Assembly (NCBI RefSeq): GCF_964194025.1 | Contig: NC_134471.1 | Coordinates: 27,900,001 to 27,964,000 of the forward strand | Direction of reading: 5' to 3' | Length of the DNA: 64,000 nucleotides | Source: Convolutriloba macropyga | Lineage: Eukaryota | In this document: in pieces, positions 1 to 64,000 of the stretch | Layout: every line of letters starts with the position of its first letter | How positions within the stretch are numbered: position 1 is the stretch's first letter | Notes under the pieces: generated by a model | The model's database searches: none | Seen by the model: the letters and a program-made list of their open reading frames with translations, nothing else | What the model was told of the DNA's origin: nothing | Made by a program: the position numbers and the translations under genes

Positions 1-311
1 AGGTGTCCCTACTATAGTTTGTGTTCAGTAATAATTTCAATATTGCTTTTTTCAACAGAGATTGTAATCATTATTTGGGTCCTGTTGATCTTTTAAAGCA
101 ATTTTTCGCCCGGTCGAATGCTGCTGACCGTTTGACTTTTGGTTCTTAAAACGGGATAGACTGGTAAAACCCGAGGGTGTTAAGTGTCCGTTTAGTGCTA
201 TTAGAGCTCCAATACTCTACAAGTGTACGTATCACCAAAACTGCTGGGGATTTATCATGATTTATAGGAACATTGTGATGTTTGGAACCCCCAACACTTT
301 AGTCCCACCTA

Positions 312-346
312 CCCCCCCCCCCCCCCCCCCCACCACCACCACCACA
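312..346. repeat. poly-C tract followed by (CAC)n
   Basis: Run of 20 C (312-331) followed by ACC repeats. Confidence 0.9.
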
Positions 347-616
347 CAGCATGTTTAAACGTATCGAACACTGATGGTTTAGCGAAGAGCAAGTTTTAGA
401 AGCCCCTTGGAGAACTCTCGTTCAGAAGCTTCATGAATGTGTACAGTTTTGCGCATGCAATTCTTAAGTGCTTAAGTCTAGTGTCGTTTTGATAAAATTT
501 TCTTTGATTTAGTTACTGACAAAGATAGAAAGCTAGAAGTTGCAGAGTCGAATCCCATAATAGAAAATATCCCTAGCTGTCTCTCGTTTGGGCTTTCTTT
601 CCTTCTTTCTCGTTTA

Positions 617-619
<3 letters not shown>

Positions 620-661
<42 letters not shown>
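620..661. repeat. (CT)n microsatellite
   Basis: About 20 CT units; produces the spurious ERERER stretch in ORF 573..800. Confidence 0.95.
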
Positions 662-663
<2 letters not shown>

Positions 664-1710
664 CTTCCCCTTTTTTTTTCATTTCGTCTTTTGCTGCCTT
701 TTTTCTCCGTTAATTTAACTATCTCCCAAATCTTTTTTTGTTTTTTCCATCCTATGCATATCTGCAGATCTACAAAGCTATTGCGGCTATTTTCTGGCAA
801 TCTGCCAGCTATGTTTTATCGTTCTCGCCATACTATTTTATAGCTGCGAAGCTGTGAGCTGAGCGCAGCTATATTGCGGTGCTCTTGGTTTTTTTACAAT
901 TCAAAGAATTTGAATTGTATTGGGGCGCTGTCTTTTTTTTTAAGGTCTGTTCACACATTTTCATGATTTTTGAAGTCAAATTGGAGTAGTGATTTTGGTC
1001 ACGCCGAAACAGGAAATGGAGCGAAAAAGCGAGTGGTTTTGCGGCGTGAAATTTAATTGCTCTAATTTTAAAGTAGAGTGAGAATACGGTGTTTGAACAA
1101 AAATTCGCTTTATCGGTAGTGGTTTTTTGTTCACATGCGGCAATTTCACTCTGATTTTTACTGTCTTTTCGATTTTTTGGATCGGATTTTTTTCTAAATG
1201 GTTTTCCCAATCCATTCACAGCTCATTCTAGGCCTAGTTTTTTGTTTGAATTAAATTTTCATTTCTCGCTAGTGGTTTATTTTTTGACATTGATGCGGCA
1301 TTTTGACATTGATTTTCTGTTTTTTTCTTATTTTTTATCTGATTTTTCTAAATGGTTTTCCAAACCATTCATAGTCCGTTCTAGGTCTAGTTTTCTGTTT
1401 AGTCAATGAAAATTCTTTGAATTGTACGTCAGGACTTGTCCTGCTATGTTTTTTGTTTCGTCGTCTGACGCTCTTTTGTCGTTTTACATTTGTTCACACA
1501 GCAAAGCTGAAAAAGTCAAATTTTCTGAATGACTTCTTCCTCACGGCATTTGCGCGCGTGACGTCATTTCTCACTCGCTCTAGCAAAAGTTTTTAGGTTA
1601 TTTGCGTGATTAGATTTTGATCATACGTGACTTACCTCACTCAATAAAATGACTTTTGCACTTTAAAACTTAAGTTCACATTGAATTTGTTTAAGGTCAA
1701 AGGAACTCAT

Positions 1711-2176
1711 ATGTACAGTAAAGGTACCTAATGAGAGGCTTCTGTGGAATGAATTTTAACAAGCTTTATTAATTTATCGCTGAATGTTTTTTGCCTAGTT
1801 TTTTGAGCGGCGTCGATTTCGATTCTTTTTTCGATTTAGATCTGTATCTGTTTCTATCTCTATTATATGGCACGCAGGTCTATTCTTTCGCAGCTATTCC
1901 GGCAATCTGCCGGCTATGTTGTTCAATTTTGCATGTAGTTCTTATGTACAGTAAAGGTACCTAATGAGAGGCTTCTGTGGAATGAATTTTAACAAGCTTT
2001 ATTAATTTATCGCTTAATGTTTTTTGCCTAGTTTTTTGAGCGGCGTCGATTTCGATTCTTTTTTCGATTTAGATCTGTATCTGTTTCTATCTCTATTATT
2101 TGGCACGCAGGTCTATTCTTTCGCAGCTATTCCGGCAATCTGCCGGCTATGTTGTTCAATTTTGCATGCAGTTCTT
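1711..2176. repeat. 233-bp head-to-tail tandem duplication
   Basis: ATGTACAGTAAAGGTACC starts at 1711 and at 1944; the copies are near-identical. Confidence 0.9.
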
Positions 2177-3450
2177 AAGTGCGTAAGTATGGTGTCTTTG
2201 ATAGATTTTAAAATGTTATAATTACTAACTAGGCTTGAAAATTGGTGGTTGCAGGATCGAATCCGATCATGGAGAGTGTTCCAAGCTCTTGGTGTGTATG
2301 TGTTACTTTTTATTTTGTTACGACCATATGACGTCACAAACACTTCAAATCTGCTTTTTGTTCATTCGTTCATGCAATTTCAACTGAAGTGCGTGCGTGA
2401 CGTCATCTTTCATTGTTGGTGGAGCGAGTTTTTTTTGTTCATTCGCGTGATTAAATTTTTGGTCACACGTGACTTACCTCACTCTCAAAAATGACTTCCT
2501 CACTTTGAAATTGACTTTTATTTACTTTAATTCAGAGATTAGGTCAAATGGGTGTTTGTCACTCTAAGTGAAGGTTATTTGAGAGCAGCTAATAGAGGCA
2601 GCAAAAACTTATACAGATTTTCAATCAAAATTTGACATATCAGCCTCCAATGAAAAGACGATTTTTTTTGGTCTGTCTTTACTCTTTTTTTTAGACTGCA
2701 GATCTACAAAGCTATTGCGGCTATTTTCTGGCAATCTGCCAGCTATGTTTTATCGTTCTCGCCATACTATTTTATAGCTGCGAAGCTGTAAGATGAGCGC
2801 AGCTATATTGCGGTGTCCTTGGTTTTTTTTGTTTCGTCTGACGCTCTTTTTTCGTTTTACATTTGTTCACACAGCAAAGCTGAAATTTTCTGAATGACTT
2901 CTTCCTCTCACTAACGGCATTTGCGCGCGTGACGTCATTTCTCACTCGCTTTAGCAAAAGTTTTAAGGTTCATTTGCTTGATTAGATTTTGATCATACGT
3001 GACTTACCTCACTCAATAAAAATGACTTTTGCACTTTAAAACTTAAGTTTTATTTGAATTTGTTCAAGGTCAAAGGAACTCATATGTGAACTAAAGGTCC
3101 TTAATAAGAGGCTTCCGCGGAATGAATTTTAACAAGCTTTATTAATTTATCGCTGAATGTTTTTTGAGCTGCGTCGATTTTTTTTTCAATTTAGATCTGT
3201 ATCTGTTTCTCTCTCTATTATATGGCACGCAGGTCTATTCTTTCGCAGCTATTCCGACAATCTGCAGGCTATGTTATTAATTGCGTGATAGTTTATAAGG
3301 GTCATATGTATGAACGCACTGAACACCATGTTTAAGCGTTGAGAATTTTTCAGAGGCCTCTGGGATCTATGGTTTAGACGTTTCTTAAATTTTGTGTAAT
3401 TATATGCATGCAGTTCTTAAGTGTTTAAGTCTGGTGGTTTTTCAGAGATT

Positions 3451-3535
3451 TGTGTGTGTGAGCGTGTGTGTGTGTGTGTGTATTTGTGGGTGTGATTGTG
3501 TATATACGTGTGTTTGTATGCGCATGTGTGCGTGC
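3451..3535. repeat. imperfect (GT)n microsatellite
   Basis: TG dinucleotide runs with interruptions. Confidence 0.85.
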
Positions 3536-5998
3536 GCTCCTCTATCTGCCCTTCCCTCTCTTCCGCTCATGTCTATATCTAGATCTCTCTCACTCTGTCC
3601 CTGTTGACCTGTACATCTTGCTTTATTTAGAACAAAGTATTTTCTCGGTTTGTCTCAAGATTTAGCAGATTATCTTTGTGTTGGCATTGCGATAGCGAGC
3701 TTGATAGTTAGATCTGATAGCTTATTTTCTAAGTCATTGTGATAACTTTTTTCCTCAGACCATAAATTAGACCTACCGATCCATGATTCTTGAGACCATT
3801 TGACTTTATTTGACTTTATATTGGGGTAACTTTATTTCTCAGCAATTAAGATTGTCTGCTTTGCGCTATTTGAAACTCAACTTTTGCAGTGCCACTGATG
3901 AAGTACAAAATAAAAACTGACCACCAGATTGAACCCAATATGAGCCCAAATTTTGTGTGCTCTATTAGTTGATTGTTAATAGTCGCCCTCATCTTCTCAG
4001 CCGGCTATTATAGCGCTCCTATTTTTTTACATTTCAAAGAATTTGAATTGTATTGGGGCGCTGTCTTTTTTACGACTCGAAGAGAAGTATTGGAGAAGTC
4101 CTTTTTTTAATCAATTTTATTGGAGTGATTTTTGAAGCGGGAAATGAATCGCGTGAAAAAATGAAACGCGGGAGTGATTTTGGTGTTGAACAAATGTGAA
4201 GAGCGGAGCGGAAAGAGAGTGGTTTTTGTTCATACCGCTGTTTTTGAGAGAGCGAGAAATTGATGTATGAAAAAATTTTCTCTAAGCGAGCAAAATTTTT
4301 TGTTCACGTGCGGCTTTTAAAAGCAGTTTTTTGGAACTTTTAATGGTTATGGGGTTTGATTATGATATTGTTTTAGTTTAGGCTTGTTTTGATAGGGAGT
4401 GAAGGTTTCAAGTTCTTAATTTGAGTTTGATGCTAATTTGGAGGTTTTTGATTAGTTTTGCTGATTTTAGACGAAATTTAATGATTTTTTGCTTGTTTTT
4501 TTTAGTTCTACTGCTTTAAGTAGGATTTGAATAGATGCTTGTTGCTTAAGGAATTTTCAGTTACCAATTGATTAAAGTTTTTGTTGGTATAAAATATTTT
4601 TTTTCTAAGGAAATATGACAGAAAAATTGAGAAATTTTAAACCAGTTTTCTTATTTTTTTCCATTTTTTTTCTTAATCTTAGGCCATTTTTTAGCCTATT
4701 ATGACCTGCCCATTGCTCTGCGAGATTTTCATTGCTCTAATTGCAAAGAAACTTTATTCGGCTTTATGTTTCCTTGTACTATTAAATAAAAACTCACTAA
4801 GTTTTTCTAGTTTTTCTGTTCAACTTGTTTTTGAATGCCGTTTCTAATCTTCCTTATTTTTTATGGCATTTGTGGAGGTTTAGGCTCCACAATAGATTTT
4901 GTTCTAAATGGTTTTCCCAATCCATTCATAGTTCATTTTAGGCCTATTTTTTTAGAATCAGATTGACATTTCTCGCTAGTGGTTTTTTGTTCTCGCTAGC
5001 CGCATTTTGACATTGATTTTTTGTTTTTGGTCTAACTTTTTTGTTTAGTCAATGAAAATTCTTTGAATTGTACGTCAGGACTTGTCCTGGTATGTTTTTT
5101 TGCTTCGTCGAACTTTTTTTTCGCTTTACCTTTTTGCCGCTTTTCCGACATTTTGCGTGAAATCTTTTTGACTTCTCTAGGCTAGTTTCACTCTTCTGTC
5201 ATTCTGCTCAAAGTCTTTTTTAGACAGCAGCTGCTCAGCAAAGCAATTCAAAATGAAGAAAGTCGGTGTAAAAAATCAAAGTCAGAAATATAAACGGGAT
5301 AAATCCTTAAAGCCCATAATAGATGCCCGGTACTTGAACTTTGTTCTCATAAGTTTTAGTTACTATCTATAATGATTATTGGTAGTACTACTAGACCCTG
5401 TAGCCTCTCACTGAGAGACAGCAACTACGAAATGACATCAAAATAAATCGCACTTAAAAATGTTTTTGTACAAAAATCAATTTTTGTTGATATTTTCTTT
5501 TCTTTCAATCCCAATAGAGTTATGGGAATCAACGGCGGCTATTTTCCGGCAATCTGCCGGGTATGTTTCGAGTTTTTGATTGCTCTCAAACAAAGTTTGT
5601 AGTAATTATATTAGTCGCGTGCGTCTTTTGTATTCGATTTTTTACTATCAATTATTACGGAAACTGGTGAGAAGGCAATAACACAATTTTGTGAGGAGCA
5701 ATTTTTTTCGGTGGTTTAGACTGCCCCTTTTTGCACCCCCCCCCCTGTTCCGATCCCCTCATTTGAGTTTTAAATCTTTTTCTCTAATAAGGTTACGCTT
5801 GCCTACCTAAGCCCCAGCTTGCTACTTAAAAGCAATCGATTGCCATTCATTTTAGAGAAATCAACTGGTTTTTGAAATTCTCATCTGCCGCATGTAAATT
5901 TTAACAGCGCTCCATTCTTTGTGAGAGCTTTGTTTGATTCACGTTTCGAATAATAAGTACACTCCAAATTAACCCTTAGACTTTGTTGGATTTTCTCT

Positions 5999-6331
5999 CT
6001 AGATATCTTTTGTCGATACTCTCTGGAAATCTGTAGGTCGAGTTGAACTTCTTACCCCTTTTCCTTTTTTGTTCGATTTGAATTTCTCGTTTCCTTAAAC
6101 AATGATATCTTGTTAGTATGTTTGAAAGTTTTGTTGATACTTACGATTAGCGTCTATTCTTTCGTTTTTCGCTCGGTCATCACAACTAGGCTGACGATAT
6201 GTTGTCGGTGTTTCAGAAAGCTCTTCATTCTCCGCTGCTCCTGTTGTTGGCTCTTCATCTGGCAACATATCTGGCACTGGTATCTCCCCTTCTATCCCTT
6301 TGACCGGAGATGCCAAAGCAGATGCGGACAT
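5999..6331 (-). CDS. Candidate two-exon orphan gene, ~93 aa (exons 6331-6145, 6093-5999)
   Basis: ATG at 6331. The 51-nt intron 6144-6094 has a GTAAGT donor, TACTAAC branch point and TTTAAG acceptor. The phase-1 join is in frame to TAG at 5999. TATAAAA lies ~52 nt upstream of the ATG. No recognisable homology. Confidence 0.35.
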
Positions 6332-7599
6332 AATGGCTTTTTTCAAAGCCAGGCAGAAAGCATTAGGCCAAGGTCAGCTGTCTTTTATAGGGAACAATAA
6401 CAATGATTTAACATTGATTTTAGTGCAAGTGTTGTCTTACTTCATGCACAATTCATGATTATGGCTCGCTTCGTTAACGTCACTTTGCTTTGAAATTTTT
6501 AGCCGTTCAAATACGTTTAGTACAATAAAAATCTAGTGCTGTCAAAATCTAGATAATTATAGCAGTGAGCTCAGCATAGCTATATCGCGGTACTCGTGAT
6601 TTATACAATTCGAAATGTATAAAATCAAATATTGAAATTGCTACCGAATTTTATAACCAAAATCCATAAACGCGTCAGAAAATTTCGCTTTCGGGTTGTC
6701 TTTTTGCCTGCAATAGGCTCAAGTGTCTAATTGTTCTCAAACGAAGTTTGTAGCAATTGTATTTGTCCTGTGGTCTTTTTTACGCGATTTTTCCTTTAAC
6801 CCATTGTTCCTCGGAACCAATTGGCTTTTCGTCCTCAAAGCGGGATAAACAGGTAGCGCTTGGAGGGCATTAAGTGGCCGAGCAGCTCTCTTAGACCCTC
6901 ACGCTTGACTAGTCTCGAAGTATGTGATTCACCGAATTTGTTTTGAGGAGACAATTTCAGGGCTTCAGGGGGGCAGTTCTTAGTCTTAAAAGTTCGATCC
7001 CCTCAGTCACCCCCCCCCCCCCGCAGTTACCGCCGCAGAAAGCATCTTATCCTGATATTCCTGAACTTTTCTGATGAATTGTTTTGTTTTGAAGCAGTTA
7101 GGCAATGCGTACGCACTATCATGCGTCAGTAACTTTTGAATCAAATAATCGAAAACCGTTTTCATTTAATTTTTTATAGTAACTTTTTGAATAAATTTTT
7201 TTCGCAGATGATATCACGCTGCAGTTGTATGAACAATAATGAGCTTCTCGATTCCAAGTTGGAATTTTTTAAAAAACTTTCTTGCATATTTTTTCGAAAA
7301 CGATTGTGTTAGCATAAAGCATCTATCTGCGTAATTCGGTCTGAAACGGATGTTTGTTTCAGCAAATGTTTGAATGTCAATTCTACAGTTATCCTGGAAA
7401 GTGCAATGTATTTCACGCGAGATAAAAAACGATATTGGAAAGGAACCGACAAGGAAAAGTGATTTGTCTAAATGTCACATTGAAAAATTGTACAACAAAT
7501 TGAATTATTTGTGAAGTGCGTGCTTTTGTCAAATTGTAATTATGTAAATAAGATTTAGAAACAATTTTACTTGTGCATAACTTCATCAGTTCAACTTTC

Positions 7600-9985
7600 T
7601 CTCACATCAGACAATATTTACACGTTGGCGGCCGTCAAGTAGACTTGATTTCGAGGTTGCAAATAGGTGAACAGGAAAAGGCTCATCTGAGTTTGCGTGG
7701 AAAAGATTGTTTCCATATTTCTGTGGACAGCAATCAAAGCACAACATAATTACGCGTGAAAATCTTAAGAATTTGTGTACTATTGCTTCCAAAACAAAGG
7801 CAACAAAACTAATTTTGAAAATTCGGACATTTTTCTTTTATCTCAGTGAGAAGCTGACATCTCTAGAACAAACAAGTGTAAAAAAACTCACCTTATCTTG
7901 GTCATTGCGGAGTTCATTCGAAAGCAAATTTTATGGAATTATGAAAGCCGAAGTTAACCCAATGAATTCGTTCACACAGTTGTCGATAAGTCAGTTTAGA
8001 GATTTAATTTCGGCGTCGTCAAACAGTACCTCTCCACTGGACATCATTCCGACACATCTTGTTAAGTCATTTCCAGATTATTATTTTCTGGACCTCCTGA
8101 AACTTCTTAATCTTTCGCTGAAGGCGGGATATTTTCCCAAGTTCTTTGAAATGGCATTTGTTAAACCCCATTTGAAGAAAGCAAATTCTGATAGCAAAGA
8201 TTTTTCAAATTATCGACCTATTTCAAACCTAAGTTACATTTCGAAACTATTAGAGCGGGTGGCTTTTACGCAAAAGCGTGAACACCTTGAAAAGAATAGT
8301 CTTTTTAGTAAATACCAAAGCGCCTACAGGAAGTTTTCTACAGAAACAGCCCTAGTTAAAGTGACGAATGATTTGCTCCTCAACTTAGATAAGAAAAAAG
8401 CACTTTTTTTAATGGACTTGATCTATCAGTTGCCTTTGACACTCTCGATCTTTAATTACTTCTTTCGATTCTTGAAACAAGTTTGGGTTTCAAAGATAAA
8501 GTGCTTAGATTTTAAAATAGTTATTTGAAAAGTAGATCTCAAAAAGTGTTGATTGAAAGTGAATATTCGATGCCAAGAACTATAAAAATGGGTGTTCCTC
8601 AAGGATCTGTTCTAGGTCCCTTTCTTTTTACATGCTATCTTGTTCCTCTGGAAGTTCTGTTTGAACGTCTTGATGTCAATTATCATTTTTATGCCGATGA
8701 CACTTATCTATTTTGTTTACCATGCTTAGATAAATCATGGGGCTTTTGATTTAATACTTACGACCCTCAAAAAGTGGTTCAGTGGTGCTAAGCTCCGATT
8801 AAACTCGAATAAAACTAACAAACTGAGTACATGTTTATTAGTAGAAAGAAAAGTGTAAATTGCGATTTTGAACTCCCAGCAGACGCCAACTTTTCTAATA
8901 ATGCTACTTTGCTGGGCTTCAACTTAGATTCCAGATTTTCATATACAAAACAAGTTAGTTCTGTGTCCTGGATGTTATTATTTCTTGCGAAAAATTTATT
9001 CAGTCAGAGATACAGTCGACAGAAAATTGTTGATCGAGTTAGTTCGGGTAATGATTCTCTCGCGACTAGATTACTGCAACTCACTGTACTATGGACTACC
9101 TGCCATTAGTATACAGAAATTACAGCGTATAATGAACTCAGCATGTCTCATTTTTATACTATCACCTGGTTCACCAACAGCAAATTATATCAAACAGCTT
9201 CATTGGCTACCCATCAAACAACGTGTCCTCTACAAAATTCTTCTTTTCGGTCACCGTTTAGTTCACCATCCGTGGAAAGCATTAGTTTTCCGAAATGATA
9301 AGATGACTGGATGTCAATATGCATACAAATTGAAGGTTCCAGCAGACGCCAACTTTTCTAATAATGCTACTTTGCTGGGCTTCAACTTTGATTCCAGATT
9401 TTCATATACAAAACAAGTTAGTTCTGTGTCCTGGATGTTTTTATTTCTTGCGAAAAATTTATTCAGTCAGAGATACAGTCGACAGAAAATTTTTGATCGA
9501 GTTAGTTCGGGTAATGATTCTCTCGCGACTAGATTACTGCAACTCACTGTACTATGGACTACCTGCCATTAGTATACAGAAATTACAGCGTATAATGAAC
9601 TCAGCATGTCTCATTTTTATACTATCACCTGGTTCACCAACAGCAAATTATATCAAACAGCTTCATTGGCTACCCATGAAACAACGTGTCCTCTACAAAA
9701 TTCTTCTTTTCGGTCACCGTTTAGTTCACCATCCGTGGAAAGCATTAGTTTTCCGAAATGATAAGATGACTGGATGTCAATATGCATACAAATTGAAGGT
9801 TCCTAATGTCGACTGCATTTGGGGTAATATCTTTCAGTTTTGCTGTCCCTTTTGGATGGAATAAGTTGCCTTTTGAAATGAAACTAATACCCCATGAGTC
9901 TGATTATCGGAAAAACTGAGAAATTTTTTAATCTTTGATTTGGAAAGCACTTTTGAGTTTGTAAATAGTGCGTAGACCTATAATA
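7600..9985 (+). mobile_element. 5'-truncated, frameshifted L2/CR1-group non-LTR retrotransposon (ORF2 reverse transcriptase)
   Basis: Motifs NYRPISNLSYISKLLER, QSAYRKFSTETAL, GVPQGSVLGPFLF, YADDT, SRLDYCNSL and LHWLPI are spread over several frames. The 3' tail AAAGCACTTTTGAG...TATAAT resembles L2 ends. The 5' boundary is approximate. Confidence 0.9.
8876..9803. repeat. 463-bp tandem duplication inside the LINE
   Basis: CCAGCAGACGCC at 8876 and 9339; the RKIYSVRD...LKVP peptide occurs twice; CC microhomology at the junction. Confidence 0.92.
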
Positions 9986-11102
9986 TTTTCAAAGAAATGT
10001 TTTGTTTCACTTAAAGTGGGGCTTAAGAGGAACATCTAACCTGAAAATTAGACTCGGCTAAGGAATATAAAAAAAAGTTTAGCATCTTCCTTACGAATAT
10101 ATTTTTATTTATTAAGAGGATTTTTAACAGCCGCCCTCAGCTTCCGATATGGCATTTATTATTTAGGCGCTCTCCGTTTTACAGTTAAAAGAAATTGAAT
10201 TGTATTGGGGCACTGTCTTTTTAACGAGTAAAATTGCCGTGTGAACCAACTTTTTCTGAGCGAGAAAAGTTTTTTTAATGCGCTGCGTTAAGTGAACGAC
10301 TTTTTGACTCTAAAAAGAGTTTTTAAGAGATTGTTGTATATAGATGACGATTTTCAGCCGTGTTTTCGTTCATTTGGACCATTTCTTTTATTGTAATTTG
10401 GTGTTTTAGAAGTAAATTTTGATCCATGTCGCTTGAATATGCAACCATCTGAAATTGATGTCAAAATGTTTCTGAGAGCTTAATTATGCGTTTCAAGTGC
10501 AAAATTGGCCCATATTTCTCATTTTATTGAAACATTTTTTGGCTTTTTTTATTAATCATTTCATTTTTAACTCTTCGAGCTGACTTTTTTTAAACAAAAT
10601 TAGTAAATTTGTCAACGTATTTTTGATAATTCCTAAATTGGATGCCTCTTTTTGACGTGAGGTGCTTTTGTTTTTATAAAATTGTACACGCACTAATCCG
10701 ATTTCAGCTGTTTTTGTCATTTTTACTAAGATTTTTGTTTGTTCTTGGAGTTCTTTAAGATCTGTTCACATTTGTATGATTTTTGAAGTCAAATTGGACT
10801 AGTGATTTTGGTCACGCCGAAACAGCAAGTGGCGCGAAAAAGCGATTGCTTTTGCGGTGTCAAGTTTTTTCATTCTAATTTTTAAAAATGCTCTTTCTCA
10901 CTATTGTTTTTTTGTTCACATGCGGCAATTTCACTTTGATTTTTACTGTTTTTTCAATTTTTTGGATCGGATTTTTTAAATGGTTTTTCCAATCTATTCA
11001 AAGTTACTTCCAGGCCTAGTTTTTTGTTTAGACCAAATTTATCGTATTCGCTAGTGGTTTTTGATCACACGCGGCATTTTAACATTGATTTTTTCAGTTT
11101 TT

Positions 11103-11594
11103 TATATAGCCGCACAGCGATAGCTGTGGCTATTATTGGCCTTCTTTCTTTTTTTTTTATTTCGTCAAGATTTTTTTTACGACCATATGATGTCACAACT
11201 ACTTCAAATCTGCTTTTTGTGCACGCGATTTCAACTGAATTGCGTAGGTGACTTCATTTTTTACTCTAGTGGAGCGAGTTTTTTTTTGTTCATTCGCGTG
11301 ATTAAATTGGTCACACTTGTCATACCTCTCTCAAAAATGACTTCATCACTTTGAATTTGACTTTTATTTACTTTAATTCAAAGAGATAAGGTCAAATGGG
11401 TGTGTGTCACTCTAAATGAAGGTTAATTGAGAGCATCTAATAACACCAAAAGCTTATATAGATTTTTAATCAAAATATAACATATCAGCCTTCAATGAAA
11501 AGACAATTTTTTTGGTCTGTCTTTACCTCTTTTTTGAGATTGCAGATCTACGAAGCTATTGCGGCAATTTCCTGGCAATCTGCCAGCTATGTTT
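11103..11594 (+). mobile_element. Apparently complete HINE/DINE-1-like non-autonomous element
   Basis: 5' ATAGCCGC followed by a near-perfect fold-back (CACAGC-GATA-GCTGTG-GCTAT). 3' GCGGC(A)AT sub-terminal inverted repeat plus CTGGCA-ATC-TGCCAG hairpin. T-rich flanks and no TSD seen. Confidence 0.55.
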
Positions 11595-13741
11595 AATTTT
11601 TTTGATCTGATTTTTTGGAAATGGTTTTCCCTATTCACTCATAGTCCATTCCAGGTTTAAGTTCTGTTTAGTCTACACAAATTTCTTTGACATTTTACGT
11701 CAGGACTTGCCCGGCTATGTTTTTTTTTAAAATTCGGTTTACATTTTGCTCACCTTTTTCGTTTTACATAAGTCACGATTTTCGCGTTTGACTTCTGACT
11801 TACCTCAATCACTGTTTCAACTGAATGGATTCTAAATTCTTTCACGCATTGAATTACGCAATGTAGTGAATACGGTCAATATTAAAAAAAAATTATAAAC
11901 CGATAAAGCGCGGTCATTAAGTCATAGTGCATGAGGTTATCAAAGTTCATTAGAGCGATTCCCGTTACTCGAACTTTGTTACTAGGTACCATCTCTAATG
12001 CTTATTGGTATTGATACTAGCCCTTGTGTCGTCTCACTCCGAAACAGGAGTATGCTCAGATCCAAAATGACATCAAAATAGTTTGCACTTTAAAATTGTT
12101 TGTGTACAAAATTAATTTCTTTCATTAGTTTCTCTTCTTTCAATCCCAATCTTGGATATGGGAATCAACCTCGGCTTTTTTCCGGCAGTCTGCGGGATAT
12201 GTTTTAGACTTCTGAAAAATGAACAGTGACATACTTAACGTTTGCATGACATTCTTAATCACTTCTACTGTGGAATATGGCAGAATCAACTATGTTTTGA
12301 ATGTTTTGAAACTTTAGAAATTAATTTAACTCAAGCTTTCGACGGGTCTCGCAAACTACTACAAGCATTCACACGTACCAATAAAATTCGAATTGACTTA
12401 GCACCTATTAATTACAATAAGTTCCTATAACAAAGAGTGCGCTCCTGCTTGGCCAAGTGCGATTAGTTTATAATAAATAAATTCCTATTTTCATTCATTA
12501 GCTGCCATCTTAGTATTTTTCAATAGTGATTAATGTAACCAAATAATAAATAAACAGTTAGTCTTATTCAGCAGCAAAAATCTTGTCAATCATGCCCGTA
12601 AACTTATTTCACTCTTTATGGGACTTAACCTAAGTAATTGCACTCGAACGAAGATCGAAGCAACTATTATACACGTGTTTTTTTTCTGCAAAAGTTCGGG
12701 TCATTTTTTCACTTTATATCCTAATAGTGGTATATAATAACCTCTAATGACTTCATTTCAAGCACTTAATTGAACTTCTTAGCCCCCGCCCCACTAATTG
12801 TTCGTGAGCATTTGTTCCGACGGTGGCAGGTTATATATAAAAATTGATTTCAAGAATTGATATGTCAAAAAATCTACAAGTACGAGTAAAATTCGAGACC
12901 GCGACAGAATGTGTAGTGGCGATGTCGAAAAGATTTCATTGAATTCTTCAAGAAAACGTCAAGCAAAAGATTTAAAATAAATTTTTCAAACGTCGTTCGA
13001 GAGCAATTAATATTGCTCTCGAATGACGTTTGGAGATTGTAAATCTTTTGCTTGACCGTTTTCTTGAACATTATTTTGATTTCACTTCTCGAGTGAGTTT
13101 TTGGCACACATCTTCTTGGTTTTTGCGGTAAATTGCTTTTAATTAGAAATTAAGTCTCTCGCTATAAACAAAATCGGTTGTAAGAAAAGCGAAAACAAGA
13201 GCCTGATAGCCGAAGGTTTAATGCTTCGTTCGGCGGGTGTGCGTTGTTGGAATTTTTTGCACCCATAAATATTACCTGGGATAAAGTACCCTCTAATTTA
13301 AATTGCCCCACCTTACCTTCGAGAGCAATTTGTCTGACCTTAGTCGGTATATATTTGAATTTTTCGCATCAATTTTTCAAAGCATGCTGCACACATTAGG
13401 CCAGCTGAGTTTATTGTCAGAAACATTTGTTAACGTGAAAATTTTGATGCTGCGACCTGGAAATCTTTCACATTTGATTTATTTCAATTGTCAACAAGCG
13501 TTGTTGAAAGCAAAGGTTATTTGCATTCTATCAAATCAGGTTCAGAAAAGCTTTATTTTTCGAAAGTGTTAATCCATTCAAGTCTATCGTGTACCTATTC
13601 CGTTTTCAACATAGTGCAAATCTTATAAATTGTACAAATGTTCCATCCAATGATCCATTATGTTAGATTTGTAAACTGAACGAGTTGCATTTCAGACGTA
13701 TGATGTTTTGCTATTGATGTATCAATAGAAATAGAAAGATC

Positions 13742-15230
13742 ATGCTGAACAGTTGCTTGGCTCAATCCATAATAAAAAGGGGTGGATCTACGTTTCAGGT
13801 TAGTTTTAGTGGTGCCCCTTGTAACTTTATTTGCTTCTAAGGCAAGATGTGATGATATGCTTAGACATTATTGATTCTACCGGTCAAGCGCTAATGCGTT
13901 GCATTTTGATCCTTTGTTTCCACCAGCAGTAAAACTTTCCTTCGACAAAATTGTTCAACGCTGTTTTATTGATTCGTGAATATAGGGACCCAAGTAATTC
14001 TGAAATTTTTATCAGCTAAGATCTGATGAGATGCTTACTAAGAAATTTTATCATGGAAGATCTGAAAACATCTAACACGTTAAAAAATTTTGAGTATCAG
14101 TTATATGTGTATAATTTAATAAGACGTAAGATCCTCAAGAATATCTCCAATAAGTTAAGCAAGAGTATCGATTATCGAATTTGGTTGTTTAATTAATCGA
14201 TAATGCAGAGGTGCTCCAATGTACTATTGCAAAGACTGCCTATTTTTTGCACCATTCTTTTTCGGTTGGAAATGTGGTAATTTGAAGTTTTTGCCTCTTT
14301 TAAAGGTATCCCAATTATGTAGAAAGTGCTTGAAGAGACCTGAAAGTAACATAACAGTCAGGAGACTCCTATCAAGCAAGCAAGCTAGTCCAGTTGTGAA
14401 GCTTGGAGACGAAGTTTACTACGGAACATTTGAGAAGACACTGAAATATGTAAAGTTGTTTTCACTCATCAACTCAGCTGTGGTGTTAAGTGCCGTGCCG
14501 TTTCTCATGACACAGAATTGGGAGAAGTTGAGAAAGTATAGAGCTACTAGTGCATTTGCAATCACATCAGCTGTGGCCGTCGGTATGTTCAACATCTAAA
14601 TCCTTCCAATGCGCATTCTAAATTTCCAGTTTTGCTCCGGTTATTGCTTTCATTCAGATGTCATTGTAATAAACTTGGTATTTTCAATTCAAAAGGCCTT
14701 TGAAGAGCAAAATCCATCAAGGACTGATAGAAGAATAATTGAGCCTGTTAATATTGTGTATGTAAAGATGGATTTGAAAAGCGGAGATTATTTAGTGAAA
14801 ACGAACGGAAAAAGCATTATTAAAATAATTTGAGTAGAGGTACTAAAAGCACCTGGACCATATGATAACCATTTTTCTGTCGGTAGTCTTAATAAACAAC
14901 ATTAAGATGATCATCGGAAAAAAGAAATGCCAGTTATATATTTCTTTAATACTGGCCCTGCATTTTCTAGGCGTAGTCCTGCCGGTCTTCCTTCACACAA
15001 TGTCAAAGAAGTACGTCACGCACATGTTTTACAACTGGGACACAAAACATTTCACTCTTAGGTACTACTCTCTATTCCTGCGGAAGAAACACCTCACATT
15101 CGCACCTGAAGATGTATCGATGCCTCTCAAGACTGGATTTGCCACCCATCTTGTGAAGGAGAGACCCTTTTTCATTGCTAAGCAGTATTTTTACAATGAA
15201 AATTTGTACGGGAAATTTCTTGGATTCTAG
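13742..15230 (+). CDS. TMEM70: TMEM70-like mitochondrial ATP synthase assembly factor, ~197 aa (exons 13742-13798, 14306-14582, 14971-15230)
   Basis: VYYGTFEKTLKYVKLFS...PFLM and PVFLHTMSKKYVTHMFYN...TFAPEDVSMP...Y..FLGF match the TMEM70 family pattern. GT-AG introns have compatible phases (0 and 1). Exon 1 (MLNSCLAQSIIKRGGSTFQ) looks like a mitochondrial presequence and is the least certain exon. Confidence 0.85.
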
Positions 15231-17043
15231 CGAATCAATGTTAATCAATTTAATGAAATCAGGTAGACAGCGTTTTATGATTGAGTTATATATGATTGAC
15301 TGACCCGGGTAATACTTCATGACGAGGATTTTTCGAGGGATAAGTTAAGTTACAACGTATGCTTAATTGCTTTCAAATTTCACTAGCTGGTCTTGTCTCA
15401 AAGCAAATCTTCGCACCTCCTTTAGTCAGTTTTTTTATTCTCCAAAATAAAGTTTTCAGCATAAACTATAAAATATTTTTGGTAGCCGCAAAGCGATAGC
15501 TGGGGCTATTATTTACCGTCTCTTGGTTTTGATTTTCCCCTCCCAAATGAAGTTTTCAGCATTAACTATAAAATATCTGTTTGGTAGCCGCAAACCAATA
15601 TCTGGGGCTGTTATTTACCGTCTCTTGGTTACGATTACTTTGAATCTGCTTTTTGTTCATTCATCCATGCAATTTCGAATTGCGTGCGTGACGTCATTTT
15701 TCACTCTGTGTAGCGAGTTTTTTTTGTTCGTTCGATTGATCAATTGCTCTCAAACAACGTTTTAATTGCTCTCGAACGAAATTCGTAGCAATTATTGCAA
15801 AGATGTTGGTCTTTTTTATGCAAATTTTTTGCTTGACCGGTTTTGCGCTTTTCTTCTAGAACATTCTTTGACTCCGCAGGTGACTTTTTCACGCTTTCGT
15901 TCTTCATTTTTGAGTGATATCTATTGCTCTCACACCAAAGTAAAGCTTGTTGCTTAAATAAAATCGATTGCAACATAGCAACAAGAAGGGCCTGTTAGCC
16001 GAAGTGAGCGGGAGCTCCATGGTTTGCATCCCGGGGTGGTTAACTATTTTTGCTGACATTTGAGAAATTTATCTAGGCAACAGTCCCTGAATTAAATTGC
16101 CTCGCCTGTCGTTCTATTAGTCGGTTTATATTTTAGAAATTATATTAGTCCTGTGGTCTTTTCAATGCAATTTTTTGCTTGACGAATTTTTTGTCTGACC
16201 CTTTTGACTTTTGGTCTTCAAAAACGGAATAAAAAGATCAGGTGAATAAAAAGACCAGTGGCAATCAGGTTTCTTGGTTCCCACTATTTAAGTATGCGAT
16301 TCACCAACTATTAACCGAAAATAAAATTTAGGTGATCTACTTTTCTTTCCTCATCTTTAATGTAGAAGTACAAGTTTCCTCAACACTGAAAGAAGAGTGA
16401 TCAATTTGTAATTGGTTTTCAATGTGAAATATGAAATTTTTTAGCAAAAGAATTTTAAAATGATTCAAACGTAACTCAACCACTATTGTTAAATTCAAAA
16501 AAACTATAATTTTATTGTGCATTCAATTTCTAAGCTTTTTAAGATAGAACTTTTAAATTTTGGCGGTTGGTAACTATTCTACGATTTTGCGAATATTCAA
16601 ATCAACTAATATTGATTAATTAATTTAGAACAAAACCAATTTTTTGTCTGTCAAATTGAATTTTTGTCCTCAAAAACGGCATAAGCAAGTAACGCCCTGA
16701 GGTCACTAAGTTCTCTTAGAGCCTTACGCCTTGCAACTCTCTAAGAATGCGAATCACCAAAAGTGTTTCGAGACAAATTTATGGTAATCTTATTCTTAGA
16801 TGTTTGAATCCCCAGTGACCCCACCCTCAATCACCCCCCTTTGAAACACCCCCAGTCCACCCTCCTCCACCTGGCCGTTTGGACCACCTCTCGTCCTTTC
16901 GTCCATCCCTCCCAACTCATCCCCCGTATCTTTACCGCCCCACCCCTCAATACTACCATATACAAGCCCCAGCAGGTTACTGCCGAAGACAACTGCAATT
17001 CGCCTGTCGTTTGAGAGCAATTTGCTCGACGTTAGTCGGTTGG

Positions 17044-17887
17044 TGTTACGCACTGATTTTTACGTGTTCCTCATGGTGTTTTCTGAGGTTAATATTGGAG
17101 GTAATTAACTTTTATAATCAGCATTTTACAAGGACTTATTTAGATGTTTCACAGTGCGATTCTTAGCAGATATATTTTGAATAAATTTAGCTAGTGATAG
17201 CCTTTTATTGAGCGGTTCGGATGTGCGATATATCCACTAGTTTGCCTTGTGTTCCAGAGTTTTAATCGTTTGCAATTATGCTCTTAGGAAGCCTGATCTA
17301 ACTTAGTAATTTTTAAAGATTTATCCAGTTCAATCTTTAATTATTTCAGCAAAAACTAATAACGAGAAGTTTTCTAGTTCTATCAAAGTTTTCCAAGATA
17401 TTAATCAACTGATTATCAGGCTGGTTCTCCGGTGTTCTGCTGATCGTAAGTTCCGCAGGACTGTGCCTCGAGTACTATTGGTCCTTCGCAAATATTTACT
17501 GATCTATAAGTTGGGCAATTTCCGGCTTTTGTACGTCTCTTGATGTTTGTTAAGTACATATACAAGTTCCGTATTAGCACCTACTTTATCAGAATAATTA
17601 CTTCACCAAGTACATAATCTCATGAAGTTATTTACTAATTATGCGAATTTATCTTCAAGAAACTCAAAAAAGTAAATATTGAGTCTTTTAGGCACTTGAT
17701 AAATTTATCAATAAACTGTCAATCTGCGGTTGTTTTTCATAAACATAAACAAATTAGGGGTTACAGGCCTAGATGGAAATACTAGCTGTATATGGCCTTG
17801 AAACTAAATGAATATTATAGCAATTATTTATGGATATTTTAAGGAATATCATCACGTAACTATGAGGGACGAAATAGGGGCGTGACA
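17044..17887 (-). repeat. 3' LTR (844 bp)
   Basis: TGTTACGC...GCGTGACA. By eye about 23 substitutions and 2 indels versus 39420-40272 (~97% identity). Confidence 0.95.
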
Positions 17888-17900
17888 CTCCCGGACTTTA
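17888..17900 (-). other. Putative (imperfect) polypurine tract
   Basis: Minus-strand AAAGTCCGGGAG directly abuts the 3' LTR; purine-rich but interrupted. Confidence 0.45.
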
Positions 17901-18451
17901 TGAAAATTTTCCATGAAAATTTTGAGAAGGAACTGGGGTTTTACAAATTTTCTATAAAACATATAATCTGCACGAGTATGAGGATATACATATGTTTTTG
18001 TTGGAGCCACCCAATTTATGTTTTCTTAGAAAAGAGTTTTTGAACGAAAGCATTTAAGTGAAAAACAATTAAGGAAGTTAAGAGAAATGAAGTTGAGATA
18101 AGGTTATAATGAAGAGGATTAAGACAAGATTAAAAGCTTTGAAGGAACATTAAGGATGTTGAAGATGCGCTATTTCAGAAGGAAAGCATGAGACATAAGT
18201 TAAAGTTAAGGTTAAGAGAAGACATTGAATTAGCACTGAAAATAATCACGCTTATTTCGTTAAATAATGGCTCTAATCTTTGAGAAGGAGTAGAAGAAGG
18301 ATACTGGTTGAATGAATGCTTTAAAGCACTGGTTAATTTCTGGGATTGAAGCACTGGTTTGATGATTTAAATCACTTAGAACCAAAACTTAATGGATGAA
18401 GGGATACTTAATCAGTTAAGGGATTAATACTTGTTGAACTATATAAGACTT

Positions 18452-20545
18452 TCAAGAGCTGAAAGTATACTTTCCTCTCGGGGTTGAGCTTGGTTTTCTA
18501 GTTCATCGTCTTTGTTGAATCGGCCCATGGTGTTGAGTGACATGGTAGAAGTTGCAGGCATGGAATTTCGTCGTTGTCGTTTTAGGGTTCCAAGTTCTTC
18601 TGGAGAGATGACTGTTGGCGGTTGCTTGAGGTGTTTGGCTAGATTTGTAACGACATCTGCTTTCAGATGTTTTGGTACTGAAACTACTGGATTAAGCGGT
18701 ACATTGTTCCGTTTCCGTTAAGCTTCATGAAATTTGGCACCATTTGTCGTACAAAGGCTACTTTATGGTATAAATACATGAAGAGGATATGTAAGGCTAA
18801 GTTTCCAATAAAGACAATGATTGTCAGCGAGAGAGAAAGCTTGATTGGCACGTAAGATTCAAGTTTGTCAATTAGTGCTGGCTTGAATGATTTCATTTCA
18901 GTGGTAATGGGCTTTGCTATGTCGTCTAATGATTCTGTTGATAACTTTCGATTGGAATAAATGAATTCTGTTTTGACTTTTTTCAGTAAATCAAGGCTGG
19001 CATCAGTGCTTGTTTCGTATTTTGGTAGCTCGTTTATGTTTGGAACTAAGTCAATTAATTGTTCTAGTGGATCAGGCAATTTAACATTGATTCTCTTTGC
19101 TGGAAGGTACTGACAACTTTGTAAATCAGCTCTGATATTAATGTGATCACTGAACATTGTGTGTCCACATTTTAATGTCATTAAACAGATGTTACAACCT
19201 TTATGGGGAATGTTGGTCTGTCGGCCATTCTCGTCCGTACCAATCTCACTAAGAGTAAAATCACTTGAAGCTGATGTAAGTAGCCATATTTCGTATCCAA
19301 GGTTCTGTGCTCGTTCGTGGTTGGGTAACACAACCTTCTCTGTGTCACATACTTTCAATGCTGTAATGGCATGATGAAACTTGAGGGTTGCTAGGTACGA
19401 GGAGAATCCAAGGTGAGTTTCCACTGTCTCATCACAGATTCGGTATCGTGGCGATCCTAGACAGTTATCATACTGAGCTCTCGTCAGTACTGTAGTTTCC
19501 ATCTGTCCTTCTGAGATTGGCTGTCCTTCTGAGTTCTCTCCCTCTATCACCCATCGTAAAGCGTCTACAGAGTCCTTCTGGGGCATAGGGATTACAATTG
19601 CACGATAAATTTCAAACACTGTCTGGCTAGAGGCTATGGGAATGGCTAGTGTCAGTAAAAGACCGTCTTCTACTGTTGAAATCTCTTGTACGAGTTTCGC
19701 ATCGTAATACGAAAGTATGTCAGTCATGGGAATTGCCAAAGTTAGACGATCTGGTGCGTTCTTTTGGCTATCATGGACTGCGTCAAGGATCTTTATCAAC
19801 GATTTTCGGGGTACTAAAGAGATTGGAAGGCGTTTGTCAAGTAAAGTAGGAATTGCATTTATAACATTAATTCGGAAAGAATGTAAGGCTGCTCAATAAC
19901 TTCTAATATCTGCATAAAGTGTAAGAAGTAAGGATGCTGCTGTGTCAAATTTAAAGTTCAGTTGTTGTTGTGTTGCTTGAATTTCCATGCAAGTTGCTAT
20001 TGCGTTCAGATTATGGTCTACAATTGCGAATTGTTCCTCAACTAGTTTCCAGTTTCTGTGCTGGTTTTCTTGCATTTCTTTTTGAACTTTATAAACCTTT
20101 GGAAGTTCGTCAGCAACTAGAAAGAATTTCTCATCGGTTTGTGCGCCGATTTCCATGACATAGTCGTTAAGGCTATTAAAACTGTTAGCTAGTCTATCGA
20201 TATTTTCAGCATTTTGAGACGTTCGTTGGCATGAGCCGAAAATTCCTGTGGTTCCACCGCATCCTCCGCTGCTCATTGCTATTCCTGGACCGAAGAGTCC
20301 AATTCCAGCGACTGCGGCTGCCCTAGCAAGCGGGGCGGCTCTTTTCTGTCTGTTTTGGGGGTCCTCTTCGACTCTGGTGAGGAGTTTTTCGGTCTCATTG
20401 CGTAGTTTAAAGACTTCAAGTTCGGCTTCGATACGTGGTACTGTAAGTCATGTTGCAAAATTCTGACTGTGTTATCCATTTCTTTGAGAGTTCAAGAAGT
20501 AGAGTCTCTACTTGTTGTCGTATCGTGAAACTGTAACGAGGAATG
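18452..20545 (-). pseudogene. env: env: class I fusion glycoprotein (F-like/errantivirus-like), with stops and frameshifts, N-terminus deleted
   Basis: Furin site RQKR at 20351-20340 is followed by the fusion-peptide-like AAPLARAAAVAGIGLFGPG, a heptad-like helix, a Cys-rich ectodomain and the TM segment LSLTIIVFIGNLALHILFMYLY. The cytoplasmic tail continues after a frameshift to TGA at 18452. No signal peptide is visible upstream of PRYSFT (~20543). Confidence 0.88.
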
Positions 20546-20715
20546 TTTATGTGGTGTTTATTTGTTTCAGGTGTACTCTGCTTTTATATCATGTGTGTTT
20601 GTGTGTGTGTTTATTGATATTACTACTAAATATGGTTTTTGAACATGTTGAAGAGTAGTTCTTCGATTGAATGGTGGGAGTGTGATTATGGGGATAGTGG
20701 TTGGGGGGTCTAATT

Positions 20716-21114
20716 ATGCAGTCTTTATGCAGTGTTTTTTCGCGTTTTTCAGATTATTCTGATATCAATATGTGCTTTAATATTACTGTCGGCCGGAATA
20801 ATATCACTCTGGGATGCTGCAACAACGGGACCAGGTATGTGTCAAGGAACTGGGTTCACTGGTCACGTTTAGTTCACCCAGAGTGCAATATTACTAATAG
20901 TACAGTAATAGTTAATAGTATAGAAGATGGAGGAGATGGTTGGGACGGGGACTCAATATTGTTATTATTATTCATATTATTATTCATATTATTCGGGATT
21001 GTTGGGATGTGGAGAAGAATGAGGGGAAGATGTGTGGGAAGAAGGAGGGGGAGGGAAGAGATTGAAGATCAGGAAGATGAGGGAGGAGTTGAAATGGAGG
21101 AGACGGCAGTATAA
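20716..21114 (+). CDS. Antisense accessory ORF of the LTR element: small single-pass membrane glycoprotein (copy 1)
   Basis: Five N-x-S/T sequons and four Cys in ~60 aa, then the hydrophobic ILLLLFILLFILFGIVGMW, an Arg cluster, an acidic tail and C-terminal ETAV. The start codon is uncertain. Confidence 0.6.
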   Translation: MQSLCSVFSRFSDYSDINMCFNITVGRNNITLGCCNNGTRYVSRNWVHWSRLVHPECNITNSTVIVNSIEDGGDGWDGDSILLLLFILLFILFGIVGMWRRMRGRCVGRRRGREEIEDQEDEGGVEMEETAV

Positions 21115-24100
21115 CTATTTATTTATTTTTATTTATATAACTTATTAACTGACTTGTAGTTGTAGTATGGATTAGTTCTCCTTAATATACTGACTACTAT
21201 ACTTGGTGCTATTAATATTTAATAAGGTGCTACTAATATCATAGTAATTAGTATATATCAAACTTGTTTTGTGGGGAAGATTGAAGACGTAAGTAGGGGA
21301 TAAAAGACAATTAGTGAAACTTTGAGAATAAGTAAATGTCAATGATAGTAGTGACGATGATAGTAGTGTCAATGATAGTAGTGCTTTTCTGCGTTGTCTG
21401 GTGCGTGTGTTAACAGATAGTGCCTAACTTCTCAAGGTGAGAAGGGTGAGCCAATGGAAATTAACTAGTTTCAGTTCAATTGTTTTGATTATCATGTAAT
21501 GTACTTTCAGTTATGGGCAAGTTTTTCGGAGATATCTTCGGATTGCAACAATTATGTTTGGTTTTTACTGGTGGAACTATTAACTGTGAAGCATGTGAGC
21601 ATGTATTAATGTTTTTGTGGCAGTGTGTAGCTATATAATGACATATTTGTGAGAGTGCAAGAATGGTGCTATAGTGACTTTTTTCATTTTTGAGCATCAA
21701 CTTAACTTCACTTGTGAAATACTGGTTATAAACTGGTTCTAATGGTTCTAGGTACTTGTCCTGGTTGTTAGCAGCACTTGGTAGACATCGGTGGGGAACA
21801 ACTATGCTATAAATTCAGGTTTTAGGGAACTTTTTTGGGCAACTTTTTATTCATGTTTGAGAAAACGAAAAATGCGAAAATTTGGGGGCCCCAGCGTCAC
21901 TCAATTTTTAAATTGCTCCAATCGGGCTCAAAATTCGCAGATCGCATCAGTGGCTCAGAAAACGCTGCAGCGCAAAAATTTGGCGCAATTTGAGCATTTT
22001 TCGCAAAGTTATGACTATTTTCGTAATCTGAACCTGGCTATTTTTGAATTATGAAATTTCGGGCTGAGTAAGTCGTCACTGTTCATACATTATAGGTATT
22101 GAATGGTTAAAATGGTACTGTCTATGCTTGGTACTAATGAATATTACTGAATTATAGGTTTTGAAGCTATTTATCGGGTCAGAACATTGATTTTTGAGTC
22201 CAAAATGCTAATTTTCAGGCGTGATTTTTCCACTATTCAAGGTTCTGCAAGACATGTGTCTGTCTGGTGATGCTCTAGTGACCTAAATCGGGTGCTAACT
22301 GTTAGTACTGATATCTGTGGCTATCAGGGGTAGCTTTTTGGTAGCTCTGGAAGTGATTAACTTGTGTTTTGTTCCAGTTTTTTTGTAGAATTTGATAGAT
22401 TTTTACTTGAGGTGGGTCATGTTTGTTGCATAAGTTGACATAGGTTGGAGATGATTGATTTTTGACGGTAACTGAGGGTCATACTAGTGAGTAATAATTT
22501 GGTGGCAGCTATTGGTGCAGTTTGATGCATGATTTGAGGTCATTGTGTTGAGTTTTTCATATTAGAATTTTGGACTAAATTTGGTCAAAGATGTGCAGAT
22601 TTCGATTTGTTCACTCTTTTCAACATTTTTGCATTTCTGTGGGATTGTATCAATTTATTAGGCTTGGAAAACTACTAGAGAGGTTGAGTAATGGATATGG
22701 GCTCATATGTCGTTTATTTTGTACTATTTTTCTGGTCTAATTCTGGTTCTGTTTTGACGAATTTGAGAAGAGTCTGGTAGGCTTCAGTATTTTGCTATTA
22801 TTTCACTATTTTACAAAATTTTACACTATTTTTAATATGAGCGTGTAGAGCTTGAGCATACGGATGTTTTAAGCTAATAATATCGGCTTTTAGATCAATA
22901 TTTTGGATTTTATTAACATGTACGTAAATTTTCAAAAAGTCTCCAAAATTGAGGACCCCAGCGTCAACCAATTTTGAAAATGCTTTGATTAAGCTCATAA
23001 TTGGTGAATCGCTTTATCGGCTCAAAAAACCCTGCAGCGCAAAAATTGAGGCGGTTTAAACTATTTTTTCACGAGTTATAACGTTTTTGCTGCAGTGAAC
23101 CTGGGTTTTTTGAAAAAGCTCAGATAGGGGATAGGTTATTGGCTATGAGGCTATGAAGAACTTGTTCAAAATGATTGATATTGCTATGGTTGTACTGCTC
23201 ATGAGTAGGGCTAAATTAACAATAATATTGGGCATATTTGAGTATTAAGATGCATTTTTGGTCACTTTTTTTGGAAATCACACTCAATTTTTTAATTTTC
23301 GTTACTTTGGCAGTCTTTTCTCAACTTGTATTGGCACTAGGGGGCTGGGAGTGCATATTCTAAGAGATATAGGTGTGGGTGTGCTTAATTGCTGTCAGAA
23401 GTTAATAGTTTTGACTTTAGTGGGAAATAACTATTTTTTCTGACAAAGTTGTGGCAATTTCAGAGCTTATTCGGGTTTAAGTCTTCATGGTTGATACTGG
23501 GATAAGCTGGCACTGGTTTTTATGGTACTACAAGGCTAGTGGGGGGTTGCACTAGGGTTGTAGGGGGTATAGGTGAATTTAATCGGGTCAGGTGGGGAAT
23601 ACAATGATAAAATTTTTTAAGCGGTGGATTGAAGCAGAAGCGCAATTTTTGTTTTTTTTTTCGCCATTTTTCAACATATACTTGGCAATATTGGGTTTTT
23701 ATGGCTGTTTGAGGTTTTTCCATGCGGGTGGCAGCTGGGAGTAGCTGCTGGAGGCATTTGAAACAGTTTTTGACATATTTTTGGGGTATAATTTACACTA
23801 CTTTTTAATCAATTTTAACACACTTTGGTAGGGTTCGGCATTTTTGTCATAACTCAACTTTTATTGATTTTTGACGGGATTTTTGGGTACTGGGACGTCA
23901 AGCGTGAGCAGTAGGATGGTCTAGGGCTCTAAAATAGGTCAATTGGGGGTTTTTTGTAGGAGTTATAATTGAATTCGTGCGGATTCGAAAAGTGCCAAAA
24001 ATCGGGGGCTCCAGCGTCACTCGATTTTTTAAGTTCTTCAAATCGCTTCAAAATTTGCATATCGGTTCCTCGGCTTGAAAAATGCTGCAGCGCAAAAGTT

Positions 24101-24236
24101 TGGAATGATCGGGGCATTTTTCACAATTTTATGACTGTTTTTCTGAGTGTTTAAACATGTTGAAGTGTAGTTCTTCGATTGAATGGTGGGTGTGTGATGA
24201 TGGGGATAGTGGTTGGGGGGGGGGGGGGGTCTAATT

Positions 24237-24671
24237 ATGCATTCTTTACATGCTTTTTCGCGTTTTTCAGATTATTCTGCTATCAATATGTGCTTTAACA
24301 TTACTGTCGGCCCGAATAATATCACTCTGGGATGCTGCAACAACGGGACCAGGTATGTGTCAAGGAACTGGGTTCACTGGTCAAGTTTAGTTCACCCAGA
24401 GTGCAATAATACTAATAGTACAGTAATAGTTAATAGTATAGAAGATGGAGGAGATGGTTGGGACGGGGACTCAATATTATTATTATTATTCATATTATTA
24501 TTCATATTATTCGTGGAGAGATTGTTGGGATGTGGAGAGATTATTCGTGGAGAGATTGTTGGGATTTGGAGAAGAAGGAGGGGAAGATGTGTGAGAAGAA
24601 GGAGGGGGAGGGAAGAGATTGAAGATCAGGAAGATGAGGGAGGAGTTGAAATGGAGGAGACGGCAGTATAA
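24237..24671 (+). CDS. Antisense membrane glycoprotein ORF (copy 2, with an in-frame repeat insertion at the TM end)
   Basis: Duplicate of 20716-21114. The frame is kept despite indels. Confidence 0.5.
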   Translation: MHSLHAFSRFSDYSAINMCFNITVGPNNITLGCCNNGTRYVSRNWVHWSSLVHPECNNTNSTVIVNSIEDGGDGWDGDSILLLLFILLFILFVERLLGCGEIIRGEIVGIWRRRRGRCVRRRRGREEIEDQEDEGGVEMEETAV

Positions 24672-27600
24672 CTATTTATTTATTTTTATTTATATAACTT
24701 ATTAACTGACTTGTAGTTGTAGTATGGATTAGTTCTCCTTAATATACTGACTACTATACTTGGTGCTATTAATATTTAATAAGGTGCTACTAATATCATA
24801 GTAATTAGTATATATCAAACTTGTTTTGTGGGGAAGATTGAGGACGTAAGTAGGGGATAAAAGACAATTAGTGAGACTTTGAGAATAAGTAAATGTCAAT
24901 GATTGTAGTGACGATGATAGTAGTGTCAATGATAGTAGTGCTTTTCTGCGTTGTCTGGTGCGTGTGTTAACAGATAGTGCCTAACTTTTCAAGGTGAGAA
25001 GGGTGCGCCAATGGAAATTAACTAGTTTCAGTTCAATTGTTTTGATTATCATGTAATGTACTCTCAGTTATGGGCAAGTTTTTCAGAGATATCTTCGGAT
25101 TGCAACAACTATGTTTGGTTTTTACTGGTGGAACTAGTAACTGTGAAGCATGTGAGCATGTGGTAGTTTTTTGTTGCATTGTGTAGCTTTATAATGACAT
25201 ATTTGTGAGAGTGCAAGAATGCTGATATAGTGACTTTTTTTCATTTTTGAGCATTAACTTAACTTTACTTGCGAAATACTGGTTATAAACTGTTTCCAAT
25301 GGTTCTAGGTACTTGTCCTGCTTGTTAGCAGCGCTTGTGTGTAATTTGAACTGGTTTGGAAGAGTATTTGGTACTAATTTCCACATGTAATTTTTTCGTA
25401 ATTTAGGTCATTTTTCCACATCAGGACTGGTGTTGCATATGTGAATTTTTCAAATTTTATTGAACTTTGGGCAAATTGTTTGGTTTGGCCCACTTGGTAG
25501 ACATCGGTGGGGAACAACTATGCTATAAATTCAGGTTTTAGGGAACTTTTTTGGGCAACTTTCTATTCATGTTTGAGAAAACGAAAAATGCAAAAATTTG
25601 GGGGCCCCAGCGTCACTCAATTTTTAAATTGCTTCAATCGGGCTCAAAACTGGCAGATCGCATCAGTGGCTCAGAAAACGCTGCAGCGCAAAAATTTGGC
25701 GCAATTTGAGCATTTTTCGCAAAGTTATGACTATTTTTGTAATCTGAACCTGGCTATTTTTGAATTATGAAATTTCGGGCTGAGTAAGTCGTCACTGTTC
25801 ATACATTATCGGTATTGAATGGTTAAAATGGTACTGTCTATGCTTGGTACTAATAAATATTACTGAATTATAGGTTTTGAAGCTATTTATCGGGTCAGAA
25901 CATTGATTTTTTAGTCCAAAATGCAAATTTTCAGGCGTGATTTTTCCACTATTCAAGGTTCTGCAAGACATGTCTGTCTGGTGATGCTCTGGTGACCTAA
26001 ATTGGGTGCTACTGTTAGTACTGATATCTGTGGCTATCAGGGGTAGCATTTTGGTTGCTTTGGAAGTGATTAACATGTGTTTTGTTCCAGTTTTTTTGTA
26101 GAATTTGCTAGATTTTTACTTGAGGGGCGTCATGTTTGTTGCATAAGTTGACATAGGTTGGAGATGATTGATTTTTGACGGTAACTGAGGGTCATACTAG
26201 TGAGTAATATTTTGGTGGCAGCTATTGGTGCAGTTTGATGCATGATTTGAGGTCATTGTGTTGAGTTTTTCATATTAGAATTTTGGACTAAATTTGGTCA
26301 AAGATGTGCAGATTTCGATTTGTTCACTTTTTTCAACATTTATGCATTTCTTTGAGATTTTATCAATTTATTAGGCTTGGAAAACTACTAGAGAGACTGA
26401 GTAATGGATATGGGCTAATAAGTCGGTTACGAATTTGAGAAGAGTCTGGTAGGCTTCAGTATTTCGCTATTATTTCAACATTTTACTTAACAATTTTCAA
26501 TCTTTTTAATATGAGCGTGTAGAGCTTGAGCATACGGATGTTTTAAGCTAATAATTTTGGGTTTTAGGTCAATATTTTGGATTTTATGAACATGTACGTA
26601 AATTTTCAAAAAGTCTCCAAAATTGAGGACCCCAGCGTCAACCAATTTTGAAAATGCTTTGATTGAGCTCATAATTGGTGAATCGCTTTATCGGCTCAAA
26701 AAACCCTGCAGCGCAAAAATTGGGGCGGTTTAAACTATTTTTTCACGAGTTATAACGTTTTTGCTGCAGTGAACCTGGGTTTTTTGAAAAAGCTCAGATA
26801 GGGGATAGGTTATTGGCTATGAGGCTATGAAGAACTTGTTCAAAATGATTGATATTGCTATGGTTGTACTGCTCATGAGTAGGGCTAAATTAACAATAAT
26901 ATTGGGCATATTTGAGTATTAAGATGCTTTTTTGGTCACTTTTTTTTGGAAATCACACTCAATTTTTTAATTTTCGTTACTTTGGCAGTCTTTTCTCCAC
27001 TTGTATTGGCACTAGGGGGCTGGGAGTGCATATTCTAAGAGATATAGGTGTGGGTGTGCTTAATTGCTGTCAGAAGTTAATAGTTTTGACTTTAGTGGGA
27101 AATAACTATTTTTTCTGACAAAGTTGTGGCAATTTCAGAGCTTATTCGGGTTTAGGTCTTCATGGTTGATACTGGGATAAGCTGGCACTGGTTTTTATGG
27201 TACTACAAGGCTAGTGGGGGGTTGCACTAGGGTTGTAGGGGGTATAGGTGAATTTAATCGGGTCAGGTGGGGAATAAAATGATAAAAATTTTTAAGACGT
27301 TGATTGAAGCAGAAGCGCAATTTTTGTTTTTTCGTCATTTTTCGACATATACTTGGCAATTTTGGGTTTTTATGGTTATTTGAGGTTGTACCATGCGGGT
27401 GGCAGCTGGGAGTAGCTGCTGGAAGCATTTGGAACAGATTTTGACATATTTTTGGGGTATAATTTACACTACATTTTAATCAATTTTAACACACTTTGGT
27501 AGGGTTCGGCATTTTTGTCATAACTCAACTTCTATTGATTTTTGACGGGATTTTTGGGTACTGGGACGTCAAGCGTGAGCAGTAGGATCGTTTAGGGCTA

Positions 27601-28112
27601 TAAAGTAGGTCAATTGGGGTTTTTTGTAGGAGTTATAATTGAATTCGTGCGGATTCGAAAAGTGCCCAAAATCGGGGGCTCCAGCGTCACTCGATTTTTT
27701 AAGTTTTTCAAATCGCTTCAAAATTTGCATGTCGGTTCCTCGGCTTGAAAAATGCTGCAGCGCAAAAGTTTGGAATGATCGGGGCATTTTTCACAATTTC
27801 ATGACTGTTTTTCTGAGGTGAACCTAGGATTTTTGGAAAGGTCAATTTTAGGCTAAGATTTTGGTACTTAGAACGGGTCAAAAGGGGTCAGTTATAGCTG
27901 GAATTGCTTCTACTGGATGAGGGCTGTTCAGGACAGTAGGATAATCCAGGTTCGGACCAGTAGTTCTGGAGATATATCAAAATAACTAGGATTTAAGGTC
28001 GAAATTTTTCGAATTTTGGGCGATTTTTGGGCTTTAGGGCTAAGTTGCTCAGGCTTGTTGGGCTTTTGGGGCAATTAGATGGTACTGCTGGACTGTACTG
28101 GGTCTGTACATG

Positions 28113-28535
28113 CTAATGGATGTAGATGGTTATGGGTAGAGGGTCAAAGACTTGACGTATAAGTTCAAAAATGATGTTAAAATCTAATTTATCATAGCCA
28201 CTGGCGAGTTTTGGAAGACTTAAGTGTGAAATTCCTGCATCTATTACTATTTCTCTTAGTTCATAAAGACTTGCTAATACAGATTCGTATGTGGGTTTGT
28301 GGTAGTATCTGAATTTGGTAACTAATTTGAAGATATAACGCTCAAAATAGGGGTCAAAATATATTAAAACAGCCAATATTCGGTGGGTATCTAAGTCTGA
28401 TTGCACTTGGGGCTGCTGGGTACCAGCTTTTGACTTGTCTGGCTAATGCCTTTGCCATTGCAAGGTCTGCTGATATACAGAGTGCAAAAGAGTGTCGAGA
28501 GTGTAAGATATCTGTTGGTGAACTAAGATAAGTTG
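28113..28535 (-). pseudogene. TARG1/OARD1-like macrodomain, duplicated copy (2-bp deletion near 28370)
   Basis: SFALCISADLAMAKALA...RYIFKLVTK..YHKPTYESV..SL..L.....GISHLSLPKLASGYDKLDF matches the TARG1 pattern HCISED.RMGAGIA / YYLITK / KPTY / LSMPRIGCGLD.L.W. Confidence 0.88.
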
Positions 28536-31075
28536 CATTGATTTCTTGTCTAAAGTGATTTAAGTTTTGGTTTGATGAGCCTGGTGAAGAGTTTTTTGTT
28601 TGAGATCTGGTTACTGGTTTGTTTGCTGAACTGCTGTGCTTTTTCCCTGAATATTTGGCTATACTAGCTCTAACTTGATCTAATTTTGTCTCTCTACTTG
28701 GTGTATTTGTCTGTTTTGATGTTTGTGCTGATGCTTTTGTTGCTTCACGTTTTTCTTCTTGCTCCAATCTAGTTCGTGCATTTTTCGGTCTAGGACTGCC
28801 TGATCTTCTAACTTGGTTGCTTAGATAAGAGTTTGTTCTATCTTCTTCATGCAACATTATTTGTCTATGTAATTTAAATCCGCGTACATTTTTCCGCTGT
28901 TGGTAGTCTAGTGGTTTGAATGCACTTTTCTCTGGTTTTCGTTTAGGATTATAAGGTCGGGCTCTAATCTTCCTGTCAGTTAATGCGAATTGTTCTTCAT
29001 GTTATTCTGGAGGCGATTCAATGTCGAATGGTACTATTGATGGCTGAGGTTGTTGAGCTGGTAGGAACATTTCATCATCTGATGAGGATGATACTAGAGG
29101 AACACGATTTTCTGGTTCTTGCTGTCGAATTTCATCAGCAATTAGTGGATCAACCGGTATTCTTGCTATTTGTTGTGCATCTAGGTTCAGGTCAGCTAGA
29201 TTTTCATCTGAACTGCTATTCTCATCAAATAAGTTTGGAATTGCTTCATCTGAGCTTGAAGAATCAAATACTGGAAGATGGACTGGTGCTGTTCGTGGTC
29301 TAACTGCTGGTGCTACTACCCTTGGTGGGGCCAGTGGCACTGCTGGAGATGCTGCTGCTGGTCAAAGATGTGCAGATTTCGATTTTTTCACTTTTTTCAA
29401 CATTTATGCATTTCTGTGAGATGTGTATCAATTTATTAGGCTTGGAAAACTACTAGAGAGACTGAGTAATGGATATGGGCTCATAAGTCGGTTATTTTGT
29501 ACTATTTTCTGGTCTAATTCTGGTTCTATTTTGACGAATTTGACAAGAGTCTGGTAGGCTTCAGTATTTTGCTATTATTTCAACATTTTACTAAACAATT
29601 TTCAATATTTTTGATATGAGCGTGTAGCTTGAGCATACGGATGTTTTAAGCTAATTATATCGGGTTTTAGATCAATATTTTGGATTTTATGAACATATAC
29701 GTAAATTTTCAAACAGTCCCCAAAATTGAGGGCCCCAGGGTCAGTCAATTTTGAAAATGCTTTGATTGAGCTCAAAATTGGTGAATCGCTTTATCGGCTC
29801 AAAAACCCTGCAGCGCAAAAATTTGGGCGGTTTTAACTATTAGGCTATGAAGAACTTGTTCAAAATGATTGATATTGCTATGGTTGAACTGCTCATGAGT
29901 AGGGCTAACTGAATTAACAATAATATTGGGCATATTTGAGTATTAAGATGCATTTTTGGTCACTTTTTTTGGAAATCACACTCAATTTTTTGTAATTTTC
30001 GTTACTTTGGCAGTCTTTTCTCAACTTGTATTGGCACTAGGGGGCTGGGAGTGCATATTCCAAGAGATATAGGTGTGGGTGTGCTTAATTGCTGTCAGAA
30101 GTTAATAGTTTTGACTTTAGTGGGAAATAACTATTTTTTCTGACAAAATTGTGGCAATTTCAGAGCTTATTTGGGTTTAAGTCTTCATGGTTGATACTGA
30201 ATTGAGCTGGGACTGGTTTTTATGGTACTACAAGGCTAGTGGGGGGTTGCACTAGGGTTGTAGGGGGTATAGGTGGCTTTAATCGGGTCAGGTGGGGAAT
30301 AAAATGACAAAAATTTTTAAGCGGTGGATTGAAGAAGCACATTTTTTGTTTTTTTTTCGTTATTTTTCAACATATACTTGGCGATATTGGGTTTTTATGG
30401 TTGTTTGAGGTTGTGCCATGCGGGTGGCAGCTGGGAGTAGCTGCTGGAGGCATTTGGAACAGTTTTTGACATATTTTTGGGGTATAATTTACACTACATT
30501 TTAATCAATTTTAACACACTTCGGTAGGGTTCGGCATTTTTGTCATAACTCAACTTTTATTAATTTTTGACGGGATTTTTGGGTACTGCGACGTCAAGCG
30601 TGAGCAGTAGGATGGTCTGGGGCTATAAAATAGGTCAATTAGGGGTTTTTTGTAGGAGTTATAATTGAATTCGTGCGGATTCGAAAAGTGCCAAAAATCG
30701 GGGGCTCCAGCGTCACTCGATTTTTTAAGTTCTTCTTAAGTTTGGAATGATCGGGGCATTTTTCACAATTTTATGACTGTTTTTCTGAGGTGAACCTAGG
30801 ATTTTTGGAAAGGTCAATTTTATCCTAAGTTTTTGGTACTTAGAACGGGTCAAAAGGGGTCAATTATAGCTGGAATTGTTTTTACTGGATGAGGGCTGTT
30901 CAGAACAGTAGGTTAATCCACGTTCGGACAAGTAGTTCTGGAGATATATCAAAATAACTAGGATTTAAGGTCGAAATTTTTCGAATTTTGGGCAATTTTT
31001 GGGCTTTAGGGCTAAGTTGCTCAGGCTTTTGGGGCAATTAGATGGTACTGCTGGACTGTACTGGGTCTGTACATG

Positions 31076-31500
31076 CTAATGGATGTAAATGGTTATGGGT
31101 AGAGGGTCAAAGACTTGTCGTATAAGCTCAAAAATGATGTTAAAATCTAATTTGTCATAGCCACTGGCGAGTTTTGGAAGACTTAAGTGTGAAATTCCTG
31201 CATCTATTACTATTTCTCTCAGTTCATAAAGACTTGCTAATACAGATTCGTTTGTGGGTTTGTGGTAGTATCTGAAATTGGTAACTAAACTGAAGATATA
31301 ACGCTCAAAATAGGGGTCAAAATATATTAAAACTGAGCCAATATTCGGTGGCTATCTAAGTCTGATTGCACTTGGGGCTGCTGGGTACCAGCTTTTGACT
31401 TGTCTGGCTAATCCCTTTGCCATTGCAAAGTCTGCTGATATACAGAGTGCAAAAGAGTGCGGAGAGTGTAAGATATCTGTTGGTGAACTAAGATATGTTG
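31076..31500 (-). pseudogene. TARG1/OARD1-like macrodomain at the Pol C-terminus (premature TAG at 31352)
   Basis: Same motifs as the other copy. It follows integrase and a Pro/Ala/Ser-rich linker, and the frame continues past the TAG as PPNIGSVLIYFD. Confidence 0.88.
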
Positions 31501-34500
31501 CATTGATTTCTTGACTAAAGTGATTTAAGTTTTGGTTTGATGAGCCTGGTGAAGAGTTTTTTGTTTGAGATCTGGTTACTGGTTTGTTTGCTGAACTGCT
31601 GTGCTTTTTCCCTGAATATTTTGCTATACTAGCTCTAACTTGATCTAATTTTGTCTCTCTACTTGGTGTTTTTGACTGTTTTGATGCTTGTGCTGATGCT
31701 TTTATTGCTTCACGTTTTTCTTCTTGCTCCAATCTAGTTCGTGCATTTTTCGGTCTAGGACTGCCTGATCTTCTAACTTGGTTGGTTAGATAAGGGTTTC
31801 TTCTATCTTCTTCTTGCAACATTATTTGTCTATCTAATTTAAATCCGCGTACATTTTTCCGCTGTTGGTAGTCTAGTGGTTTGAATGCACTTTTCTCTGG
31901 TTTTTGTTTAGGATTATAAGGTCGGGCTCTTTTCTTCCTGTCAGTTAATGCAAATTGTTCTTCATGTTATTCTGGAGGCGATTCAATGTCGAATGGTACT
32001 ATTGATGGCTGAGGTTGTTGAGCTGGTAGGAACATTTCAGCATCTGATGAGGATGATACTAGATGAACACGATTTTCTGGTTCTTGCTGTCGAATTTCAT
32101 CAGCAATTAGTGGATCAACCGGTATTCTTGCTAATTGTTAAGCATCTAGGTTCAGGTCAGCTAGATGTTCTTCTGAACTGCTATTCTCATCAAATAAGTT
32201 TGGAATTGCTTCATCTGAGCTTGAAGAATCAAATACTGGAAGATGGACTGGTGCTGTTCGTGGTCTAACTGCTGGTGCTGCTACCCTTGGTGGGGCCAGT
32301 GGTACTGCTGGAGGTGCTGCTGCTGCAGGTCCTGTTGCTTGTCCACCTAGGGGGACGTTTATGGTCACTCTGACTGGGTCTGGTTTCACTTTCTTAGACT
32401 GTTGTAACTCGTTTTCTTGTTCATATATCACATCTGGGATATGTTTATCAAATAGATCAGGTTCCATGTGTTGCCGTCTTGATAGATCAGGTTGAAAATT
32501 TACAGGATTAATTACTTCAAGGCCTTCAGGGGTTTCACTTGGCTTAACTGGTTTCAATCTGATACGGTGAACACATTGTGTGTAATTCGTGTTTACTTTT
32601 CGAATGATGTAATTAGAGTCAGTAAGGACTTTTTCCACTTTATACAGCGGTAGCACTTTCTGAACTTGAGAAGCTATTACTGTTGATTGTTCTAATAGCT
32701 TGGGATTCACAAGTAAACAGAATGATTTCTCCGGAATGGGTTTTGCTGATGCTTTTTGGTCATAATACTTTTCATACACTTCAAGTATGCAGTCGTTAGT
32801 TTTTCTTTGTTTTCTCCGATCTTTTGCATCATGGCATCTTGCAGTTCATTTACAAAATCAGAATTTACTGTTACTGCATTCATTACTTCTCTGGAGAACC
32901 TAATGTCAAGGGATTTTATTGGTTCTCTGCCATGGAATAAAGTTGAAGGGCAACAATTTGTCGCTGAATGATAAGAAGTATTATGAATGAATGTTGCTAA
33001 TGCAACATATTTATGCCAATCTTTCCATTGTTCCTCAGTATTGAGCTTAAATATTCGTTTCAGTGGTCCGTGAGATCGTTCTATTGCTCCAATGGTCTGA
33101 GGGTTCTTTAGTGAGGCATGTTTTAACTTTACTTCTAGTAAACTTGCTCATTCTGACATTAATTCCGAAGTAAAATTTGTTCCTAAGTCACTAAGTATCG
33201 TTTGAGGAATGTAGCTATGTTGAAAGAACACCACTACTAATTCTCGGGCTACTGTGTCAGCATATCCATTTGTTAGTGGGACTGCAAATAGATGCTTTGT
33301 GAAAACATCTATTCGACTCAAAACATACTTAAATTGCGAGGACTTTAGTGGGCCTACTAAGTCAATTTGGAGCATATCTCCTGGATATGATTGTAGTGAA
33401 CTAACTGGTTGCAATTTTGTGTAATGTGGCTTTTCGGAACTCTGTTTAATTGGAGACAAGTCAGGCAGTTTTTAATGAAACTAATGAAGTGTTCAGTGAA
33501 ACCGGGGTAATAGAATCGCTTTCTAAATTCTTGAATTGTTGCTTTTGGGCCTAAATGACATGTTTGTGAATTATGGAGCCTATATATAGTCTCTTTCCAC
33601 AAATGCTTAGGTACACAGAATTGTTTATGAAGTACTTTTCCAGTATCATCATAAAAATTCCGGTATAAGACATTCCCTTCAAGAATTAATCTATTTAAAT
33701 GTTTGTGATACTTTTTTAAGTTGGTTGAAGCATACTTTAAGTCTGGTTGTTGATTGTTTTGTTGAATCCAGCTTATTACTGTACTAATGTCTGCATCCTT
33801 TTGCTGCTCTTCTGCTAAGTTAAGGCTAATTAAGTTGTCTGTAAGGTCTGGGAACTCATCTAATGGGTTTGGGTACTCAGTTGAATTTATTTCTTGCTTT
33901 CTTTTAAGTTTTAATAGACTTTGTATTTCTGTGACTGGTAAATTATTCTGTTTCTTTTTGTAATCGTCATAGACTCCGAGTTTTTTAAGGACGTCAAGTT
34001 CAGCACTATTAATTTCGTCATCGAAATTTTCAATATCAAATAACACATTTAGTTCAATGTCAGGATTCTGGGCTTCTGTGTCTATTTCTATTTCTCTAAC
34101 TGGAATTCTATCTGTTAACTTTAAAGACATTGTCGCTGTTTTATCGTTCTCCATTCTAGAGAGAAAATCTGCTGCGTAGTTAGCGCGTCCAGGAATGTGA
34201 GCAATTACTATGTTAAAGGCAAGTATTCTGTCTAAACAATTCCAAAGAGATGGCGGTATTACTTTTGACTGAAAGAATTGCGTAAGGCTTTTGTTGTCGT
34301 ATAATTACTTGTTTACTTGATCCCCAAATGTAGTGCAAAAAGTAATCCAGTGCATAGTACAAGGCTAGGAACTCTTTGTATTAAATTGAAAACTTTAATT
34401 GCGTTGCATTAAACAAATGCGATCCAAACGATACGGGAGCGTATGTTTTCTTTTCTTTCTTTCCAGTTTCGTTTACATAGTCTTCCACCATTAGTACAAG

Positions 34501-36860
34501 ACCTGCGCCGTGGTAACTAGCGTCACAAAGAATTACATACTGCAAGCCTGGTTTTGGCAATCGGAATGTTACATTTGTTGCTTCCATTAGATCCTTCTTT
34601 ATTACTTCTAATGCCTTTACATGTTCTTCTGTGGTTTCTATTACTGCATCCTTCTTCAGGAGCTTGTAAAATGACATTAGTTTTTCACCTAGTTTAGGGA
34701 TGTAATTTCTGAAGAATTGCGTGAAACCGATTAATCGCTTTACTTGCTTTGTTGTTTTCGGCATTTTGAATTTATCGAGAAATTTAGTTATTTTTGACTT
34801 TTCATGTGATATTCCTTCTGCACTGATGTTATTTCCAAGAAATTTCATTGTATCTGTTGCTATTTCACACTTTTCAGGTGACAATTTTAGTCCGGATTGA
34901 CGTATACAGATAAATATTTCTCGCAAAGAGGGTACCAATTGTTCAAAATTTGTTACTGCATTTCCACTATCATCTATAAACTGGGTACAATTTCCTGAGG
35001 CTAGGCATGGGTCCAAATAATGTCTAATGAAAGAGCTAAATCCAGTTACTGACTTATTCAGTCCTTGGGCAACGCATTTATAAGCATAATTTCTCGAAGC
35101 AAATTTAAATGCTAGCAGTTGCACTGATACATCGGCTGCCATTTGCACACAGTGATATACTTGAGAACAGTCAAGTTTTGTAAACAACTTTTTCCCGGCA
35201 AAGTAATTTATTGCATCATTCATGTTCGAAATTGGTAAAATTTGTATTCACATAATCGTTTTTCAGCAAATGATTTACTTTTCTCAAGTCTCTAGTCTAA
35301 GTCTTCCTGAATTTTTCCGTTGAGCGAAAAGCAGACTACTATATCTTGATTGAGACAAAGTTGTTATCAGTCCATAGTAATGCATTAATGCTAATTCTAC
35401 TTGCAACTCTATTCTCAGATGGACAGGCGTTGGAGGTCCTTCCTCATAAATTGGTATGCTTCTTTCTGGAGTTACCTTTATTTTTAAATCTGTATTATAT
35501 CCGACGTCAAATCTGTTTTGCAAAAATGTCACTGAATTCGACTAATAATTCGCCTACTACAGCTTTTTGCTCATAGTTAAGGGCCGATTTCTCCCACGGG
35601 AACTTGCTCAAAAAAGTGATTTTATCCTGATTATTACCCTTTGGATCTAATTTCTCCATTTCTTGCAGTTTGAGCAGTTGCTCAAATATTTCTCTCTGCA
35701 AGGGCGACAAATTTGTCGGATCTGGGCACGTTTCAGGCGTGGGGAACCACAATTTTTCATATTCTGGAGCCGGCTTTGCTGGTTGGGCCTTTCTTTTTGG
35801 CGTATCTGTGACTTGAATTAGTTGATTTATTTCTGTTAAATAATTTTCACTCATTTTTGCTACATTTATTAATTGAGGATCTACTTCTAACAACGTTTCA
35901 GCTTGATCTGATGTTAAGAATGAGAATTTGGCTATTTCTTTGCCTTTATTTATGGTAATTGGATGGTCAGTAATGTTGAGGACATAGATATAAAGAATAT
36001 TATTTTCAGCAACTTTACTTAAAGAGGATTTTAATATTACTTCGCTATCTTTTTCAAAGATTTCGTTTGGAATTATTACCCCACAAAGATCAGTGAATGA
36101 TTCTAGTTTGTCCTGAAGCTTGCATTCTAGTACTGCTTGTTGATTTGGTTGTAATACTTGCTCTTTCTGTGTATAAACTCCGAATTTTTTACGCTTTACT
36201 ACCCTTCTGGGTTGCTTTTCTGACTTTAATTCATTGATTTGCAGAGTTTGGTCAGGGAATTTAATGTAGCTTTGTCCTGCGCAGATGCTAACTTTATGTT
36301 TAACAAAGAATGGGTTGCCTAATATTACAGGAATTGTGACAATTAAAACAAGGAAATCTTCTGTGAATGTTTGTGTGCGCAATTTAAATGTAACTTTAAT
36401 TACTTTGTCAATTTTAACTATATTTCCGTTTGCCATTATCTAGATCCGGCTTTTCTATTTCTGTTATTGAATTGATAATTGTGTTAATAAGTTCCTTGTA
36501 AAACTCGCGGCTTATCACGTTTGCAAATGCTCCTGTATCAATTAGTGCGCGTCTTTCAAATTCTCCATTAAATTTAATTTTAACATAGGATAATGTTCGG
36601 CCTAAAAGCGGGACAATGCTATATAATTGTTGAATATGTGCTACTGGTTTTAGTGTGGGTTGAGGTACTTGTGTTGGGAGTTGCACAGATTTATTCACTT
36701 TATTTTTATTACTATTTCTTTTGCGTTTTCTACGCTTTTTGTTACTTTATAAACTGGTTCTATTACTTTATCTAAACTAGGACTAGACGTGCTTTCGTTA
36801 TAATAATTAACTGAGTTTTTATAATTTTCATTTTGTTTTTTAAAGTTGGGTGGCTTTATT
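31076..36860 (-). pseudogene. pol: pol polyprotein (PR, dUTPase-like insert, RT, RNase H, integrase, linker, macrodomain), multiple frameshifts
   Basis: PR RALIDTGA; RT KLDCSQ.YH, AQGL, QFIDD; RH ILCDASYHGAG and HIPG..N..AD.LSR; IN H..H...CLTC, QIDLVGP, LSDLGTNF. Confidence 0.95.
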
Positions 36861-36870
36861 AGTTTTTTTG
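36859..36870 (-). promoter_or_regulatory. Probable -1 ribosomal frameshift site at the gag-pol junction
   Basis: Minus-strand C AAAAAAAC TAA: an A-AAA-AAC slippery heptamer immediately before a stop, at the end of the Asn/Gln-rich gag tail. Confidence 0.55.
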
Positions 36871-38102
36871 TTGATGAAATGGGTAATTCATACTTCTCAT
36901 AGTTCTATTTTGAGGAATACTTGCACGATTAAACTGATTTGCTTGTTGACTAGTATATCGGTTTTGTGCTGGCGCTGGGCTATCATAAACTATTCCCTGT
37001 CGAAGAAGATTTGCAGGGGTATTTCCAGTAGGGAACCGATAAATTGGTCTATTAACATAAGCTGGATGAACAAATGGGGGGCTATTTGAAGGTTCAGTCC
37101 AATGATTCCGAGTTTGTGGCTGTTCATTATGATAAAATGGTCTAGGGGCATTAAATTGTGGTCTAAACTCTCGGTAATTATTAGCACGGGGGGCATACTG
37201 TTGCTGGGGCCGATAGTTTTGCTGAAATTGACGATAATTGGGCTGATATTGAGGGTAATTTGGTTGATAATTTTGATAATGCGGGCGAAAATTTTGTCTA
37301 TAACTTTGTCTGTAGACTTGTTGTGGGTAATTTGGTGTGAAAATGTTTACTGGGCCTTGTTCTGGTGGCTCATTTTTACTGCTATGCTCTGTTCAAGTTT
37401 TTGCTCAAGTTCTTTTTGATTATTTGAGATAACAGTTATTGCTTTTAACATTTTATCTGTATTTGATTCTGTTATTTCGTTAAATCCATCGTCAAAGTAC
37501 TCTTCTCTGTTACACATCTCCCTAATTGCAATTTGTTGGCTAGCTAAGGTGCATAATTGGTCAATTGTATCAGTATCTGGCCTTTCTAACAACTTAGGCT
37601 TAAGCCAGTTCGGCATAGACTTAATGAAGAAGCGCTTTATTTGTTCATTTTTCCTGTTTTCTGACATTTCAAGGGCAGATTCCCTTGCTGCTGTCTCTTT
37701 CAAATCTACGAGCCTCAGCATCACGTCCTCCTGCTGCCGCTACTACTATTTCGGGTGCTGGATATGCTTTATTTGCTTCTGTTCTCAACTTTACTAAGAC
37801 ATTTTTTACTGTATCAGTTTTTGGATCTCCAACTTTATTATTCTGATCTCTCTCAAGTCGTCTTGTGTGAATCTATTTCTTAGAGCTGTTATACTATCCG
37901 CAAAAACTAGTCTGGTAGCCTCTGGTAGGGTTAGAAAGTATCTTAATGCATCTCCTTTTAAATGTAATTGCAGAAAATTCGCTTGTTGGGCGGCTGCGAT
38001 TGCTGCAACTCCAATTGCACCTGTTATTAACTGTTCAAATTCGTTGAAATTGTCCGTTTCTGATCCAGAGAAGGGTGTGATGTTGATTTGCGCGTGTGAC
38101 AT
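36859..38102 (-). pseudogene. gag: gag (frameshifted)
   Basis: MSHAQINITPFSGSE...FLQLHLKGDALRYF...ALRNRF is a Gypsy capsid-like start, followed by FIKSMPNWLKPKLL and an N/Q-rich tail. It lies directly upstream of the protease. Confidence 0.85.
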
Positions 38103-38601
38103 TTTGCTTTTTACCCGTTTAGATTATATACTTATCGTTCAATCAGTCTTATTTTTGTTCTAAAGTATTAAATAGCACACTTAACTTAATTAGGAGAGAT
38201 TAATTGGTTAATAGCAATAATGAAGTTAAATGAGTAGCAAAAGAGATCAGAAAAAGAAACTACTGAAACCATTCGGTCAGAAAATAATAAAGATGGGCTG
38301 CTTATGAACCTATTCCTAAAGCTCCGGTCGAATCGTCAGACATATCGTTGAAGCCGTATGGGCCGCCGAAGTCTCACCTCTAAAGAGTGCCCCTTAGTCT
38401 AGGAAAATTCTTGGGGACCACGACCGCACAGGCTTTGTGGAAGCTGCACTCAGATAGGCAACAGCATAATGACCGAAGTCACTGTTTGATTCATTAACCT
38501 CCGGAGCTGGTTGGGAAAATTAAATATAATTATTATTCTGTTTAAATTTAGGTTTTGCCCTCTTTTAGTTAATATTTAATTGATGGTTTCAGTAATTTAG
38601 C

Positions 38602-38964
38602 TTATTCTGATATTATCTGGTAATCAGTAAGGATGTTGTCAAGGTTAATATCTCTATCAGATTGAAGTTTGTTACGAATAAGGCCAAATTTGCGAGCTTT
38701 TTGATTTAAACTTTTCGCTATCCAATAAATTGCAACACGTTTATCATCTTTATCTAGCACATAAATTACGATGGATTTAGAAACTGAAGAGGAGAAAGCG
38801 GTTACTATCTGAGCTTGCGTTTTGTTACTGTTTTGTGTGTAGTTGATGTTATTTCCTTCAATATGTTCAACAAAATTGGGGGAAGTGCGGCAATTATTAA
38901 TAGCGGGGAGAATTTGTTCTTTATAAATTGACTTAAATAAAGCACCAATATTAATTTTACAAAT
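38602..38964 (-). pseudogene. Extra open frame (ORF0) between the PBS and gag
   Basis: 120 stop-free codons (ICKINIGALFKSIYKEQILPAINN...IVIYVLDKDDKRVAIYWIAKSLNQKARKFGLIRNK...) preceded by one in-frame TGA and 30 more open codons. Absent from the ORF track because it lacks an early start codon. Confidence 0.5.
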
Positions 38965-39155
38965 TCATTTACTCACAATATCCTCGTTTGCAAATACCTT
39001 GTGTTGTTTTTGTGCGTTGTGACGGCTGTGGTTGAGTTTGTTCCAGTTGTTGTTCACTCAAGCACTTTTGAATTATTGTTGCATTTTGTCCACAAAGACA
39101 CAAACACAGTTTCCAACCATTCTTTCCTTTGTTGCTGCTTTCTGCGTTATCGTCT

Positions 39156-39361
39156 TGCTCGGAAAGGAAGTGCTGGAAGCTGATTGAATGTTCTTAAGGT
39201 AATGAAATGGAAGAAGATAAAGAAAGTGTCAAAAGAAGAAAATGTCGAATTTATCAAATGCTCGGAAAGGAAGTGCTGGAAGCTGATTGAATGTTCTTAA
39301 GGTAATGAAATGGAAGAAGATAAAGAAAGTGTCAAAAGAAGAAAATGTCGAATTTATCAAA
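39156..39361. repeat. 103-bp perfect tandem duplication in the 5' leader
   Basis: TGCTCGGAAAGGAAG at 39156 and 39259. Confidence 0.92.
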
Positions 39362-39401
39362 GAATTATTCGAAAATTTGGTCCGCTAAACTGGGAAACAG
39401 T

Positions 39402-39419
39402 TAGTAACTCCTGTCACCA
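39402..39419 (-). promoter_or_regulatory. Primer-binding site, tRNA-Leu-like
   Basis: TGGTGACAGGAGT directly after the 5' LTR; 12/13 match to the tRNA-Leu PBS TGGTGTCAGGAGT. Confidence 0.75.
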
Positions 39420-40272
39420 TGTCACGCACTGATTTTTACGTGTTCCTCATGGTGTTTTCTGAGGTTTATATTGGAGGAAATTAACTTGTATAATCAGCAT
39501 TTTACAAGGACATTTAGATGTTTCACAGTGCGATTTTTAGCAGATATATTTTGAATAAATTTAGCTAGTGATAGCCTTTTATTGAGTGGTTCGGATGTGC
39601 GATATATCCACTAGTTTGCCCTGTGTTCCAGAGTTTTCATCTTTTTCAATTATGCTCTTAGGAAGCCTGCTCTAACTTAGTAATTTATAATGATTTATCC
39701 AGTTCAATCTTTAATTATTTCAGCAAAAATAAGTTAACATTTAATAACGAGAAGTTTTCTAGTTCTATCAAAGTTTTCCAAGATATTAATCAACTGAATG
39801 TCAGGCTGGTTCTCCGGTGTTCTGCTGATCGGAAGTTCCGCAGGACTGTGCCTCGAGTTGTATTGGTCCTTCGCAAATATTTCCTGATCTATAAGTTGGG
39901 CAATTTCCGGCTTTTGTACGTCTCTTGATGTTTGTTAAGTACATATACAAGTTCCGTATTAGCACCTACTTTATCAGAATAATTACTTCACCAAGTACAG
40001 AATCTCATGAAGTTATTTACTAATTATGCGAATTTATCTTCAAGAAACTCAAAAAAGTAAATATTGAGTCTTTTAGGCACTTGATAAATTTATCAATAAA
40101 CTGTCAATCTGCGGTTGTTTTTCATAAACATAAACAAATTAGGGGTTACAGGCCTAGATGGAAATTCTAGCTATATATGGCCTGGAAACTAAATGAATAT
40201 TATAGCAATTATTTATGGATATTTTAAGGAATATCATCACGTAACTATGAGGGACGAAATAGGGGCGTGACA
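39420..40272 (-). repeat. 5' LTR (853 bp)
   Basis: TGTCACGC...GCGTGACA with perfect 8-bp terminal inverted repeats; adjacent to the PBS. Confidence 0.95.
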
Positions 40273-40425
40273 GTTGGTTTTTAGCCACACATGGTTTAGC
40301 TCAACCAAAGTTGACTTTTCTCACTATTAAATTGATGAAGTTGAGCAATTGTAGTAGTCCTGTGGTTTTCCTATGCGACTTTTCGCTCGACCGATTTTCC
40401 GTCTGACACATTTGACTGTTTTCCT

Positions 40426-41156
40426 CTTGTACTCTAGGAATGCGATTCACCAAAACTTTTCAGGACTCAATTTGATGATGTGAAGGACTGTTCTCAATCT
40501 TAACAGTTTGACCCCATCGATCAACCCACTCTCCCCCCCACCCCCCGCATTACCTAACCCCCTCTGGTCCAGCATTTGCAACCCTACCCCCATCGTTGCC
40601 CCCCACAGACACACACACTCCGGTCACCCCCTAAAGAACCCTGATGAAGAAATATAACCTCCTCACTTCAGGCGAATTGCTCTCTAATGAGGCGGTTATA
40701 TTTCTTTAATTTAATTCAAAGAGATATGGTTAATTTAATTCAAAGAGATATGGTCAACTAAGTGTGTGTCACTCTAATGGAAGGTTATTTACTTGTACTC
40801 TAGGAATGCGATTCACCAAAACTTTTCAGGACTCAATTTGATGATGTGAAGGACTGTTCTCAATCTTAACAGTTTGACCCCATCGATCAACCCACTCTCC
40901 CCCCCACCCCCCGCATTACCTAACCCCCTCTGGTCCAGCATTTGCAACCCTACCCCCATCGTTGCCCCCCACAGACACACACACTCCGGTCACCCCCTAA
41001 AGAACCCTGATGAAGAAATATAACCTCCTCACTTCAGGCGAATTGCTCTCTAATGAGGCGGTTATATTTCTTTAATTTAATTCAAAGAGATATGGTTAAT
41101 TTAATTCAAAGAGATATGGTCAACTAAGTGTGTGTCACTCTAATGGAAGGTTATTT
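40426..41156. repeat. 366-bp tandem duplication with a nested ~24-bp repeat
   Basis: CTTGTACTCTAGGAATGCG at 40426 and 40792; the copies appear identical. Confidence 0.92.
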
Positions 41157-41547
41157 GAGAGGAGCTAATAGAAGCAGTAATGTTATGCAGATTCTTATTC
41201 AAAATATAACATCTCGCATTAAAAAAATCGGTTGCTGAGGAATTTTATTTGATTCATGGTGTGAAGCGCTTTTTGGAGTTCCCGAATTGCTATTAGTGGA
41301 AATTGCTATTAGTGAGCTCTACTAATCTCTAAGATGAGCAGTGCTTCAAAATTGTCGTGAAGGAACAAGATGAAGGTAATAGGTTTGAGGTTTGAGTTTT
41401 CTTAAAAGTTGTGGGCCTTAAGTTGTACAAGGTTAATGATCAATTTTGACAACCTTTGAACATGCAGCAAACTGTCATCTTTTTCAGATGTATGATTATA
41501 TGGATTGCATTGATTGATTGATATGATGTGATTGGTGTAAAAGCTGT

Positions 41548-44500
41548 ATGTCATCCAATTTAAGCTTGACCTCCTCTGTTATTCCACAGAGTGCCCTCCT
41601 ACGCATCCTGAGCAACCCCCACAATGTGGGCAACCTCAACCCAGACGCCATGTTCCTAATTGCTAAAAGTACTGAGTTCTTCATATCCACTCTCACCAGG
41701 CAGTCATTTGACGACCAGGTACTAATTTGACCAAAATAGCAGATGAAGACTAAGGTCATAGTTCCGAAAAACCTTTGTGATATTAATGCGAAGATTATCA
41801 CATTAGATGTTGTTGGCTCTCTGCTATATTATGTTCAAACCTTTTTTTGTATATTTCACCATAATGCAAACAGTGAAGTTCATACTCAAGTTGTTTGATA
41901 ACTGTGCTTTCAACACAAAGCCTTGAAAAGATTTTGTGTCAAGGTGGACATCAGCCTTGTTAAACGATGTTTTGTACTAAGAAAAGATAGCTTTTCTAGA
42001 ACTGGAATTTCTCAAATGAATTAGCTACTAATTCTAGCAGATTTTTGGACTGTTTCAGTTGGTTTGCAGTGTTGTTTTACAATGAATACCCTGTCGTAGA
42101 CAAGAGAATAAAGATGACAGTTGCTTTTTATCCCTGTTTAATTTTGTGTGGCCAGGTTTTTCTGTATATGATGAACTTCAGGTTTGTTTTCATTTTGGGT
42201 CTATAATAACCAGTTGTTGTAACCAAGTTTTTGGAATACGTCTTGAAGAATTTACTGATGTAGTATATTGATAGTTTTGCTCTTAAGTGTTTATTTTTAT
42301 TGACGCGGTTCATCTGAGAGCCACAATAACGAGAGTCCGCAGAACAAATATTTCACAGATGGGCGCTTTAATGTATAATCCCGGTTGCGGAAGAAACCCA
42401 AAGAAAAACCCAATCAAACCCAAAGTTGGAAATTAGCCCTCACGGAAATTAACTTTCACGGTATAATTTTTAACTATGCTAATCTGTTCTGTTGAAATTT
42501 GTACTAGCACTGAAATTTTTGCAGAAGTATTATATCTTTTGGAGACAAGGTACAGTACAACAGGTTTCTTATGCCTTTGTTTTTTGGTGTGAAGGTCAGT
42601 TTTTTTGTCTTCTGAGATTCTGGAAATGGATCAATTGCTCTCGAAGAGAAGTTAGACGCCATCGTTGTCCTCTTGTCTGCTAAGCAAAATTTTTGCTTCA
42701 CAGATTTGAATTTTGTGTGAGCTAAAATACTCTTCCATTCACATCTTTGTGCAGTTTTACTCATTTTGCTGGTAAGTGTTAGATAAAAAGTGCACAGAAA
42801 TTGTTTTTAATTGCTCTCGAATGAAGTTCGAAGCAACCATTGTAAACGTGTTGGCCTTTTTTATGCAAAATTTTTTCTTGACCGTTTTGACTTTTGGAGT
42901 GACTTTTACGCCCCCGACTTTTTCAGTTTGCGTGATCTAAATTTCTCGCTCATTCTTAAGTGTTGGCATTGGAGCGCGTGTGGCGGCAGTTCACTACTAT
43001 AAGTCAAACAAAAAGTAAGCCAAAATTGATGTATTTCAAAATTTTATTAGTGGTTATAGTGGTATATAACCTTTAATAACGACGTCATTTGGAGCCCCTT
43101 CGTGAATTTAGTTGCCCCCGAACCGACTGAATCAGGCTGAAATGGATTTGAGCTCCCTTTAGTCGTGTTGACGTTATTCGTTGTGTTTACTATGTGCGGT
43201 AGCTGAGTGGATGTATCATTGGCCTTCTGATTATAATTATAAGAATTTGAATTGTTTTGAGGTGCTGCTTTTTTAAGATCTGTTTATGCGTTTTAACTTT
43301 TTGTTGTCAATGCGAAGTCACATAAGAAGAGTGATTTTAGTTACGCTGGTTTAATAAATGGAGCTACGATGCAGGTACCTTAACGCGTAAAAATATTTTA
43401 ACATCTTTAAGAGTGGAGTGAGAAATTAGTTTTTGGACAGATTTTGAGAACAGGTTTTTCTTTGACTTGCGGCAATTTGATTTCTTTGCTCTGGTTTTCA
43501 AATGATGGCGGGGCTAATATTGGTCTTCTCTTCGTTTTTTATTTCGTCGCCAAATTTTTGTTACGACCATATGACGCCACGATCACTTCAAATCGGCTTT
43601 TTCTTCATTCATTCATGTAGTTTTGGCTGAATTGCGTGCGTTATATCATTTTCCAATGCTCTCAAACATCGTCAGTAGCAATTGTGTTAACTTTCTGATC
43701 TTTTAATGTGAGTTTTTGCTCACCGGTTTTTCGTCTAACCCTATTTTAATTTGTCCTCAAAAACTGAATAAACGGGTACAACACGGAGGTCATTATGTGG
43801 CTGAGCAGCTCTCTTAGAGCCTTATGCCATACTAATATGTATGCATGTGATTCACTAAATCTGTTCTGAGGAGAAAATTCCATGGTGTGAAGGGCGGTTC
43901 TTAATCTTAAAACCCTCAGTTGGACCCCCTCAGTCAACGCCCCTCCCAACCCCTTGCCAGTCGTTTGAGAGCAATTCGTGCGACGTAATTCGGTTATGTC
44001 TCCTTCTTGTTGGAGCATTTTTTTTCTTTCCCGTGATCAAATGTTATGTCACGCGTGACTTATCTCACTCTCAGAATATTTGGTGTTCTTTCTAAATTTA
44101 TTGTTTGCTGACGTCGTCCGAGATTCGTCGGTTATTTTTTCAATTCTGACGACCGTTTGCATTTCTTTCCAGGAAGGAGAAGTGACGTCGGAACTTAGCT
44201 ACGACCACGTCTCCCAATTTGTTCAATCAAATGAAGTGCTTCAGTTTCTACATGACATTCTACCACCCAAAGTGACTTACGCTGAAGCATTGGAACTCAT
44301 GAAAACCACCGAACTTGACTTCTCAGGGAGCGAAGACGAAGCGTCACCCACTGCCAATAAAAAGGCAAAGGCGCGAGCCAAAAATAGTGGTAATAGTGCG
44401 TCTAATAAATCAGCCAAATCGTCAAAGGCACCAAAAACTTCAAATGAAAAGGAAAAATCTTCAAAGAAAACGAGTAAATCTAAAGAATCTAAATCGAAAG

Positions 44501-44766
44501 CTAAAGAGAAACCAGTCACGAAATCAAGCGAGGTTAAAGTAGAGATCAAAGAAGAACCAGAAGTTGATGTTCATTTTGAAGACGATGAGAGCAATCATGT
44601 GGTGTCCAGTTCTTTTGTAGAGTTCGAAGTTGAAGAAACAGGTGGTGACAATAATGATATTAGTGACGATTCTAATTCAATGGAAGGCGTTGAACGGTCA
44701 AATCATCATCCTAGTACGCCGGCTCAAATTAAGAAGGAAAGCAGCGATCATGATTATTTTTCTTGA
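41548..44766 (+). CDS. CHRAC1: CHRAC1/POLE4-family histone-fold protein, ~254 aa (exons 41548-41718, 44173-44766)
   Basis: IPQSALLRIL...VGNLNPDAMFLIAKSTEFFI...LSYDHV...EVLQFLHDILPPKV matches the CHRAC1 histone fold (compare FQFLADILPKK). Phase-0 GT/AG intron 41719-44172. Confidence 0.82.
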
Positions 44767-45711
44767 CTTTAATGATCGGGTGTTCAACTGTCCATTTTAT
44801 CCGCCAGAGAAATTGACCTGCTCCTGATTCAGGGATTGATTGATCTTCATTCAATTCAAGTCCACGTGCTCATGCTATTACGTCATTAACTTCAAGAAGC
44901 AAGTTTTTAACGGCTCATTTGGACGTTATCTGTTAAAGGAGTTTGGTTGTATTACCAGGCTCAAAGGAGGTAAATTTTTTCAAAACTTTCCCAATAAAGA
45001 GGATTTACAGCGTATTGAGCAGAAATATTGATCAATGATACTCATTTTGCTTCCATGTCGGTTAGTTCCAATTTCTAATTTGAATTGAAGTGAACTTTGA
45101 ACTCGAAAAGCATATGTTTTGAAGTGCTTATCAAATCAATCAAGTTTCTAAATGATAATTCAGAAGATTTTGTTATGATCGCAATGGAATCTGACCATAT
45201 TTCTTTGATTTCAGAATAGAACTGTTGTTGTTTACATTTTCTTCTAGATTGTATGATTTGAAACTGATTTAATATATGACACCAACCTGTGCCCTTTGAC
45301 CTCGGCGTTAGTTACCTAATAGACGAAGCGACTATTGATAATTGTTAGCCAAGTCATGACCTAAACTCTCAACTCAAATCAGATGACAGTACCAATCCGA
45401 GCGTACTCTCAGTTGGGCACGTTCTGTAACTGAGTTGTAGAACTGACCCGCTGTCTATTTAACAAAGTTATCAGAGGATTAAATTGCTGATCAAATATTG
45501 ACCACGCAGTTGTAATATTTTCGTATTGCCCTATTGATGTGAACTTTACATTTGAAGCAGATTTCATTTATTTCGGCCTGAAGCTTATATAAATTTAAAC
45601 CCGAAACATCTTTTATAGAAACAAATGCTTGAGTAGTCCAATTTAATTGGATTCTCACCCCCCAAATCTACAGCCTATTCCTATAAGGGATTCTCAGCCC
45701 GATTGCTAAAG

Positions 45712-45888
45712 ATGTCAGGATCCGAAGGGACGTTTGTAAAGAGCATCAATGTTCCCAACCAATCACCCCAGAGTGGCAAGAAGGCCGAGCCATTGTTCTC
45801 AGAGGATGTTTTCAGGAATCTGCGCCACGCCACACGATTTGCAATTGACATCGGAGGATCCCTCGCCAAAGTCGTCTACATATCCAAG
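45712..45888 (+). CDS. PANK4: First coding exon of pantothenate kinase 4-like gene; remaining exons not found in the window
   Basis: [26 protein letters not shown] matches PANK4 [26 protein letters not shown]. Phase-0 donor AAG|GTAGG at 45889. Confidence 0.85.
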
Positions 45889-47422
45889 GTAGGAATCGAC
45901 TTAAAAGCTGCATTTTAGATTGATCTCACAATTATCAACTTCGCAAGTATCTGATATCAGATTGATGGAAGGTTGTAAATTAATGATCATAATCGACCAT
46001 TGATATTATAATCAGTACAGTTGGAATTACTCTCGCTACCTTCTCGGAAAAATCATCTGATGTGTTTCTCCTTTTCTAGATCCAAAATTTTTTTCCACCG
46101 TTGATTTAGGCCCATACAATAACACAAAGTTTTGAGCTCGCGTCTCATTGGGTGAGACATCAGGCTAGATATAACGCAGCTGGCTGCATCGTTCTGTTAT
46201 CAGCCAGAATGGTGATTCGTTTGAGGGTATAACGAACTGTCTGAAAATCACCCAAACGACTCGAAGTTCAAAGAATACTGTTTTTACTTTACTTCGTCCT
46301 CAGCAGGTGTCAATCAAAACCACATTTCGAATTTGCGCTGCATCTTGGTTATAAGGGAGAAGTGATGGTAACATCGAATTCTGCTGGCTGACCCGAATTC
46401 CATTTAAGTGAGAATGTCGTCCAGTCTGGATTTGTTGTCGGGTAGTAAACTCTACTGCTCAAAGATGGGTGACTAAAGGGCGCTCGAGCAAGATGACTTA
46501 ACTCTGTCTCTTATACTATCACGACAAGCGATCATAGCACGCCGGCCATGGCATGAGATGGCTTGACCGCCCATTTCATCTTGATTCCCAGATTTACAAA
46601 ATAGACATTATTTTCTCGTAAACCTTGACTCTCAGTATATATTTAAGAGCAGCACGGAATTCATTCGCCGATAATTGTAGCCCGCAGTTTCAATGGAGGC
46701 TGAGGATATCGTGCCACCTGATTGTGGTAAAGAAAGATTTAGCAAACGGGCTTTTACTCTAGTGGAAGTGTGTTTGCCTAACGAGTTAAATAAAAATTTT
46801 TCTTGTGAGAGAAATGCGTTGTCGCAATTTCCTGATTCTTCAATTGTCTCAGCAAATGAGATGCCAGTTGGATTAAGGCCTTCTAGTGTTTCTACCAGAA
46901 ATATTGGAAAACAGAACCAGCGAATGCGTCATGATCAGATGATGTTCTTATTCCAACAACAGTTTTGTTAAATTGGAGGGAATGAAGTCCCATGAAGTTT
47001 CTGATATTGGAACACAAAATGCCTTCAAGGTAGATTATAGCTAGAAAGAGAGTCAGATCATAGCAGGCTTTTTTCTGAGGACTTTGAAGGAACATCGCAT
47101 CGCAAGAAGTAGAATACTTTAAGGGCACCAAGGCAATACTCAGAATACCAGGAGCACGCTAAGGAAAGGCTAATTTTTCGGGGATTTCCCCTACGTTTTT
47201 TGCGCGTTCAGCAAACAAGAAAAATTATCAGATATTTTAAAGCTCGTAAAGCAATTTCTAAGCTGTTCTGAATTTTTTTACTGCTGTAACTATCAATATT
47301 GTTCATGCTTTCGATTAACCATAGCTTAGCTTATTTTTATCCCTCTTGATTTCTAACAGCAGTTTGCTGCTGATTTTTGATTTTTCAACGATTTGGATTT
47401 TATAAGCTTAATAATGCCGTCA

Positions 47423-48000
47423 TCAAGATCTCGCGTCGTCGTTCGTCTCCGAATAGTATATCTTGTACATGTTGCCCGTCTCTCGATCAGGTCCACTGCC
47501 ACTCCTGATGTCTTCAAACGTATTTATGAACTGGCAAATGGCTGTATGGTCTTCCCGTCCGATTCCGTTGAAATCATCAATGGGCCATAAAAAGCACCGC
47601 TCCTCCTGATAGTTTTGTTGAGCCAAGTATGCTCGAAGCACCTGTGTAAGCAATCTTGAGCCTGTTCATGCTCATATCCTTTGAGTTAGTGTGCACGCTG
47701 TAAGAAAAGGTTTGTTCGACTGAATGTTTTTCTTCGTCTCCCGTTGCATACATGAGCTTTTCGTCCCCGTCATAAATGCTCTCATACATCGAAGTCTCAG
47801 GAAATGGCTCCAGAGAATGTCAATTTCCATGTATTTGATAAACATCCAGAACTCCTCAGAGAACCAATTGGTTGTTCATAAAACACTCCGGCCTCACGTT
47901 TGTTGAGCACGAAAAGAACAGGTAATTTGTTATGTATGCTATATATGGCGTCAGTTAATGAGGGTAAATTCTGTGATATACTGTGTGCTCTCCATCTCAA
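47423..48000 (-). pseudogene. PHM-like (copper type II monooxygenase) pseudogene copy
   Basis: KLMYAT, TFSYSVHTN and PIDD...AICQF...GSGPDRETGNMYKIYYSE; frameshifted and internally deleted. Confidence 0.75.
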
Positions 48001-49330
48001 AACAATTTTAAAAGTAGTTGTCCTCGCAGCATTGGGCTTTTGGACGCAACCAAATTATGATTCTCTCAGTCGCAGCAAGAGTTGTCAAACAATTAATCGT
48101 CCATGAGCTACTGATATTCATGTTCATTACCGTAAGCGGTAGGCTTCACTGATTCCTTAAATCTGTTGTTTTTGGATTGTTGGTGGGGATCAGATATGAT
48201 ATACTGCATTCCCTCTGTCTTAAACGCTTTACAAAAAATTTGTCCTCGCATCTTTAGACTGCACGACACAACGAGATCTTTGACTTGGTGTTATTTACTT
48301 TAGAATCAACATCAGCCTTTTTTATATCCCCTTGTTTATAAATAGCTCAGCAAGCAACATTTTTCATAGCTACGAAGACGTAAGCTGATTACTATATGGC
48401 GGTGTTGGTGGTTTTTCACAAATCAAAGAATTTGAATTGTATGGGGGGCGCTGCCTTTTTTAGATATCTTCACTCTTTGATGTCAATGAAAAATCAATGG
48501 TGATTCAAGTCAGAAGGATTAATGGAGTAAGCAACAAAGCGAGTAGGTTTCGAACTGTGTTTTTAAAACTAACATTTGAGTGAAGTGAGAAATTGATGTT
48601 TGATCAAGTTTTTGATTTTGAGAAAGATTTCTTAATCGTTATACAATTTGATTTGTTGTAACTGGTTTCTCTCTTCAGTTATAATTAAAATGATAGCATG
48701 GATTTATGTGTTTGTTTTTACTTTAATGCGACTAATCTACATGAAGTTTGATTTTATCAATTTTTCATATGACGCGCTTTTCCTTTGTATTACATTGATT
48801 TGCGCACAATTTCGTTGGTTTCCGCACGGTTTTTGCATCTCAGTGCTTGTTATGCCGTTCATACGTTGATGCAATTTTCCGGACTGGCCCTGATATTTTT
48901 GTTAATATTTTTGTTAAGATTGGTTTAGACCTTTTCTGTCATTTTGTTTTCTGTGAGAAGTCTGTGAGTTAGTGGTAGTAAAGGTAGCTAGAAGCGAGTA
49001 GTTTAAGTGCGTGAGCTCTCATCGAGCTGTTTTCCAATATCGAGTTAGAATACAATTTTTTTAGATTTTTTTACGTGCCACCATTTAACCTTTCGTTTTT
49101 CTGTTTTCATCTCAGTTTTTGAAAGATTGATTATAATTTCCGGGGAGCTTGACCGAGAAGCCCGCATGCTGTCTTCATCTCCCGTCGCCTAAAGGAGCGT
49201 TTGCTCCACGTCGTAAATGCGCCCGCTTATTTCATCTAAGTTTCCCAGCGTTTCTCCGGAGGCTGCCGATTATCTTGTTCATCCACAGAGCACCAATAAG
49301 TAGGTGAGAAAACACTTGCTTGCTCGCTGG

Positions 49331-49336
<6 letters not shown>

Positions 49337-49373
<37 letters not shown>
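49337..49373. repeat. (CT)n microsatellite
   Basis: About 18 CT units. Confidence 0.95.
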
Positions 49374-49376
<3 letters not shown>

Positions 49377-49715
49377 CCCTCTGGTTTTCGAAGTTTTCAA
49401 AAAACATGACCGGGCTCGGGCTCGAACTTGACGTGAACTACATATACAACCAACATAGAGGCTCCATCATAAAAGTCTCACCCTGGGTCAAACATATAGG
49501 ACGTATTTTTCTATACCTCTCCTCGTTGTTCGTCTCCGAATATCAAATGTTGCATATCTCCTGATCTTGACCGTTGACAACCCTGCTGATATCCTCATTC
49601 GTAGTGCAGAACTGGCAAATGTGTGTAAGCTGGTCTTCTCATTCTGAGCCAGTTTTCCAACTGGAATCTGGAAACAAGATGTCTGTTGAAATTTTAAGTT
49701 CAATCATTTGCTGTC

Positions 49716-50600
49716 TTATGGGACGCTCCAGCTGATAGACGCTGAGACAGTTGGGCCTGGTCGACAGGACGCTCCTGTCCTGTCCCACATAGCAGCTCCA
49801 CGATAATGTCTCCCTGGGTCAAACATACAGGAAGTATGTTTCTTTAGCGAGGAATTGCTGTTGGGATCATTCCTCTCCGAATAGTACATCACGTACATGT
49901 TGCACATCTCTTGATCTGGCCTTATACCAATCCTGATACCCCAGTTGCATTGCTAAGCTATATATTGGTTGTAATTTGGTCATCTGGTTCGAATTTGATT
50001 GGATCATTAATGGGGGTTGAAGCACCGCTCCTGAGGGCTCCTCCAGTCAATTATTCTGAAAGCATTATCTTTGTAAGCATTTTTGAGCCTGCTCACCCTC
50101 ATCTTGAGTGAGTTTGTACCCTATATGCAAAGGCGGTTATAGTTTTGTTTCTAAGGCAGATCAATGGATGACAGTTATTGAAAAGTAAGAGTGTCTGCAG
50201 GTGCCGCATTGGTATTTTCTTGATGCCCCTGCCATCCAATACATACAGGACTTCGCTGAAGTACGCCTGCAACTCCAAATATCCATACTTGATGCCATTT
50301 TCCACCTCAATTGAGACATCCGGAGGGGGGGGGGGCTTAAACGATGAGAAGCATCGCTGTCTTCATCTGGCGTCGCATACATGAGAGTTCGGTCCCCATC
50401 GTAAATGCGCTCGCATAATTTGAATTTCTGAAATTGGCTTTCGAGGTTGTCGATTTCCATGTATTTGACATTCATATGCACAGAGCACTAATTGCTAGAT
50501 CATAAAACTATCTCTCTCTCTCTGTGAGTGTGTGTGTGTCCCAGCGTATGTTTATCAGGCAAACAACAACTTGATATGTATACCGCCTTTGAACACGGGG
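49716..50600 (-). pseudogene. Best-preserved PHM-like pseudogene copy
   Basis: TLMYAT, PPDVSIEVENGIKYGYLELQAYF, ITAFAYRVQTH and EMCNMYVMYYSE...TSC align in order with PHM ILYAW, LPKGVGFRVG...YFVLQVHY, VFAYRVHTH and DEMCNLYIMYYME. A further C-terminal fragment lies at ~49470-49650. Confidence 0.82.
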
Positions 50601-50631
50601 GCAACTTCTTTGACATACTGTGTTCTTTTTC

Positions 50632-50723
50632 TTACAGGTGTGATATCATTTACTTGCGTATCGACATGAGCCAGTTTTACAGGAGTGATGTCATTTACTT
50701 GCGTATCGACATGAGCCAGTTTT
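50632..50723. repeat. 45-bp tandem duplication
   Basis: ACAGG.GTGAT.TCATTTACTTGCGTATCGACATGAGCCAGTTTT occurs twice. Confidence 0.85.
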
Positions 50724-50799
50724 AACTAATTACTAGCTTAATAAAAGCGAAATTAACAATAGGCTTATCATTATCTTCTGAGTGCTACAGCTCAAATAC

Positions 50800-53700
50800 A
50801 AAATTATGATTCTCTTAGTCGGAGCAAGAGTTGTCTAACAATTAACCTTACATGAGCTGATGATTTTCATGTTAATTGCTGTGAGCAGTAAGCTTCAATA
50901 ATTGCTTGTAAATCTGGTATTTGGATTGTTGGGGTGCCTAGTGTTTGAGCGTGAATCAACTTGTGTATTAAAGAAGATAAAGGCTTTGGTGTAGTTTTCG
51001 CTATTGACAAAAATTGAGTGAATTTCAAATATGCCCAAACTGATCTAGAGCAGACTCATTTATCGTAGTTGGAAACCCATTTTATGTCTGATACTTTGGA
51101 TGTGTCTGAATTCCGCTCCAAGATTGAGACTTTTTATAGATTCTTTATTATCGAGAAAAGTAGCGAATGGTCGTTAGCTGGTCATCTGGTTCGATTCGAT
51201 CATCAATCGGGGTAGAAGCACCGCTCCTGCTGAACCCCAAGCCAATATGCTCAAAGCTTTATTTTTGTAAGCAATCATGAGACTTAACCCTCGAACCATT
51301 TACTTTGATTGTGTGCCATGTATGCAAAAGATGTTAGCATCTTGCTGCTAGACCAGAATAAAAATTGAGATTATTGTCAAGGGTAAGAGCTTTATTAGGT
51401 GCGGATTGAGATTGTCTTCCCTTTACCATTAAAAGAACCACCCCGGCAATGTATTTATTATTTCAGAGTGCCTTACGTTGGAGTTTCTAGGCTGGTCAGC
51501 GATGAAACTTTGATCATTCGAGACGCACAAGGAATGGCTGAAGTATACCTGCAACTGTAATTGTCCATATTTTGTGCCACTTTCCATCCCCTTTTACATA
51601 TTCGGCGGAGCTTGACGAGGAGACCGCACCGCCGTCTTCGTCCGCCGTCGCACACAACCATTTGGCCTCCGTTATGAATGCACTCGTATAGTTCATCTGA
51701 GTTCCGGGAACTGGCCTCCGATATTGTTGATTTCCCATGTATTTGACATTTATCAACAACTCCATAGAACACCAACTTATTGTCCGTAAAACACACTGTC
51801 TCCACGTTTGTTGAGCTCGAAAAGACTATCAGCTTGATTTGTATGCTATAGATGCCGTCAGTTAACGAGAGGGGAAATTCTGTGACATACCATATGCGTT
51901 CTATCTCACCACTTTACAAATGTAATCGTCCTGGCATCATTGGGCTTTTGGACGCAACCCAATTTCGATTCTCTTAGTCACAGCAAGAGTTGTCTAACAA
52001 TTATTCGTCCATGAGCTTCTGATATTCAGGTCCATTACTGTAAGCGGTAAGCTTCACTGATTCCCTAAATCTGGTATTTTTGGATTGTTATTGGGGCCTA
52101 GTGTTTCAGAGTGAACCAACTTATCCATCAAACAGATAAAGAATTTGTTATATGTTTCGCTATTGACAAAAGTTGAGTGAATTGCAAATATGCACGAATT
52201 GATCTAGAGAGGACTCATTCATCGTAGTTGGAAACCCGTTTTGTGTATCTCATTTTGGATTTGACTGAATCGCGCTCCAAGATTGAGACTTTATAAAGAT
52301 TTGTTATCGGATTAAGTGAAGGTTTTTTTTCAACTGGAGTCTGGAAACTAGATCTGTCTTTTGTAATTTTTATTTCACTGATCTGTGTTGAACCAGTTGA
52401 GAGACACTGAGGCCGTTGGACAGGACGCTACTTACAATGTTTTAAAAAACATGGCGTGACCTTGACCTGAATTTCATTTACAACCCCCATAATAGTTCCA
52501 CCATAATGTCTCTGGGTTGAACATTAAGGAAGTATGTTTTTATAGCTCGGATTTGCTCCGGAGTGATCTCTGGGATCTCTCCTCGCCGTTCCTCTCCGAA
52601 TAGTACTTTAGGTGCATGTTTCACACCTCTTGGTCCGCCTTAGCCAAGCTCGCATTGCCAAACTGGCAATGGTAGGTTGGGCATCTGTTTCGATTTCGAT
52701 TGGATCTTGGATGGGGGTAGAAGCACAGCTCCTGTAATCTCAAGCCTATATGCTCAAAGCATTATCTTTGAAAGCAATGTTGAGCCTGCTCATCCTCAAA
52801 ACATGTACCATGTGTGTTCCATTTATGCAAAGGCTGTTGGGATCTAGCTGCTGGACCAGAAAAAAATGGGGGTTATTCTAAAGGATAAGAGATTTAGTAG
52901 GTGCTGCTTTGAGATAGTCTTTCTTTTACCATTAAAAGAACCACCCCGGCAATGTGTTTTGTATATTCCGGCTGCCTTGAGTAGGAATTTTCAGGCTGGT
53001 GAGCGATGAGGCTTTAATCATTCGAGACGTACAAGGAACGGCTGAATTACGCCTGCAACTCTAAGTGTACATACGTTGTGCCATTTTCCACCCCAACTTG
53101 CACATCCTGTGGAGCTTGAACGAGGAGACCGCAGCGCCGTCTTCATCCGCCTTCGCATACAAGCATTTGGTCTCCGTTATGAATGCGCTGGTATAATTCA
53201 TATAAATTTCAGGAAGTGGCTCCCGAGGTTGTCGACTCCCCATGTATTTGACATTCATCAACAATTTCACAGAGCACCAACTGCTTGTTCATAAAACACA
53301 CTCTCTCTCCCCACTTTTGTTGAGCACTAAGAGAACACAAACTTTAAGCGGAAAGCTTCGCTGATTCCTTAAATCTGGTATTTTTGGATTATTGGTGGGG
53401 CCTAGTGTTTCAGAGTGAACCAACTTTTCCATCAAACAGATAAAGATTTTGCTATATGTTTCGCTATTGACAAAAGTTGAGTGAATTGCAAATATGCACG
53501 AATTGCTCTAGAGTGGACTCATTCATCGTAGTTGGAAACCCATTTTATGTATCTCATTTTGGATTTCACTGAATCGCGCTCCAAGATTGAGACTTTATAA
53601 AGCTTTGTTATCGGATTAAGTAAAGGTTTTTTTTTTTCAACTGGAGTATGGAAGCTAGATCTATCTTTTGTAATTTTAAGTTCATTGATATTATTTGAAC

Positions 53701-56400
53701 CAGTTGAGGGACACGGAGCCAGTTGGACAAGACGCTCCTTACATTGTTTTAAAAAACATGGCGTGACCTTGACCTGAAATTCATTTACAACCCCCATAAT
53801 AGTTCCATCATAATGTCTCTGGGTTGAACATATAGGAAGTTTGTTTTTATAGCTCGGATTTGATCCGGAGTGATCTCTGGGTTCTCTCCTCGCCGTTCCT
53901 CTCCGAATAGTACTTTAGGTGCACTTTTCACACCTCTTGGTTCGCCTTAGCCAAGCTCGCATTGCCAAACTGGCAATGGTTGTAGGCTGGGCATCTGTTT
54001 CGATTTCGATTGGATCTTCGATTGGGGTAGAAGCACAGCTCCTGTAACCTCAAGCCTATATGCTCAAAGCATTATCTTTGAAAGCAATCTTGAGCCTGCT
54101 CATCCTCAAACCATGTACCCTATGTTTTCCATGTATGCAAAGGCTGTTGGGATCTAGAGGCTTTAATCATTCGAGACGTACAAGGAACGGCTGAATTACG
54201 CCTGCAACTCAAGTGTCCATACGTTGTGCCATTTTCCACCCCAACCTGCACATCCTGTGGAGCTTGAACGAGGAGATCACATCGCCGTCTTCATCCGCCT
54301 TCGCATACAAGCATTTGGTCTCCGTTATGAATGCGCTTTTATAATTCATATAAATCTCAGGAAGTGGCTCCCGAGGTTGTCGACTCCCCATGTATTTGAC
54401 ATTCATCAACAATTTCACAGAGCACCAACTGCTTGTTCATAAAACACTCTCTGTCCCCACGTTTGTTGAGCACTAAGAGAACACAAACTTTAAGTGGAAA
54501 GCTTCGCTGATTCCTTAAATCTGGTATTTTTGGATTGTTGGTGGGGCATATTGTTTCAGAGTGAACCAACTTATCCATCAAACAGATAAAGATTTTGCTA
54601 TATGTTTCGCTATTGACAAAAGTTGAGTGAATTGCAAATATGCACGAATTGCTCTAGAGTGGACTAATTCATCGTAGTTTGAAACCCATTTTGTGCATCT
54701 CATTTTTGATTTGACTGAATCGCGCACCAAGATTGAGACTTTATAAAGATTTGTTATCGGATTAAGTTAAGGTTTTTTTTCAACTGGAGTCTGGAAACTA
54801 GATCTGTCTTTTGTAATTTTTATTTCACTGATCTTTTTTGAACCAGTTGAGGGACACGGAGCCAGTTGGACAGGATGCTCCTTACATTGTTTTAGAAAAA
54901 CATGGCGTGACCTTGACCTGAATTTCATTTACAACCCCCATAATAGTTCCACCATAATGTCTCTGGGTTGAACATATAGGAAGTATGTTTTTATAGCTCG
55001 GATTTGCTCCGGATTGATCTCTGTGATCTCTCCTCGCCTTTTCTCTCCGTATAGTACTTTAGGTGCATGTTTCACATCTCCTGGTCCGCTTTAGCCAAGC
55101 TCGCATTGCCAAACTGGCAATGGTTGTAGGCTGGGCATCTGTTTCGATTTCGATTGGATCTTCGATGGGGTTAGAAGCACAGCTCCTGTAATCTCAAGCC
55201 AATATGCTCAAAGCATTATCTTTGAAAGCAATCTTGAGCCTGCTCATGCTCAAACCATGTACCATGTGTGTTCCATTTATGCAAAGGCTGTTGGGATCAT
55301 CTAGCTGCTGGACCAGAAAAAAAATGGAGGTTATTCTAAAGGATAAGAGATTTAGTAGGTGCTGCTTTGAGATATTCTTTCTTTTACCATTAAAAGAACC
55401 ACCCCGGCAATGTGTTTTGTATATTCCGGCTGCCTTGAGTAGGAATTTTCAGGCCGGTGAGCGATGAGGCTTTAATCTTTCGAGACGTACATGGAACGGC
55501 TGAGTTACGCCTTCAACTCTTAAGTTTCCATACGTTGTCATTTTCCACCCCAACTTACACATCCTGTGGAGCTTGAACGAGGAGACCGCATCGCCGTCTT
55601 CATCTGCCGTCGCATACAAGCATTTGGTCTCCGTTATGAATGCGCTCGTATAAATCATATAAATTTCAGGAAGTGGCCCCCGAGGTTGTCGACTCCCCAT
55701 GTATTTGACATTCATCAACAATTTCACAGAGCACCAACTGCTTGTTCATAAAACACACTCTCTGTCCCCACGTTTGTTGAGCACTAAGAGAACACAAAAT
55801 TGTTATGTATGCCGTCATTGAACGAGAGGGGAATTCTTTGATGTACCATGTGCTCTCTATCTCAACCACTTTACAAATGTGATCTTCCGGGCACCATTAG
55901 TTTTTTTGGACGCATCCATATTATGACTCTTAGTCGCAGCAACAGTTGTCTGACAATTAAGCTTCCCTGAGTTGCTAATATTCATGTTTATTACTGTAAG
56001 CAGTAAGCTTCACTGATTCCCTATAAATCTGTGTTTTTAGATTGTTTGGCCTAGTGTTTTTGAGTGAACAAACTTATCTATTCAAGCAGATAAAGGTTTT
56101 GTTATGTTTCGCTATTTACAAAAATACAGTGAATTGCAAATATATCCAAATTGATCTAGATCAGACTCCTTCATCGTAGTTGGAAAACCTGCTTATGTAT
56201 CTCACTTTGGATTTGACTGAATTGCGCACCAAGATTGAGACTTTTTTAAGATTTATCGGAATAAGTAATTGTTTCCAACTGGAATCTGGAAACAAGATCT
56301 GTCTTTTGAAAAATTTTCAGTTCACTGATTTGCTGTGTTGATCCAGCTGAGGGACGCTCCGGCTGATGGGCGCTGAGCCTGTTGGACAGGACGCTCATAG
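50800..56400 (-). repeat. Tandem array of ~1.15-1.5-kb units, each a PHM-like pseudogene plus spacer
   Basis: Marker GACTCATTCATCGTAGTTGG at about 51050, 52210, 53515, 54660 and 56165. Most units keep an AFAY-type segment and the LELQAY segment, with stops and frameshifts. Confidence 0.88.
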
Positions 56401-59400
56401 CAATAAGTTTTCAGAAAACATTTCATGACCTTAACCTGTATTTGTTTCTATAGCACTGATGTGCTGCTGGGATCTCTCCTCGTCGTTCCTCTCCGAATGG
56501 CGCATTAGGTACCTGTTGCACATCTCTTGATCTGGCCCTTTAACCAATCCTGATATAATCAGTTGCATCGCCAGACTAGCGAATGGCCGTAAGTTGGTCA
56601 TCTGGTTCGATTTTGATTGTATCATCAACCAGGTTAGAAGCTTCAGGCTGGTAAGCGATGTGAATTTAATCATTCGAGACGTACAAGGAATGGCTGAAGT
56701 ACGCCTGCATCTCTGTGTTCATACTTTGCGGCACTTTCCACCCGAATTTACATATACGGCAGAGCTTCAACGAGGAGGCCGCATAGCCGTCCTCATCCGC
56801 CGTTGCATACAATCAATTGGTCTCCGTTATGAATTCGCTCGTATAATTCATCTATGTTTCGAAGTGGCTCCCGAGGTTTTCGATTTGCATGTATTTGACA
56901 TTCATCATCAAAGCCAGTGCACCAATTGCTTATTCGTAAAACACACTCTCTGCGCCACGTTTGTTAAGCACGAAAAGAACACCAACTTGTTATGTATGCC
57001 GTCAACCAGATCTTCAACAAGCTATTATTTACTTCGATATCAATAACTACTGTGGTGCTCACTTGATATCAACATCAGTCGTTTTTGAGAACCCCTGGTT
57101 TATGAATAGCACAGTTAACCACAGGGTAATCTTTATTTTCTGAGGGAATACAGCTATGAAATACCAACTTATGATTCTTGATCGCAGCAAGAGTTGATGG
57201 TACAACACACATAGCACCTCCACAATAATGTCTCTCAGGATCACACATAAAGGAAGTCTGTTTCTATAGCGTGGACGTGCTGCTGGGATCTCTCATCGTC
57301 TTCCTCTCCGAATGTTACATTAGCTACATGTTGCAATTCTCTTGATCTGGCCCCTTACCAATCCTGATATCCTCAGTCGCATTGCCAAACTGGCGAATGG
57401 TCGTAAGCTGGTCATTTGGTTCAATTTTGATTGGATCATCAATCGTGTTAGAAGCTCCAGGCTGGTCAGCGATATGAATTTGATCATCGGAGACGTACAA
57501 GGCATGGTTGAAGTACGCCTGCAATTCTTTGTCTATACTTTGCGCCACTTTCCACCCCAGTTTACTTATATGGCGGAGCTTCAACAAGGAAACCGCATCG
57601 CCGTCTTCATCCGCCGTCGCATACAATCATTTGGTCTCCGTTATGAATTTGATCATTCGAGGCGTACAAGGAATGAATTTGATCATTCGAGACGTACAAG
57701 GAATGGCTGAAGTACGCCTGCATCTCTGTGTCCATACTTTGCGGCACTTTCCACCCCATTTTACATATACGGCCGAGCTTCAACGAGGAGACCGCACAGC
57801 CGTCCTCATCCGCCGTCGCATACAATCATTTGATCTCCGTTATGAATTCGCTCGTATAATTCATCTAAGTTTCGAGAATTGGCTTCCGAGGTTGTCGATT
57901 TCCATGTATTTGACATTCATCAATAAATCCACAGTGCACCAATTGCTTGTTCGTAAAACACACTCTCTGCGCCACGTTTGTTCAGCACGAAAAGAACACC
58001 AACTTGTTATGTATGCCGTCAACCAGATCTTCAACGAGCTATTGTTTACTTTGATATCAACAACTACTGGTACTCACGTGGTATCAACATCAGTCGTTTT
58101 TGTCAACCCCTGTTTTAATGAATAGCACAGTTAACCACAGGGTAATCATTATTTTTTGAGGGAATACAGCTATGAAATACCAAATTATGATTCCTGATCC
58201 CAGCAAGAGTGGCTGGTACAACACACCTAGCACCTCCACAATAATGTCTCTCAGTGTCACACATAGGGCAAGTATGTTTCTATAGCGCGGACATGCTGCT
58301 GGGATCTCTCCTCGTCTTCCTCTCCGAATGGTACATTAGCTATATGTTGCACATCTCTTGATCTGGCCCCTTACCGATCCTGATATCCTCAGTCGCATTG
58401 CCAAACTGGCGAATAGTTGTAAGCTGGTCATCTGGTTTGGTTTTGATTGGATCATCAACCGGGTTAGAAGCTGCAGGCTGGTCAGCGATATGAATTTGAT
58501 CATTTGAGACGTACAAGGCATGGCTGAAGTACGCCTGCAACTCTTTGTCCCTACTTTGCACCACTTTCCATCCCAATTTACGTATACGGCGGAGCTTCTA
58601 CGAGGAAGCCGCATCGACGTCTTCATCCGCCGTCGCATACAATCATTTGGTCTCCGTTATGAATTCGCTCGTATAATTCATCTAAGTTTCGAGAATTGGC
58701 TCCCGAGGTTGTCGATTTCCATGTATTTGACATTCATCAATAAATCCACAGTGCACCAATTGCTTGTTCATAAAACACACTATCTGCGCCACGTTTGTTA
58801 AGCACGAAAAAAACACCAACTTGTTATGTATGCCGTCAACCAGATCTTCAACGTGCTATTATTTTGATATCAACATCTACTTCGGTACTCACGTGGTATC
58901 AACATCAGTCGTTTTTGACAAACCGTGGTTTTTGAATAGCACAGTTAAGCACAGGGTAATCATTATCTTCTGAGTGAATACAGCTAGGAATACACCAAAA
59001 TATGATTCTCCTGGTCGCAGCAATAGTTGCTGGTACAACACACATAGCAACTCCACAATAATGTCTCTCCGTGTCACACATAAAGGAAGTATATGTTTCT
59101 ATAGCGTGGACGTGCTGCTGGGATCTCTCCTCGTCTTCCTCTCCGAATGGTACATTAGGTACATGTTGCACATCTCTTTATCTGGCCCCTAACCAATCCT
59201 GATATCCTCAGTCGCATTGCCAAACTGGCGAATGGTCGTAAGCTGGTCATCTGGTTCGATTTTGATTGGATCATCAACGGGGTTAGCAGCTCCAGGCTGG
59301 TCAGCGATATGAATTTGATCATTTGAGACGTACAAGGCACGGCTGAAGTACGCCCGCAACTCTTTGTCCAAATTTTGCGCCACTTTCCACCCCAATTTAC

Positions 59401-62400
59401 ATATACGGCGGAGCTTCAACGATGAGACCGCATTGCTGTCTTCACAGCCGTCGCATACAATCATTTGGTCTCCGTTATGAATTCGCTCGTATAATTCATC
59501 TAAGTTTCGAAGTGGCTCCCGAGGTTGTCATTTTCCATGTATTTGACATTCATCAATAAATCCACAGTGCACCAATTGCTTGTTCGTATAACAAACTTTC
59601 TGCGCCACGTTTGTTAGGCACGAAAAGAACACCAACTTGTTATGTATGCCGTCAACCAGGTCTTCAACGTGCTATTGTTTACTTTGATATCAACATCTAC
59701 TTGGTATCAACAGCAGTCGTTTTTGGCAACCCCTGATTTATGAATAGCACAGTTAACCACAGGGTAATCTTTATCTTCTGAGTGAATACAGCTATGAAAT
59801 ACCACATTATGATTCTCCTGGTCGCAGCAGGAGTTGCAGGTACAACACATAGCACCTCCAAAATAATGTCTCTCTGTGTCACACATAAAGGAAGTGTATG
59901 TTTCTAAAGCGCGGACGTGCTGCTGCGATCTCTCCTCGTCTTCCTCTCTGAATGGTACATTAGGTATATGTTGCACATCTCTTTATCTGGCCCCTAACCA
60001 ATCTTGATATCCTCAGTCGCATTGCCAAACTCGCGAGTGTTCGTAAGCTTTTCATCTGGTTCGATTTTTATTGGATCATCAACAGGGTTAGAAGCTCCAG
60101 GCTGGTCAGCGATATAAATTTGATCATTCGAGACGTACAAGGCATGGCTGAAATACGCCTGCAACTCTTTGTCCATATTTTGCGCCTGTTTCGACCCCAA
60201 TTTACATATACGGCGGAGCTTCAACGAGGAGACCGCATCGCCGTCTTCATCCGCTGTCGCATACAATCATTTGGTCCCCCTTATGAATTCGCTCGTATAA
60301 CTCGTCTAAAATTCGCGAAGTGGCTCCCGAGATTGTCGATTTCCATGTATTTGACATTCATCAATAAATCCACGGTTCACCAATTGCTTGTTCGTAAAAC
60401 ACACTCTCTGCGCCACGTTTGTTAAGCACAAAAAGAACACTAACTTGTTATGTATGTCGTCAGCCAGATCTGCAACGTGCTATTATTTTGATATCAACAT
60501 CTACTTTGGTACTCACGTGGTGTCAACATCAGCCGTTTTTGACAACCCCTGGTTTATGAATAGCACAGTTAACCACAGGGTAATATTTACCTTCTGAGTG
60601 AATACAGCTAGGAATACACCAAATTATGATTCTCCTGGTCGCAGCAAGAGTTGCTGGTACAACACACATAGCACCTCCCCAATAATGTCTCTCTGTGTCA
60701 CACATAAAGGAAGTATATGTTTCTATAGCGCGGACGTGCTGCTGCAATCTCTCCTCGTCTTCCTCTCCGAATGGTACATTAGGTATATGTTGCACATCTC
60801 TTTATCTGGCCCCTAACCAATCTTGATATCCTCAGTCGCATTGCCAAACTCGCGAGTGGTCGTAAGCTTTTCATCTGGTTCGATTTTTATTGGATCATCA
60901 ACAGGGTTAGAAGCTCCAGGCTGGTCAGCGATATAAATTTGATCATTCGAGACGTACAAGGCATAGCTGAAATACGCCTGCAACTCTTTGTCCATATTTT
61001 GCGCCTGTTTCGACCCCAATTTACATATACGGCGGAGCTTCAACGAGGAGACCGCATCGCCGTCTTCATCCGCCGTCGCATACAATCATTTGGTCCCCGT
61101 TATGAATTCGCTCGTATAACTCGTCTAAAATTCGCGAAGTGGCTCCCGAGATTGTCGATTTCCATGTATTTGACATTCATCAATAAATCCACGGTTCACC
61201 AATTGCTTGTTCGTAAAACACACTCTCTGCGCCACGTTTGTTAAGCACAAAAAGAACACTAACTTGTTATGTATGTCGTCAGCCAGATCTGCAACGTGCT
61301 ATTATTTTGATATCAACATCTACTTTGGTACTCACGTGGTGTCAACATCAGCCGTTTTTGACAACCCCTGGTTTATGAATAGCACAGTTAACCACAGGGT
61401 AATATTTATCTTCTGAGTGAATACAGCTAGGAATACACCAAATTATGATTCTCCTGGTCGCAGCAAGAGTTGCTGGTACAACACATAGCACCTCCACAAT
61501 AATGTCTCTCTGTGTCACACATAAAGGAAGTATATGTTTCTATAGCGCGGACGTGCTGCTGCGATCTCTCCTCGTCTTCCTCTCCGAATGGTACATTAGG
61601 TACATGTTGCACATCTCTTGATCTGGCCCCTTACCAATCCTGATATCCTCGGTCGCATTGCCAAACTGGCGAATGGTTGTAAGCTGGTCATCTGGTTCGA
61701 TTTTGATTGGATCATCAACCGGGTTACAAGCTCCAGGCAGGTCAGCGATATGAATTTGTTCATTCGAGACATACAAGGCATGGCTGAAGTACGCTAGCAT
61801 CTCTGTGTCCATACTTTGCGGCACTTTCCACCCCAATTTACATTCACGGCGGAGCTTTAACGAGGAGACCGCATCGCCGTCTTCATCGGCCGTCGCATAA
61901 AATCATTTGGTCTCCGTTATGAATTCGCTCGTATAATTCATCTAAGTTTCGAGAATTGGCTCCAGAGATTGTCGATTTCCATGTATTTGACATTCATCAA
62001 TAAATCCACAGTGCACCAATTGCTTGTTCGCAAAGCACACTCTCTGCGCCACGTTTTTAAGCGTGAAAAGAACTCCGACTTGTTATGTATGCTGTCAACC
62101 AGATCTTCAACGTGCTATTATTTACTTTGATATCAACATCTAATTTGGTACTCACGTGGTGTCAACATCATTCGTTTTTGACAACCCCTGTTTTATGAAA
62201 AGCACAGTTAACCACAGGGCAATCATTATCTTCTGAGTGAATACAGCTTTGAAATACCAAATTATGATTTTCCTGGTCGCAGCAAGAAATGCTGGTACAA
62301 CACACATAGCACCTCCCCAATAATGTCTCTCTGTGTCACACATAAAGGAAGTATATGTTTCTATAGCGCGGACGTGCTGCTGCAATCTCTCCTCGTCTTC

Positions 62401-64000
62401 CTCTCCGAATGGTACATTAGGTACATGTTGCACATCTCTTGATCTGGCCCCTTACCAATCTTGATATCCTCGGTCGCATTGCCAAACTGGCGAATGGTTG
62501 TAAGCTGGTCATCTGGTTCGATTTTGATTGGATCATCAACCGGGTTACAAGCTCCAGGCGGGTCAGCGATATGAATTTGTTCATTCGAGACATACAAGGC
62601 ATGGCTGAAGTACGCCAGCATCTCTGTGTCCATACTTTGCGGCACTTTCCACCACAATTTACATTCACGGCGGAGCTTTAACGAGGAGACAGCATCGCCG
62701 TCTTCATCGGCCGTCGCAGAAAATCATTTGGTCTCCGTTATGAATTCGCTCGTATAATTCATCTAAGTTTCGAGAATTGGCTCCAGAGATTGTCGATTTC
62801 CATGTATTTGACATTCATCAATAAATCCACAGTGCACCATTGCCTGTTCGCAAAGCACACTCTCTGCGCCACGTTTTTAAGCATGAAAAGAACACCGACT
62901 TGTTATGTATGCTGTCAACCAGATCTTCAACGTGCTATTATTTACTTTGATATCAACATCTAATTTGGTACTCACGTGGTGTCAACATCATTCGTTTTTG
63001 ACAACCCTGTTTTATGAAAAGCACAGTTAACCACAGGGTAATCATTATCTTCTGAGTGAATACAGCTTTGAAATACCAAATTATGATTTTCCTCTTCGCA
63101 GCAAGAAATGCTGGTACAACACACATAGCAGGTCTACAATAATGTCTCTCTGGGTCACACATAAAGAATGTTTCTATAGCGCGGACATGCTGCTGGGATC
63201 TCTCCTCGTCTTCCTCTCCGAATGGTACATTAGGTACATGTTGCACATCTATTGATCTGGCCCCCTACCAATCTTGATATCCTCAGTCGCATTGCCAAAC
63301 TGGTTAATGGTCGTAAGCTGGTCATCTGGTTCGATTTTGATTGGATCATCAACCGGGTTAGAAGCTCCAGGCTGGTCAGCTATATGAGTTTGATCATTGG
63401 AGACGTACAAGGCACGGCTGAAGTACGCCTGCAACCCTTTGTCCTTCCTTTGCGCAACTTTCCACCCCAATTTACATATACGTCGGGGCTTCAACGAGGA
63501 GACCGCATCGCCGTCTTCATCCGCCGTCGCATACAATCATTTGGTCTCCGTTATGATGTCGCTCGTATAATTCATCTAAGTTTCGAGAATTGGCTCCCGA
63601 GGTTGTCGATTTCCATGTATTTGACATTCATCAATAAATCTACAGTGCACCAATTGCTTGTTCGTAAAACACACTCTCTGCGCCACGTTTGTTAAGCACA
63701 AAAAGAACACCAACTTGTTATGTATATCGTCAGCGAGATCTGCAACGTGCTATTATTTTGATATCAACATCTACTTTGGTAGTCACGTGGTGTCAACATC
63801 AGTCGTTTTTGACGACCCCTGGTTTATGAATAGCGCAGTTAACCACAGGGTAATATTTATCTTCTGAGTGAATACAGCTAGGAATACACCAAATTATGAT
63901 TCTCCTGGTCGCAGCAAGAGTTCCTGGTACAACACATAGCACCTCCACAATAATGTCTCTCTGTGTCACACATAAAGGAAGTATATGTTTCTATAGCGCG
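56400..64000 (-). repeat. ~819-bp satellite (9+ copies, continuing past the window end) derived from PHM-like coding sequence
   Basis: Marker (G/A)ATCTCTCCTCGTC at 56471, 57287, 58303, 59122, 59927, 60746, 61563, 62384 and 63197. Units encode variants of ELQAYF...DDPIKIEPDDQLTTIRQFGNATEDIRIGKGPDQEMCNMYLMY. Confidence 0.95.

Follow-up and report, generated by a model that had tools for sequence, protein, structure and literature searches.

According to the available part of PMC13524379, env-carrying Ty3/gypsy elements with an F-type env form the 'ancient errantiviruses'. They share with the elements described here the LTRs, a tRNA primer, gag, the order of protease, reverse transcriptase, RNase H and integrase (PR-RT-RH-IN), a separate env with a basic cleavage site and a hydrophobic peptide, and the occurrence of many similar copies; its main text has no mention of 'macro', 'dUTPase', 'antisense' or 'accessory'. 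The first filter of that survey, as described there, accepted a pol-env gap of ≤1 kb and a total length of ≤10 kb, and its later manual steps gaps of up to 3-5 kb. Since the pol-env spacers of the lineage reported here measure about 2.3-5.8 kb, most of it would have been missed.

Cargo-bearing relatives are also known, and the comparisons that follow refer to the accessible parts of the cited papers. The planarian giant gypsy element Burro is likewise very large, with env homology, a dUTPase-like domain between PR and RT and extra domains tied to ubiquitination and apoptosis (PMC6431247), so that neither large size nor the possession of accessory genes is new in itself. However, the cargo of Burro (BIR, BCL2, MATH and SUMO-like) lies in the sense polyprotein, and a macrodomain, JmjC or an antisense spliced gene are not mentioned in those parts. 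The bdelloid rotifer elements TelKA, Vesta and Juno have a paramyxovirus-like env, a dUTPase domain, an exchangeable extra ORF and small membrane ORFs, but the extra ORFs named there encode env, a GDSL esterase or a DEDDy nuclease, and 'macro' does not occur in the accessible text (PMC5408684). A macrodomain captured by a retroelement is known from epsilon-like fish endogenous retroviruses, which, as compared by the citing text, belong to Retroviridae and carry it only occasionally (cited in PMC4977317).

Antisense genes are found in complex retroviruses, and the plant gypsy elements Grande, RIRE2 and Retand have conserved antisense ORFs with their own promoter between pol and the 3' LTR, with functions unassigned and the word 'intron' absent from the accessible text (PMC7264820). 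In our lineage, by contrast, the antisense genes precede env and their predicted products show matches to enzyme families. Finally, the Ginger1/Imagin group combines a YPYY-type N-terminal motif, an H2C2 finger, an OTU domain and 1-4 introns, and its catalytic core was lost upon domestication (PMC2836005, PMC12863088); the core-less gene of the family studied here differs in being kept in antisense by a mobile element and not by the host.

The window element and its family

The window, a stretch of 64,000 nucleotides of the Convolutriloba macropyga genome, contains on its minus strand an element of 23.2 kb (17039..40277; Table 1), which is Ty3/gypsy by its LTR ends, the 5-bp target duplication on both sides, the tRNA primer site and the pol order PR-RT-RNase H-integrase, with an integrase C-terminus of the gypsy type (Pfam). 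The polypurine tract before the 3' LTR was conserved, and purine-rich only in part. The initial annotation had proposed a single provirus bounded by target duplications, with LTRs ~97% identical, and indeed the LTRs lie inside matching 5-base flanks and are 97.3% identical (ungapped columns). The proposed gene order, from ORF0 and gag through PR, insert, RT, RH, IN, macrodomain, spacer and antisense ORF to env, was recovered, with an additional linker between IN and the macrodomain. The window copy itself is decayed: stops or frameshifts break every coding region, and it has lost the beginning of env together with the entire zinc-finger/OTU gene of the antisense strand. Removal of its three internal duplications leaves ~16.4 kb, in agreement with the ~16.5 kb given earlier, but this length describes a deleted copy, and the earlier gene list, being taken from that copy, lacked the main antisense cargo.

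Table 1. Features of the element in the window (positions are those of the whole stretch).
Feature	Position	Strand	Remark
Target-site duplication, 5' side	40273..40277	.	identical 5 bases at 17039-17043
5' LTR, 853 bp	39420..40272	-	TG..CA ends
Primer-binding site for tRNA-Leu	39407..39419	-	13 bases = 3' end of a host tRNA-Leu
103-bp tandem duplication	39156..39361	.	private to window copy
ORF0, ~110 aa, no known family	38602..38964	-	start codon lost in window copy
gag, broken	36862..38102	-	no Pfam match
pol: aspartic protease	36248..36629	-	Pfam
pol: conserved insert between PR and RT	35858..36208	-	Pfam E 0.024; dN/dS 0.06
pol: reverse transcriptase + RNase H	34152..35478	-	Pfam
pol: integrase	32520..33716	-	Pfam
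pol C-terminus: TARG1/OARD1-like macrodomain	31076..31531	-	homology to human C6orf130 (family copy); dN/dS 0.11
pol end duplicate with second macrodomain copy	28113..29360	-	private duplication
Non-coding spacer, partly duplicated	21491..31075	.	no codon periodicity; 170-bp modules
Antisense membrane-protein ORF, duplicate	24210..24671	+	internal duplication
Deletion junction: antisense HHCC-OTU gene of the family missing	21345..21491	.	gene absent from window copy
Antisense ORF, small single-pass membrane glycoprotein (predicted)	20698..21114	+	5 N-glycosylation sequons
env, probably F-type	18462..20543	-	N-terminus deleted, frame broken in window copy
3' LTR, 844 bp	17044..17887	-	TG..CA ends
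Target-site duplication, 3' side	17039..17043	.	identical 5 bases at 40273..40277

From the LTR identity it had been suggested that younger intact relatives may exist, and younger copies were found, with LTRs >99% alike and lengths of up to 18.7 kb. Four of nine young LTR pairs enclosed elements of 18.6-18.7 kb with a spacer of 5.7-5.8 kb, and 7/9 young copies had the 5-bp target duplication as well. The family amounts to hundreds of loci in this genome (934 candidates for the LTR, 811 for the macrodomain), and ORF0 (441 candidates, 150/150 scored matches), the macrodomain, the spacer and the antisense membrane ORF are fixed features of it and not one-off insertions. A homologue of the membrane ORF was present in 9/10 other env-bearing copies and in record L198. 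The family spacer contains three 170-bp modules; the module was dismissed as an independent high-copy repeat, as its 644 candidates genome-wide correspond to about three per element (locus context unchecked), and neither the LTR nor the 3-kb module region was retained as coding. The spacer showed no codon periodicity. A metagenome scan returned one locus. The atlas search with ORF0 gave a weak lead, namely lipocalin-like clusters with scores of 0.84-0.87.

To measure selection, we compared variants shared by ≥3 copies with private variants, using 24-66 copies per gene. For shared variants dN/dS was 0.12 in ORF0, 0.06 in the insert, 0.11 in the macrodomain, 0.07 in env, 0.38 in the membrane ORF (p 0.002) and 0.16-0.22 in antisense exons 1-4 (p 3e-38), versus 0.9-1.75, i.e. 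about 1, for private variants (Fisher p across genes from 0.002 to 1e-84). The predicted introns of the antisense gene gave 1.4-3.1 (p 0.37) and its exon 5 gave 0.97, with no selection seen. Family-wide genes under purifying selection thus bear out the view of a complex env-bearing Ty3/gypsy element with accessory genes.

Macrodomain, PR-RT insert and env

In family copies the macrodomain closes pol in frame, and that of one copy matched human C6orf130 (TARG1) with E 5.5e-15. The position of the catalytic Lys and that of an Asp, which we take to be its catalytic partner, were each kept in 24/27 copies. In TARG1 the catalytic Lys is K84 (PMC8501950). By homology and by this Lys/Asp pair the domain is TARG1/OARD1-like, with a predicted hydrolase activity; its glycine-rich loop in the window family differs from that of TARG1, and several sister families have a weak or partial version of the domain. 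A search for long proteins containing the macrodomain gave 25 matches, all 75-97% identical, therefore other taxa lay out of its view.

The insert between PR and RT had been labelled dUTPase-like, and this label is weak: the Pfam dUTPase match had an E of 0.024 only, single-sequence and profile searches against solved structures gave no dUTPase match, and the five catalytic motifs of dUTPases were not found by eye in 11 sequences. The insert is possibly a dUTPase-derived fold devoid of recognisable catalytic motifs. In env we saw a basic cleavage site, a hydrophobic peptide and a C-terminal membrane segment. One of 32 relatives matched Pfam Baculo_F, below the cut-off (E 0.002), and there was no significant match in the PDB; env is probably F-type.

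The antisense slot

Between pol and env the family carries an antisense gene of five predicted exons, whose predicted product combines an integrase-type HHCC zinc finger with an OTU-like cysteine protease. Introns 1-3 have six splice dinucleotides, each of which was kept in 29-30 of 30 copies; in these copies exon lengths were constant and intron lengths variable, and the GC content was 0.47-0.49 in exons versus 0.22-0.34 in introns. Families only 30-40% alike in the HHCC-OTU protein have intron positions in common. With the exon ends of sister families set by eye ahead of the check, splice signals were found at the same codon positions for acceptor 1 (7/7), donor 3 (6/6) and acceptor 3 (5/6), and donor 2 was GT in 6/7 and GC in one. 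In contigs from a single study (four runs), none of the 15/31 joints listed skipped a predicted intron, and as these contigs look DNA-like, the joints say nothing on splicing. We rejected reading the three short ORFs of the antisense strand as individual genes, since the hydrophobic tail of the middle ORF falls within intron 2 (dN/dS 1.38), as well as an alternative acceptor in intron 1, which was less conserved and unmatched in sister families.

The two His in exon 1 and the CxxC opening exon 2 are kept. For exon 1 no database relative was found outside this element lineage: its profile gave 8 matches among 1.84 billion proteins, all apparently from the same lineage, and the atlas search gave none. 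Its integrase ancestry therefore relies on the motif pattern and on one Pfam match with E 0.34. No integrase (DDE) core was detected in the antisense gene. Fold models had a pLDDT of 45.6 for exon 1 and 42.6 for exons 2-4 with introns read through, the latter with no structural match.

Compared with the OTU domains of Helitrons in the host, the profile of exons 2-4 from 8 copies reached a probability of 96.9 with E 1.6e-10, and six sister copies scored 12.9-29.8 bits versus a maximum of 5.6 in 800 shuffles. The OTU-like region of the window family alone was not significant (2.0 bits versus shuffles of up to 6.5; in a second test 5.8 and 0.5 bits versus a shuffle maximum of 5.6), and it had no match in Pfam or the PDB. 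The assignment for this family follows from its sister families, which match the OTU profile and to which it is linked by tblastn (E 1e-5 to 4e-6). The predicted triad is retained in decaying copies (Cys 57/63, His 58/64, Glu 59/64), with ~60 residues between CxxC and the OTU-like Cys; the Asp found three residues before this Cys in host OTUs is replaced. At the clade level, profile homology and the Cys and His-x-acid motifs in the expected order qualify the product as a putative OTU-like cysteine protease. The gene was present in 3/8 LTR-selected and 7/10 macrodomain-selected copies, and copies devoid of it still have near-identical LTRs; it is dispensable in cis.

In 9/10 other env-bearing copies the same antisense slot is filled by a JmjC-like ORF. 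Taken singly these ORFs are weak, with 3/9 matching Pfam, all below the cut-off; their profile matched PHF8 with E 3e-6, and His-x-Asp/Glu...His occurs in 9/9, so that by iron ligands and profile homology the sister-family ORFs can be classed as JmjC-like. Thus, related families fill the antisense slot with either an HHCC-zinc-finger/OTU-like or a JmjC-like gene, and the RT tree, which covers elements of this genome only, requires at least two changes of cargo type.

What the accessory genes may do

Purifying selection means that the proteins matter, but it does not by itself show counter-defence, which the initial annotation had proposed; the proposal is nevertheless better supported than was then known, given that OTU-like or JmjC-like genes also occur in the family and its sisters. 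Alternatively, the accessory proteins could serve the mechanics of the element, with the HHCC protein regulating or tethering integrase, the macrodomain only binding ADP-ribosylated chromatin and thereby steering integration, and the folds of OTU and JmjC type acting as readers. The HHCC half looks like the N-terminus of an integrase, motif changes lie close to the active sites, and the macrodomain sits where other gypsy integrases have a chromodomain (bioRxiv 10.1101/2021.11.30.470311); also, Ginger1 and Helitron transposases carry fused OTU or Ulp1 domains, for which the available part of PMC2836005 suggests a role in transposition. However, all three enzyme types retain their catalytic residues, the near-identical LTRs of copies devoid of the antisense gene speak against such a role, and the swapping of unrelated enzymes in one slot on close backbones fits a changing host target better, so we consider mechanical service unlikely.

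It could also be that the antisense strand acts mainly as RNA, self-limiting or a source of small RNA, or that the proteins benefit the host and are tolerated by the element. Antisense transcripts regulate some retrotransposons (PMC7264820, accessible part), and the antisense gene is often deleted; yet selection acts on exon-frame codons and not on introns, and its signature lies in variants common to several copies, which places it during replication, whereas single integrated copies decay neutrally, which makes this very improbable. We give hardly any credence to the extras being passengers, a nested Ginger1-like transposon remnant with captured host fragments. Apart from the catalytic core, the antisense gene does have the parts of a Ginger1 transposase (N-terminal motif, H2C2 finger, OTU and introns, as far as the accessible descriptions go), and a Ginger1 origin is likely. 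No Ginger1 donor was found among 22 loci of 27 matches; the OTU domains detected in the host were either cellular or carried by Helitrons. Passive carriage is not likely: it is largely refuted by the low dN/dS of the antisense exons and by intron positions kept between such divergent families.

The results are best read as a lineage of complex Ty3/gypsy elements that have an env and an antisense slot in which host-mark erasers can be exchanged, and we regard it as probable that the window holds a decayed copy of such a family, with a TARG1-like macrodomain and selected antisense genes that likely encode erasers. Copying would proceed by the usual LTR route with a tRNA-Leu primer. The antisense genes would be transcribed from an internal promoter near the start of env and then spliced; because they face backwards, their introns would be invisible in genomic RNA and hence survive reverse transcription. 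The macrodomain would travel with integrase and strip the integration complex, or its DNA, of ADP-ribose, the OTU-like and JmjC-like proteins would ease silencing by stripping ubiquitin-type and methyl marks, respectively, and env with the small membrane protein may mediate spread from cell to cell. More tentatively, the elements could form an infectious Metaviridae clade with a swappable, intron-keeping antisense cassette and active erasers of ADP-ribose, ubiquitin and histone methylation, one cargo being the gene of a DNA transposase that a retroelement has domesticated. If true, animal retroelements would have their own equivalent of the macrodomain-plus-deubiquitinase kit found in large RNA viruses, and here a retroelement would encode histone demethylases.

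To our knowledge, few element-encoded counter-defences are known in animals, and the finding bears on how env-bearing retrotransposons remain active despite host silencing. In recently copying families selection maintains three small enzyme domains, which are exchanged between families and suggest that the host barriers are ADP-ribosylation, ubiquitin and histone methylation. The antisense slot also offers a retroelement a route to retain an intron-containing gene. As surveys demanding an env close to pol miss such elements, more of them may hide in other genomes.

The window copy and its family

The window element was bounded by two LTRs of 97.3% identity, with an identical five-base sequence flanking both outer ends, and the 13 bases directly after the 5ʹ LTR, the primer site, matched a host tRNA-Leu at its 3ʹ end. 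Its 23,229 bp shrank to ~16.4 kb once three internal duplications were removed. This is in agreement with the initial annotation, which had described an LTR-bounded provirus with a target duplication, ~97% LTR identity and ~16.5 kb after removal of duplications. In this copy gag, pol and env were all broken, and the env start was missing. Large tandem arrays of tRNA-Leu genes stood at L195, L197 and around 45.2 Mb of G000:C11, and the tRNA-Leu pattern had 167 exact matches. Near-perfect two-copy tandem duplications lay at window 8876-9803, 40426-41156 and 1710-2177 (463, 366 and 233 bp, respectively) and multi-kb ones in many element copies elsewhere in the genome, suggesting a tendency to tandem duplication in the genome or in its assembly. 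The direct-repeat array at window 47700-64000 (units of ~815 bp and 1.15-1.5 kb, 60-98% alike, GC raised) resembles a host gene whose exons are repeated in tandem.

The family was searched in its own genome (1.18 Gb), giving candidate counts to be read as minimum values rather than as copy numbers: 934 for the LTR (40 scored), 811 for the macrodomain and 441 for ORF0, the last two with a match in 150/150 scored each. We compared 7 LTR pairs chosen by LTR similarity and 10 loci chosen by long pol frames. Nine pol-picked loci had both LTRs, which were 99.4-99.9% alike in eight, so that the younger relatives suggested earlier do exist; a target duplication was present in 7/9 and a length of 18.6-18.7 kb in 4/9. 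In young copies the macrodomain was the in-frame end of a pol frame of 1,937 residues. ORF0 and the macrodomain, whose absence from relatives had been considered, were found in 8/8 and 7/8 LTR-picked copies (window included) and in 10/10 pol-picked copies each, the antisense membrane ORF in 6/8 and 6/10, and the HHCC-OTU gene in 3/8 and 7/10. Fourteen older copies, 60-83% alike, retained the same layout in pieces. The RT catalytic motif (pol, window ~34950) was F/Y-M-D-D in 9/10 sequences listed. In one copy (L010, C10-) the spacer was interrupted, 10.1-11.8 kb from the start of the copy, by 1.7 kb of unrelated inserted DNA that contains a transposase-like ORF.

Selection and domain identities

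We calculated dN/dS gene by gene from single-base codon variants against the commonest codon of each column; variants in at least three copies counted as shared, arisen during element replication, and private ones as decay after insertion. Variants found in just two copies were excluded, as were codons that contained gaps or more than one change. On shared variants, dN/dS was 0.09 for gag, 0.12 for PR, 0.02 for RT, 0.03 for integrase and 0.07 for env, and among the extras 0.06 for the PR-RT insert, 0.11 for the macrodomain, 0.12 for ORF0 and 0.38 for the membrane ORF, as compared by Fisher tests with private values of 0.9-1.75 across genes. The shadow frame on the opposite strand was low too (0.12-0.53), yet above the true frame every time, and nearly always contained stops. 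No codon periodicity was found in the remaining spacer or LTR. The accessory genes of the initial annotation's 'complex' Gypsy element are thus real and selected, but its gene list was incomplete, the HHCC-OTU gene having been lost from the window copy.

The macrodomain of one family copy matched human C6orf130/TARG1 (E 5.5e-15 over 149 residues), from which its glycine-rich loop differed. The Asp aligned to the TARG1 dyad Asp, part of the catalytic dyad, was kept in 24/27 copies. So was the Lys aligned to K84, which PMC8501950 gives as catalytic. The PR-RT insert was strongly conserved; its earlier dUTPase-like label is weak, the sole link being a Pfam match of E 0.024, with none of the dUTPase motifs found and no match among solved structures.

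The antisense gene and the exchangeable slot

About 1.7-1.9 kb was absent near window 21345-21491; the segment was found in 40/40 scored of 176 genome candidates. In young copies it appeared as three short antisense ORFs, which we rejected as separate genes, since by sequence they are predicted exons separated by GT-AG introns. The start codon and splice dinucleotides were each kept in 29-30 of 30 copies (of 32 match sources, 2 partial ones were dropped). Exons were rich in GC, constant in length and varied less, and introns were AT-rich with length differences not multiples of three; shared dN/dS was 0.16-0.22 in exons 1-4, 0.97 in exon 5 and 1.4-3.1 in introns read in frame. Sister families, with exon 2 mutually 30-42% alike, had splice signals at identical codon positions (donor 1 matched in 4/5 sisters). 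Exon 1 ended after two invariant His and exon 2 started with CxxC, so that an integrase-type HHCC finger would be complete only once both were spliced.

Exons 2-4, read with X at junctions, were compared with the OTU domains that host Helitrons carry. With 8 copies aligned, the match reached 96.9% probability (E 1.6e-10), six sister copies scored 12.9-29.8 bits against at most 5.6 for 800 shuffles, and in reverse 9/12 host OTUs exceeded the best of 1,200 shuffles. The window family's own copies scored 5.8 and 0.5 bits, and an earlier OTU profile test on them alone was negative. Helitrons at L091-L097 and L123-L132 had the OTU domain at the N-terminus of open frames reaching ~2,500 residues. 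In its parts the antisense gene corresponds to a Ginger1 transposase minus the DDE core (PMC2836005), and we infer that the gene probably derived from such a transposase.

Coordinates of LTRs and antisense genes (introns predicted)
Feature	Position	Strand	Basis
5ʹ LTR	window 39420-40272	minus	LTR pair comparison
3ʹ LTR	window 17044-17887	minus	LTR pair comparison
HHCC-OTU exon 1	L024 (copy keeping the gene) 5620-6029	antisense to element	GT-AG intron after
HHCC-OTU exon 2	L024 6141-6400	antisense to element	GT-AG introns
HHCC-OTU exon 3	L024 6474-6637	antisense to element	GT-AG introns
HHCC-OTU exon 4	L024 6716 to ~6915	antisense to element	GT-AG introns
HHCC-OTU exon 5	L024 7000-7112	antisense to element	GT-AG intron before
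JmjC-like ORFs	L134:3390-4004, L136:3169-4071, L137:6303-7517, L139:6090-7175, L142:2821-3906	antisense	
JmjC-like ORFs (continued)	L143:6064-7311, L145:6035-6871, L150:3342-3953, L151:5953-6570	antisense	

Other env-bearing families gave 2,681 candidates (59 scored), from which ten sister copies were sampled (RT 70-78% alike to the window family; three nearly identical to one another). At least seven of them, those with LTR pairs listed, were 12.4-15.4 kb long, with LTRs 99.4-100% alike. Nine of the ten had a macrodomain match (one weak), and nine a small antisense membrane ORF (signal-like N-terminus in two). Behind it stood a JmjC-like antisense ORF in 9/10 and the HHCC-OTU gene in 1/10. 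The JmjC-like ORFs had His-x-Asp/Glu and a distal His; their profile matched PHF8 (E 3e-6), and Pfam matches, below cut-off, occurred in 3/9. In an RT tree with 18 rows (midpoint root for drawing only; one locus without RT omitted), the cargo label, assigned in three rows from the exon-2 match alone, required three changes, of which strong branches force at least two. Three copies with nearly identical RT had two visibly different JmjC-like genes. In an outside record, L198, the antisense membrane ORF stood ahead of an env that was 53% alike.

The nine JmjC-like ORFs listed were of at least three distinct types. Sister families also had further, differing leader ORFs of 110-136 aa between the 5ʹ LTR and gag (L135:4973-5447, L138, L140), some co-occurring with an ORF0 homologue. 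The membrane ORF (L024:4779-5105; window 20698-21114) had two divergent allelic types within the window family; as contigs also break at the predicted splice acceptor, exchange of its exon is suggested.

Precedents and possible roles

Every single ingredient of the window family has a precedent. Gypsy elements with env occur across animals (PMC13524379), and the giant Burro elements carry cargo as well as a dUTPase-like insert (PMC6431247). Extra ORFs are known from rotifer elements (PMC5408684), macro domains from fish retroviruses (PMC4977317), antisense ORFs from plant gypsy elements (PMC7264820), internal promoters for env from the Tor elements of Oikopleura (PMC4402516) and OTU from Ginger1 and Helitrons (PMC2836005). 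A full-text search of non-subscription papers, judged by titles and abstract starts, found no gypsy element with a TARG1-like macrodomain, OTU, JmjC or intron-containing antisense gene. Judging by the sequences, the window family is real and stands further from the usual than was first thought: its members are Ty3/gypsy elements with env, accessory genes under selection and an antisense slot whose cargo can be exchanged.

Beside the anatomy, selection and domain identities, observed as stated for each, we consider it rather probable that in this LTR element the macrodomain and the OTU-like or JmjC-like antisense products undo host marks and relieve silencing. That the accessory proteins have a mechanical or targeting role instead seems unlikely to us. 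We regard as improbable an RNA role of the antisense region or a benefit to the host, and as still less credible that the extras are passive cargo.

In the favoured reading of relieved silencing, replication would follow the ordinary LTR route with a gag-pol frameshift, and env would be made from subgenomic RNA. Transcription of the antisense genes would begin at a promoter inside the element, close to where env starts, and their introns may persist because the packaged RNA is of the opposite strand. The macrodomain would arrive with integrase and reverse ADP-ribosylation. As a separate product, the OTU-like or JmjC-like protein would undo ubiquitin-type or methyl marks and so relieve silencing. 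Copies without the HHCC-OTU antisense gene still multiplied, and thus the gene would work in trans or be of use only under some conditions.

What the first reader, a model, noticed from the sequence alone, without database searches (positions are those of the whole stretch)
21884..27830. ~145-bp cis module repeated every ~1.06 kb with exactly invariant internal spacing
Seen: three diverged module types per spacer (CCAGCGTCA at 21891, 22958 and 24011/27681), while the DNA between them shows no similarity I can detect. CTGCAGCGCAAAA lies at exactly +74, a TTAT(G/A)AC-like box at +118 and GAACCT at +139 (third type measured at 27681). There are no net indels, and phased A/T tracts lie between the boxes. 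The span is about one nucleosome, with the CTGCAG palindrome near the middle. Inference: selection on helical geometry, such as nucleosome positioning, a multi-protein DNA-binding or insulator site, or a packaging/export RNA element. Known parallel: gypsy carries a Su(Hw) insulator array, but of much shorter units.
Basis: partly seen in the sequence, partly recalled or inferred. Interest (0 to 1): 0.75.

Follow-up and report, generated by a model that had tools for sequence, protein, structure and literature searches.

The report
Conserved triple module inside a retroelement
A roughly 190-bp non-coding module with rigidly spaced short boxes is real and indel-free, but it is the conserved core of an old three-fold repeat between pol and env of a decayed 23-kb envelope-carrying LTR retroelement, so it is probably a cis-acting site of that element whose function is still unknown.

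Summary
CCAGCGTCA, CTGCAGCGCAAAA (+74), TYATRAC (+118) and GAACCT (+139) sit at identical offsets in six intact copies, where chance expects none.

The modules lie on the minus strand inside a 23.2-kb LTR retroelement (17044-40272). It has gag-pol, an extra macrodomain ORF and an F-type env-like gene. The modules occupy the non-coding stretch between the macrodomain ORF and env.

There are three old module types, 64-71% identical, with no net indels where about 12-16 are expected. Two young segmental duplications of about 3.5 and 3.0 kb, roughly as old as the LTR pair, raise the count to eight. Three of the eight are truncated or deleted.

The modules are not coding, match no Rfam family, and fold no better than shuffled sequence. 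Helical phasing of the A/T tracts is not supported. They are compositional islands (balanced G/C, normal CpG) in G-poor spacers.

Best reading: a cis-acting composite binding site kept by selection while the lineage replicated. Whether it acts as DNA or RNA is unresolved. Interest is moderate. I did not fetch other proviral copies, because that step is barred.

The parts
17044..40272 (-). Whole LTR retroelement, 23,229 bp, flanked by a 5-bp target-site duplication (CCAAC)
   Evidence: LTR pair found by self-BLAST. TG..CA ends, target-site duplication, a TGG-starting stretch (possible primer-binding site) after the 5' LTR and a purine run before the 3' LTR.
39420..40272 (-). 5' LTR
   Evidence: 842 aligned bases against the 3' LTR, 24 substitutions (2.9%), 2 indel events.
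17044..17887 (-). 3' LTR
32138..38102 (-). gag-pol region (protease, RT, RNase H, integrase). Broken: split over at least six ORF pieces, with both frameshifts and stops.
   Evidence: Pfam hits: RVT_1 8e-16, RT_RNaseH_2, Integrase_H2C2 2e-11, Integrase_p58_C and Asp_protease_2 (the last two below their Pfam cut-offs). 323 RT relatives found. Period-3 signal 4-5. Piece counts.
31079..31822 (-). Macrodomain (OARD1/TARG1-like) ORF next to pol, copy in Y'. Broken: at least one frameshift. In the same frame as the last pol ORF, with two in-frame stops between them.
   Evidence: 92% amino-acid identity to the Y copy. Strong period-3 signal.
28113..28857 (-). Macrodomain ORF, duplicated copy in Y. 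Broken: at least one frameshift.
   Evidence: A 97-aa piece matches human OARD1 chains (4j5q, 2eee) at E=1.2e-11, over residues 70-143 of 146.
20635..32325 (-). Repeat-bearing interval between pol and env. Layout in + coordinates: X, M1, S1, M2, S2, M3 | X', M1, S1, M2, S2, M3 | Y | part of S1, M2, S2, M3 | Y'.
   Evidence: Self-BLAST and repeat families D1-D20.
20635..24147 (-). Large unit A, duplicate of unit B
   Evidence: Aligns to 24147-27817 with 2.8-4.1% substitutions.
24147..27817 (-). Large unit B
29359..32325 (-). Large unit C, duplicate of 26295-29359. Its high end runs into the tail of pol.
   Evidence: 3.4-5.1% substitutions.
21866..22055 (.). Module type 1, copy A1 (core -25..+165 around the anchor at 21891)
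22933..23122 (.). Module type 2, copy A2
23986..24147 (.). Module type 3, copy A3, cut at about +136 by the A/B duplication junction
25582..25771 (.). Module type 1, copy B1
26607..26796 (.). Module type 2, copy B2
27656..27845 (.). Module type 3, copy B3 (the intact type 3)
29711..29841 (.). Module type 2, copy C2. High-coordinate end lost, 1-nt deletion, anchor mutated.
30682..30810 (.). Module type 3, copy C3, with an internal deletion of about 56 bp
18450..20550 (-). env-like gene (F-type fusion glycoprotein family, C-terminal membrane anchor). Broken: about two frameshifts and at least one premature stop relative to 575-762-aa relatives.
   Evidence: 110 relatives found. Relative P0142 passes the Pfam Baculo_F cut-off (27.0 against 24.1 bits) and P0125 matches weakly. 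Coverage and break counts. Period-3 signal 8.8.

Best explanation
What it is (shown): the module is the conserved core of an old three-fold direct repeat. It lies in a roughly 4.4-kb non-coding stretch between a macrodomain ORF at the end of pol and the env-like gene of an envelope-carrying Ty3/gypsy-type LTR retroelement on the minus strand. Two young segmental duplications (about 3.5 and 3.0 kb) turned three modules into eight in this decayed copy.

How it works (inferred): while the lineage was replicating, selection kept five short boxes and their exact spacing in all three paralogues. Everything else in each period diverged. That divergence also took the repeats below the identity at which reverse transcriptase deletes direct repeats. 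After integration the constraint lapsed, and the copies began to collect deletions.

I take the module to be a cis-acting composite binding site for several proteins. I favour it being read on double-stranded DNA, as an enhancer-like or boundary-like platform inside the provirus, rather than as a folded RNA. This preference rests on its strand-symmetric composition, a palindromic central box, rigid box spacing, and the lack of any folding or covariation signal.
For: Context: LTRs, target-site duplication, gag-pol, env-like gene and macrodomain ORF.

Constraint:
- Boxes lie at identical offsets in six copies of three types.
- No net indels are seen against 12-16 expected.
- The invariant 13-mer is longer than permutations give.
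- In the young copies, two of eight modules carry deletions and one is truncated. In other genomic copies, 4 of 9 carry indels. So the invariance is not mechanical.

Not coding: stops occur in all frames and substitutions show no 3-periodicity.

Spacers: they are non-coding (period-3 power 0.3-1.7, against 4-12 in the genes).

Compositional island: sense-strand G is 19-20% in modules against 11-12% in spacers. CpG observed/expected is 1.0-1.4 against 0.5. Even the variable module columns keep 23% G.

Belongs to the family: type-1 modules with the same flanks occur on at least eight other contigs.

Repeat stability: direct repeats under about 82% identity are deleted in less than 1% of reverse-transcription rounds, while long near-identical ones are deleted very often (PMC3187697). 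This fits three old repeats at 64-71% identity surviving, and places the near-identical large duplications (3-4% substitutions) at or after the last round.

DNA over RNA: folding z-scores are near zero and there is no Rfam hit. A/T and G/C are balanced within the module. The central box is a 6-10-bp palindrome.
Against: - No binding protein or motif could be tested; no motif library is on hand.
- Three independent sequences are too few for a covariation test, so an RNA role is not excluded.
- Between copies of the same type, the core is no better conserved than the adjoining 90 nt of spacer (54% against 50%, 81% against 79%, 77% against 80% pseudo-residue identity). This is what neutral decay after insertion would give, but it adds no support for constraint.
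- The sharp homology edge at +160 could be a recombination or duplication boundary rather than a functional edge.
- A 1-kb spacing between sites is unusual for cooperating DNA sites.
- I could not check whether intact, recently active copies carry exactly three modules, because fetching them is barred.
Confidence: 0.4

Rival explanations
1. RNA-level cis element on the sense (minus-strand) transcript. The module would be a protein-binding or weakly structured segment of the genomic RNA or env-intron RNA, acting in export, localisation, packaging or splice control, and repeated three times for additive effect.
For: The modules lie in the transcribed interior, upstream of env, in a stretch that an env splice would remove. 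This is inferred from errantivirus biology (PMC5408687, listed). They are the only segments of a G-poor transcript with enough G to pair. Sense-strand folding energy is -32 to -36 kcal/mol per 190 nt in modules, against mostly -10 to -25 in spacers. A closing stem is predicted in all three types. The invariant box reads as a T-run followed by CAG on the sense strand, which resembles a splice acceptor.
Against: Folding z-scores are 0.31, -0.08 and -0.19 on the sense strand. Few consensus pairs show compensatory change, and several pairs break without compensation. There is no Rfam family, even at E up to 10. The donor-like GT at +142 departs from the usual donor consensus (from my own knowledge, not tested). 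The acceptor-like site just upstream of the env start codon shows no likeness to the module.
Confidence: 0.2
2. No function. The pattern is a relic of an old triplication with uneven decay, patchy replacement of the spacers, or an old gene-conversion tract that refreshed only the core.
For: Internal tandem repeats are common in LTR retroelements (own knowledge; for example the 151-bp repeats in the rover 5' UTR, PMC12992720). Homology fades gradually on one side and stops sharply on the other, like a breakpoint. Core and flank are equally conserved between copies. The region is prone to duplication.
Against: Having no net indels in each of four box-to-box intervals across three lineages is very unlikely at the local neutral indel rate. 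This reading does not explain the balanced composition and normal CpG of the core, including its variable columns, within G-poor flanks. Conversion would give higher identity, not 64-71% identity with conserved blocks.
Confidence: 0.25
3. Three insertions of a short mobile element (SINE or MITE) into the retroelement's non-coding region.
For: The composition resembles the surrounding genome rather than the spacers. One edge is sharp.
Against: No target-site duplications or terminal inverted repeats bound the unit. There are no copies elsewhere in 64 kb of repeat-rich sequence. No tRNA or other small-RNA family matches. The copies share one orientation and near-equal spacing (1067/1053 bp). Weak in-register homology extends 225 bp beyond the core. 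All foreign hits carry the same flanks.
Confidence: 0.05
4. Nucleosome-positioning or bent-DNA element defined by helically phased A/T tracts.
For: A/T tracts sit at conserved positions in all three types. The core is about one nucleosome long.
Against: AA/TT power at 9.75-11 bp exceeds the 95th percentile of shuffles in one type only. The best periods are 12.5-13.75 bp. The most conserved blocks are G/C-containing boxes, not the tracts.
Confidence: 0.03

Closest known systems
Su(Hw) insulator array of Drosophila gypsy (own knowledge; no sequence compared)
   Same: A repeated non-coding cis element inside an envelope-carrying Ty3/gypsy retroelement, with short boxes separated by A/T-rich DNA.
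   Different: The gypsy array consists of about a dozen short sites within about 350 bp of the 5' untranslated region. Here there are three 190-bp composite modules 1 kb apart, between pol and env. No motif comparison was possible.
151-bp tandem repeats in the rover 5' UTR and other LTR/5'-UTR cis-regulatory repeats of insect endogenous retroviruses (PMC12992720)
   Same: Copy-number-variable repeats in non-coding parts of env-carrying retroelements, tied to cis-regulation.
   Different: Those repeats are adjacent, near-identical and lie in the 5' UTR. These are old (64-71% identical), separated by about 870 bp of unrelated G-poor sequence, and lie downstream of pol.
Retroviral RNA export elements such as the constitutive transport element of simian type-D retroviruses (own knowledge)
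   Same: A cis element of about 150-200 nt in the non-coding interior or 3' part of a retroelement that works better in several copies.
   Different: Those elements are defined by a stable, conserved fold. No such fold or covariation is detectable here, and there is no Rfam match.
Envelope-carrying Ty3/gypsy elements of invertebrates with F-type env (PMC13524379)
   Same: The host element has LTRs, gag-pol and an F-type env-like gene, and occurs in many similar copies.
   Different: That paper mentions neither tandem repeats nor a macrodomain (no occurrences). This family carries a macrodomain ORF and a multi-kb non-coding stretch between pol and env.

Membership tests
Envelope-carrying Ty3/gypsy LTR retroelement (errantivirus-like) | Two LTRs with TG..CA ends flanked by a target-site duplication | tested here: met
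   LTR pair with 2.9% substitutions and a 5-bp duplication CCAAC.
Envelope-carrying Ty3/gypsy LTR retroelement (errantivirus-like) | Domain order protease, RT, RNase H, integrase on one strand | tested here: met
   Pfam hits in that order on the minus strand.
Envelope-carrying Ty3/gypsy LTR retroelement (errantivirus-like) | env gene of the F-type fusion glycoprotein family downstream of pol | tested here: inconclusive
   The window's own pieces give no Pfam hit. One relative at about 54% identity passes the Baculo_F cut-off and another matches weakly. A C-terminal hydrophobic anchor is visible. No structure was predicted.
gypsy-type Su(Hw) insulator array | Cluster of many short sites within a few hundred bp of the 5' untranslated region | tested here: not met
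   The modules lie between pol and env, about 1 kb apart, three per element.
gypsy-type Su(Hw) insulator array | Match to the Su(Hw) binding motif | not testable with these tools
Structured cis-acting RNA (export, packaging or localisation element) | Fold more stable than composition predicts | tested here: not met
   Sense-strand z-scores are 0.31, -0.08 and -0.19. Only type 3 on the antisense strand reaches -2.4. Sliding windows give the same picture.
Structured cis-acting RNA (export, packaging or localisation element) | Compensatory base changes supporting a shared structure | tested here: inconclusive
   5 of 33 consensus pairs show compensatory change and several break. Only three independent sequences are available.
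Structured cis-acting RNA (export, packaging or localisation element) | Match to a curated RNA family | tested here: not met
   No Rfam match at gathering score; only chance-level hits at E up to 10. No tRNA.
Helically phased or nucleosome-positioning DNA | AA/TT periodicity near 10-10.5 bp | tested here: not met
   Above shuffles in one of three types.
Repeated protein-coding exon | Open frame shared by the copies, and third-position bias of substitutions | tested here: not met
   Stops in every frame in at least one type. Variable sites by codon phase are 26/32/29, P=0.73.
Short mobile element (SINE or MITE) insertions | Target-site duplications, defined ends, and copies elsewhere | tested here: not met
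   Foreign hits all share the retroelement flanks.
Plain tandem repeat without constraint | Whole periods align about equally well | tested here: not met
   Identity is 61-72% in the core, 38-57% in the 135-bp shoulder (-160 to -25), and at background (28%) elsewhere.

The most novel reading that the evidence does not exclude
The three modules are a long-maintained, selection-protected cis element of a previously undescribed lineage of invertebrate endogenous retroviruses. This lineage also carries an OARD1/TARG1-type macrodomain. The modules would act as a triple export/localisation signal or chromatin-boundary platform set in deliberately G-poor, unstructured spacers. The modules would also have been driven apart in sequence, down to their functional boxes, to escape deletion by reverse transcriptase.
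Probability: 0.2. Interest if true: 0.6.

Novelty: new variant of a known kind. Interest (0 to 1): 0.4.

Why it matters
Cis-acting signals of invertebrate envelope-carrying retroelements are known almost only from the LTR and 5' UTR of a few Drosophila elements. This case would be different: a rigid, triplicated module downstream of pol, kept through roughly ten times the divergence of the LTR pair. If real, it would point to an unrecognised step in the life cycle of these elements, or in the way the host handles them.

It is also a clean natural example of repeats surviving in a reverse-transcribing genome by diverging everywhere except at their functional boxes. The accompanying macrodomain ORF may be of more general interest, because macrodomains are known from RNA viruses as counter-defence against host ADP-ribosylation.

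Tried and rejected
- Coding exon: rejected. Stops occur in all frames and substitutions show no period-3 bias.
- Cassette model, with each spacer a decayed accessory ORF bounded by a module: rejected. The spacers have no period-3 signal and no Pfam or PDB hit.
- Small-RNA gene or captured host RNA: no Rfam or tRNA hit.
- Mini-intron inside the module (donor-like site at +142, acceptor-like site at +74, 69 nt): set aside. The donor is poor and the flanks show no coding signal.
- Copy of the env splice-acceptor region: no likeness.
- SINE or MITE: no target-site duplications or other copies.
- Helical phasing: weak.
- Dating the large duplications before or after integration: undecidable from divergence alone. 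A/B differ by 3.2%, B/C by 4.0% and the LTRs by 2.9%. The repeat-deletion literature argues they arose at or after the last reverse transcription.
- Host organism: not identified. All relatives are unnamed ENA proteins.
- Literature searches for a macrodomain in LTR retroelements, or for pol-env repeat arrays, found nothing relevant.
- One hit of the large protein search (P0268, 845 aa) is an unrelated coiled-coil protein, a chance match.
Full report
OBSERVATION

The pattern CCAGCGTCA-N65-CTGCAGCGCAAAA occurs six times on the + strand (21891, 22958, 24011, 25607, 26632, 27681). None occurred in shuffled sequence. The 13-mer alone occurs seven times, against 0.09 expected. TYATRAC at +118 and GAACCT at +139 are at the same offsets in all intact copies. 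A profile built from six copies finds eight copies, all between 21.8 and 30.9 kb and all in one orientation. It finds nothing else in the window.

Over a 190-bp core (-25..+165 from the anchor) the three types are 64-71% identical, and 103 of the 190 columns are invariant. The invariant runs of five or more bases start at offsets 0, +13, +74, +105 and +138. The 13-base run is longer than permutations give (P=0.02).

CONTEXT

The modules lie inside a 23.2-kb LTR retroelement on the minus strand (17044-40272). Its features are:
- 843- and 853-bp LTRs differing by 2.9% substitutions;
- TG..CA ends and a 5-bp target-site duplication;
- a TGG-starting stretch (a possible primer-binding site) after the 5' LTR and a purine run before the 3' LTR;
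- Pfam hits for protease, RT, RNase H and integrase, in that order, from 38.1 down to 32.1 kb;
- an env-like gene at about 18.45-20.55 kb.

The env-like gene has 110 relatives of up to 762 aa. One relative passes the Pfam Baculovirus-F cut-off and another matches weakly. The window's own copy ends in a hydrophobic anchor. The element therefore belongs with the envelope-carrying Ty3/gypsy elements now known across invertebrates (PMC13524379). The host could not be named, because every relative is an unnamed ENA protein.

All genes are broken in this copy:
- gag-pol is split over at least six ORF pieces, by both frameshifts and stops;
- env has about two frameshifts and at least one premature stop;
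- each copy of the extra ORF described below has at least one frameshift.

ANATOMY OF THE POL-ENV INTERVAL (20635-32325)

In + coordinates the interval reads: X, M1, S1, M2, S2, M3 (unit A) | X', M1, S1, M2, S2, M3 (unit B) | Y | part of S1, M2, S2, M3 | Y'.

Units A and B differ by 2.8-4.1% substitutions. The second duplication (26295-29359 against 29359-32325) differs by 3.4-5.1%. The LTRs differ by 2.9%. The large duplications are therefore about as old as the insertion.

Work on retroviral vectors shows that long, near-identical direct repeats are deleted at very high frequency in one round of reverse transcription. Repeats below about 82% identity are deleted in less than 1% of rounds (PMC3187697). 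By that analogy, the large duplications arose during or after the last round. The replicating form then carried one set: Y, M3, S2, M2, S1, M1, X in sense order, giving an element of roughly 16.6 kb.

Y and Y' carry the tail of pol and a further ORF with a strong coding signal (period-3 power 10-12). One piece of that ORF matches human OARD1/TARG1 macrodomain chains at E=1.2e-11.

THE SPACERS

The spacers show no coding periodicity (0.3-1.7, like the LTRs) and no Pfam or PDB match. On the sense strand they are G-poor (11-12% G, 23-26% C) with CpG observed/expected near 0.5. The LTRs and pol do not show this skew.

The modules are islands within this sequence: G 19-20%, C 19-23%, CpG observed/expected 1.0-1.4. 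Even their variable columns keep 23% G.

HOMOLOGY BETWEEN THE THREE PERIODS

Identity is 61-72% in the core. It falls to 38-57% over the next 135 bp on the low-coordinate side, and is still detectable, nearly in register, to about -250. On the other side it stops sharply at +160. Elsewhere it is at the 28% background. This is an old tandem triplication of which only one part is still recognisable. It is neither a plain triplication nor three unrelated insertions.

IS THE SPACING CONSTRAINED?

Young duplicates and the LTR pair give 31 indel events per 231 substitutions. At that ratio, 12-16 indels are expected among the three module types. None is seen net in any of the four box-to-box intervals (P about 1e-5 to 1e-7). 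Compensating small indels inside variable stretches cannot be excluded.

The invariance is not mechanical. Among the eight copies, A3 is truncated by a junction, C2 has lost an end and one base, and C3 has an internal deletion.

I did not fetch other proviral copies (see below). As a proxy, I searched with the chance 87-codon open frame that runs through the type-1 module on the + strand. Seven, and then two more, predicted "proteins" from other contigs are translations of type-1 modules with the same flanks. Four of those contigs match, by length, contigs that carry env or RT relatives. Four of the nine carry indels inside the module. So the module belongs to the family, and decaying copies do lose the spacing.

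Between copies of the same type, core and flank are equally conserved. That is expected if most divergence between copies is neutral decay after insertion. Only the paralogue comparison, which reflects evolution in the replicating lineage, shows the contrast.

WHAT IT IS NOT

- Not coding.
- Not a known RNA family or tRNA.
- Not a fold more stable than its composition predicts. Sense-strand z-scores are 0.31, -0.08 and -0.19; only type 3 on the antisense strand reaches -2.4. The sliding-window scan agrees.
- Little covariation.
- Not helically phased.
- Not bounded by target-site duplications.

MECHANISM

I commit to a cis-acting composite protein-binding site of the retroelement, kept by purifying selection while the lineage replicated. 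The three copies diverged everywhere except at the functional boxes, which also made them safe from repeat deletion.

I favour a reading on duplex DNA for three reasons: the strand-symmetric composition amid skewed flanks, the palindromic central box, and the rigid box spacing without any RNA signal. This is an argument by elimination, and I give it 0.4.

An RNA-level role (0.2) and no function at all (0.25) remain open.

COMPARISON AND NOVELTY

The closest known things are:
- the gypsy Su(Hw) array;
- the 5'-UTR repeats of insect endogenous retroviruses (PMC12992720);
- retroviral export elements.

This case differs from all of them in position, spacing, age and unit size. Membership of the RNA-element and insulator-array classes is not met, or not testable, on their defining features. 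I class it as a new variant of a known kind, of moderate interest.

Noticed in passing
window 28113-28857 (-) and 31079-31822 (-): An ORF directly downstream of, and in frame with, the end of pol encodes an OARD1/TARG1-type macrodomain (E=1.2e-11 to human OARD1 chains; Pfam did not detect it). It is present in two duplicated copies that are 92% identical, both broken. I found no paper describing a macrodomain in an LTR retroelement.
   Followed up: partly
window 27040-27250 (-), with equivalents in units A and C: Part of spacer S2 folds far better than shuffles on the sense strand (-36.2 kcal/mol, z=-5.5, 0 of 200 shuffles as good), with several inverted-repeat hairpins. This is the only strongly structured segment of the interval and lies outside the modules.
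   Followed up: partly
window 22194-22579 and 25910-26292: Spacer S1 holds a 19-nt inverted repeat (89% complementary) with arms about 345 nt apart. It could be the ends of a small nested foldback or MITE-like insert.
   Followed up: no
window 20635-32325, sense (minus) strand: The spacers X, S1 and S2 are strikingly G-poor and C/A-rich on the sense strand (G 11-12%). Neither the LTRs nor pol share this, so it is not a general mutational bias of the element. I have no explanation for it.
   Followed up: partly
window about 47400-64000: A long satellite-like array with a period of about 817 bp and higher-order structure. Copies are 88-92% identical in the right-hand part and older, 70-80% identical, on the left. 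GC content is higher (41-44%) than in the rest of the window.
   Followed up: no
window 40426-41156 and 39156-39361: Two perfectly identical tandem duplications: 2 x 366 bp about 150 bp outside the 5' LTR, and 2 x 103 bp in the element's 5' untranslated region. Identity of 100% in an otherwise decayed region suggests very recent events or assembly artefacts.
   Followed up: no
window 1-16000: The left part of the window is a patchwork of other repeats. It includes a weak reverse-transcriptase fragment at 7707-8528 (+), a 2 x 463-bp tandem at 8876-9803, and several dispersed repeat families shared with 40-49 kb.
   Followed up: no

Follow-up and report, generated by a model that had tools for sequence, protein, structure and literature searches.

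In a 64,000-nt stretch of Convolutriloba macropyga DNA (contig NC_134471.1, positions 27,900,001 to 27,964,000; hereafter the window), the Pol region of an env-carrying Ty3/gypsy element was found to end in a TARG1-type macrodomain. Such fusions recur, and the present one is not the singular case that the initial annotation of the window had made of it: 54 of 233 further macrodomain matches carried Pol domains. The value of the finding lies in this recurrent architecture; the window locus itself is a dead copy.

Analysis of the layout showed that the window holds one dead element on the minus strand with an F-type env (Table 1). It had the features of Ty3/gypsy elements (Metaviridae), namely LTRs with TG...CA ends, a target site duplication (TSD), a primer binding site (PBS)-like sequence and the Pol order protease (PR)-reverse transcriptase (RT)-RNase H (RH)-integrase (IN). 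The two LTRs differed by 24 substitutions over 842 aligned bases. The presence of two separate elements was rejected because there was one LTR pair and one TSD. The name gag was inferred from position because Pfam gave no match, and Pfam also gave none for ORF 35510-36439 of the protease region. The RT/RNase H region matched the related protein P0218 at 68%. The distance from the IN C-terminal domain (IN-CTD) to the macrodomain was about 315 aa, and about 1.7 kb of 28113..31500 was non-coding spacer. The tandem units of the pol-env spacer differed by 3.1-3.6% substitutions; the antisense ORF had a second copy at 20698-21114 and no Pfam match. The env had one internal stop near 19890. Its assignment to the F-type errantivirus env is of moderate strength and is based on a feature match of 0.95 and the furin-like motif: Atlas features matched at 0.94-0.95 clusters with Baculo_F in 12-37% of members, with recognition below the tool threshold, and the Pfam and PDB sequence searches with env were blank. 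There was no Rfam match in 16500-41000 and no tRNA gene in the window. Pfam detected no Chromo domain in the window ORFs or in the relatives P0008/12/13/23 and P0218, which places the element outside the chromoviruses.

Table 1. Features of the Ty3/gypsy element in the window.
Feature	Position	Strand	Evidence
5' LTR, TG...CA ends	39420..40272	-	95.7% match to 17044-17887
TSD GTTGG, 5 bp, outside 5' LTR	40273-40277		read from sequence
PBS-like sequence, TGG start, directly inside 5' LTR	39404..39419	-	sequence
gag-like region, frameshifted	36860..38102	-	position and ORF pieces
Protease and PR-RT spacer, frameshifted; DTG motif near 36540	35500..36600	-	translation, motif by eye
RT and RNase H (part)	34300..35247	-	Pfam RVT_1 E 4e-16, RT_RNaseH_2 E 2e-6
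IN zinc-binding, core and C-terminal domains, frameshifted	32549..33614	-	Pfam Integrase_H2C2, rve, Integrase_p58_C; tblastn frames
Low-complexity linker, Pro/Ser/Ala-rich, acidic then basic, two premature stops	31502..32430	-	in frame with IN-CTD and macrodomain
TARG1-type macrodomain copy B, pol end, one internal stop (domain 31501-31079, stop 31078-31076)	31076..31501	-	PDB sequence and fold matches, profile
Copy A, duplicated linker and macrodomain (domain about 28536-28116, stop 28115-28113)	28113..29360	-	self-comparison, ORFs
Long pol-env spacer, two tandem units (20635-24147, 24147-27817), ~170-bp subrepeats	20635..28112	.	self-BLAST
Antisense ORF, 153 aa, possible accessory gene	24210..24671	+	Cys and N-x-S/T motifs, one hydrophobic stretch
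F-type env: RQKR furin-like site, fusion-peptide-like stretch, C-terminal hydrophobic anchor	18684..20447	-	sequence
3' LTR	17044..17887	-	self-comparison and sequence ends
TSD GTTGG outside 3' LTR	17039-17043		read from sequence

The domain was confirmed as a TARG1-type macrodomain by sequence comparison and a predicted fold. The translation of copy B (P0001, with X at the internal stop) matched human TARG1/C6orf130 over nearly the whole length (E 1e-12 to 2e-12) and matched DarG by sequence at E 0.02-0.08 only. In the alignment-based fold model (pLDDT 94), which replaced a single-sequence model (pLDDT 49), PDB ranks 1-8 were TARG1/C6orf130, followed by DarG and then viral macrodomains. These results agree with the initial annotation, in which a TARG1-like domain ended pol after a low-complexity linker. 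Of 88 aligned macrodomains, 79 went into a profile, the nine rows of the window family and sister lineages being excluded; it scored copy B at 116.8 bits and copy A at 85.6 and 15.2 bits in two frames, against a top score of 2.4 bits in 20 base-shuffled windows. The Macro-family HMM search proposed in the same annotation was successful in part: the relatives P0091 and P0216 scored above the Pfam Macro cut-off, and P0001 was missed at E <= 0.01. The identification of the window domain therefore rests on the PDB sequence and fold matches. Alignment to 2L8R (by-eye count, offset +1) placed the Lys of LVTK in copy A and the Asp of GYD in both copies on TARG1 Lys84 and Asp125, as had been annotated; these residues are described as the catalytic pair of TARG1 (PMC6397177). 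Copy A had both residues; in copy B the Asp was kept and the Lys column was substituted.

Both window copies are dead remnants. Copy A lay inside an internal tandem duplication, in which self-BLAST aligned 26817-29360 with 29837-32325, and had no integrase in front. Copy B had three premature stops between the IN-CTD and the macrodomain end (32140, 31969, 31354), and its reading crossed a frameshift near 32770 in the integrase; in copy A, position 29004 held a stop and the domain itself was frameshifted near 28370. One premature stop was common to both. Comparison of the two copies gave a dN/dS of 0.28 for the macrodomain (7 vs 7 changes; Fisher p 0.019) and of 1.29 for the linker. These values were not counted as evidence of selection, given the shared stop and a divergence between the copies (3.7%) close to that between the LTRs (2.9%).

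Comparison with relatives showed that the fusion occurs naturally in frame, which bears out the arrangement that had been annotated. In P0218, a sister family, RT, RNase H, IN and macrodomain lay within one ORF; P0023 and P0008/12/13 also had the macrodomain fused in frame to Pol after integrase, and in the window family the order from RT to macrodomain was supported by overlapping ORFs. Among 66 same-family proteins, the catalytic Lys was kept in 45 of the 48 sequences covering its column and the Asp in 34 of 37. Sister families shared 60-71% identity in the integrase and 35-42% in the macrodomain. Since they keep the domain while the linker no longer aligns (unalignable to P0218 and P0091, partly alignable to P0209), the acquisition looks old by sequence rather than like a recent retrocopy.

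In its strict published form, TKx(30,35)Px[IL]GxGxD (PMC6397177), the TARG1 pattern was found in none of the 66 same-family proteins and in 25 of them when the first Gly was allowed to be Ala; it was present in the sister-family proteins P0218, P0091 and P0220 and in 166 of the 233 other matches. The Ala that replaces the first Gly of the GxG loop may alter the pocket. The window family would thus be a TARG1 variant outside the strict pattern that probably works like TARG1. Of the RNA-docking columns named K50/R86/R126 in a preprint, the R86 column held R in 38 of 47 family sequences and the R126 column K/R in 28 of 47 (10 gaps); the K50 column was Ser in 42 of 47, with Lys adjoining. In the other after-IN domains the R86 column was K/R in 5 of 18, and the RNA-docking patch was poorly kept.

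A quick macrodomain tree of 121 rows and 149 columns, which took in about one third of the unlinked matches and no near-duplicates, did not fix the origins of the domain. The rows nearest the window family were other element-borne domains, with weak support (81) above the node of the family and P0220, and the domains of the retrovirus-like P0249 and P0250 lay apart from the window family. The AU test, run on 44 rows, did not reject a group of all after-IN domains (p 0.08), one of all Pol-linked domains (p 0.25) or one joining the window family to named insect TARG1 proteins (p 0.42), so that neither single nor multiple capture was shown. The broken state of both window copies and the unrejected grouping with insect TARG1 would suit a neutral passenger, a recently captured and decaying retrocopy of host TARG1. 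This explanation is extremely improbable and was largely refuted by the in-frame retention of the domain, with an intact dyad and an unalignable linker, across families that share 71% identity in the integrase core and 35-42% in the macrodomain; the element-borne nearest rows also speak against it.

In the 54 Pol-linked matches, the macrodomain lay after integrase in 18, in the RNase H-integrase interval in 18 and after protease in 17; carriers included beetle, sawfly, aphid and fish records. The RT tree placed P0078 (after IN) and P0246 (after PR) as sisters with support 99/99, and the after-IN label needed three changes, with none of 200 bootstrap trees giving one. In P0225, a chromodomain and then a macrodomain both followed integrase. 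All 52 Pol-linked domains scored in other families had the catalytic Lys, and 49 of the 52 had the Asp; Lys conservation was equally high in non-Pol matches (171/174) and the matches were chosen by similarity, so the dyad does not single out a retroelement role. Retrovirus-like Pol with the domain after integrase was represented by P0250 and P0249 (Triplophysa rosa), the domain adjoined a non-LTR endonuclease in P0254 and P0256, and it occurred in an RNA-virus replicase in P0193. The TARG1-type domain thus recurs in genetic parasites. No study of such a domain in Ty3/gypsy Pol was found among the literature matches listed.

These data bear on the suggestion in the initial annotation that the domain reads ADP-ribosylated chromatin and steers insertion. 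The site C-terminal to integrase is that of the chromodomain in chromoviruses (PMC12440569), and the ALC1 reader domain is a relative of the TARG1 class (PMC7050489). A chromodomain-like targeting role is nevertheless disfavoured by the three Pol positions and by the presence of both domains in one protein, and we regard it as very unlikely: the invariant Lys of the Pol-linked domains is more in keeping with an enzyme than with a domain that only reads, and in the window family about 336 aa separate the domain from the IN-CTD.

Alternatively, the hydrolase could act at the integration site, where removal of PARP1/2-made ADP-ribose from the gapped DNA ends or from proteins close by would let host repair complete the insertion. 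The domain is tethered to integrase in the clade of the window element, nine matches were DNA ligase III-like proteins fused to a TARG1-type domain (one from Tigriopus californicus), and TARG1 is described as moving to damage sites and reversing DNA-end ADP-ribosylation (PMC4695847, PMC7050489). However, 35 of the 54 Pol-linked domains lay after protease or in the RNase H-integrase interval, where the protease may part them from integrase, and end-linked marks are already erased by several host enzymes; this role appears unlikely.

The reading that we prefer, to which we give about an even chance, is that of a packaged, position-independent eraser, which would serve counter-defence or clean-up by removing host ADP-ribose from element RNA, DNA or proteins and would not target integration. 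Ty3/gypsy Pol is packaged into the particle. Working members of the family would make Pol as PR-RT-RNaseH-IN-linker-macrodomain, and the macrodomain would enter the particle because it is part of Pol. It would accompany the genomic RNA, the intermediates of reverse transcription and the integration complex and, judging by fold and conservation, would be a catalytically active ADP-ribosylhydrolase of the TARG1 type that relies on the Lys/Asp dyad. With nucleic acids as substrate, it may remove base- or end-linked ADP-ribose from element RNA or ssDNA that would otherwise stand in the way of reverse transcription or integration; with proteins, it may remove ADP-ribose from acidic residues of element proteins. 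The counter-PARP reading offered in the initial annotation is plausible. Viral MacroD-type domains are reported to counter antiviral PARPs (PMC7050489). No ADP-ribose-based restriction of Ty3/gypsy elements was found in the literature searched. A housekeeping enzyme that deacetylates O-acetyl-ADP-ribose or cleans tRNA primers or RNA ends, affecting sirtuin silencing or priming and not an immune mark, seems quite improbable. TARG1 is reported to hydrolyse O-acyl-ADP-ribose and phosphate-linked ADP-ribose (PMC6397177, PMC7050489), and L1 is described as silenced in mammals via SIRT6 ADP-ribosylation of KAP1 (PMC4695847); yet this role does not readily explain why the enzyme should be covalently joined to Pol, with few copies in each particle, and nothing in the sequence points to it.

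Counter-defence enzymes are kept by parasites only where the defence exists. A TARG1-type eraser at three Pol places, in beetle, sawfly, aphid, fish and many further records, points to ADP-ribosylation acting on retroelements, and its recurrence in unrelated animal retrotransposons suggests a host defence that may mark them with ADP-ribose. A wider proposal, which we consider rather doubtful, is that the RNA or single-stranded cDNA of retroelements receives base-linked ADP-ribose from the host. In that case, Ty3/gypsy elements of animals, retroviruses of fish and some non-LTR elements would have acquired TARG1-type and not MacroD-type hydrolases repeatedly, as only TARG1/DarG chemistry removes such marks. 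This would be a eukaryotic counterpart of DarT/DarG at reverse transcription, with the element carrying its own 'DarG' in the particle. The domain is small and soluble, and its substrate range is directly measurable; base-linked marks as best substrate would give a physiological target for the recently described ADP-ribosylation of RNA and DNA bases.

Among known systems, human TARG1/OARD1/C6orf130 (ALC1-like class; PDB 4J5S, 2L8R) shared the minimal macrodomain fold (TM 0.76-0.82 by query), the Lys84/Asp125 dyad and the Cys33, Ser35 and Thr83 columns with the window domain at about 29% identity. Unlike human TARG1, the window domain is fused to the Pol end; in its GxG loop the first Gly is replaced by Ala, and the K50 column is Ser. 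Bacterial DarG (PDB 5M3E, 5M31, 5M3I) was the next-best fold match (E 4e-10, 19-21% identity); the catalytic Lys equivalent is common to both (PMC8501950), and the window domain has the TARG1 Asp. DarG has a DarT partner and an operon, whereas the neighbours in the window are integrase and env, and Pfam detected no ART domain, that of the DarT partner, in the scanned window ORFs.

The macrodomains of (+)RNA viruses (alphavirus nsP3, coronavirus Mac1) are likewise parasite-encoded inside a replication polyprotein, and the reversal of PARP marks proposed for them (PMC7050489) follows the same logic. They are of the MacroD type with another mechanism, showed 13-16% identity and a lower fold rank, and had no sequence match to the window domain, which falls outside their class; the window element is reverse-transcribing. 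Macrodomains have already been reported in fish epsilon-like endogenous retroviruses (Basta et al. 2009, as cited in PMC4977317), where an LTR retroelement likewise captured one. These belong to Retroviridae and not to Ty3/gypsy, and the citing text describes the macrodomains as additional ORFs and gives no class.

F-type errantiviruses, as described in PMC13524379, share the LTR-gag-pol-env layout, the furin-like site and the F-like ectodomain with the window element, which differs in that about 4 kb of spacer, containing an antisense ORF, separate pol from env. The main text of that survey contained no words starting with 'macro' or 'ADP-rib', and the matches in its supplement were species names among the rows shown. 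Chromoviruses likewise have an extra domain C-terminal to integrase; unlike the chromodomain, the window macrodomain has an enzyme fold and is not a methyl-lysine reader, and follows a long linker. The position of the macrodomain varies among carriers, and it can coexist with a chromodomain.

One LTR element on the minus strand enclosed the interval 28113..31500, in which the initial annotation had placed a TARG1-type ADP-ribosylhydrolase macrodomain ending pol after integrase. Its LTR ends were TG...CA, the target-site duplication was GTTGG, and the primer site began with TGG. The length of 23 kb resulted from two internal tandem duplications, whose units differed by 3.1-3.7%, near the LTR divergence of 2.9%. 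The env-like gene had a language-model feature score of 0.95 for F-type fusogens, with recognition below the tool threshold; Baculo_F occurred in 12-37% of the members of its best-matching clusters. Because of the Pol order and this env-like gene, the element is best classified as an errantivirus-like Ty3/gypsy element of F type, a class described in PMC13524379.

Features of the 64,000-nt window (window positions)
Feature	Position	Strand	Remarks
LTR pair	39420-40272 and 17044-17887	-	95.7% alike (BLAST); 24 substitutions in 842 bases
Pol order: PR, RT, RNase H, integrase zinc finger, core, C-terminal domain		-	Pfam; PR from motif by eye
Macrodomain, copy B	31501-31079	-	Stops 32140, 31969, 31354; frameshift near 32770
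Macrodomain, copy A	~28536-28116	-	In duplication 26817-29360, without integrase upstream; stop 29004 (common to B), frameshift near 28370
env-like gene	20447-18684	-	Furin-like RQKR site; language-model likeness to F-type fusogens
Antisense ORFs	24210-24671 and 20698-21114	+	Within pol-env spacer
~170 bp subrepeats	about 21866, 22945, 23986, 25582, 26619, 27656, 29710, 30690		67-85% alike
Non-LTR-type RT fragment	7671-9864	+	Weak RVT_1; 463-bp near-perfect tandem duplication
Two ORFs	14204-15230	+	131 and 127 aa; read like fragments of a host gene for a membrane or mitochondrial protein
Further exact duplications	39156-39361 and 40426-41156
Large tandem array	~51166-64000		Units ~1.15-1.3 kb (51166-56440), then ~815 bp (56440-64000); 78-94% alike; GC ~42-44%

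The subrepeats recurred every ~1-1.6 kb across the ~4-kb pol-env spacer and its duplicates. The antisense ORFs of this spacer, a possible accessory gene, encoded a small protein rich in Cys and N-glycosylation motifs with one hydrophobic stretch and no Pfam match. In two proteins from different contigs (P0002 and P0017), the macrodomain end ran in frame into the env ectodomain, and both had an identical junction, corresponding to 31085 joined to 20210; this is either a common internal-deletion derivative without the whole spacer or a gene-calling join.

The frame of the integrase C-terminal domain ran on through a low-complexity linker of ~315 aa into the macrodomain, which ended at 31076. Copy B, translated with X in place of its one internal stop codon, matched human TARG1 (E about 1e-12), and in the PDB the eight closest matches of its alignment-based model (pLDDT 94) were TARG1, followed by DarG and after that by viral macrodomains. 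A profile built without the rows of the window clade (79 of 88 kept) gave 116.8 bits for copy B and 85.6 + 15.2 bits for copy A; the shuffled-window maximum (n=20) was 2.4 bits. The assignment as a TARG1-type domain was thus upheld. Counted along the alignment to TARG1, the Lys of LVTK and the Asp of GYD fell on the Lys84/Asp125 dyad (PMC6397177; PMC9967889), as proposed; copy B lacked the catalytic Lys. A dN/dS of 0.28 (p 0.019) between the two broken copies was not taken as a sign of selection because they share a stop.

The search found 66 same-family proteins (23 + 43), including one that the window encodes. The in-frame fusion was present in intact copies: one ORF ran from the integrase core to the macrodomain start in P0023, and from the integrase C-terminal domain to the macrodomain end in P0008, P0012 and P0013. 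In the sister-family protein P0218 (1338 aa), whose RT was sister to that of the window (99/99), a single ORF extended from RT through RNase H, integrase and linker to the macrodomain. The dyad columns held Lys in 45/66 same-family proteins (48 cover the column) and Asp in 34/66 (37 cover it). The strict TARG1 pattern from the literature was matched by none of the 66, since Ala replaces the first Gly in the GxG loop, while the sister families matched it; this counts against clean TARG1 membership of the window family. Between-family identity was 71% in the integrase core, 57-60% in the integrase C-terminal region and 35-42% in the macrodomain, and the linker could not be aligned to P0218 or to P0091, another sister-family protein. 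The alignments indicate that the macrodomain is retained across families while its tether is rewritten, which makes a neutral passenger highly improbable.

Among 233 further hits (P0068-P0300), local phmmer mapping assigned LTR-type Pol domains to 54. The macrodomain followed integrase in 18, lay between RNase H and integrase in 18, followed protease in 17 and preceded protease in 1; many were near-copies and hence not independent events. Named carriers included Aromia moschata, Athalia rosae, Sipha flava, Aphis craccivora, Triplophysa rosa and Lampyris noctiluca errantivirus 1. The domain also adjoined a non-LTR endonuclease and occurred in an RNA-virus replicase (P0193). Judged from these sequences, macrodomain-Pol fusion is recurrent, not a one-off.

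The P0193 domain was TARG1-type, not MacroD-type, and paired weakly (83) with the errantivirus domain P0283. DNA ligase III-like fusions (P0224, P0226-P0228, P0234, P0235, P0237, P0240, P0243) formed a supported clade (98), with one member named as from Tigriopus californicus. Tandem domains lay between RNase H and integrase in P0221 (three) and P0241 (two). In the beetle Aromia moschata (P0106, P0143), the gypsy Pol ended with integrase, macrodomain and a CCCH zinc finger, likely an RNA-binding module. PMC13524379 describes 'pseudo' domains 2 and 3 in the bridge between RNase H and integrase of some insect errantiviruses; these unexplained domains might, at a guess, be macrodomains.

On the RT tree (23 rows; long branches meet near the window clade, leaving deep placement unsure), after-integrase carriers never formed one group: three changes were needed, and one-change trees occurred in 0/200 bootstraps. 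One after-integrase Pol was sister to an after-protease Pol (99/99). The macrodomain tree placed the window family, with weak support, with element-borne domains of sister lineages. AU tests rejected neither grouping of all after-integrase domains (p 0.08), nor of all Pol-linked domains (0.25), nor of the family with named insect TARG1 proteins (0.42); therefore, macrodomain trees do not fix the capture number or donor.

The initial annotation had also proposed a reader of ADP-ribosylated chromatin that steers integration. This idea lost ground: the domain's position varies, the P0225 Pol carries both chromo and macro domains, and the catalytic Lys was kept in 52/52 scored Pol-linked domains (2 of 54 not scored). 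Chromatin reading is therefore improbable, and a Pol-delivered enzyme appears to fit better than a targeting reader. Made with Pol, such an enzyme would be packaged in the particle, where it would erase host ADP-ribose marks; reverse transcription would presumably stall at such marks on genomic RNA or single-stranded cDNA, and their removal might benefit the element. Human TARG1 erases Glu/Asp-linked, end-linked and thymidine-linked ADP-ribose (PMC8501950) and, selectively and fastest, uracil/guanine-linked ADP-ribose (bioRxiv 10.64898/2026.03.31.715305; the available part of that source does not mention reverse transcription). Against the eraser reading, the RNA-docking patch was kept in part only and dyad conservation was equally high in non-Pol hits (171/174). 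A particle-borne eraser has about an even chance of being correct; clean-up of the integration site by the macrodomain is unlikely, and clean-up of metabolites or primers rather more so.

Macro-type domains are annotated in some retrotransposon records. In the literature searched, mostly outside subscription journals and apart from Repbase, no paper was found on TARG1-type domains in Ty3/gypsy Pol. They were not mentioned by term in the available parts of PMC13524379, PMC12440569, PMC5408684, PMC6397177 (text, sequence-list supplements apart) and bioRxiv 2021.11.30.470311, and are apparently little studied. The targeting idea weakens, and a retroviral precedent exists: macro-domain ORFs are reported in fish endogenous retroviruses (review PMC4977317). 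RNA-virus macrodomains are established counter-PARP enzymes, but of MacroD type (PMC7050489), whereas the domain of the window element is TARG1-type. The TARG1-type domain in Ty3/gypsy Pol is thus a real, recurrent variant of a known strategy, with a putative function.

What the first reader, a model, noticed from the sequence alone, without database searches (positions are those of the whole stretch)
47400..64000. Birth of a satellite from a protein-coding gene, preserved as a spatial gradient
Seen left to right: dispersed, diverged gene-like copies (47.4-51.9 kb), then 1.15-1.5-kb tandem units (to 56.4 kb), then homogeneous ~819-bp units. The short unit arose by a ~260-bp deletion that removed the AFAY-x-x-H segment (joining ...IADQP to GASNPVDD...) and by loss of the spacer. 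Relative to the 47.7- and 50.4-kb copies, a 2-nt-shorter segment before TATGCG is shared from ~51.66 kb onward. Inference: pseudogenisation came before amplification, so successive stages of gene-to-satellite conversion sit side by side. Satellites usually derive from TEs or non-coding DNA.
Basis: partly seen in the sequence, partly recalled or inferred. Interest (0 to 1): 0.75.

Follow-up and report, generated by a model that had tools for sequence, protein, structure and literature searches.

The report
Tandem array of dead enzyme-gene copies
A copper-enzyme gene without introns died, and its broken copies were then multiplied side by side into a 20-kb block of 24 shortened repeats; this is a tidy example of a known kind of gene-derived repeat, not a genome-scale satellite.

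Summary
The minus strand of window 47.4-64 kb carries decayed copies of a PHM/DBH-like copper monooxygenase gene. The period is about 2.7 kb, then 1.15-1.5 kb, then about 819 bp.

All short units share one identical deletion junction. The deletion is 267 bp (89 codons, in frame) and removes the AFAY..H copper site. The short units also lack a roughly 0.36-kb spacer related to a LINE. A 2-nt frameshift is shared from 51.67 kb onward, so the gene broke before the long and short units amplified.

Three things change the reading.
- The array is small and unique. It stops 12 kb beyond the window: 24 units, 19.6 kb, one locus.
- It is not a one-way gradient. Old long-type copies also lie to its right, and they group with the 50-kb copy. 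Units at both edges are the most diverged. The core holds a 3-unit, 2,455-bp higher-order repeat whose two copies differ at 3 bases. This is the usual signature of unequal crossing-over.
- The units are not homogeneous; mean pairwise divergence is about 10%.

I found no sign of purifying selection on either strand. Expression could not be tested.

Verdict: a real array of pseudogene copies, resembling a macrosatellite. It is a new member of a known kind, of moderate interest.

The parts
47423..47924 (-). Oldest, leftmost pseudogene copy (D47). It keeps an FSYSVHT version of the copper-site motif and the C-terminal ..NMYKIYYSE end. It has its own separate internal deletion.
49517..49639 (-). 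Stray partial duplicate of the C-terminal end of the gene.
49784..50833 (-). Pseudogene copy D50. It gives colinear matches to PHM-like paralogues from P.DVS..YGYLELQAYF through AFAYRVQTH to EMCNMYVMYYSE, and carries several stops and frameshifts.
50879..51148 (.). Spacer related to a LINE, partial copy.
51190..51832 (-). Pseudogene copy D51, with its tail missing. It is the first copy to carry the shared 2-nt frameshift (at 51670) and is the nearest relative of the short units in the tree.
52037..53340 (-). Long unit 1 (1304 bp): about 0.44 kb of spacer containing a LINE-related piece, plus a pseudogene with a stop codon inside the AFA. motif.
53341..54486 (-). Long unit 2 (1146 bp). It has its own 160-bp internal deletion.
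54487..55992 (-). Long unit 3 (1506 bp). It still keeps the roughly 195-bp stretch that encodes the start of the N-terminal domain.
55993..56442 (.). Spacer copy abutting the first short unit. A matching spacer copy follows the last short unit at C4:27976182-27976535.
56443..64000 (-). Short-unit array. Nine and a bit of its 24 units lie in the window; it continues to C4:27976006. Each unit is the pseudogene minus 267 bp and minus the spacer.
57474..57848 (.). 199-bp internal duplication that makes the second short unit 1016 bp long.

Best explanation
This is a local tandem array of pseudogene copies, shaped by repeated unequal crossing-over and internal deletions.

The starting gene was an intronless PHM/DBH-like copper monooxygenase. 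It was already atypical at its first copper site. It was duplicated in tandem together with a neighbouring piece related to a LINE, in units of roughly 1.5-2.7 kb.

The copies decayed. One lineage acquired a 2-nt frameshift. From that lineage two sub-variants were re-amplified on the spot:
- a long form of three units (1.15-1.5 kb);
- a short form, born once, by a 267-bp in-frame deletion that removed the second copper site and by loss of the roughly 0.36-kb spacer.

The short form expanded to 24 units. It still turns over in its centre by multi-unit duplications (a 3-unit higher-order repeat), while its edge units drift apart.

Shown: the anatomy, the single origin of the short form, the shared frameshift, neutral evolution, and both ends of the array. 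Inferred: unequal crossing-over as the mechanism, and the order of the events.
For: Gene origin: Cu2_monoox_C at E 4.5e-7 for one unit ORF. At least ten units score over the Pfam cut-off in the genome-wide scan. There are colinear matches to three intronless paralogues, covering the N-domain start, P.DVS..LQAYF, AFAYRV.TH and EMCNMY.

Single origin of the short form: the same junction occurs in all 24 units, and the short units form one clade with 100/99 support.

Breakage before amplification: a 2-nt deletion is shared by D51, the 3 long units and all 25 short-unit copies of this segment (24 units plus the internal duplicate). It breaks the ..GD..LMYAT frame that is continuous in D47 and D50 and that matches the paralogue stretch CGDNTKETLLY.

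Neutrality: diversity shows no period of three. pN/pS is 0.70 in the gene frame against 0.82 and 1.05 in the two control frames, and 13 of 19 units carry stops. The antisense ORF gives pN/pS 1.10. Unit lengths are not multiples of 3.

Unequal crossing-over signature: edge units are 12-14% diverged on average against 8-10% in the core. Two 2,455-bp three-unit blocks differ at 3 bases. Divergence is lowest at a lag of 3 units. Mantel r 0.45, p 1e-4.

The array is bounded and unique.

The spacer is about 70% identical to an internal part of a 3.8-kb retroelement family that carries a reverse transcriptase.

Short contigs from other samples of the same organism cover the array at several times the flank depth.
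Against: No RNA data could be laid, so a transcribed role (long or small RNA) is not excluded.

The direction of some indels is uncertain. The 86-bp difference between D50/R77/R79 and the other copies fits paralogue spacing better as a deletion in the former group, but that rests on length and weak motif similarity only.

The first 100 or so residues of the gene are recognisable only weakly (E 0.001-1 in a small local database).

The tree was rooted on the longest branch (D47).

The copy number comes from one assembly. Depth in contigs is only a rough check.
Confidence: 0.8

Rival explanations
1. One reading: a one-directional spatial series that records successive stages of a gene turning into a true satellite, with age falling from left to right.
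For: On the left side the period shrinks in steps, and similarity to the short unit rises from about 71-75% to 83% and then 87% or more. The strict ladder tree is not rejected (AU p 0.09).
Against: Old long-type copies lie on the right flank too and group with the 50-kb copy. The youngest units are in the middle and both edges are the most diverged. The best tree puts the 51.5-kb copy, not the adjacent long units, next to the short units. The array is 19.6 kb at one locus.
Confidence: 0.1
2. The array is functional: either units or parts of them are exons of an expressed repetitive protein, or the locus is kept as a source of non-coding or small RNA.
For: ORFs of 90-205 aa recur on both strands. 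The 267-bp deletion keeps the reading frame.
Against: Stops and frameshifts occur in most units. There is no codon periodicity. pN/pS is about 0.7-1.1, no different from control frames. The plus-strand ORF is the antisense shadow of the old coding frame. No RNA run was available, so an RNA role remains untested, not disproved.
Confidence: 0.06
3. The array is cargo of a mobile element, or was amplified by one. Giant transposons that carry their own satellites exist in this genome.
For: Earlier notes describe giant CACTA-type elements with internal satellites in this genome. The long units contain a piece related to a retroelement.
Against: Unit DNA and unit protein match nothing outside this locus. 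The retroelement piece is an old internal fragment at about 70% identity, without the element's 3' end. No transposase or terminal repeats were looked for beyond this.
Confidence: 0.02
4. Assembly artefact: the array, or its higher-order block, was created or collapsed by the assembler.
For: Two 2,455-bp blocks are nearly identical.
Against: The two blocks differ at 3 positions, and a third block is 1-7% diverged. Contigs from other samples of the same organism cover the units and their variants.
Confidence: 0.02

Closest known systems
Gene-bearing macrosatellites (RS447/USP17, TAF11-like, D4Z4/DUX4, CT47; review PMC5687341)
   Same: Head-to-tail arrays of tens of units at a single locus, each unit built around an ORF. 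The TAF11-like unit also carries transposon fragments.
   Different: Here every copy is dead and evolves neutrally. The unit shrank to 0.82 kb, below the 1.4-6.1 kb of the listed human examples. Copy-number polymorphism and chromatin state are unknown.
Classical satellite DNA with higher-order repeats
   Same: Tandem non-coding units, a 3-unit higher-order repeat, a younger centre and diverged edges.
   Different: Only 24 units (19.6 kb) at one locus. Units differ by about 10%. There is no evidence of heterochromatic or centromeric location. The review PMC5615363 names rDNA spacers and TEs as seeds of satellites, not protein genes.
PHM/DBH copper type II ascorbate-dependent monooxygenases (Pfam PF01082 + PF03712)
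   Same: C-terminal domain match. The H.H copper motif and the EMC methionine ligand are present in the older copies. The order of the whole catalytic core is preserved.
   Different: No intact ORF anywhere. The N-domain HH motif reads HN and QIHY reads QAYF in all copies examined. Identity to the intronless paralogues in the same genome is only 35-40%.

Membership tests
Copper type II monooxygenase (PHM/DBH-like), as the gene of origin | Match to the C-terminal domain profile PF03712 above the curated cut-off | tested here: met
   29.9 bits against a cut-off of 23 for one unit ORF. At least ten array units score over the cut-off in the genome scan.
Copper type II monooxygenase (PHM/DBH-like), as the gene of origin | Second copper site: H.H motif (AFA..H.H) and the methionine in ..EMC.. 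| tested here: met
   AFAYRVQTH, AFAYRVHAH and FANRVHAH in the D50, R77 and R79 copies. EMCNMY is present in most copies. The H.H part is deleted in all short units.
Copper type II monooxygenase (PHM/DBH-like), as the gene of origin | First copper site: HH motif and the histidine of ..QIHY.. | tested here: not met
   The aligned positions read IHN.. and LQAYF in the copies where they can be aligned. The alignments are weak.
Copper type II monooxygenase (PHM/DBH-like), as the gene of origin | Match to the N-terminal domain profile PF01082 | tested here: not met
   No hit at this locus in the genome scan or for the unit ORF. There is only weak colinear similarity to paralogues.
Copper type II monooxygenase (PHM/DBH-like), as the gene of origin | Intact open reading frame | tested here: not met
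   Every copy has stops or frameshifts.
Satellite DNA | Head-to-tail tandem units with no coding constraint | tested here: met
Satellite DNA | Long arrays or high copy number in the genome | tested here: not met
   24 units, 19.6 kb, one locus. Contig depth in other samples is roughly ten times that of the flank, not hundreds of times (a rough figure).
Satellite DNA | Homogenisation of units or higher-order repeats | tested here: inconclusive
   A 3-unit higher-order repeat and some unit pairs at 0-3% divergence, but mean divergence is about 10%.
Satellite DNA | Heterochromatic or centromeric chromatin | not testable with these tools
   No chromatin data are available.
Gene-bearing macrosatellite | Tens of kb-scale units at one locus, built around a gene | tested here: met
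   24 + 3 units at one locus, each being nearly the whole catalytic core of the gene. The 0.82-kb unit is at the small end of the range.
Gene-bearing macrosatellite | Copy number varies between individuals | not tested
   Only short contigs of other samples were available.

The most novel reading that the evidence does not exclude
The locus is a true proto-satellite caught early. It is a protein-gene-derived repeat that has already shed coding ballast in discrete steps (spacer, 89 codons) and has begun to form higher-order repeats. The intermediates are still in place, so it would be a natural model for how unit length and homogeneity evolve at the birth of a satellite.
Probability: 0.2. Interest if true: 0.5.

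Novelty: new member of a known kind. Interest (0 to 1): 0.33.

Why it matters
The locus keeps the ancestral long unit, two derived unit types, the exact deletion junction and a young higher-order block side by side in 33 kb. That makes the stepwise reshaping of a tandem repeat unusually easy to read.

It shows that a dead protein gene can seed such an array. It does not show a new kind of element, nor a satellite of genomic weight.

It also warns annotators that recurring 90-200-aa ORFs on both strands of such arrays are relics of the old gene, not genes.

Tried and rejected
- Tandem Repeats Finder missed the array because its longest period is 500.
- Rfam and tRNA scans of 47-64 kb found nothing, so the spacer is not a recognisable tRNA-derived SINE.
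- I first read ECQIHGN as the QIHY copper motif, and the 86-bp difference as an insertion shared by the long and short units. Colinear alignment to paralogues showed that LELQAYF is the QIHY equivalent. Paralogue spacing (68-72 residues between that motif and AFAF) fits the form containing the 86 bp, so the 86-bp change is more likely a deletion in D50/R77/R79.
- I considered that the stretch after ..YHSE is the next copy's N-domain. Its first part instead fits the C-terminal tail (C.P.E.H..W), and the N-domain start follows about 25 codons later.
- The search for a close intact parent in the genome found none. All hits lie in this locus, and the paralogues are only 35-40% identical.
- No RNA runs were found, and the four runs laid are contigs only, so expression, strand and ends could not be read.

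Full report
WHAT IS THERE

The window is G000:C4:27900001-27964000 of a 1.18-Gb animal genome. From window 56443 onward, direct-repeat analysis and BLAST with one unit show head-to-tail units. Their spacings are 814, 1016, 819, 805, 819, 817, 821 and 813 bp. Between 51.5 and 56.4 kb the spacings are 1146-1505 bp. Weaker matches lie at 47.7, 49.5-50.8 and 51.2-51.8 kb. Tandem Repeats Finder missed the array only because its longest period is 500.

I fetched the DNA beyond the window. The short array ends at C4:27976006, giving 24 units and 19.6 kb. It is followed by a spacer copy and two more diverged long-type copies at C4:27976.2-27979.4 kb, here called R77 and R79. Neither unit DNA nor a unit ORF matches anything else in the genome.

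THE GENE OF ORIGIN

One unit ORF on the minus strand hits Pfam Cu2_monoox_C at E 4.5e-7. At least ten array units pass the curated cut-off in a genome-wide scan.

The genome has intronless PHM-like paralogues on C1 and C5, with ORFs of 397-484 aa. They are only 35-40% identical to the array copies. In a local search, however, they give colinear matches along the older copies:
- the start of the N-domain (..D..C..YY.T.F.., then IHN where the family has HH);
- P.DVS..G.KYGYLELQAYF, which is the QIHY strand;
- AFAYRV.TH, the H.H copper site;
- ..PI.I.PDD..;
- G..EMCNMY.MYY.

So a unit is nearly the whole catalytic core. It is followed by the C-terminal tail and, about 25 codons later, by the next copy. 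This agrees with an earlier first-reader note (s1-232285) that the parent was intronless with an altered first copper site. The N-terminal evidence is weak. Every copy has stops and frameshifts.

UNIT TYPES

The fullest long unit (54487-55992, 1506 bp) has three parts:
- about 0.44 kb of spacer;
- the pseudogene;
- a roughly 195-bp stretch holding the start of the N-domain.

The core of the spacer (about 335 bp) is roughly 70% identical to an internal part of a 3.8-kb dispersed retroelement family. That family has a reverse-transcriptase domain and the usual 5' truncations. The spacer is also present at the D50/D51 junction and in R77 and R79, so it belonged to the old duplicated unit.

Two of the three long units have lost the N-domain stretch, and one of these also has its own 160-bp deletion.

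The short unit differs from the long unit in two ways:
- it lacks long-unit positions 689-955 (267 bp, 89 codons, in frame), which removes the H.H site and joins ..IADQP to GASNPVDD..;
- it lacks about 0.36 kb of spacer.

The deletion junction is the same 20-mer, with at most 2 mismatches, in all 24 units. The deletion therefore arose once.

ORDER OF EVENTS

A maximum-likelihood tree was built on the roughly 350 bp shared by all copies. It gives:
- the short units as one clade (100/99);
- the 51.5-kb copy as their sister (96/89);
- then the three long units (100/99);
- D50 grouping with R77 and R79 (99/97).

D47 is on a long branch and was used as the root. A tree that forces long and short units together, which is the strict spatial ladder, is 3.8 log-likelihood units worse. 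It is not rejected (AU p 0.09).

The 2-nt shorter segment before TGTATGCG is present in D51, all 3 long units and all 25 short-unit copies of that segment. It is absent from D47 and D50. It interrupts the ..GD..LMYAT.DE.. frame, which is continuous in D47 and D50 and corresponds to the paralogue stretch CGDNTKETLLY. It is therefore a derived frameshift, older than both amplifications.

The consensus of the short units also carries two stops upstream in that frame.

Whether the gene was already dead at the very first duplications cannot be told.

NO SELECTION

- Across the short units, nucleotide diversity (mean 0.10) shows no three-base periodicity. The lowest p among 9 windows is 0.05.
- In the 107-codon PHM-like frame, pN/pS is 0.70. 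The two control frames of the same DNA give 1.05 and 0.82. Of 19 non-redundant units, 13 have at least one stop and several have frameshifts.
- The recurring plus-strand ORFs (100-205 aa) give pN/pS 1.10 and also carry stops. They are the antisense shadow of the old coding frame.
- Unit lengths are not multiples of three.

ARRAY DYNAMICS

- Pairwise divergence among short units ranges from 0 to 16%.
- Units 11-13 and 14-16 form two 2,455-bp blocks that differ at 3 bases. A third block (units 17-19) is 1-7% diverged from them.
- Divergence is lowest at a lag of 3 units.
- Mean divergence to all other units is 12-14% for unit 1 and units 21-24, against 8-10% in the core.
- Divergence correlates with distance along the array (Mantel r 0.45, p 1e-4; core units only r 0.24, p 0.006).

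Young multi-unit duplications in the middle with drifting edges on both sides is the pattern expected from unequal crossing-over. That is established knowledge of tandem arrays and is my inference for this locus. The right-hand side was outside the window.

INDEPENDENT DATA

Four runs of the same coded organism hold part of the array's words. When two of these and two runs with smaller shares were laid, the short contigs of X1 and X2 cover the flank at depth about 25-55. They cover the array at summed depths mostly of 100-900, with many unit variants.

This supports a real multi-copy array of the order of ten or more copies. The tool warns that this depth is not a copy number. No RNA run was listed, so expression is untested.

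COMPARISON AND VERDICT

Tandem arrays built around protein genes are known. RS447 carries USP17 (4.7 kb, 20-103 copies). The TAF11-like array has a 3.4-kb unit, 10-98 copies, and transposon fragments inside the unit. D4Z4 carries DUX4, and CT47 is another case (PMC5687341). A satellite review names rDNA spacers and TEs as seeds of satellites (PMC5615363), so a protein-gene seed is the less usual case, but it is not new.

This locus differs in that all copies are dead and the unit has been cut down stepwise to 0.82 kb. It fails the size and copy-number criterion of a satellite.

I rate it as a real, well-preserved, pseudogene-derived array that resembles a macrosatellite. It is a new member of a known kind.

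Earlier notes of giant transposons carrying satellites in this genome prompted a check for mobile-element cargo. The units occur at one locus only, which argues against that.

LIMITS

- Rooting and the direction of some indels are uncertain.
- The N-terminal anatomy rests on weak matches.
- Copy number comes from one assembly.

Noticed in passing
L059:2055-5885 (G000:C16:22999314-23003144) and 40 or more other loci: A young, abundant 3.8-kb retroelement family, with copies 89-95% alike. One end is fixed and the other is variably truncated. It has an RVT_1 domain, while its other ORFs have no Pfam match. The array's spacer resembles an internal part of it at about 70% identity.
   Followed up: partly
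G000:C7:14455196-15135023: A cluster of at least five partial Cu2_monoox_C matches within 700 kb, one of them with a stop. This may be another tandemly duplicated or decaying group of PHM-like genes.
   Followed up: no
G000:C1:75644446-75645306, C1:29978636-29979508, C5:54298104-54299024: Three apparently intact PHM-like genes with both domains in a single open frame (ORFs of 397-484 aa). The family is intronless in this animal.
   Followed up: partly
window 48361-48474: A short interspersed repeat of about 110 bp, with dozens of copies genome-wide at about 80-85% identity. It is inserted in the 5' flank of the leftmost copy. That flank (48.2-48.75 kb) is otherwise homologous to the flank of the rightmost copy at C4:27979623-27980042.
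   Followed up: partly
window 40426-41156: A perfect two-copy tandem duplication of a 366-bp unit (100% match).
   Followed up: no
window 18000-33000: Strong positive GC skew (0.2-0.3) over about 14 kb. This coincides with earlier notes of a provirus-like element with a Pol macrodomain.
   Followed up: no
window 55785-55916, 58026-58176, 59573-59716: A run labelled as a different organism (organism B) holds a few 151-base contigs identical to the locus, at depth 2-3. This may reflect a relative, a hybrid or a mislabelled sample.
   Followed up: no
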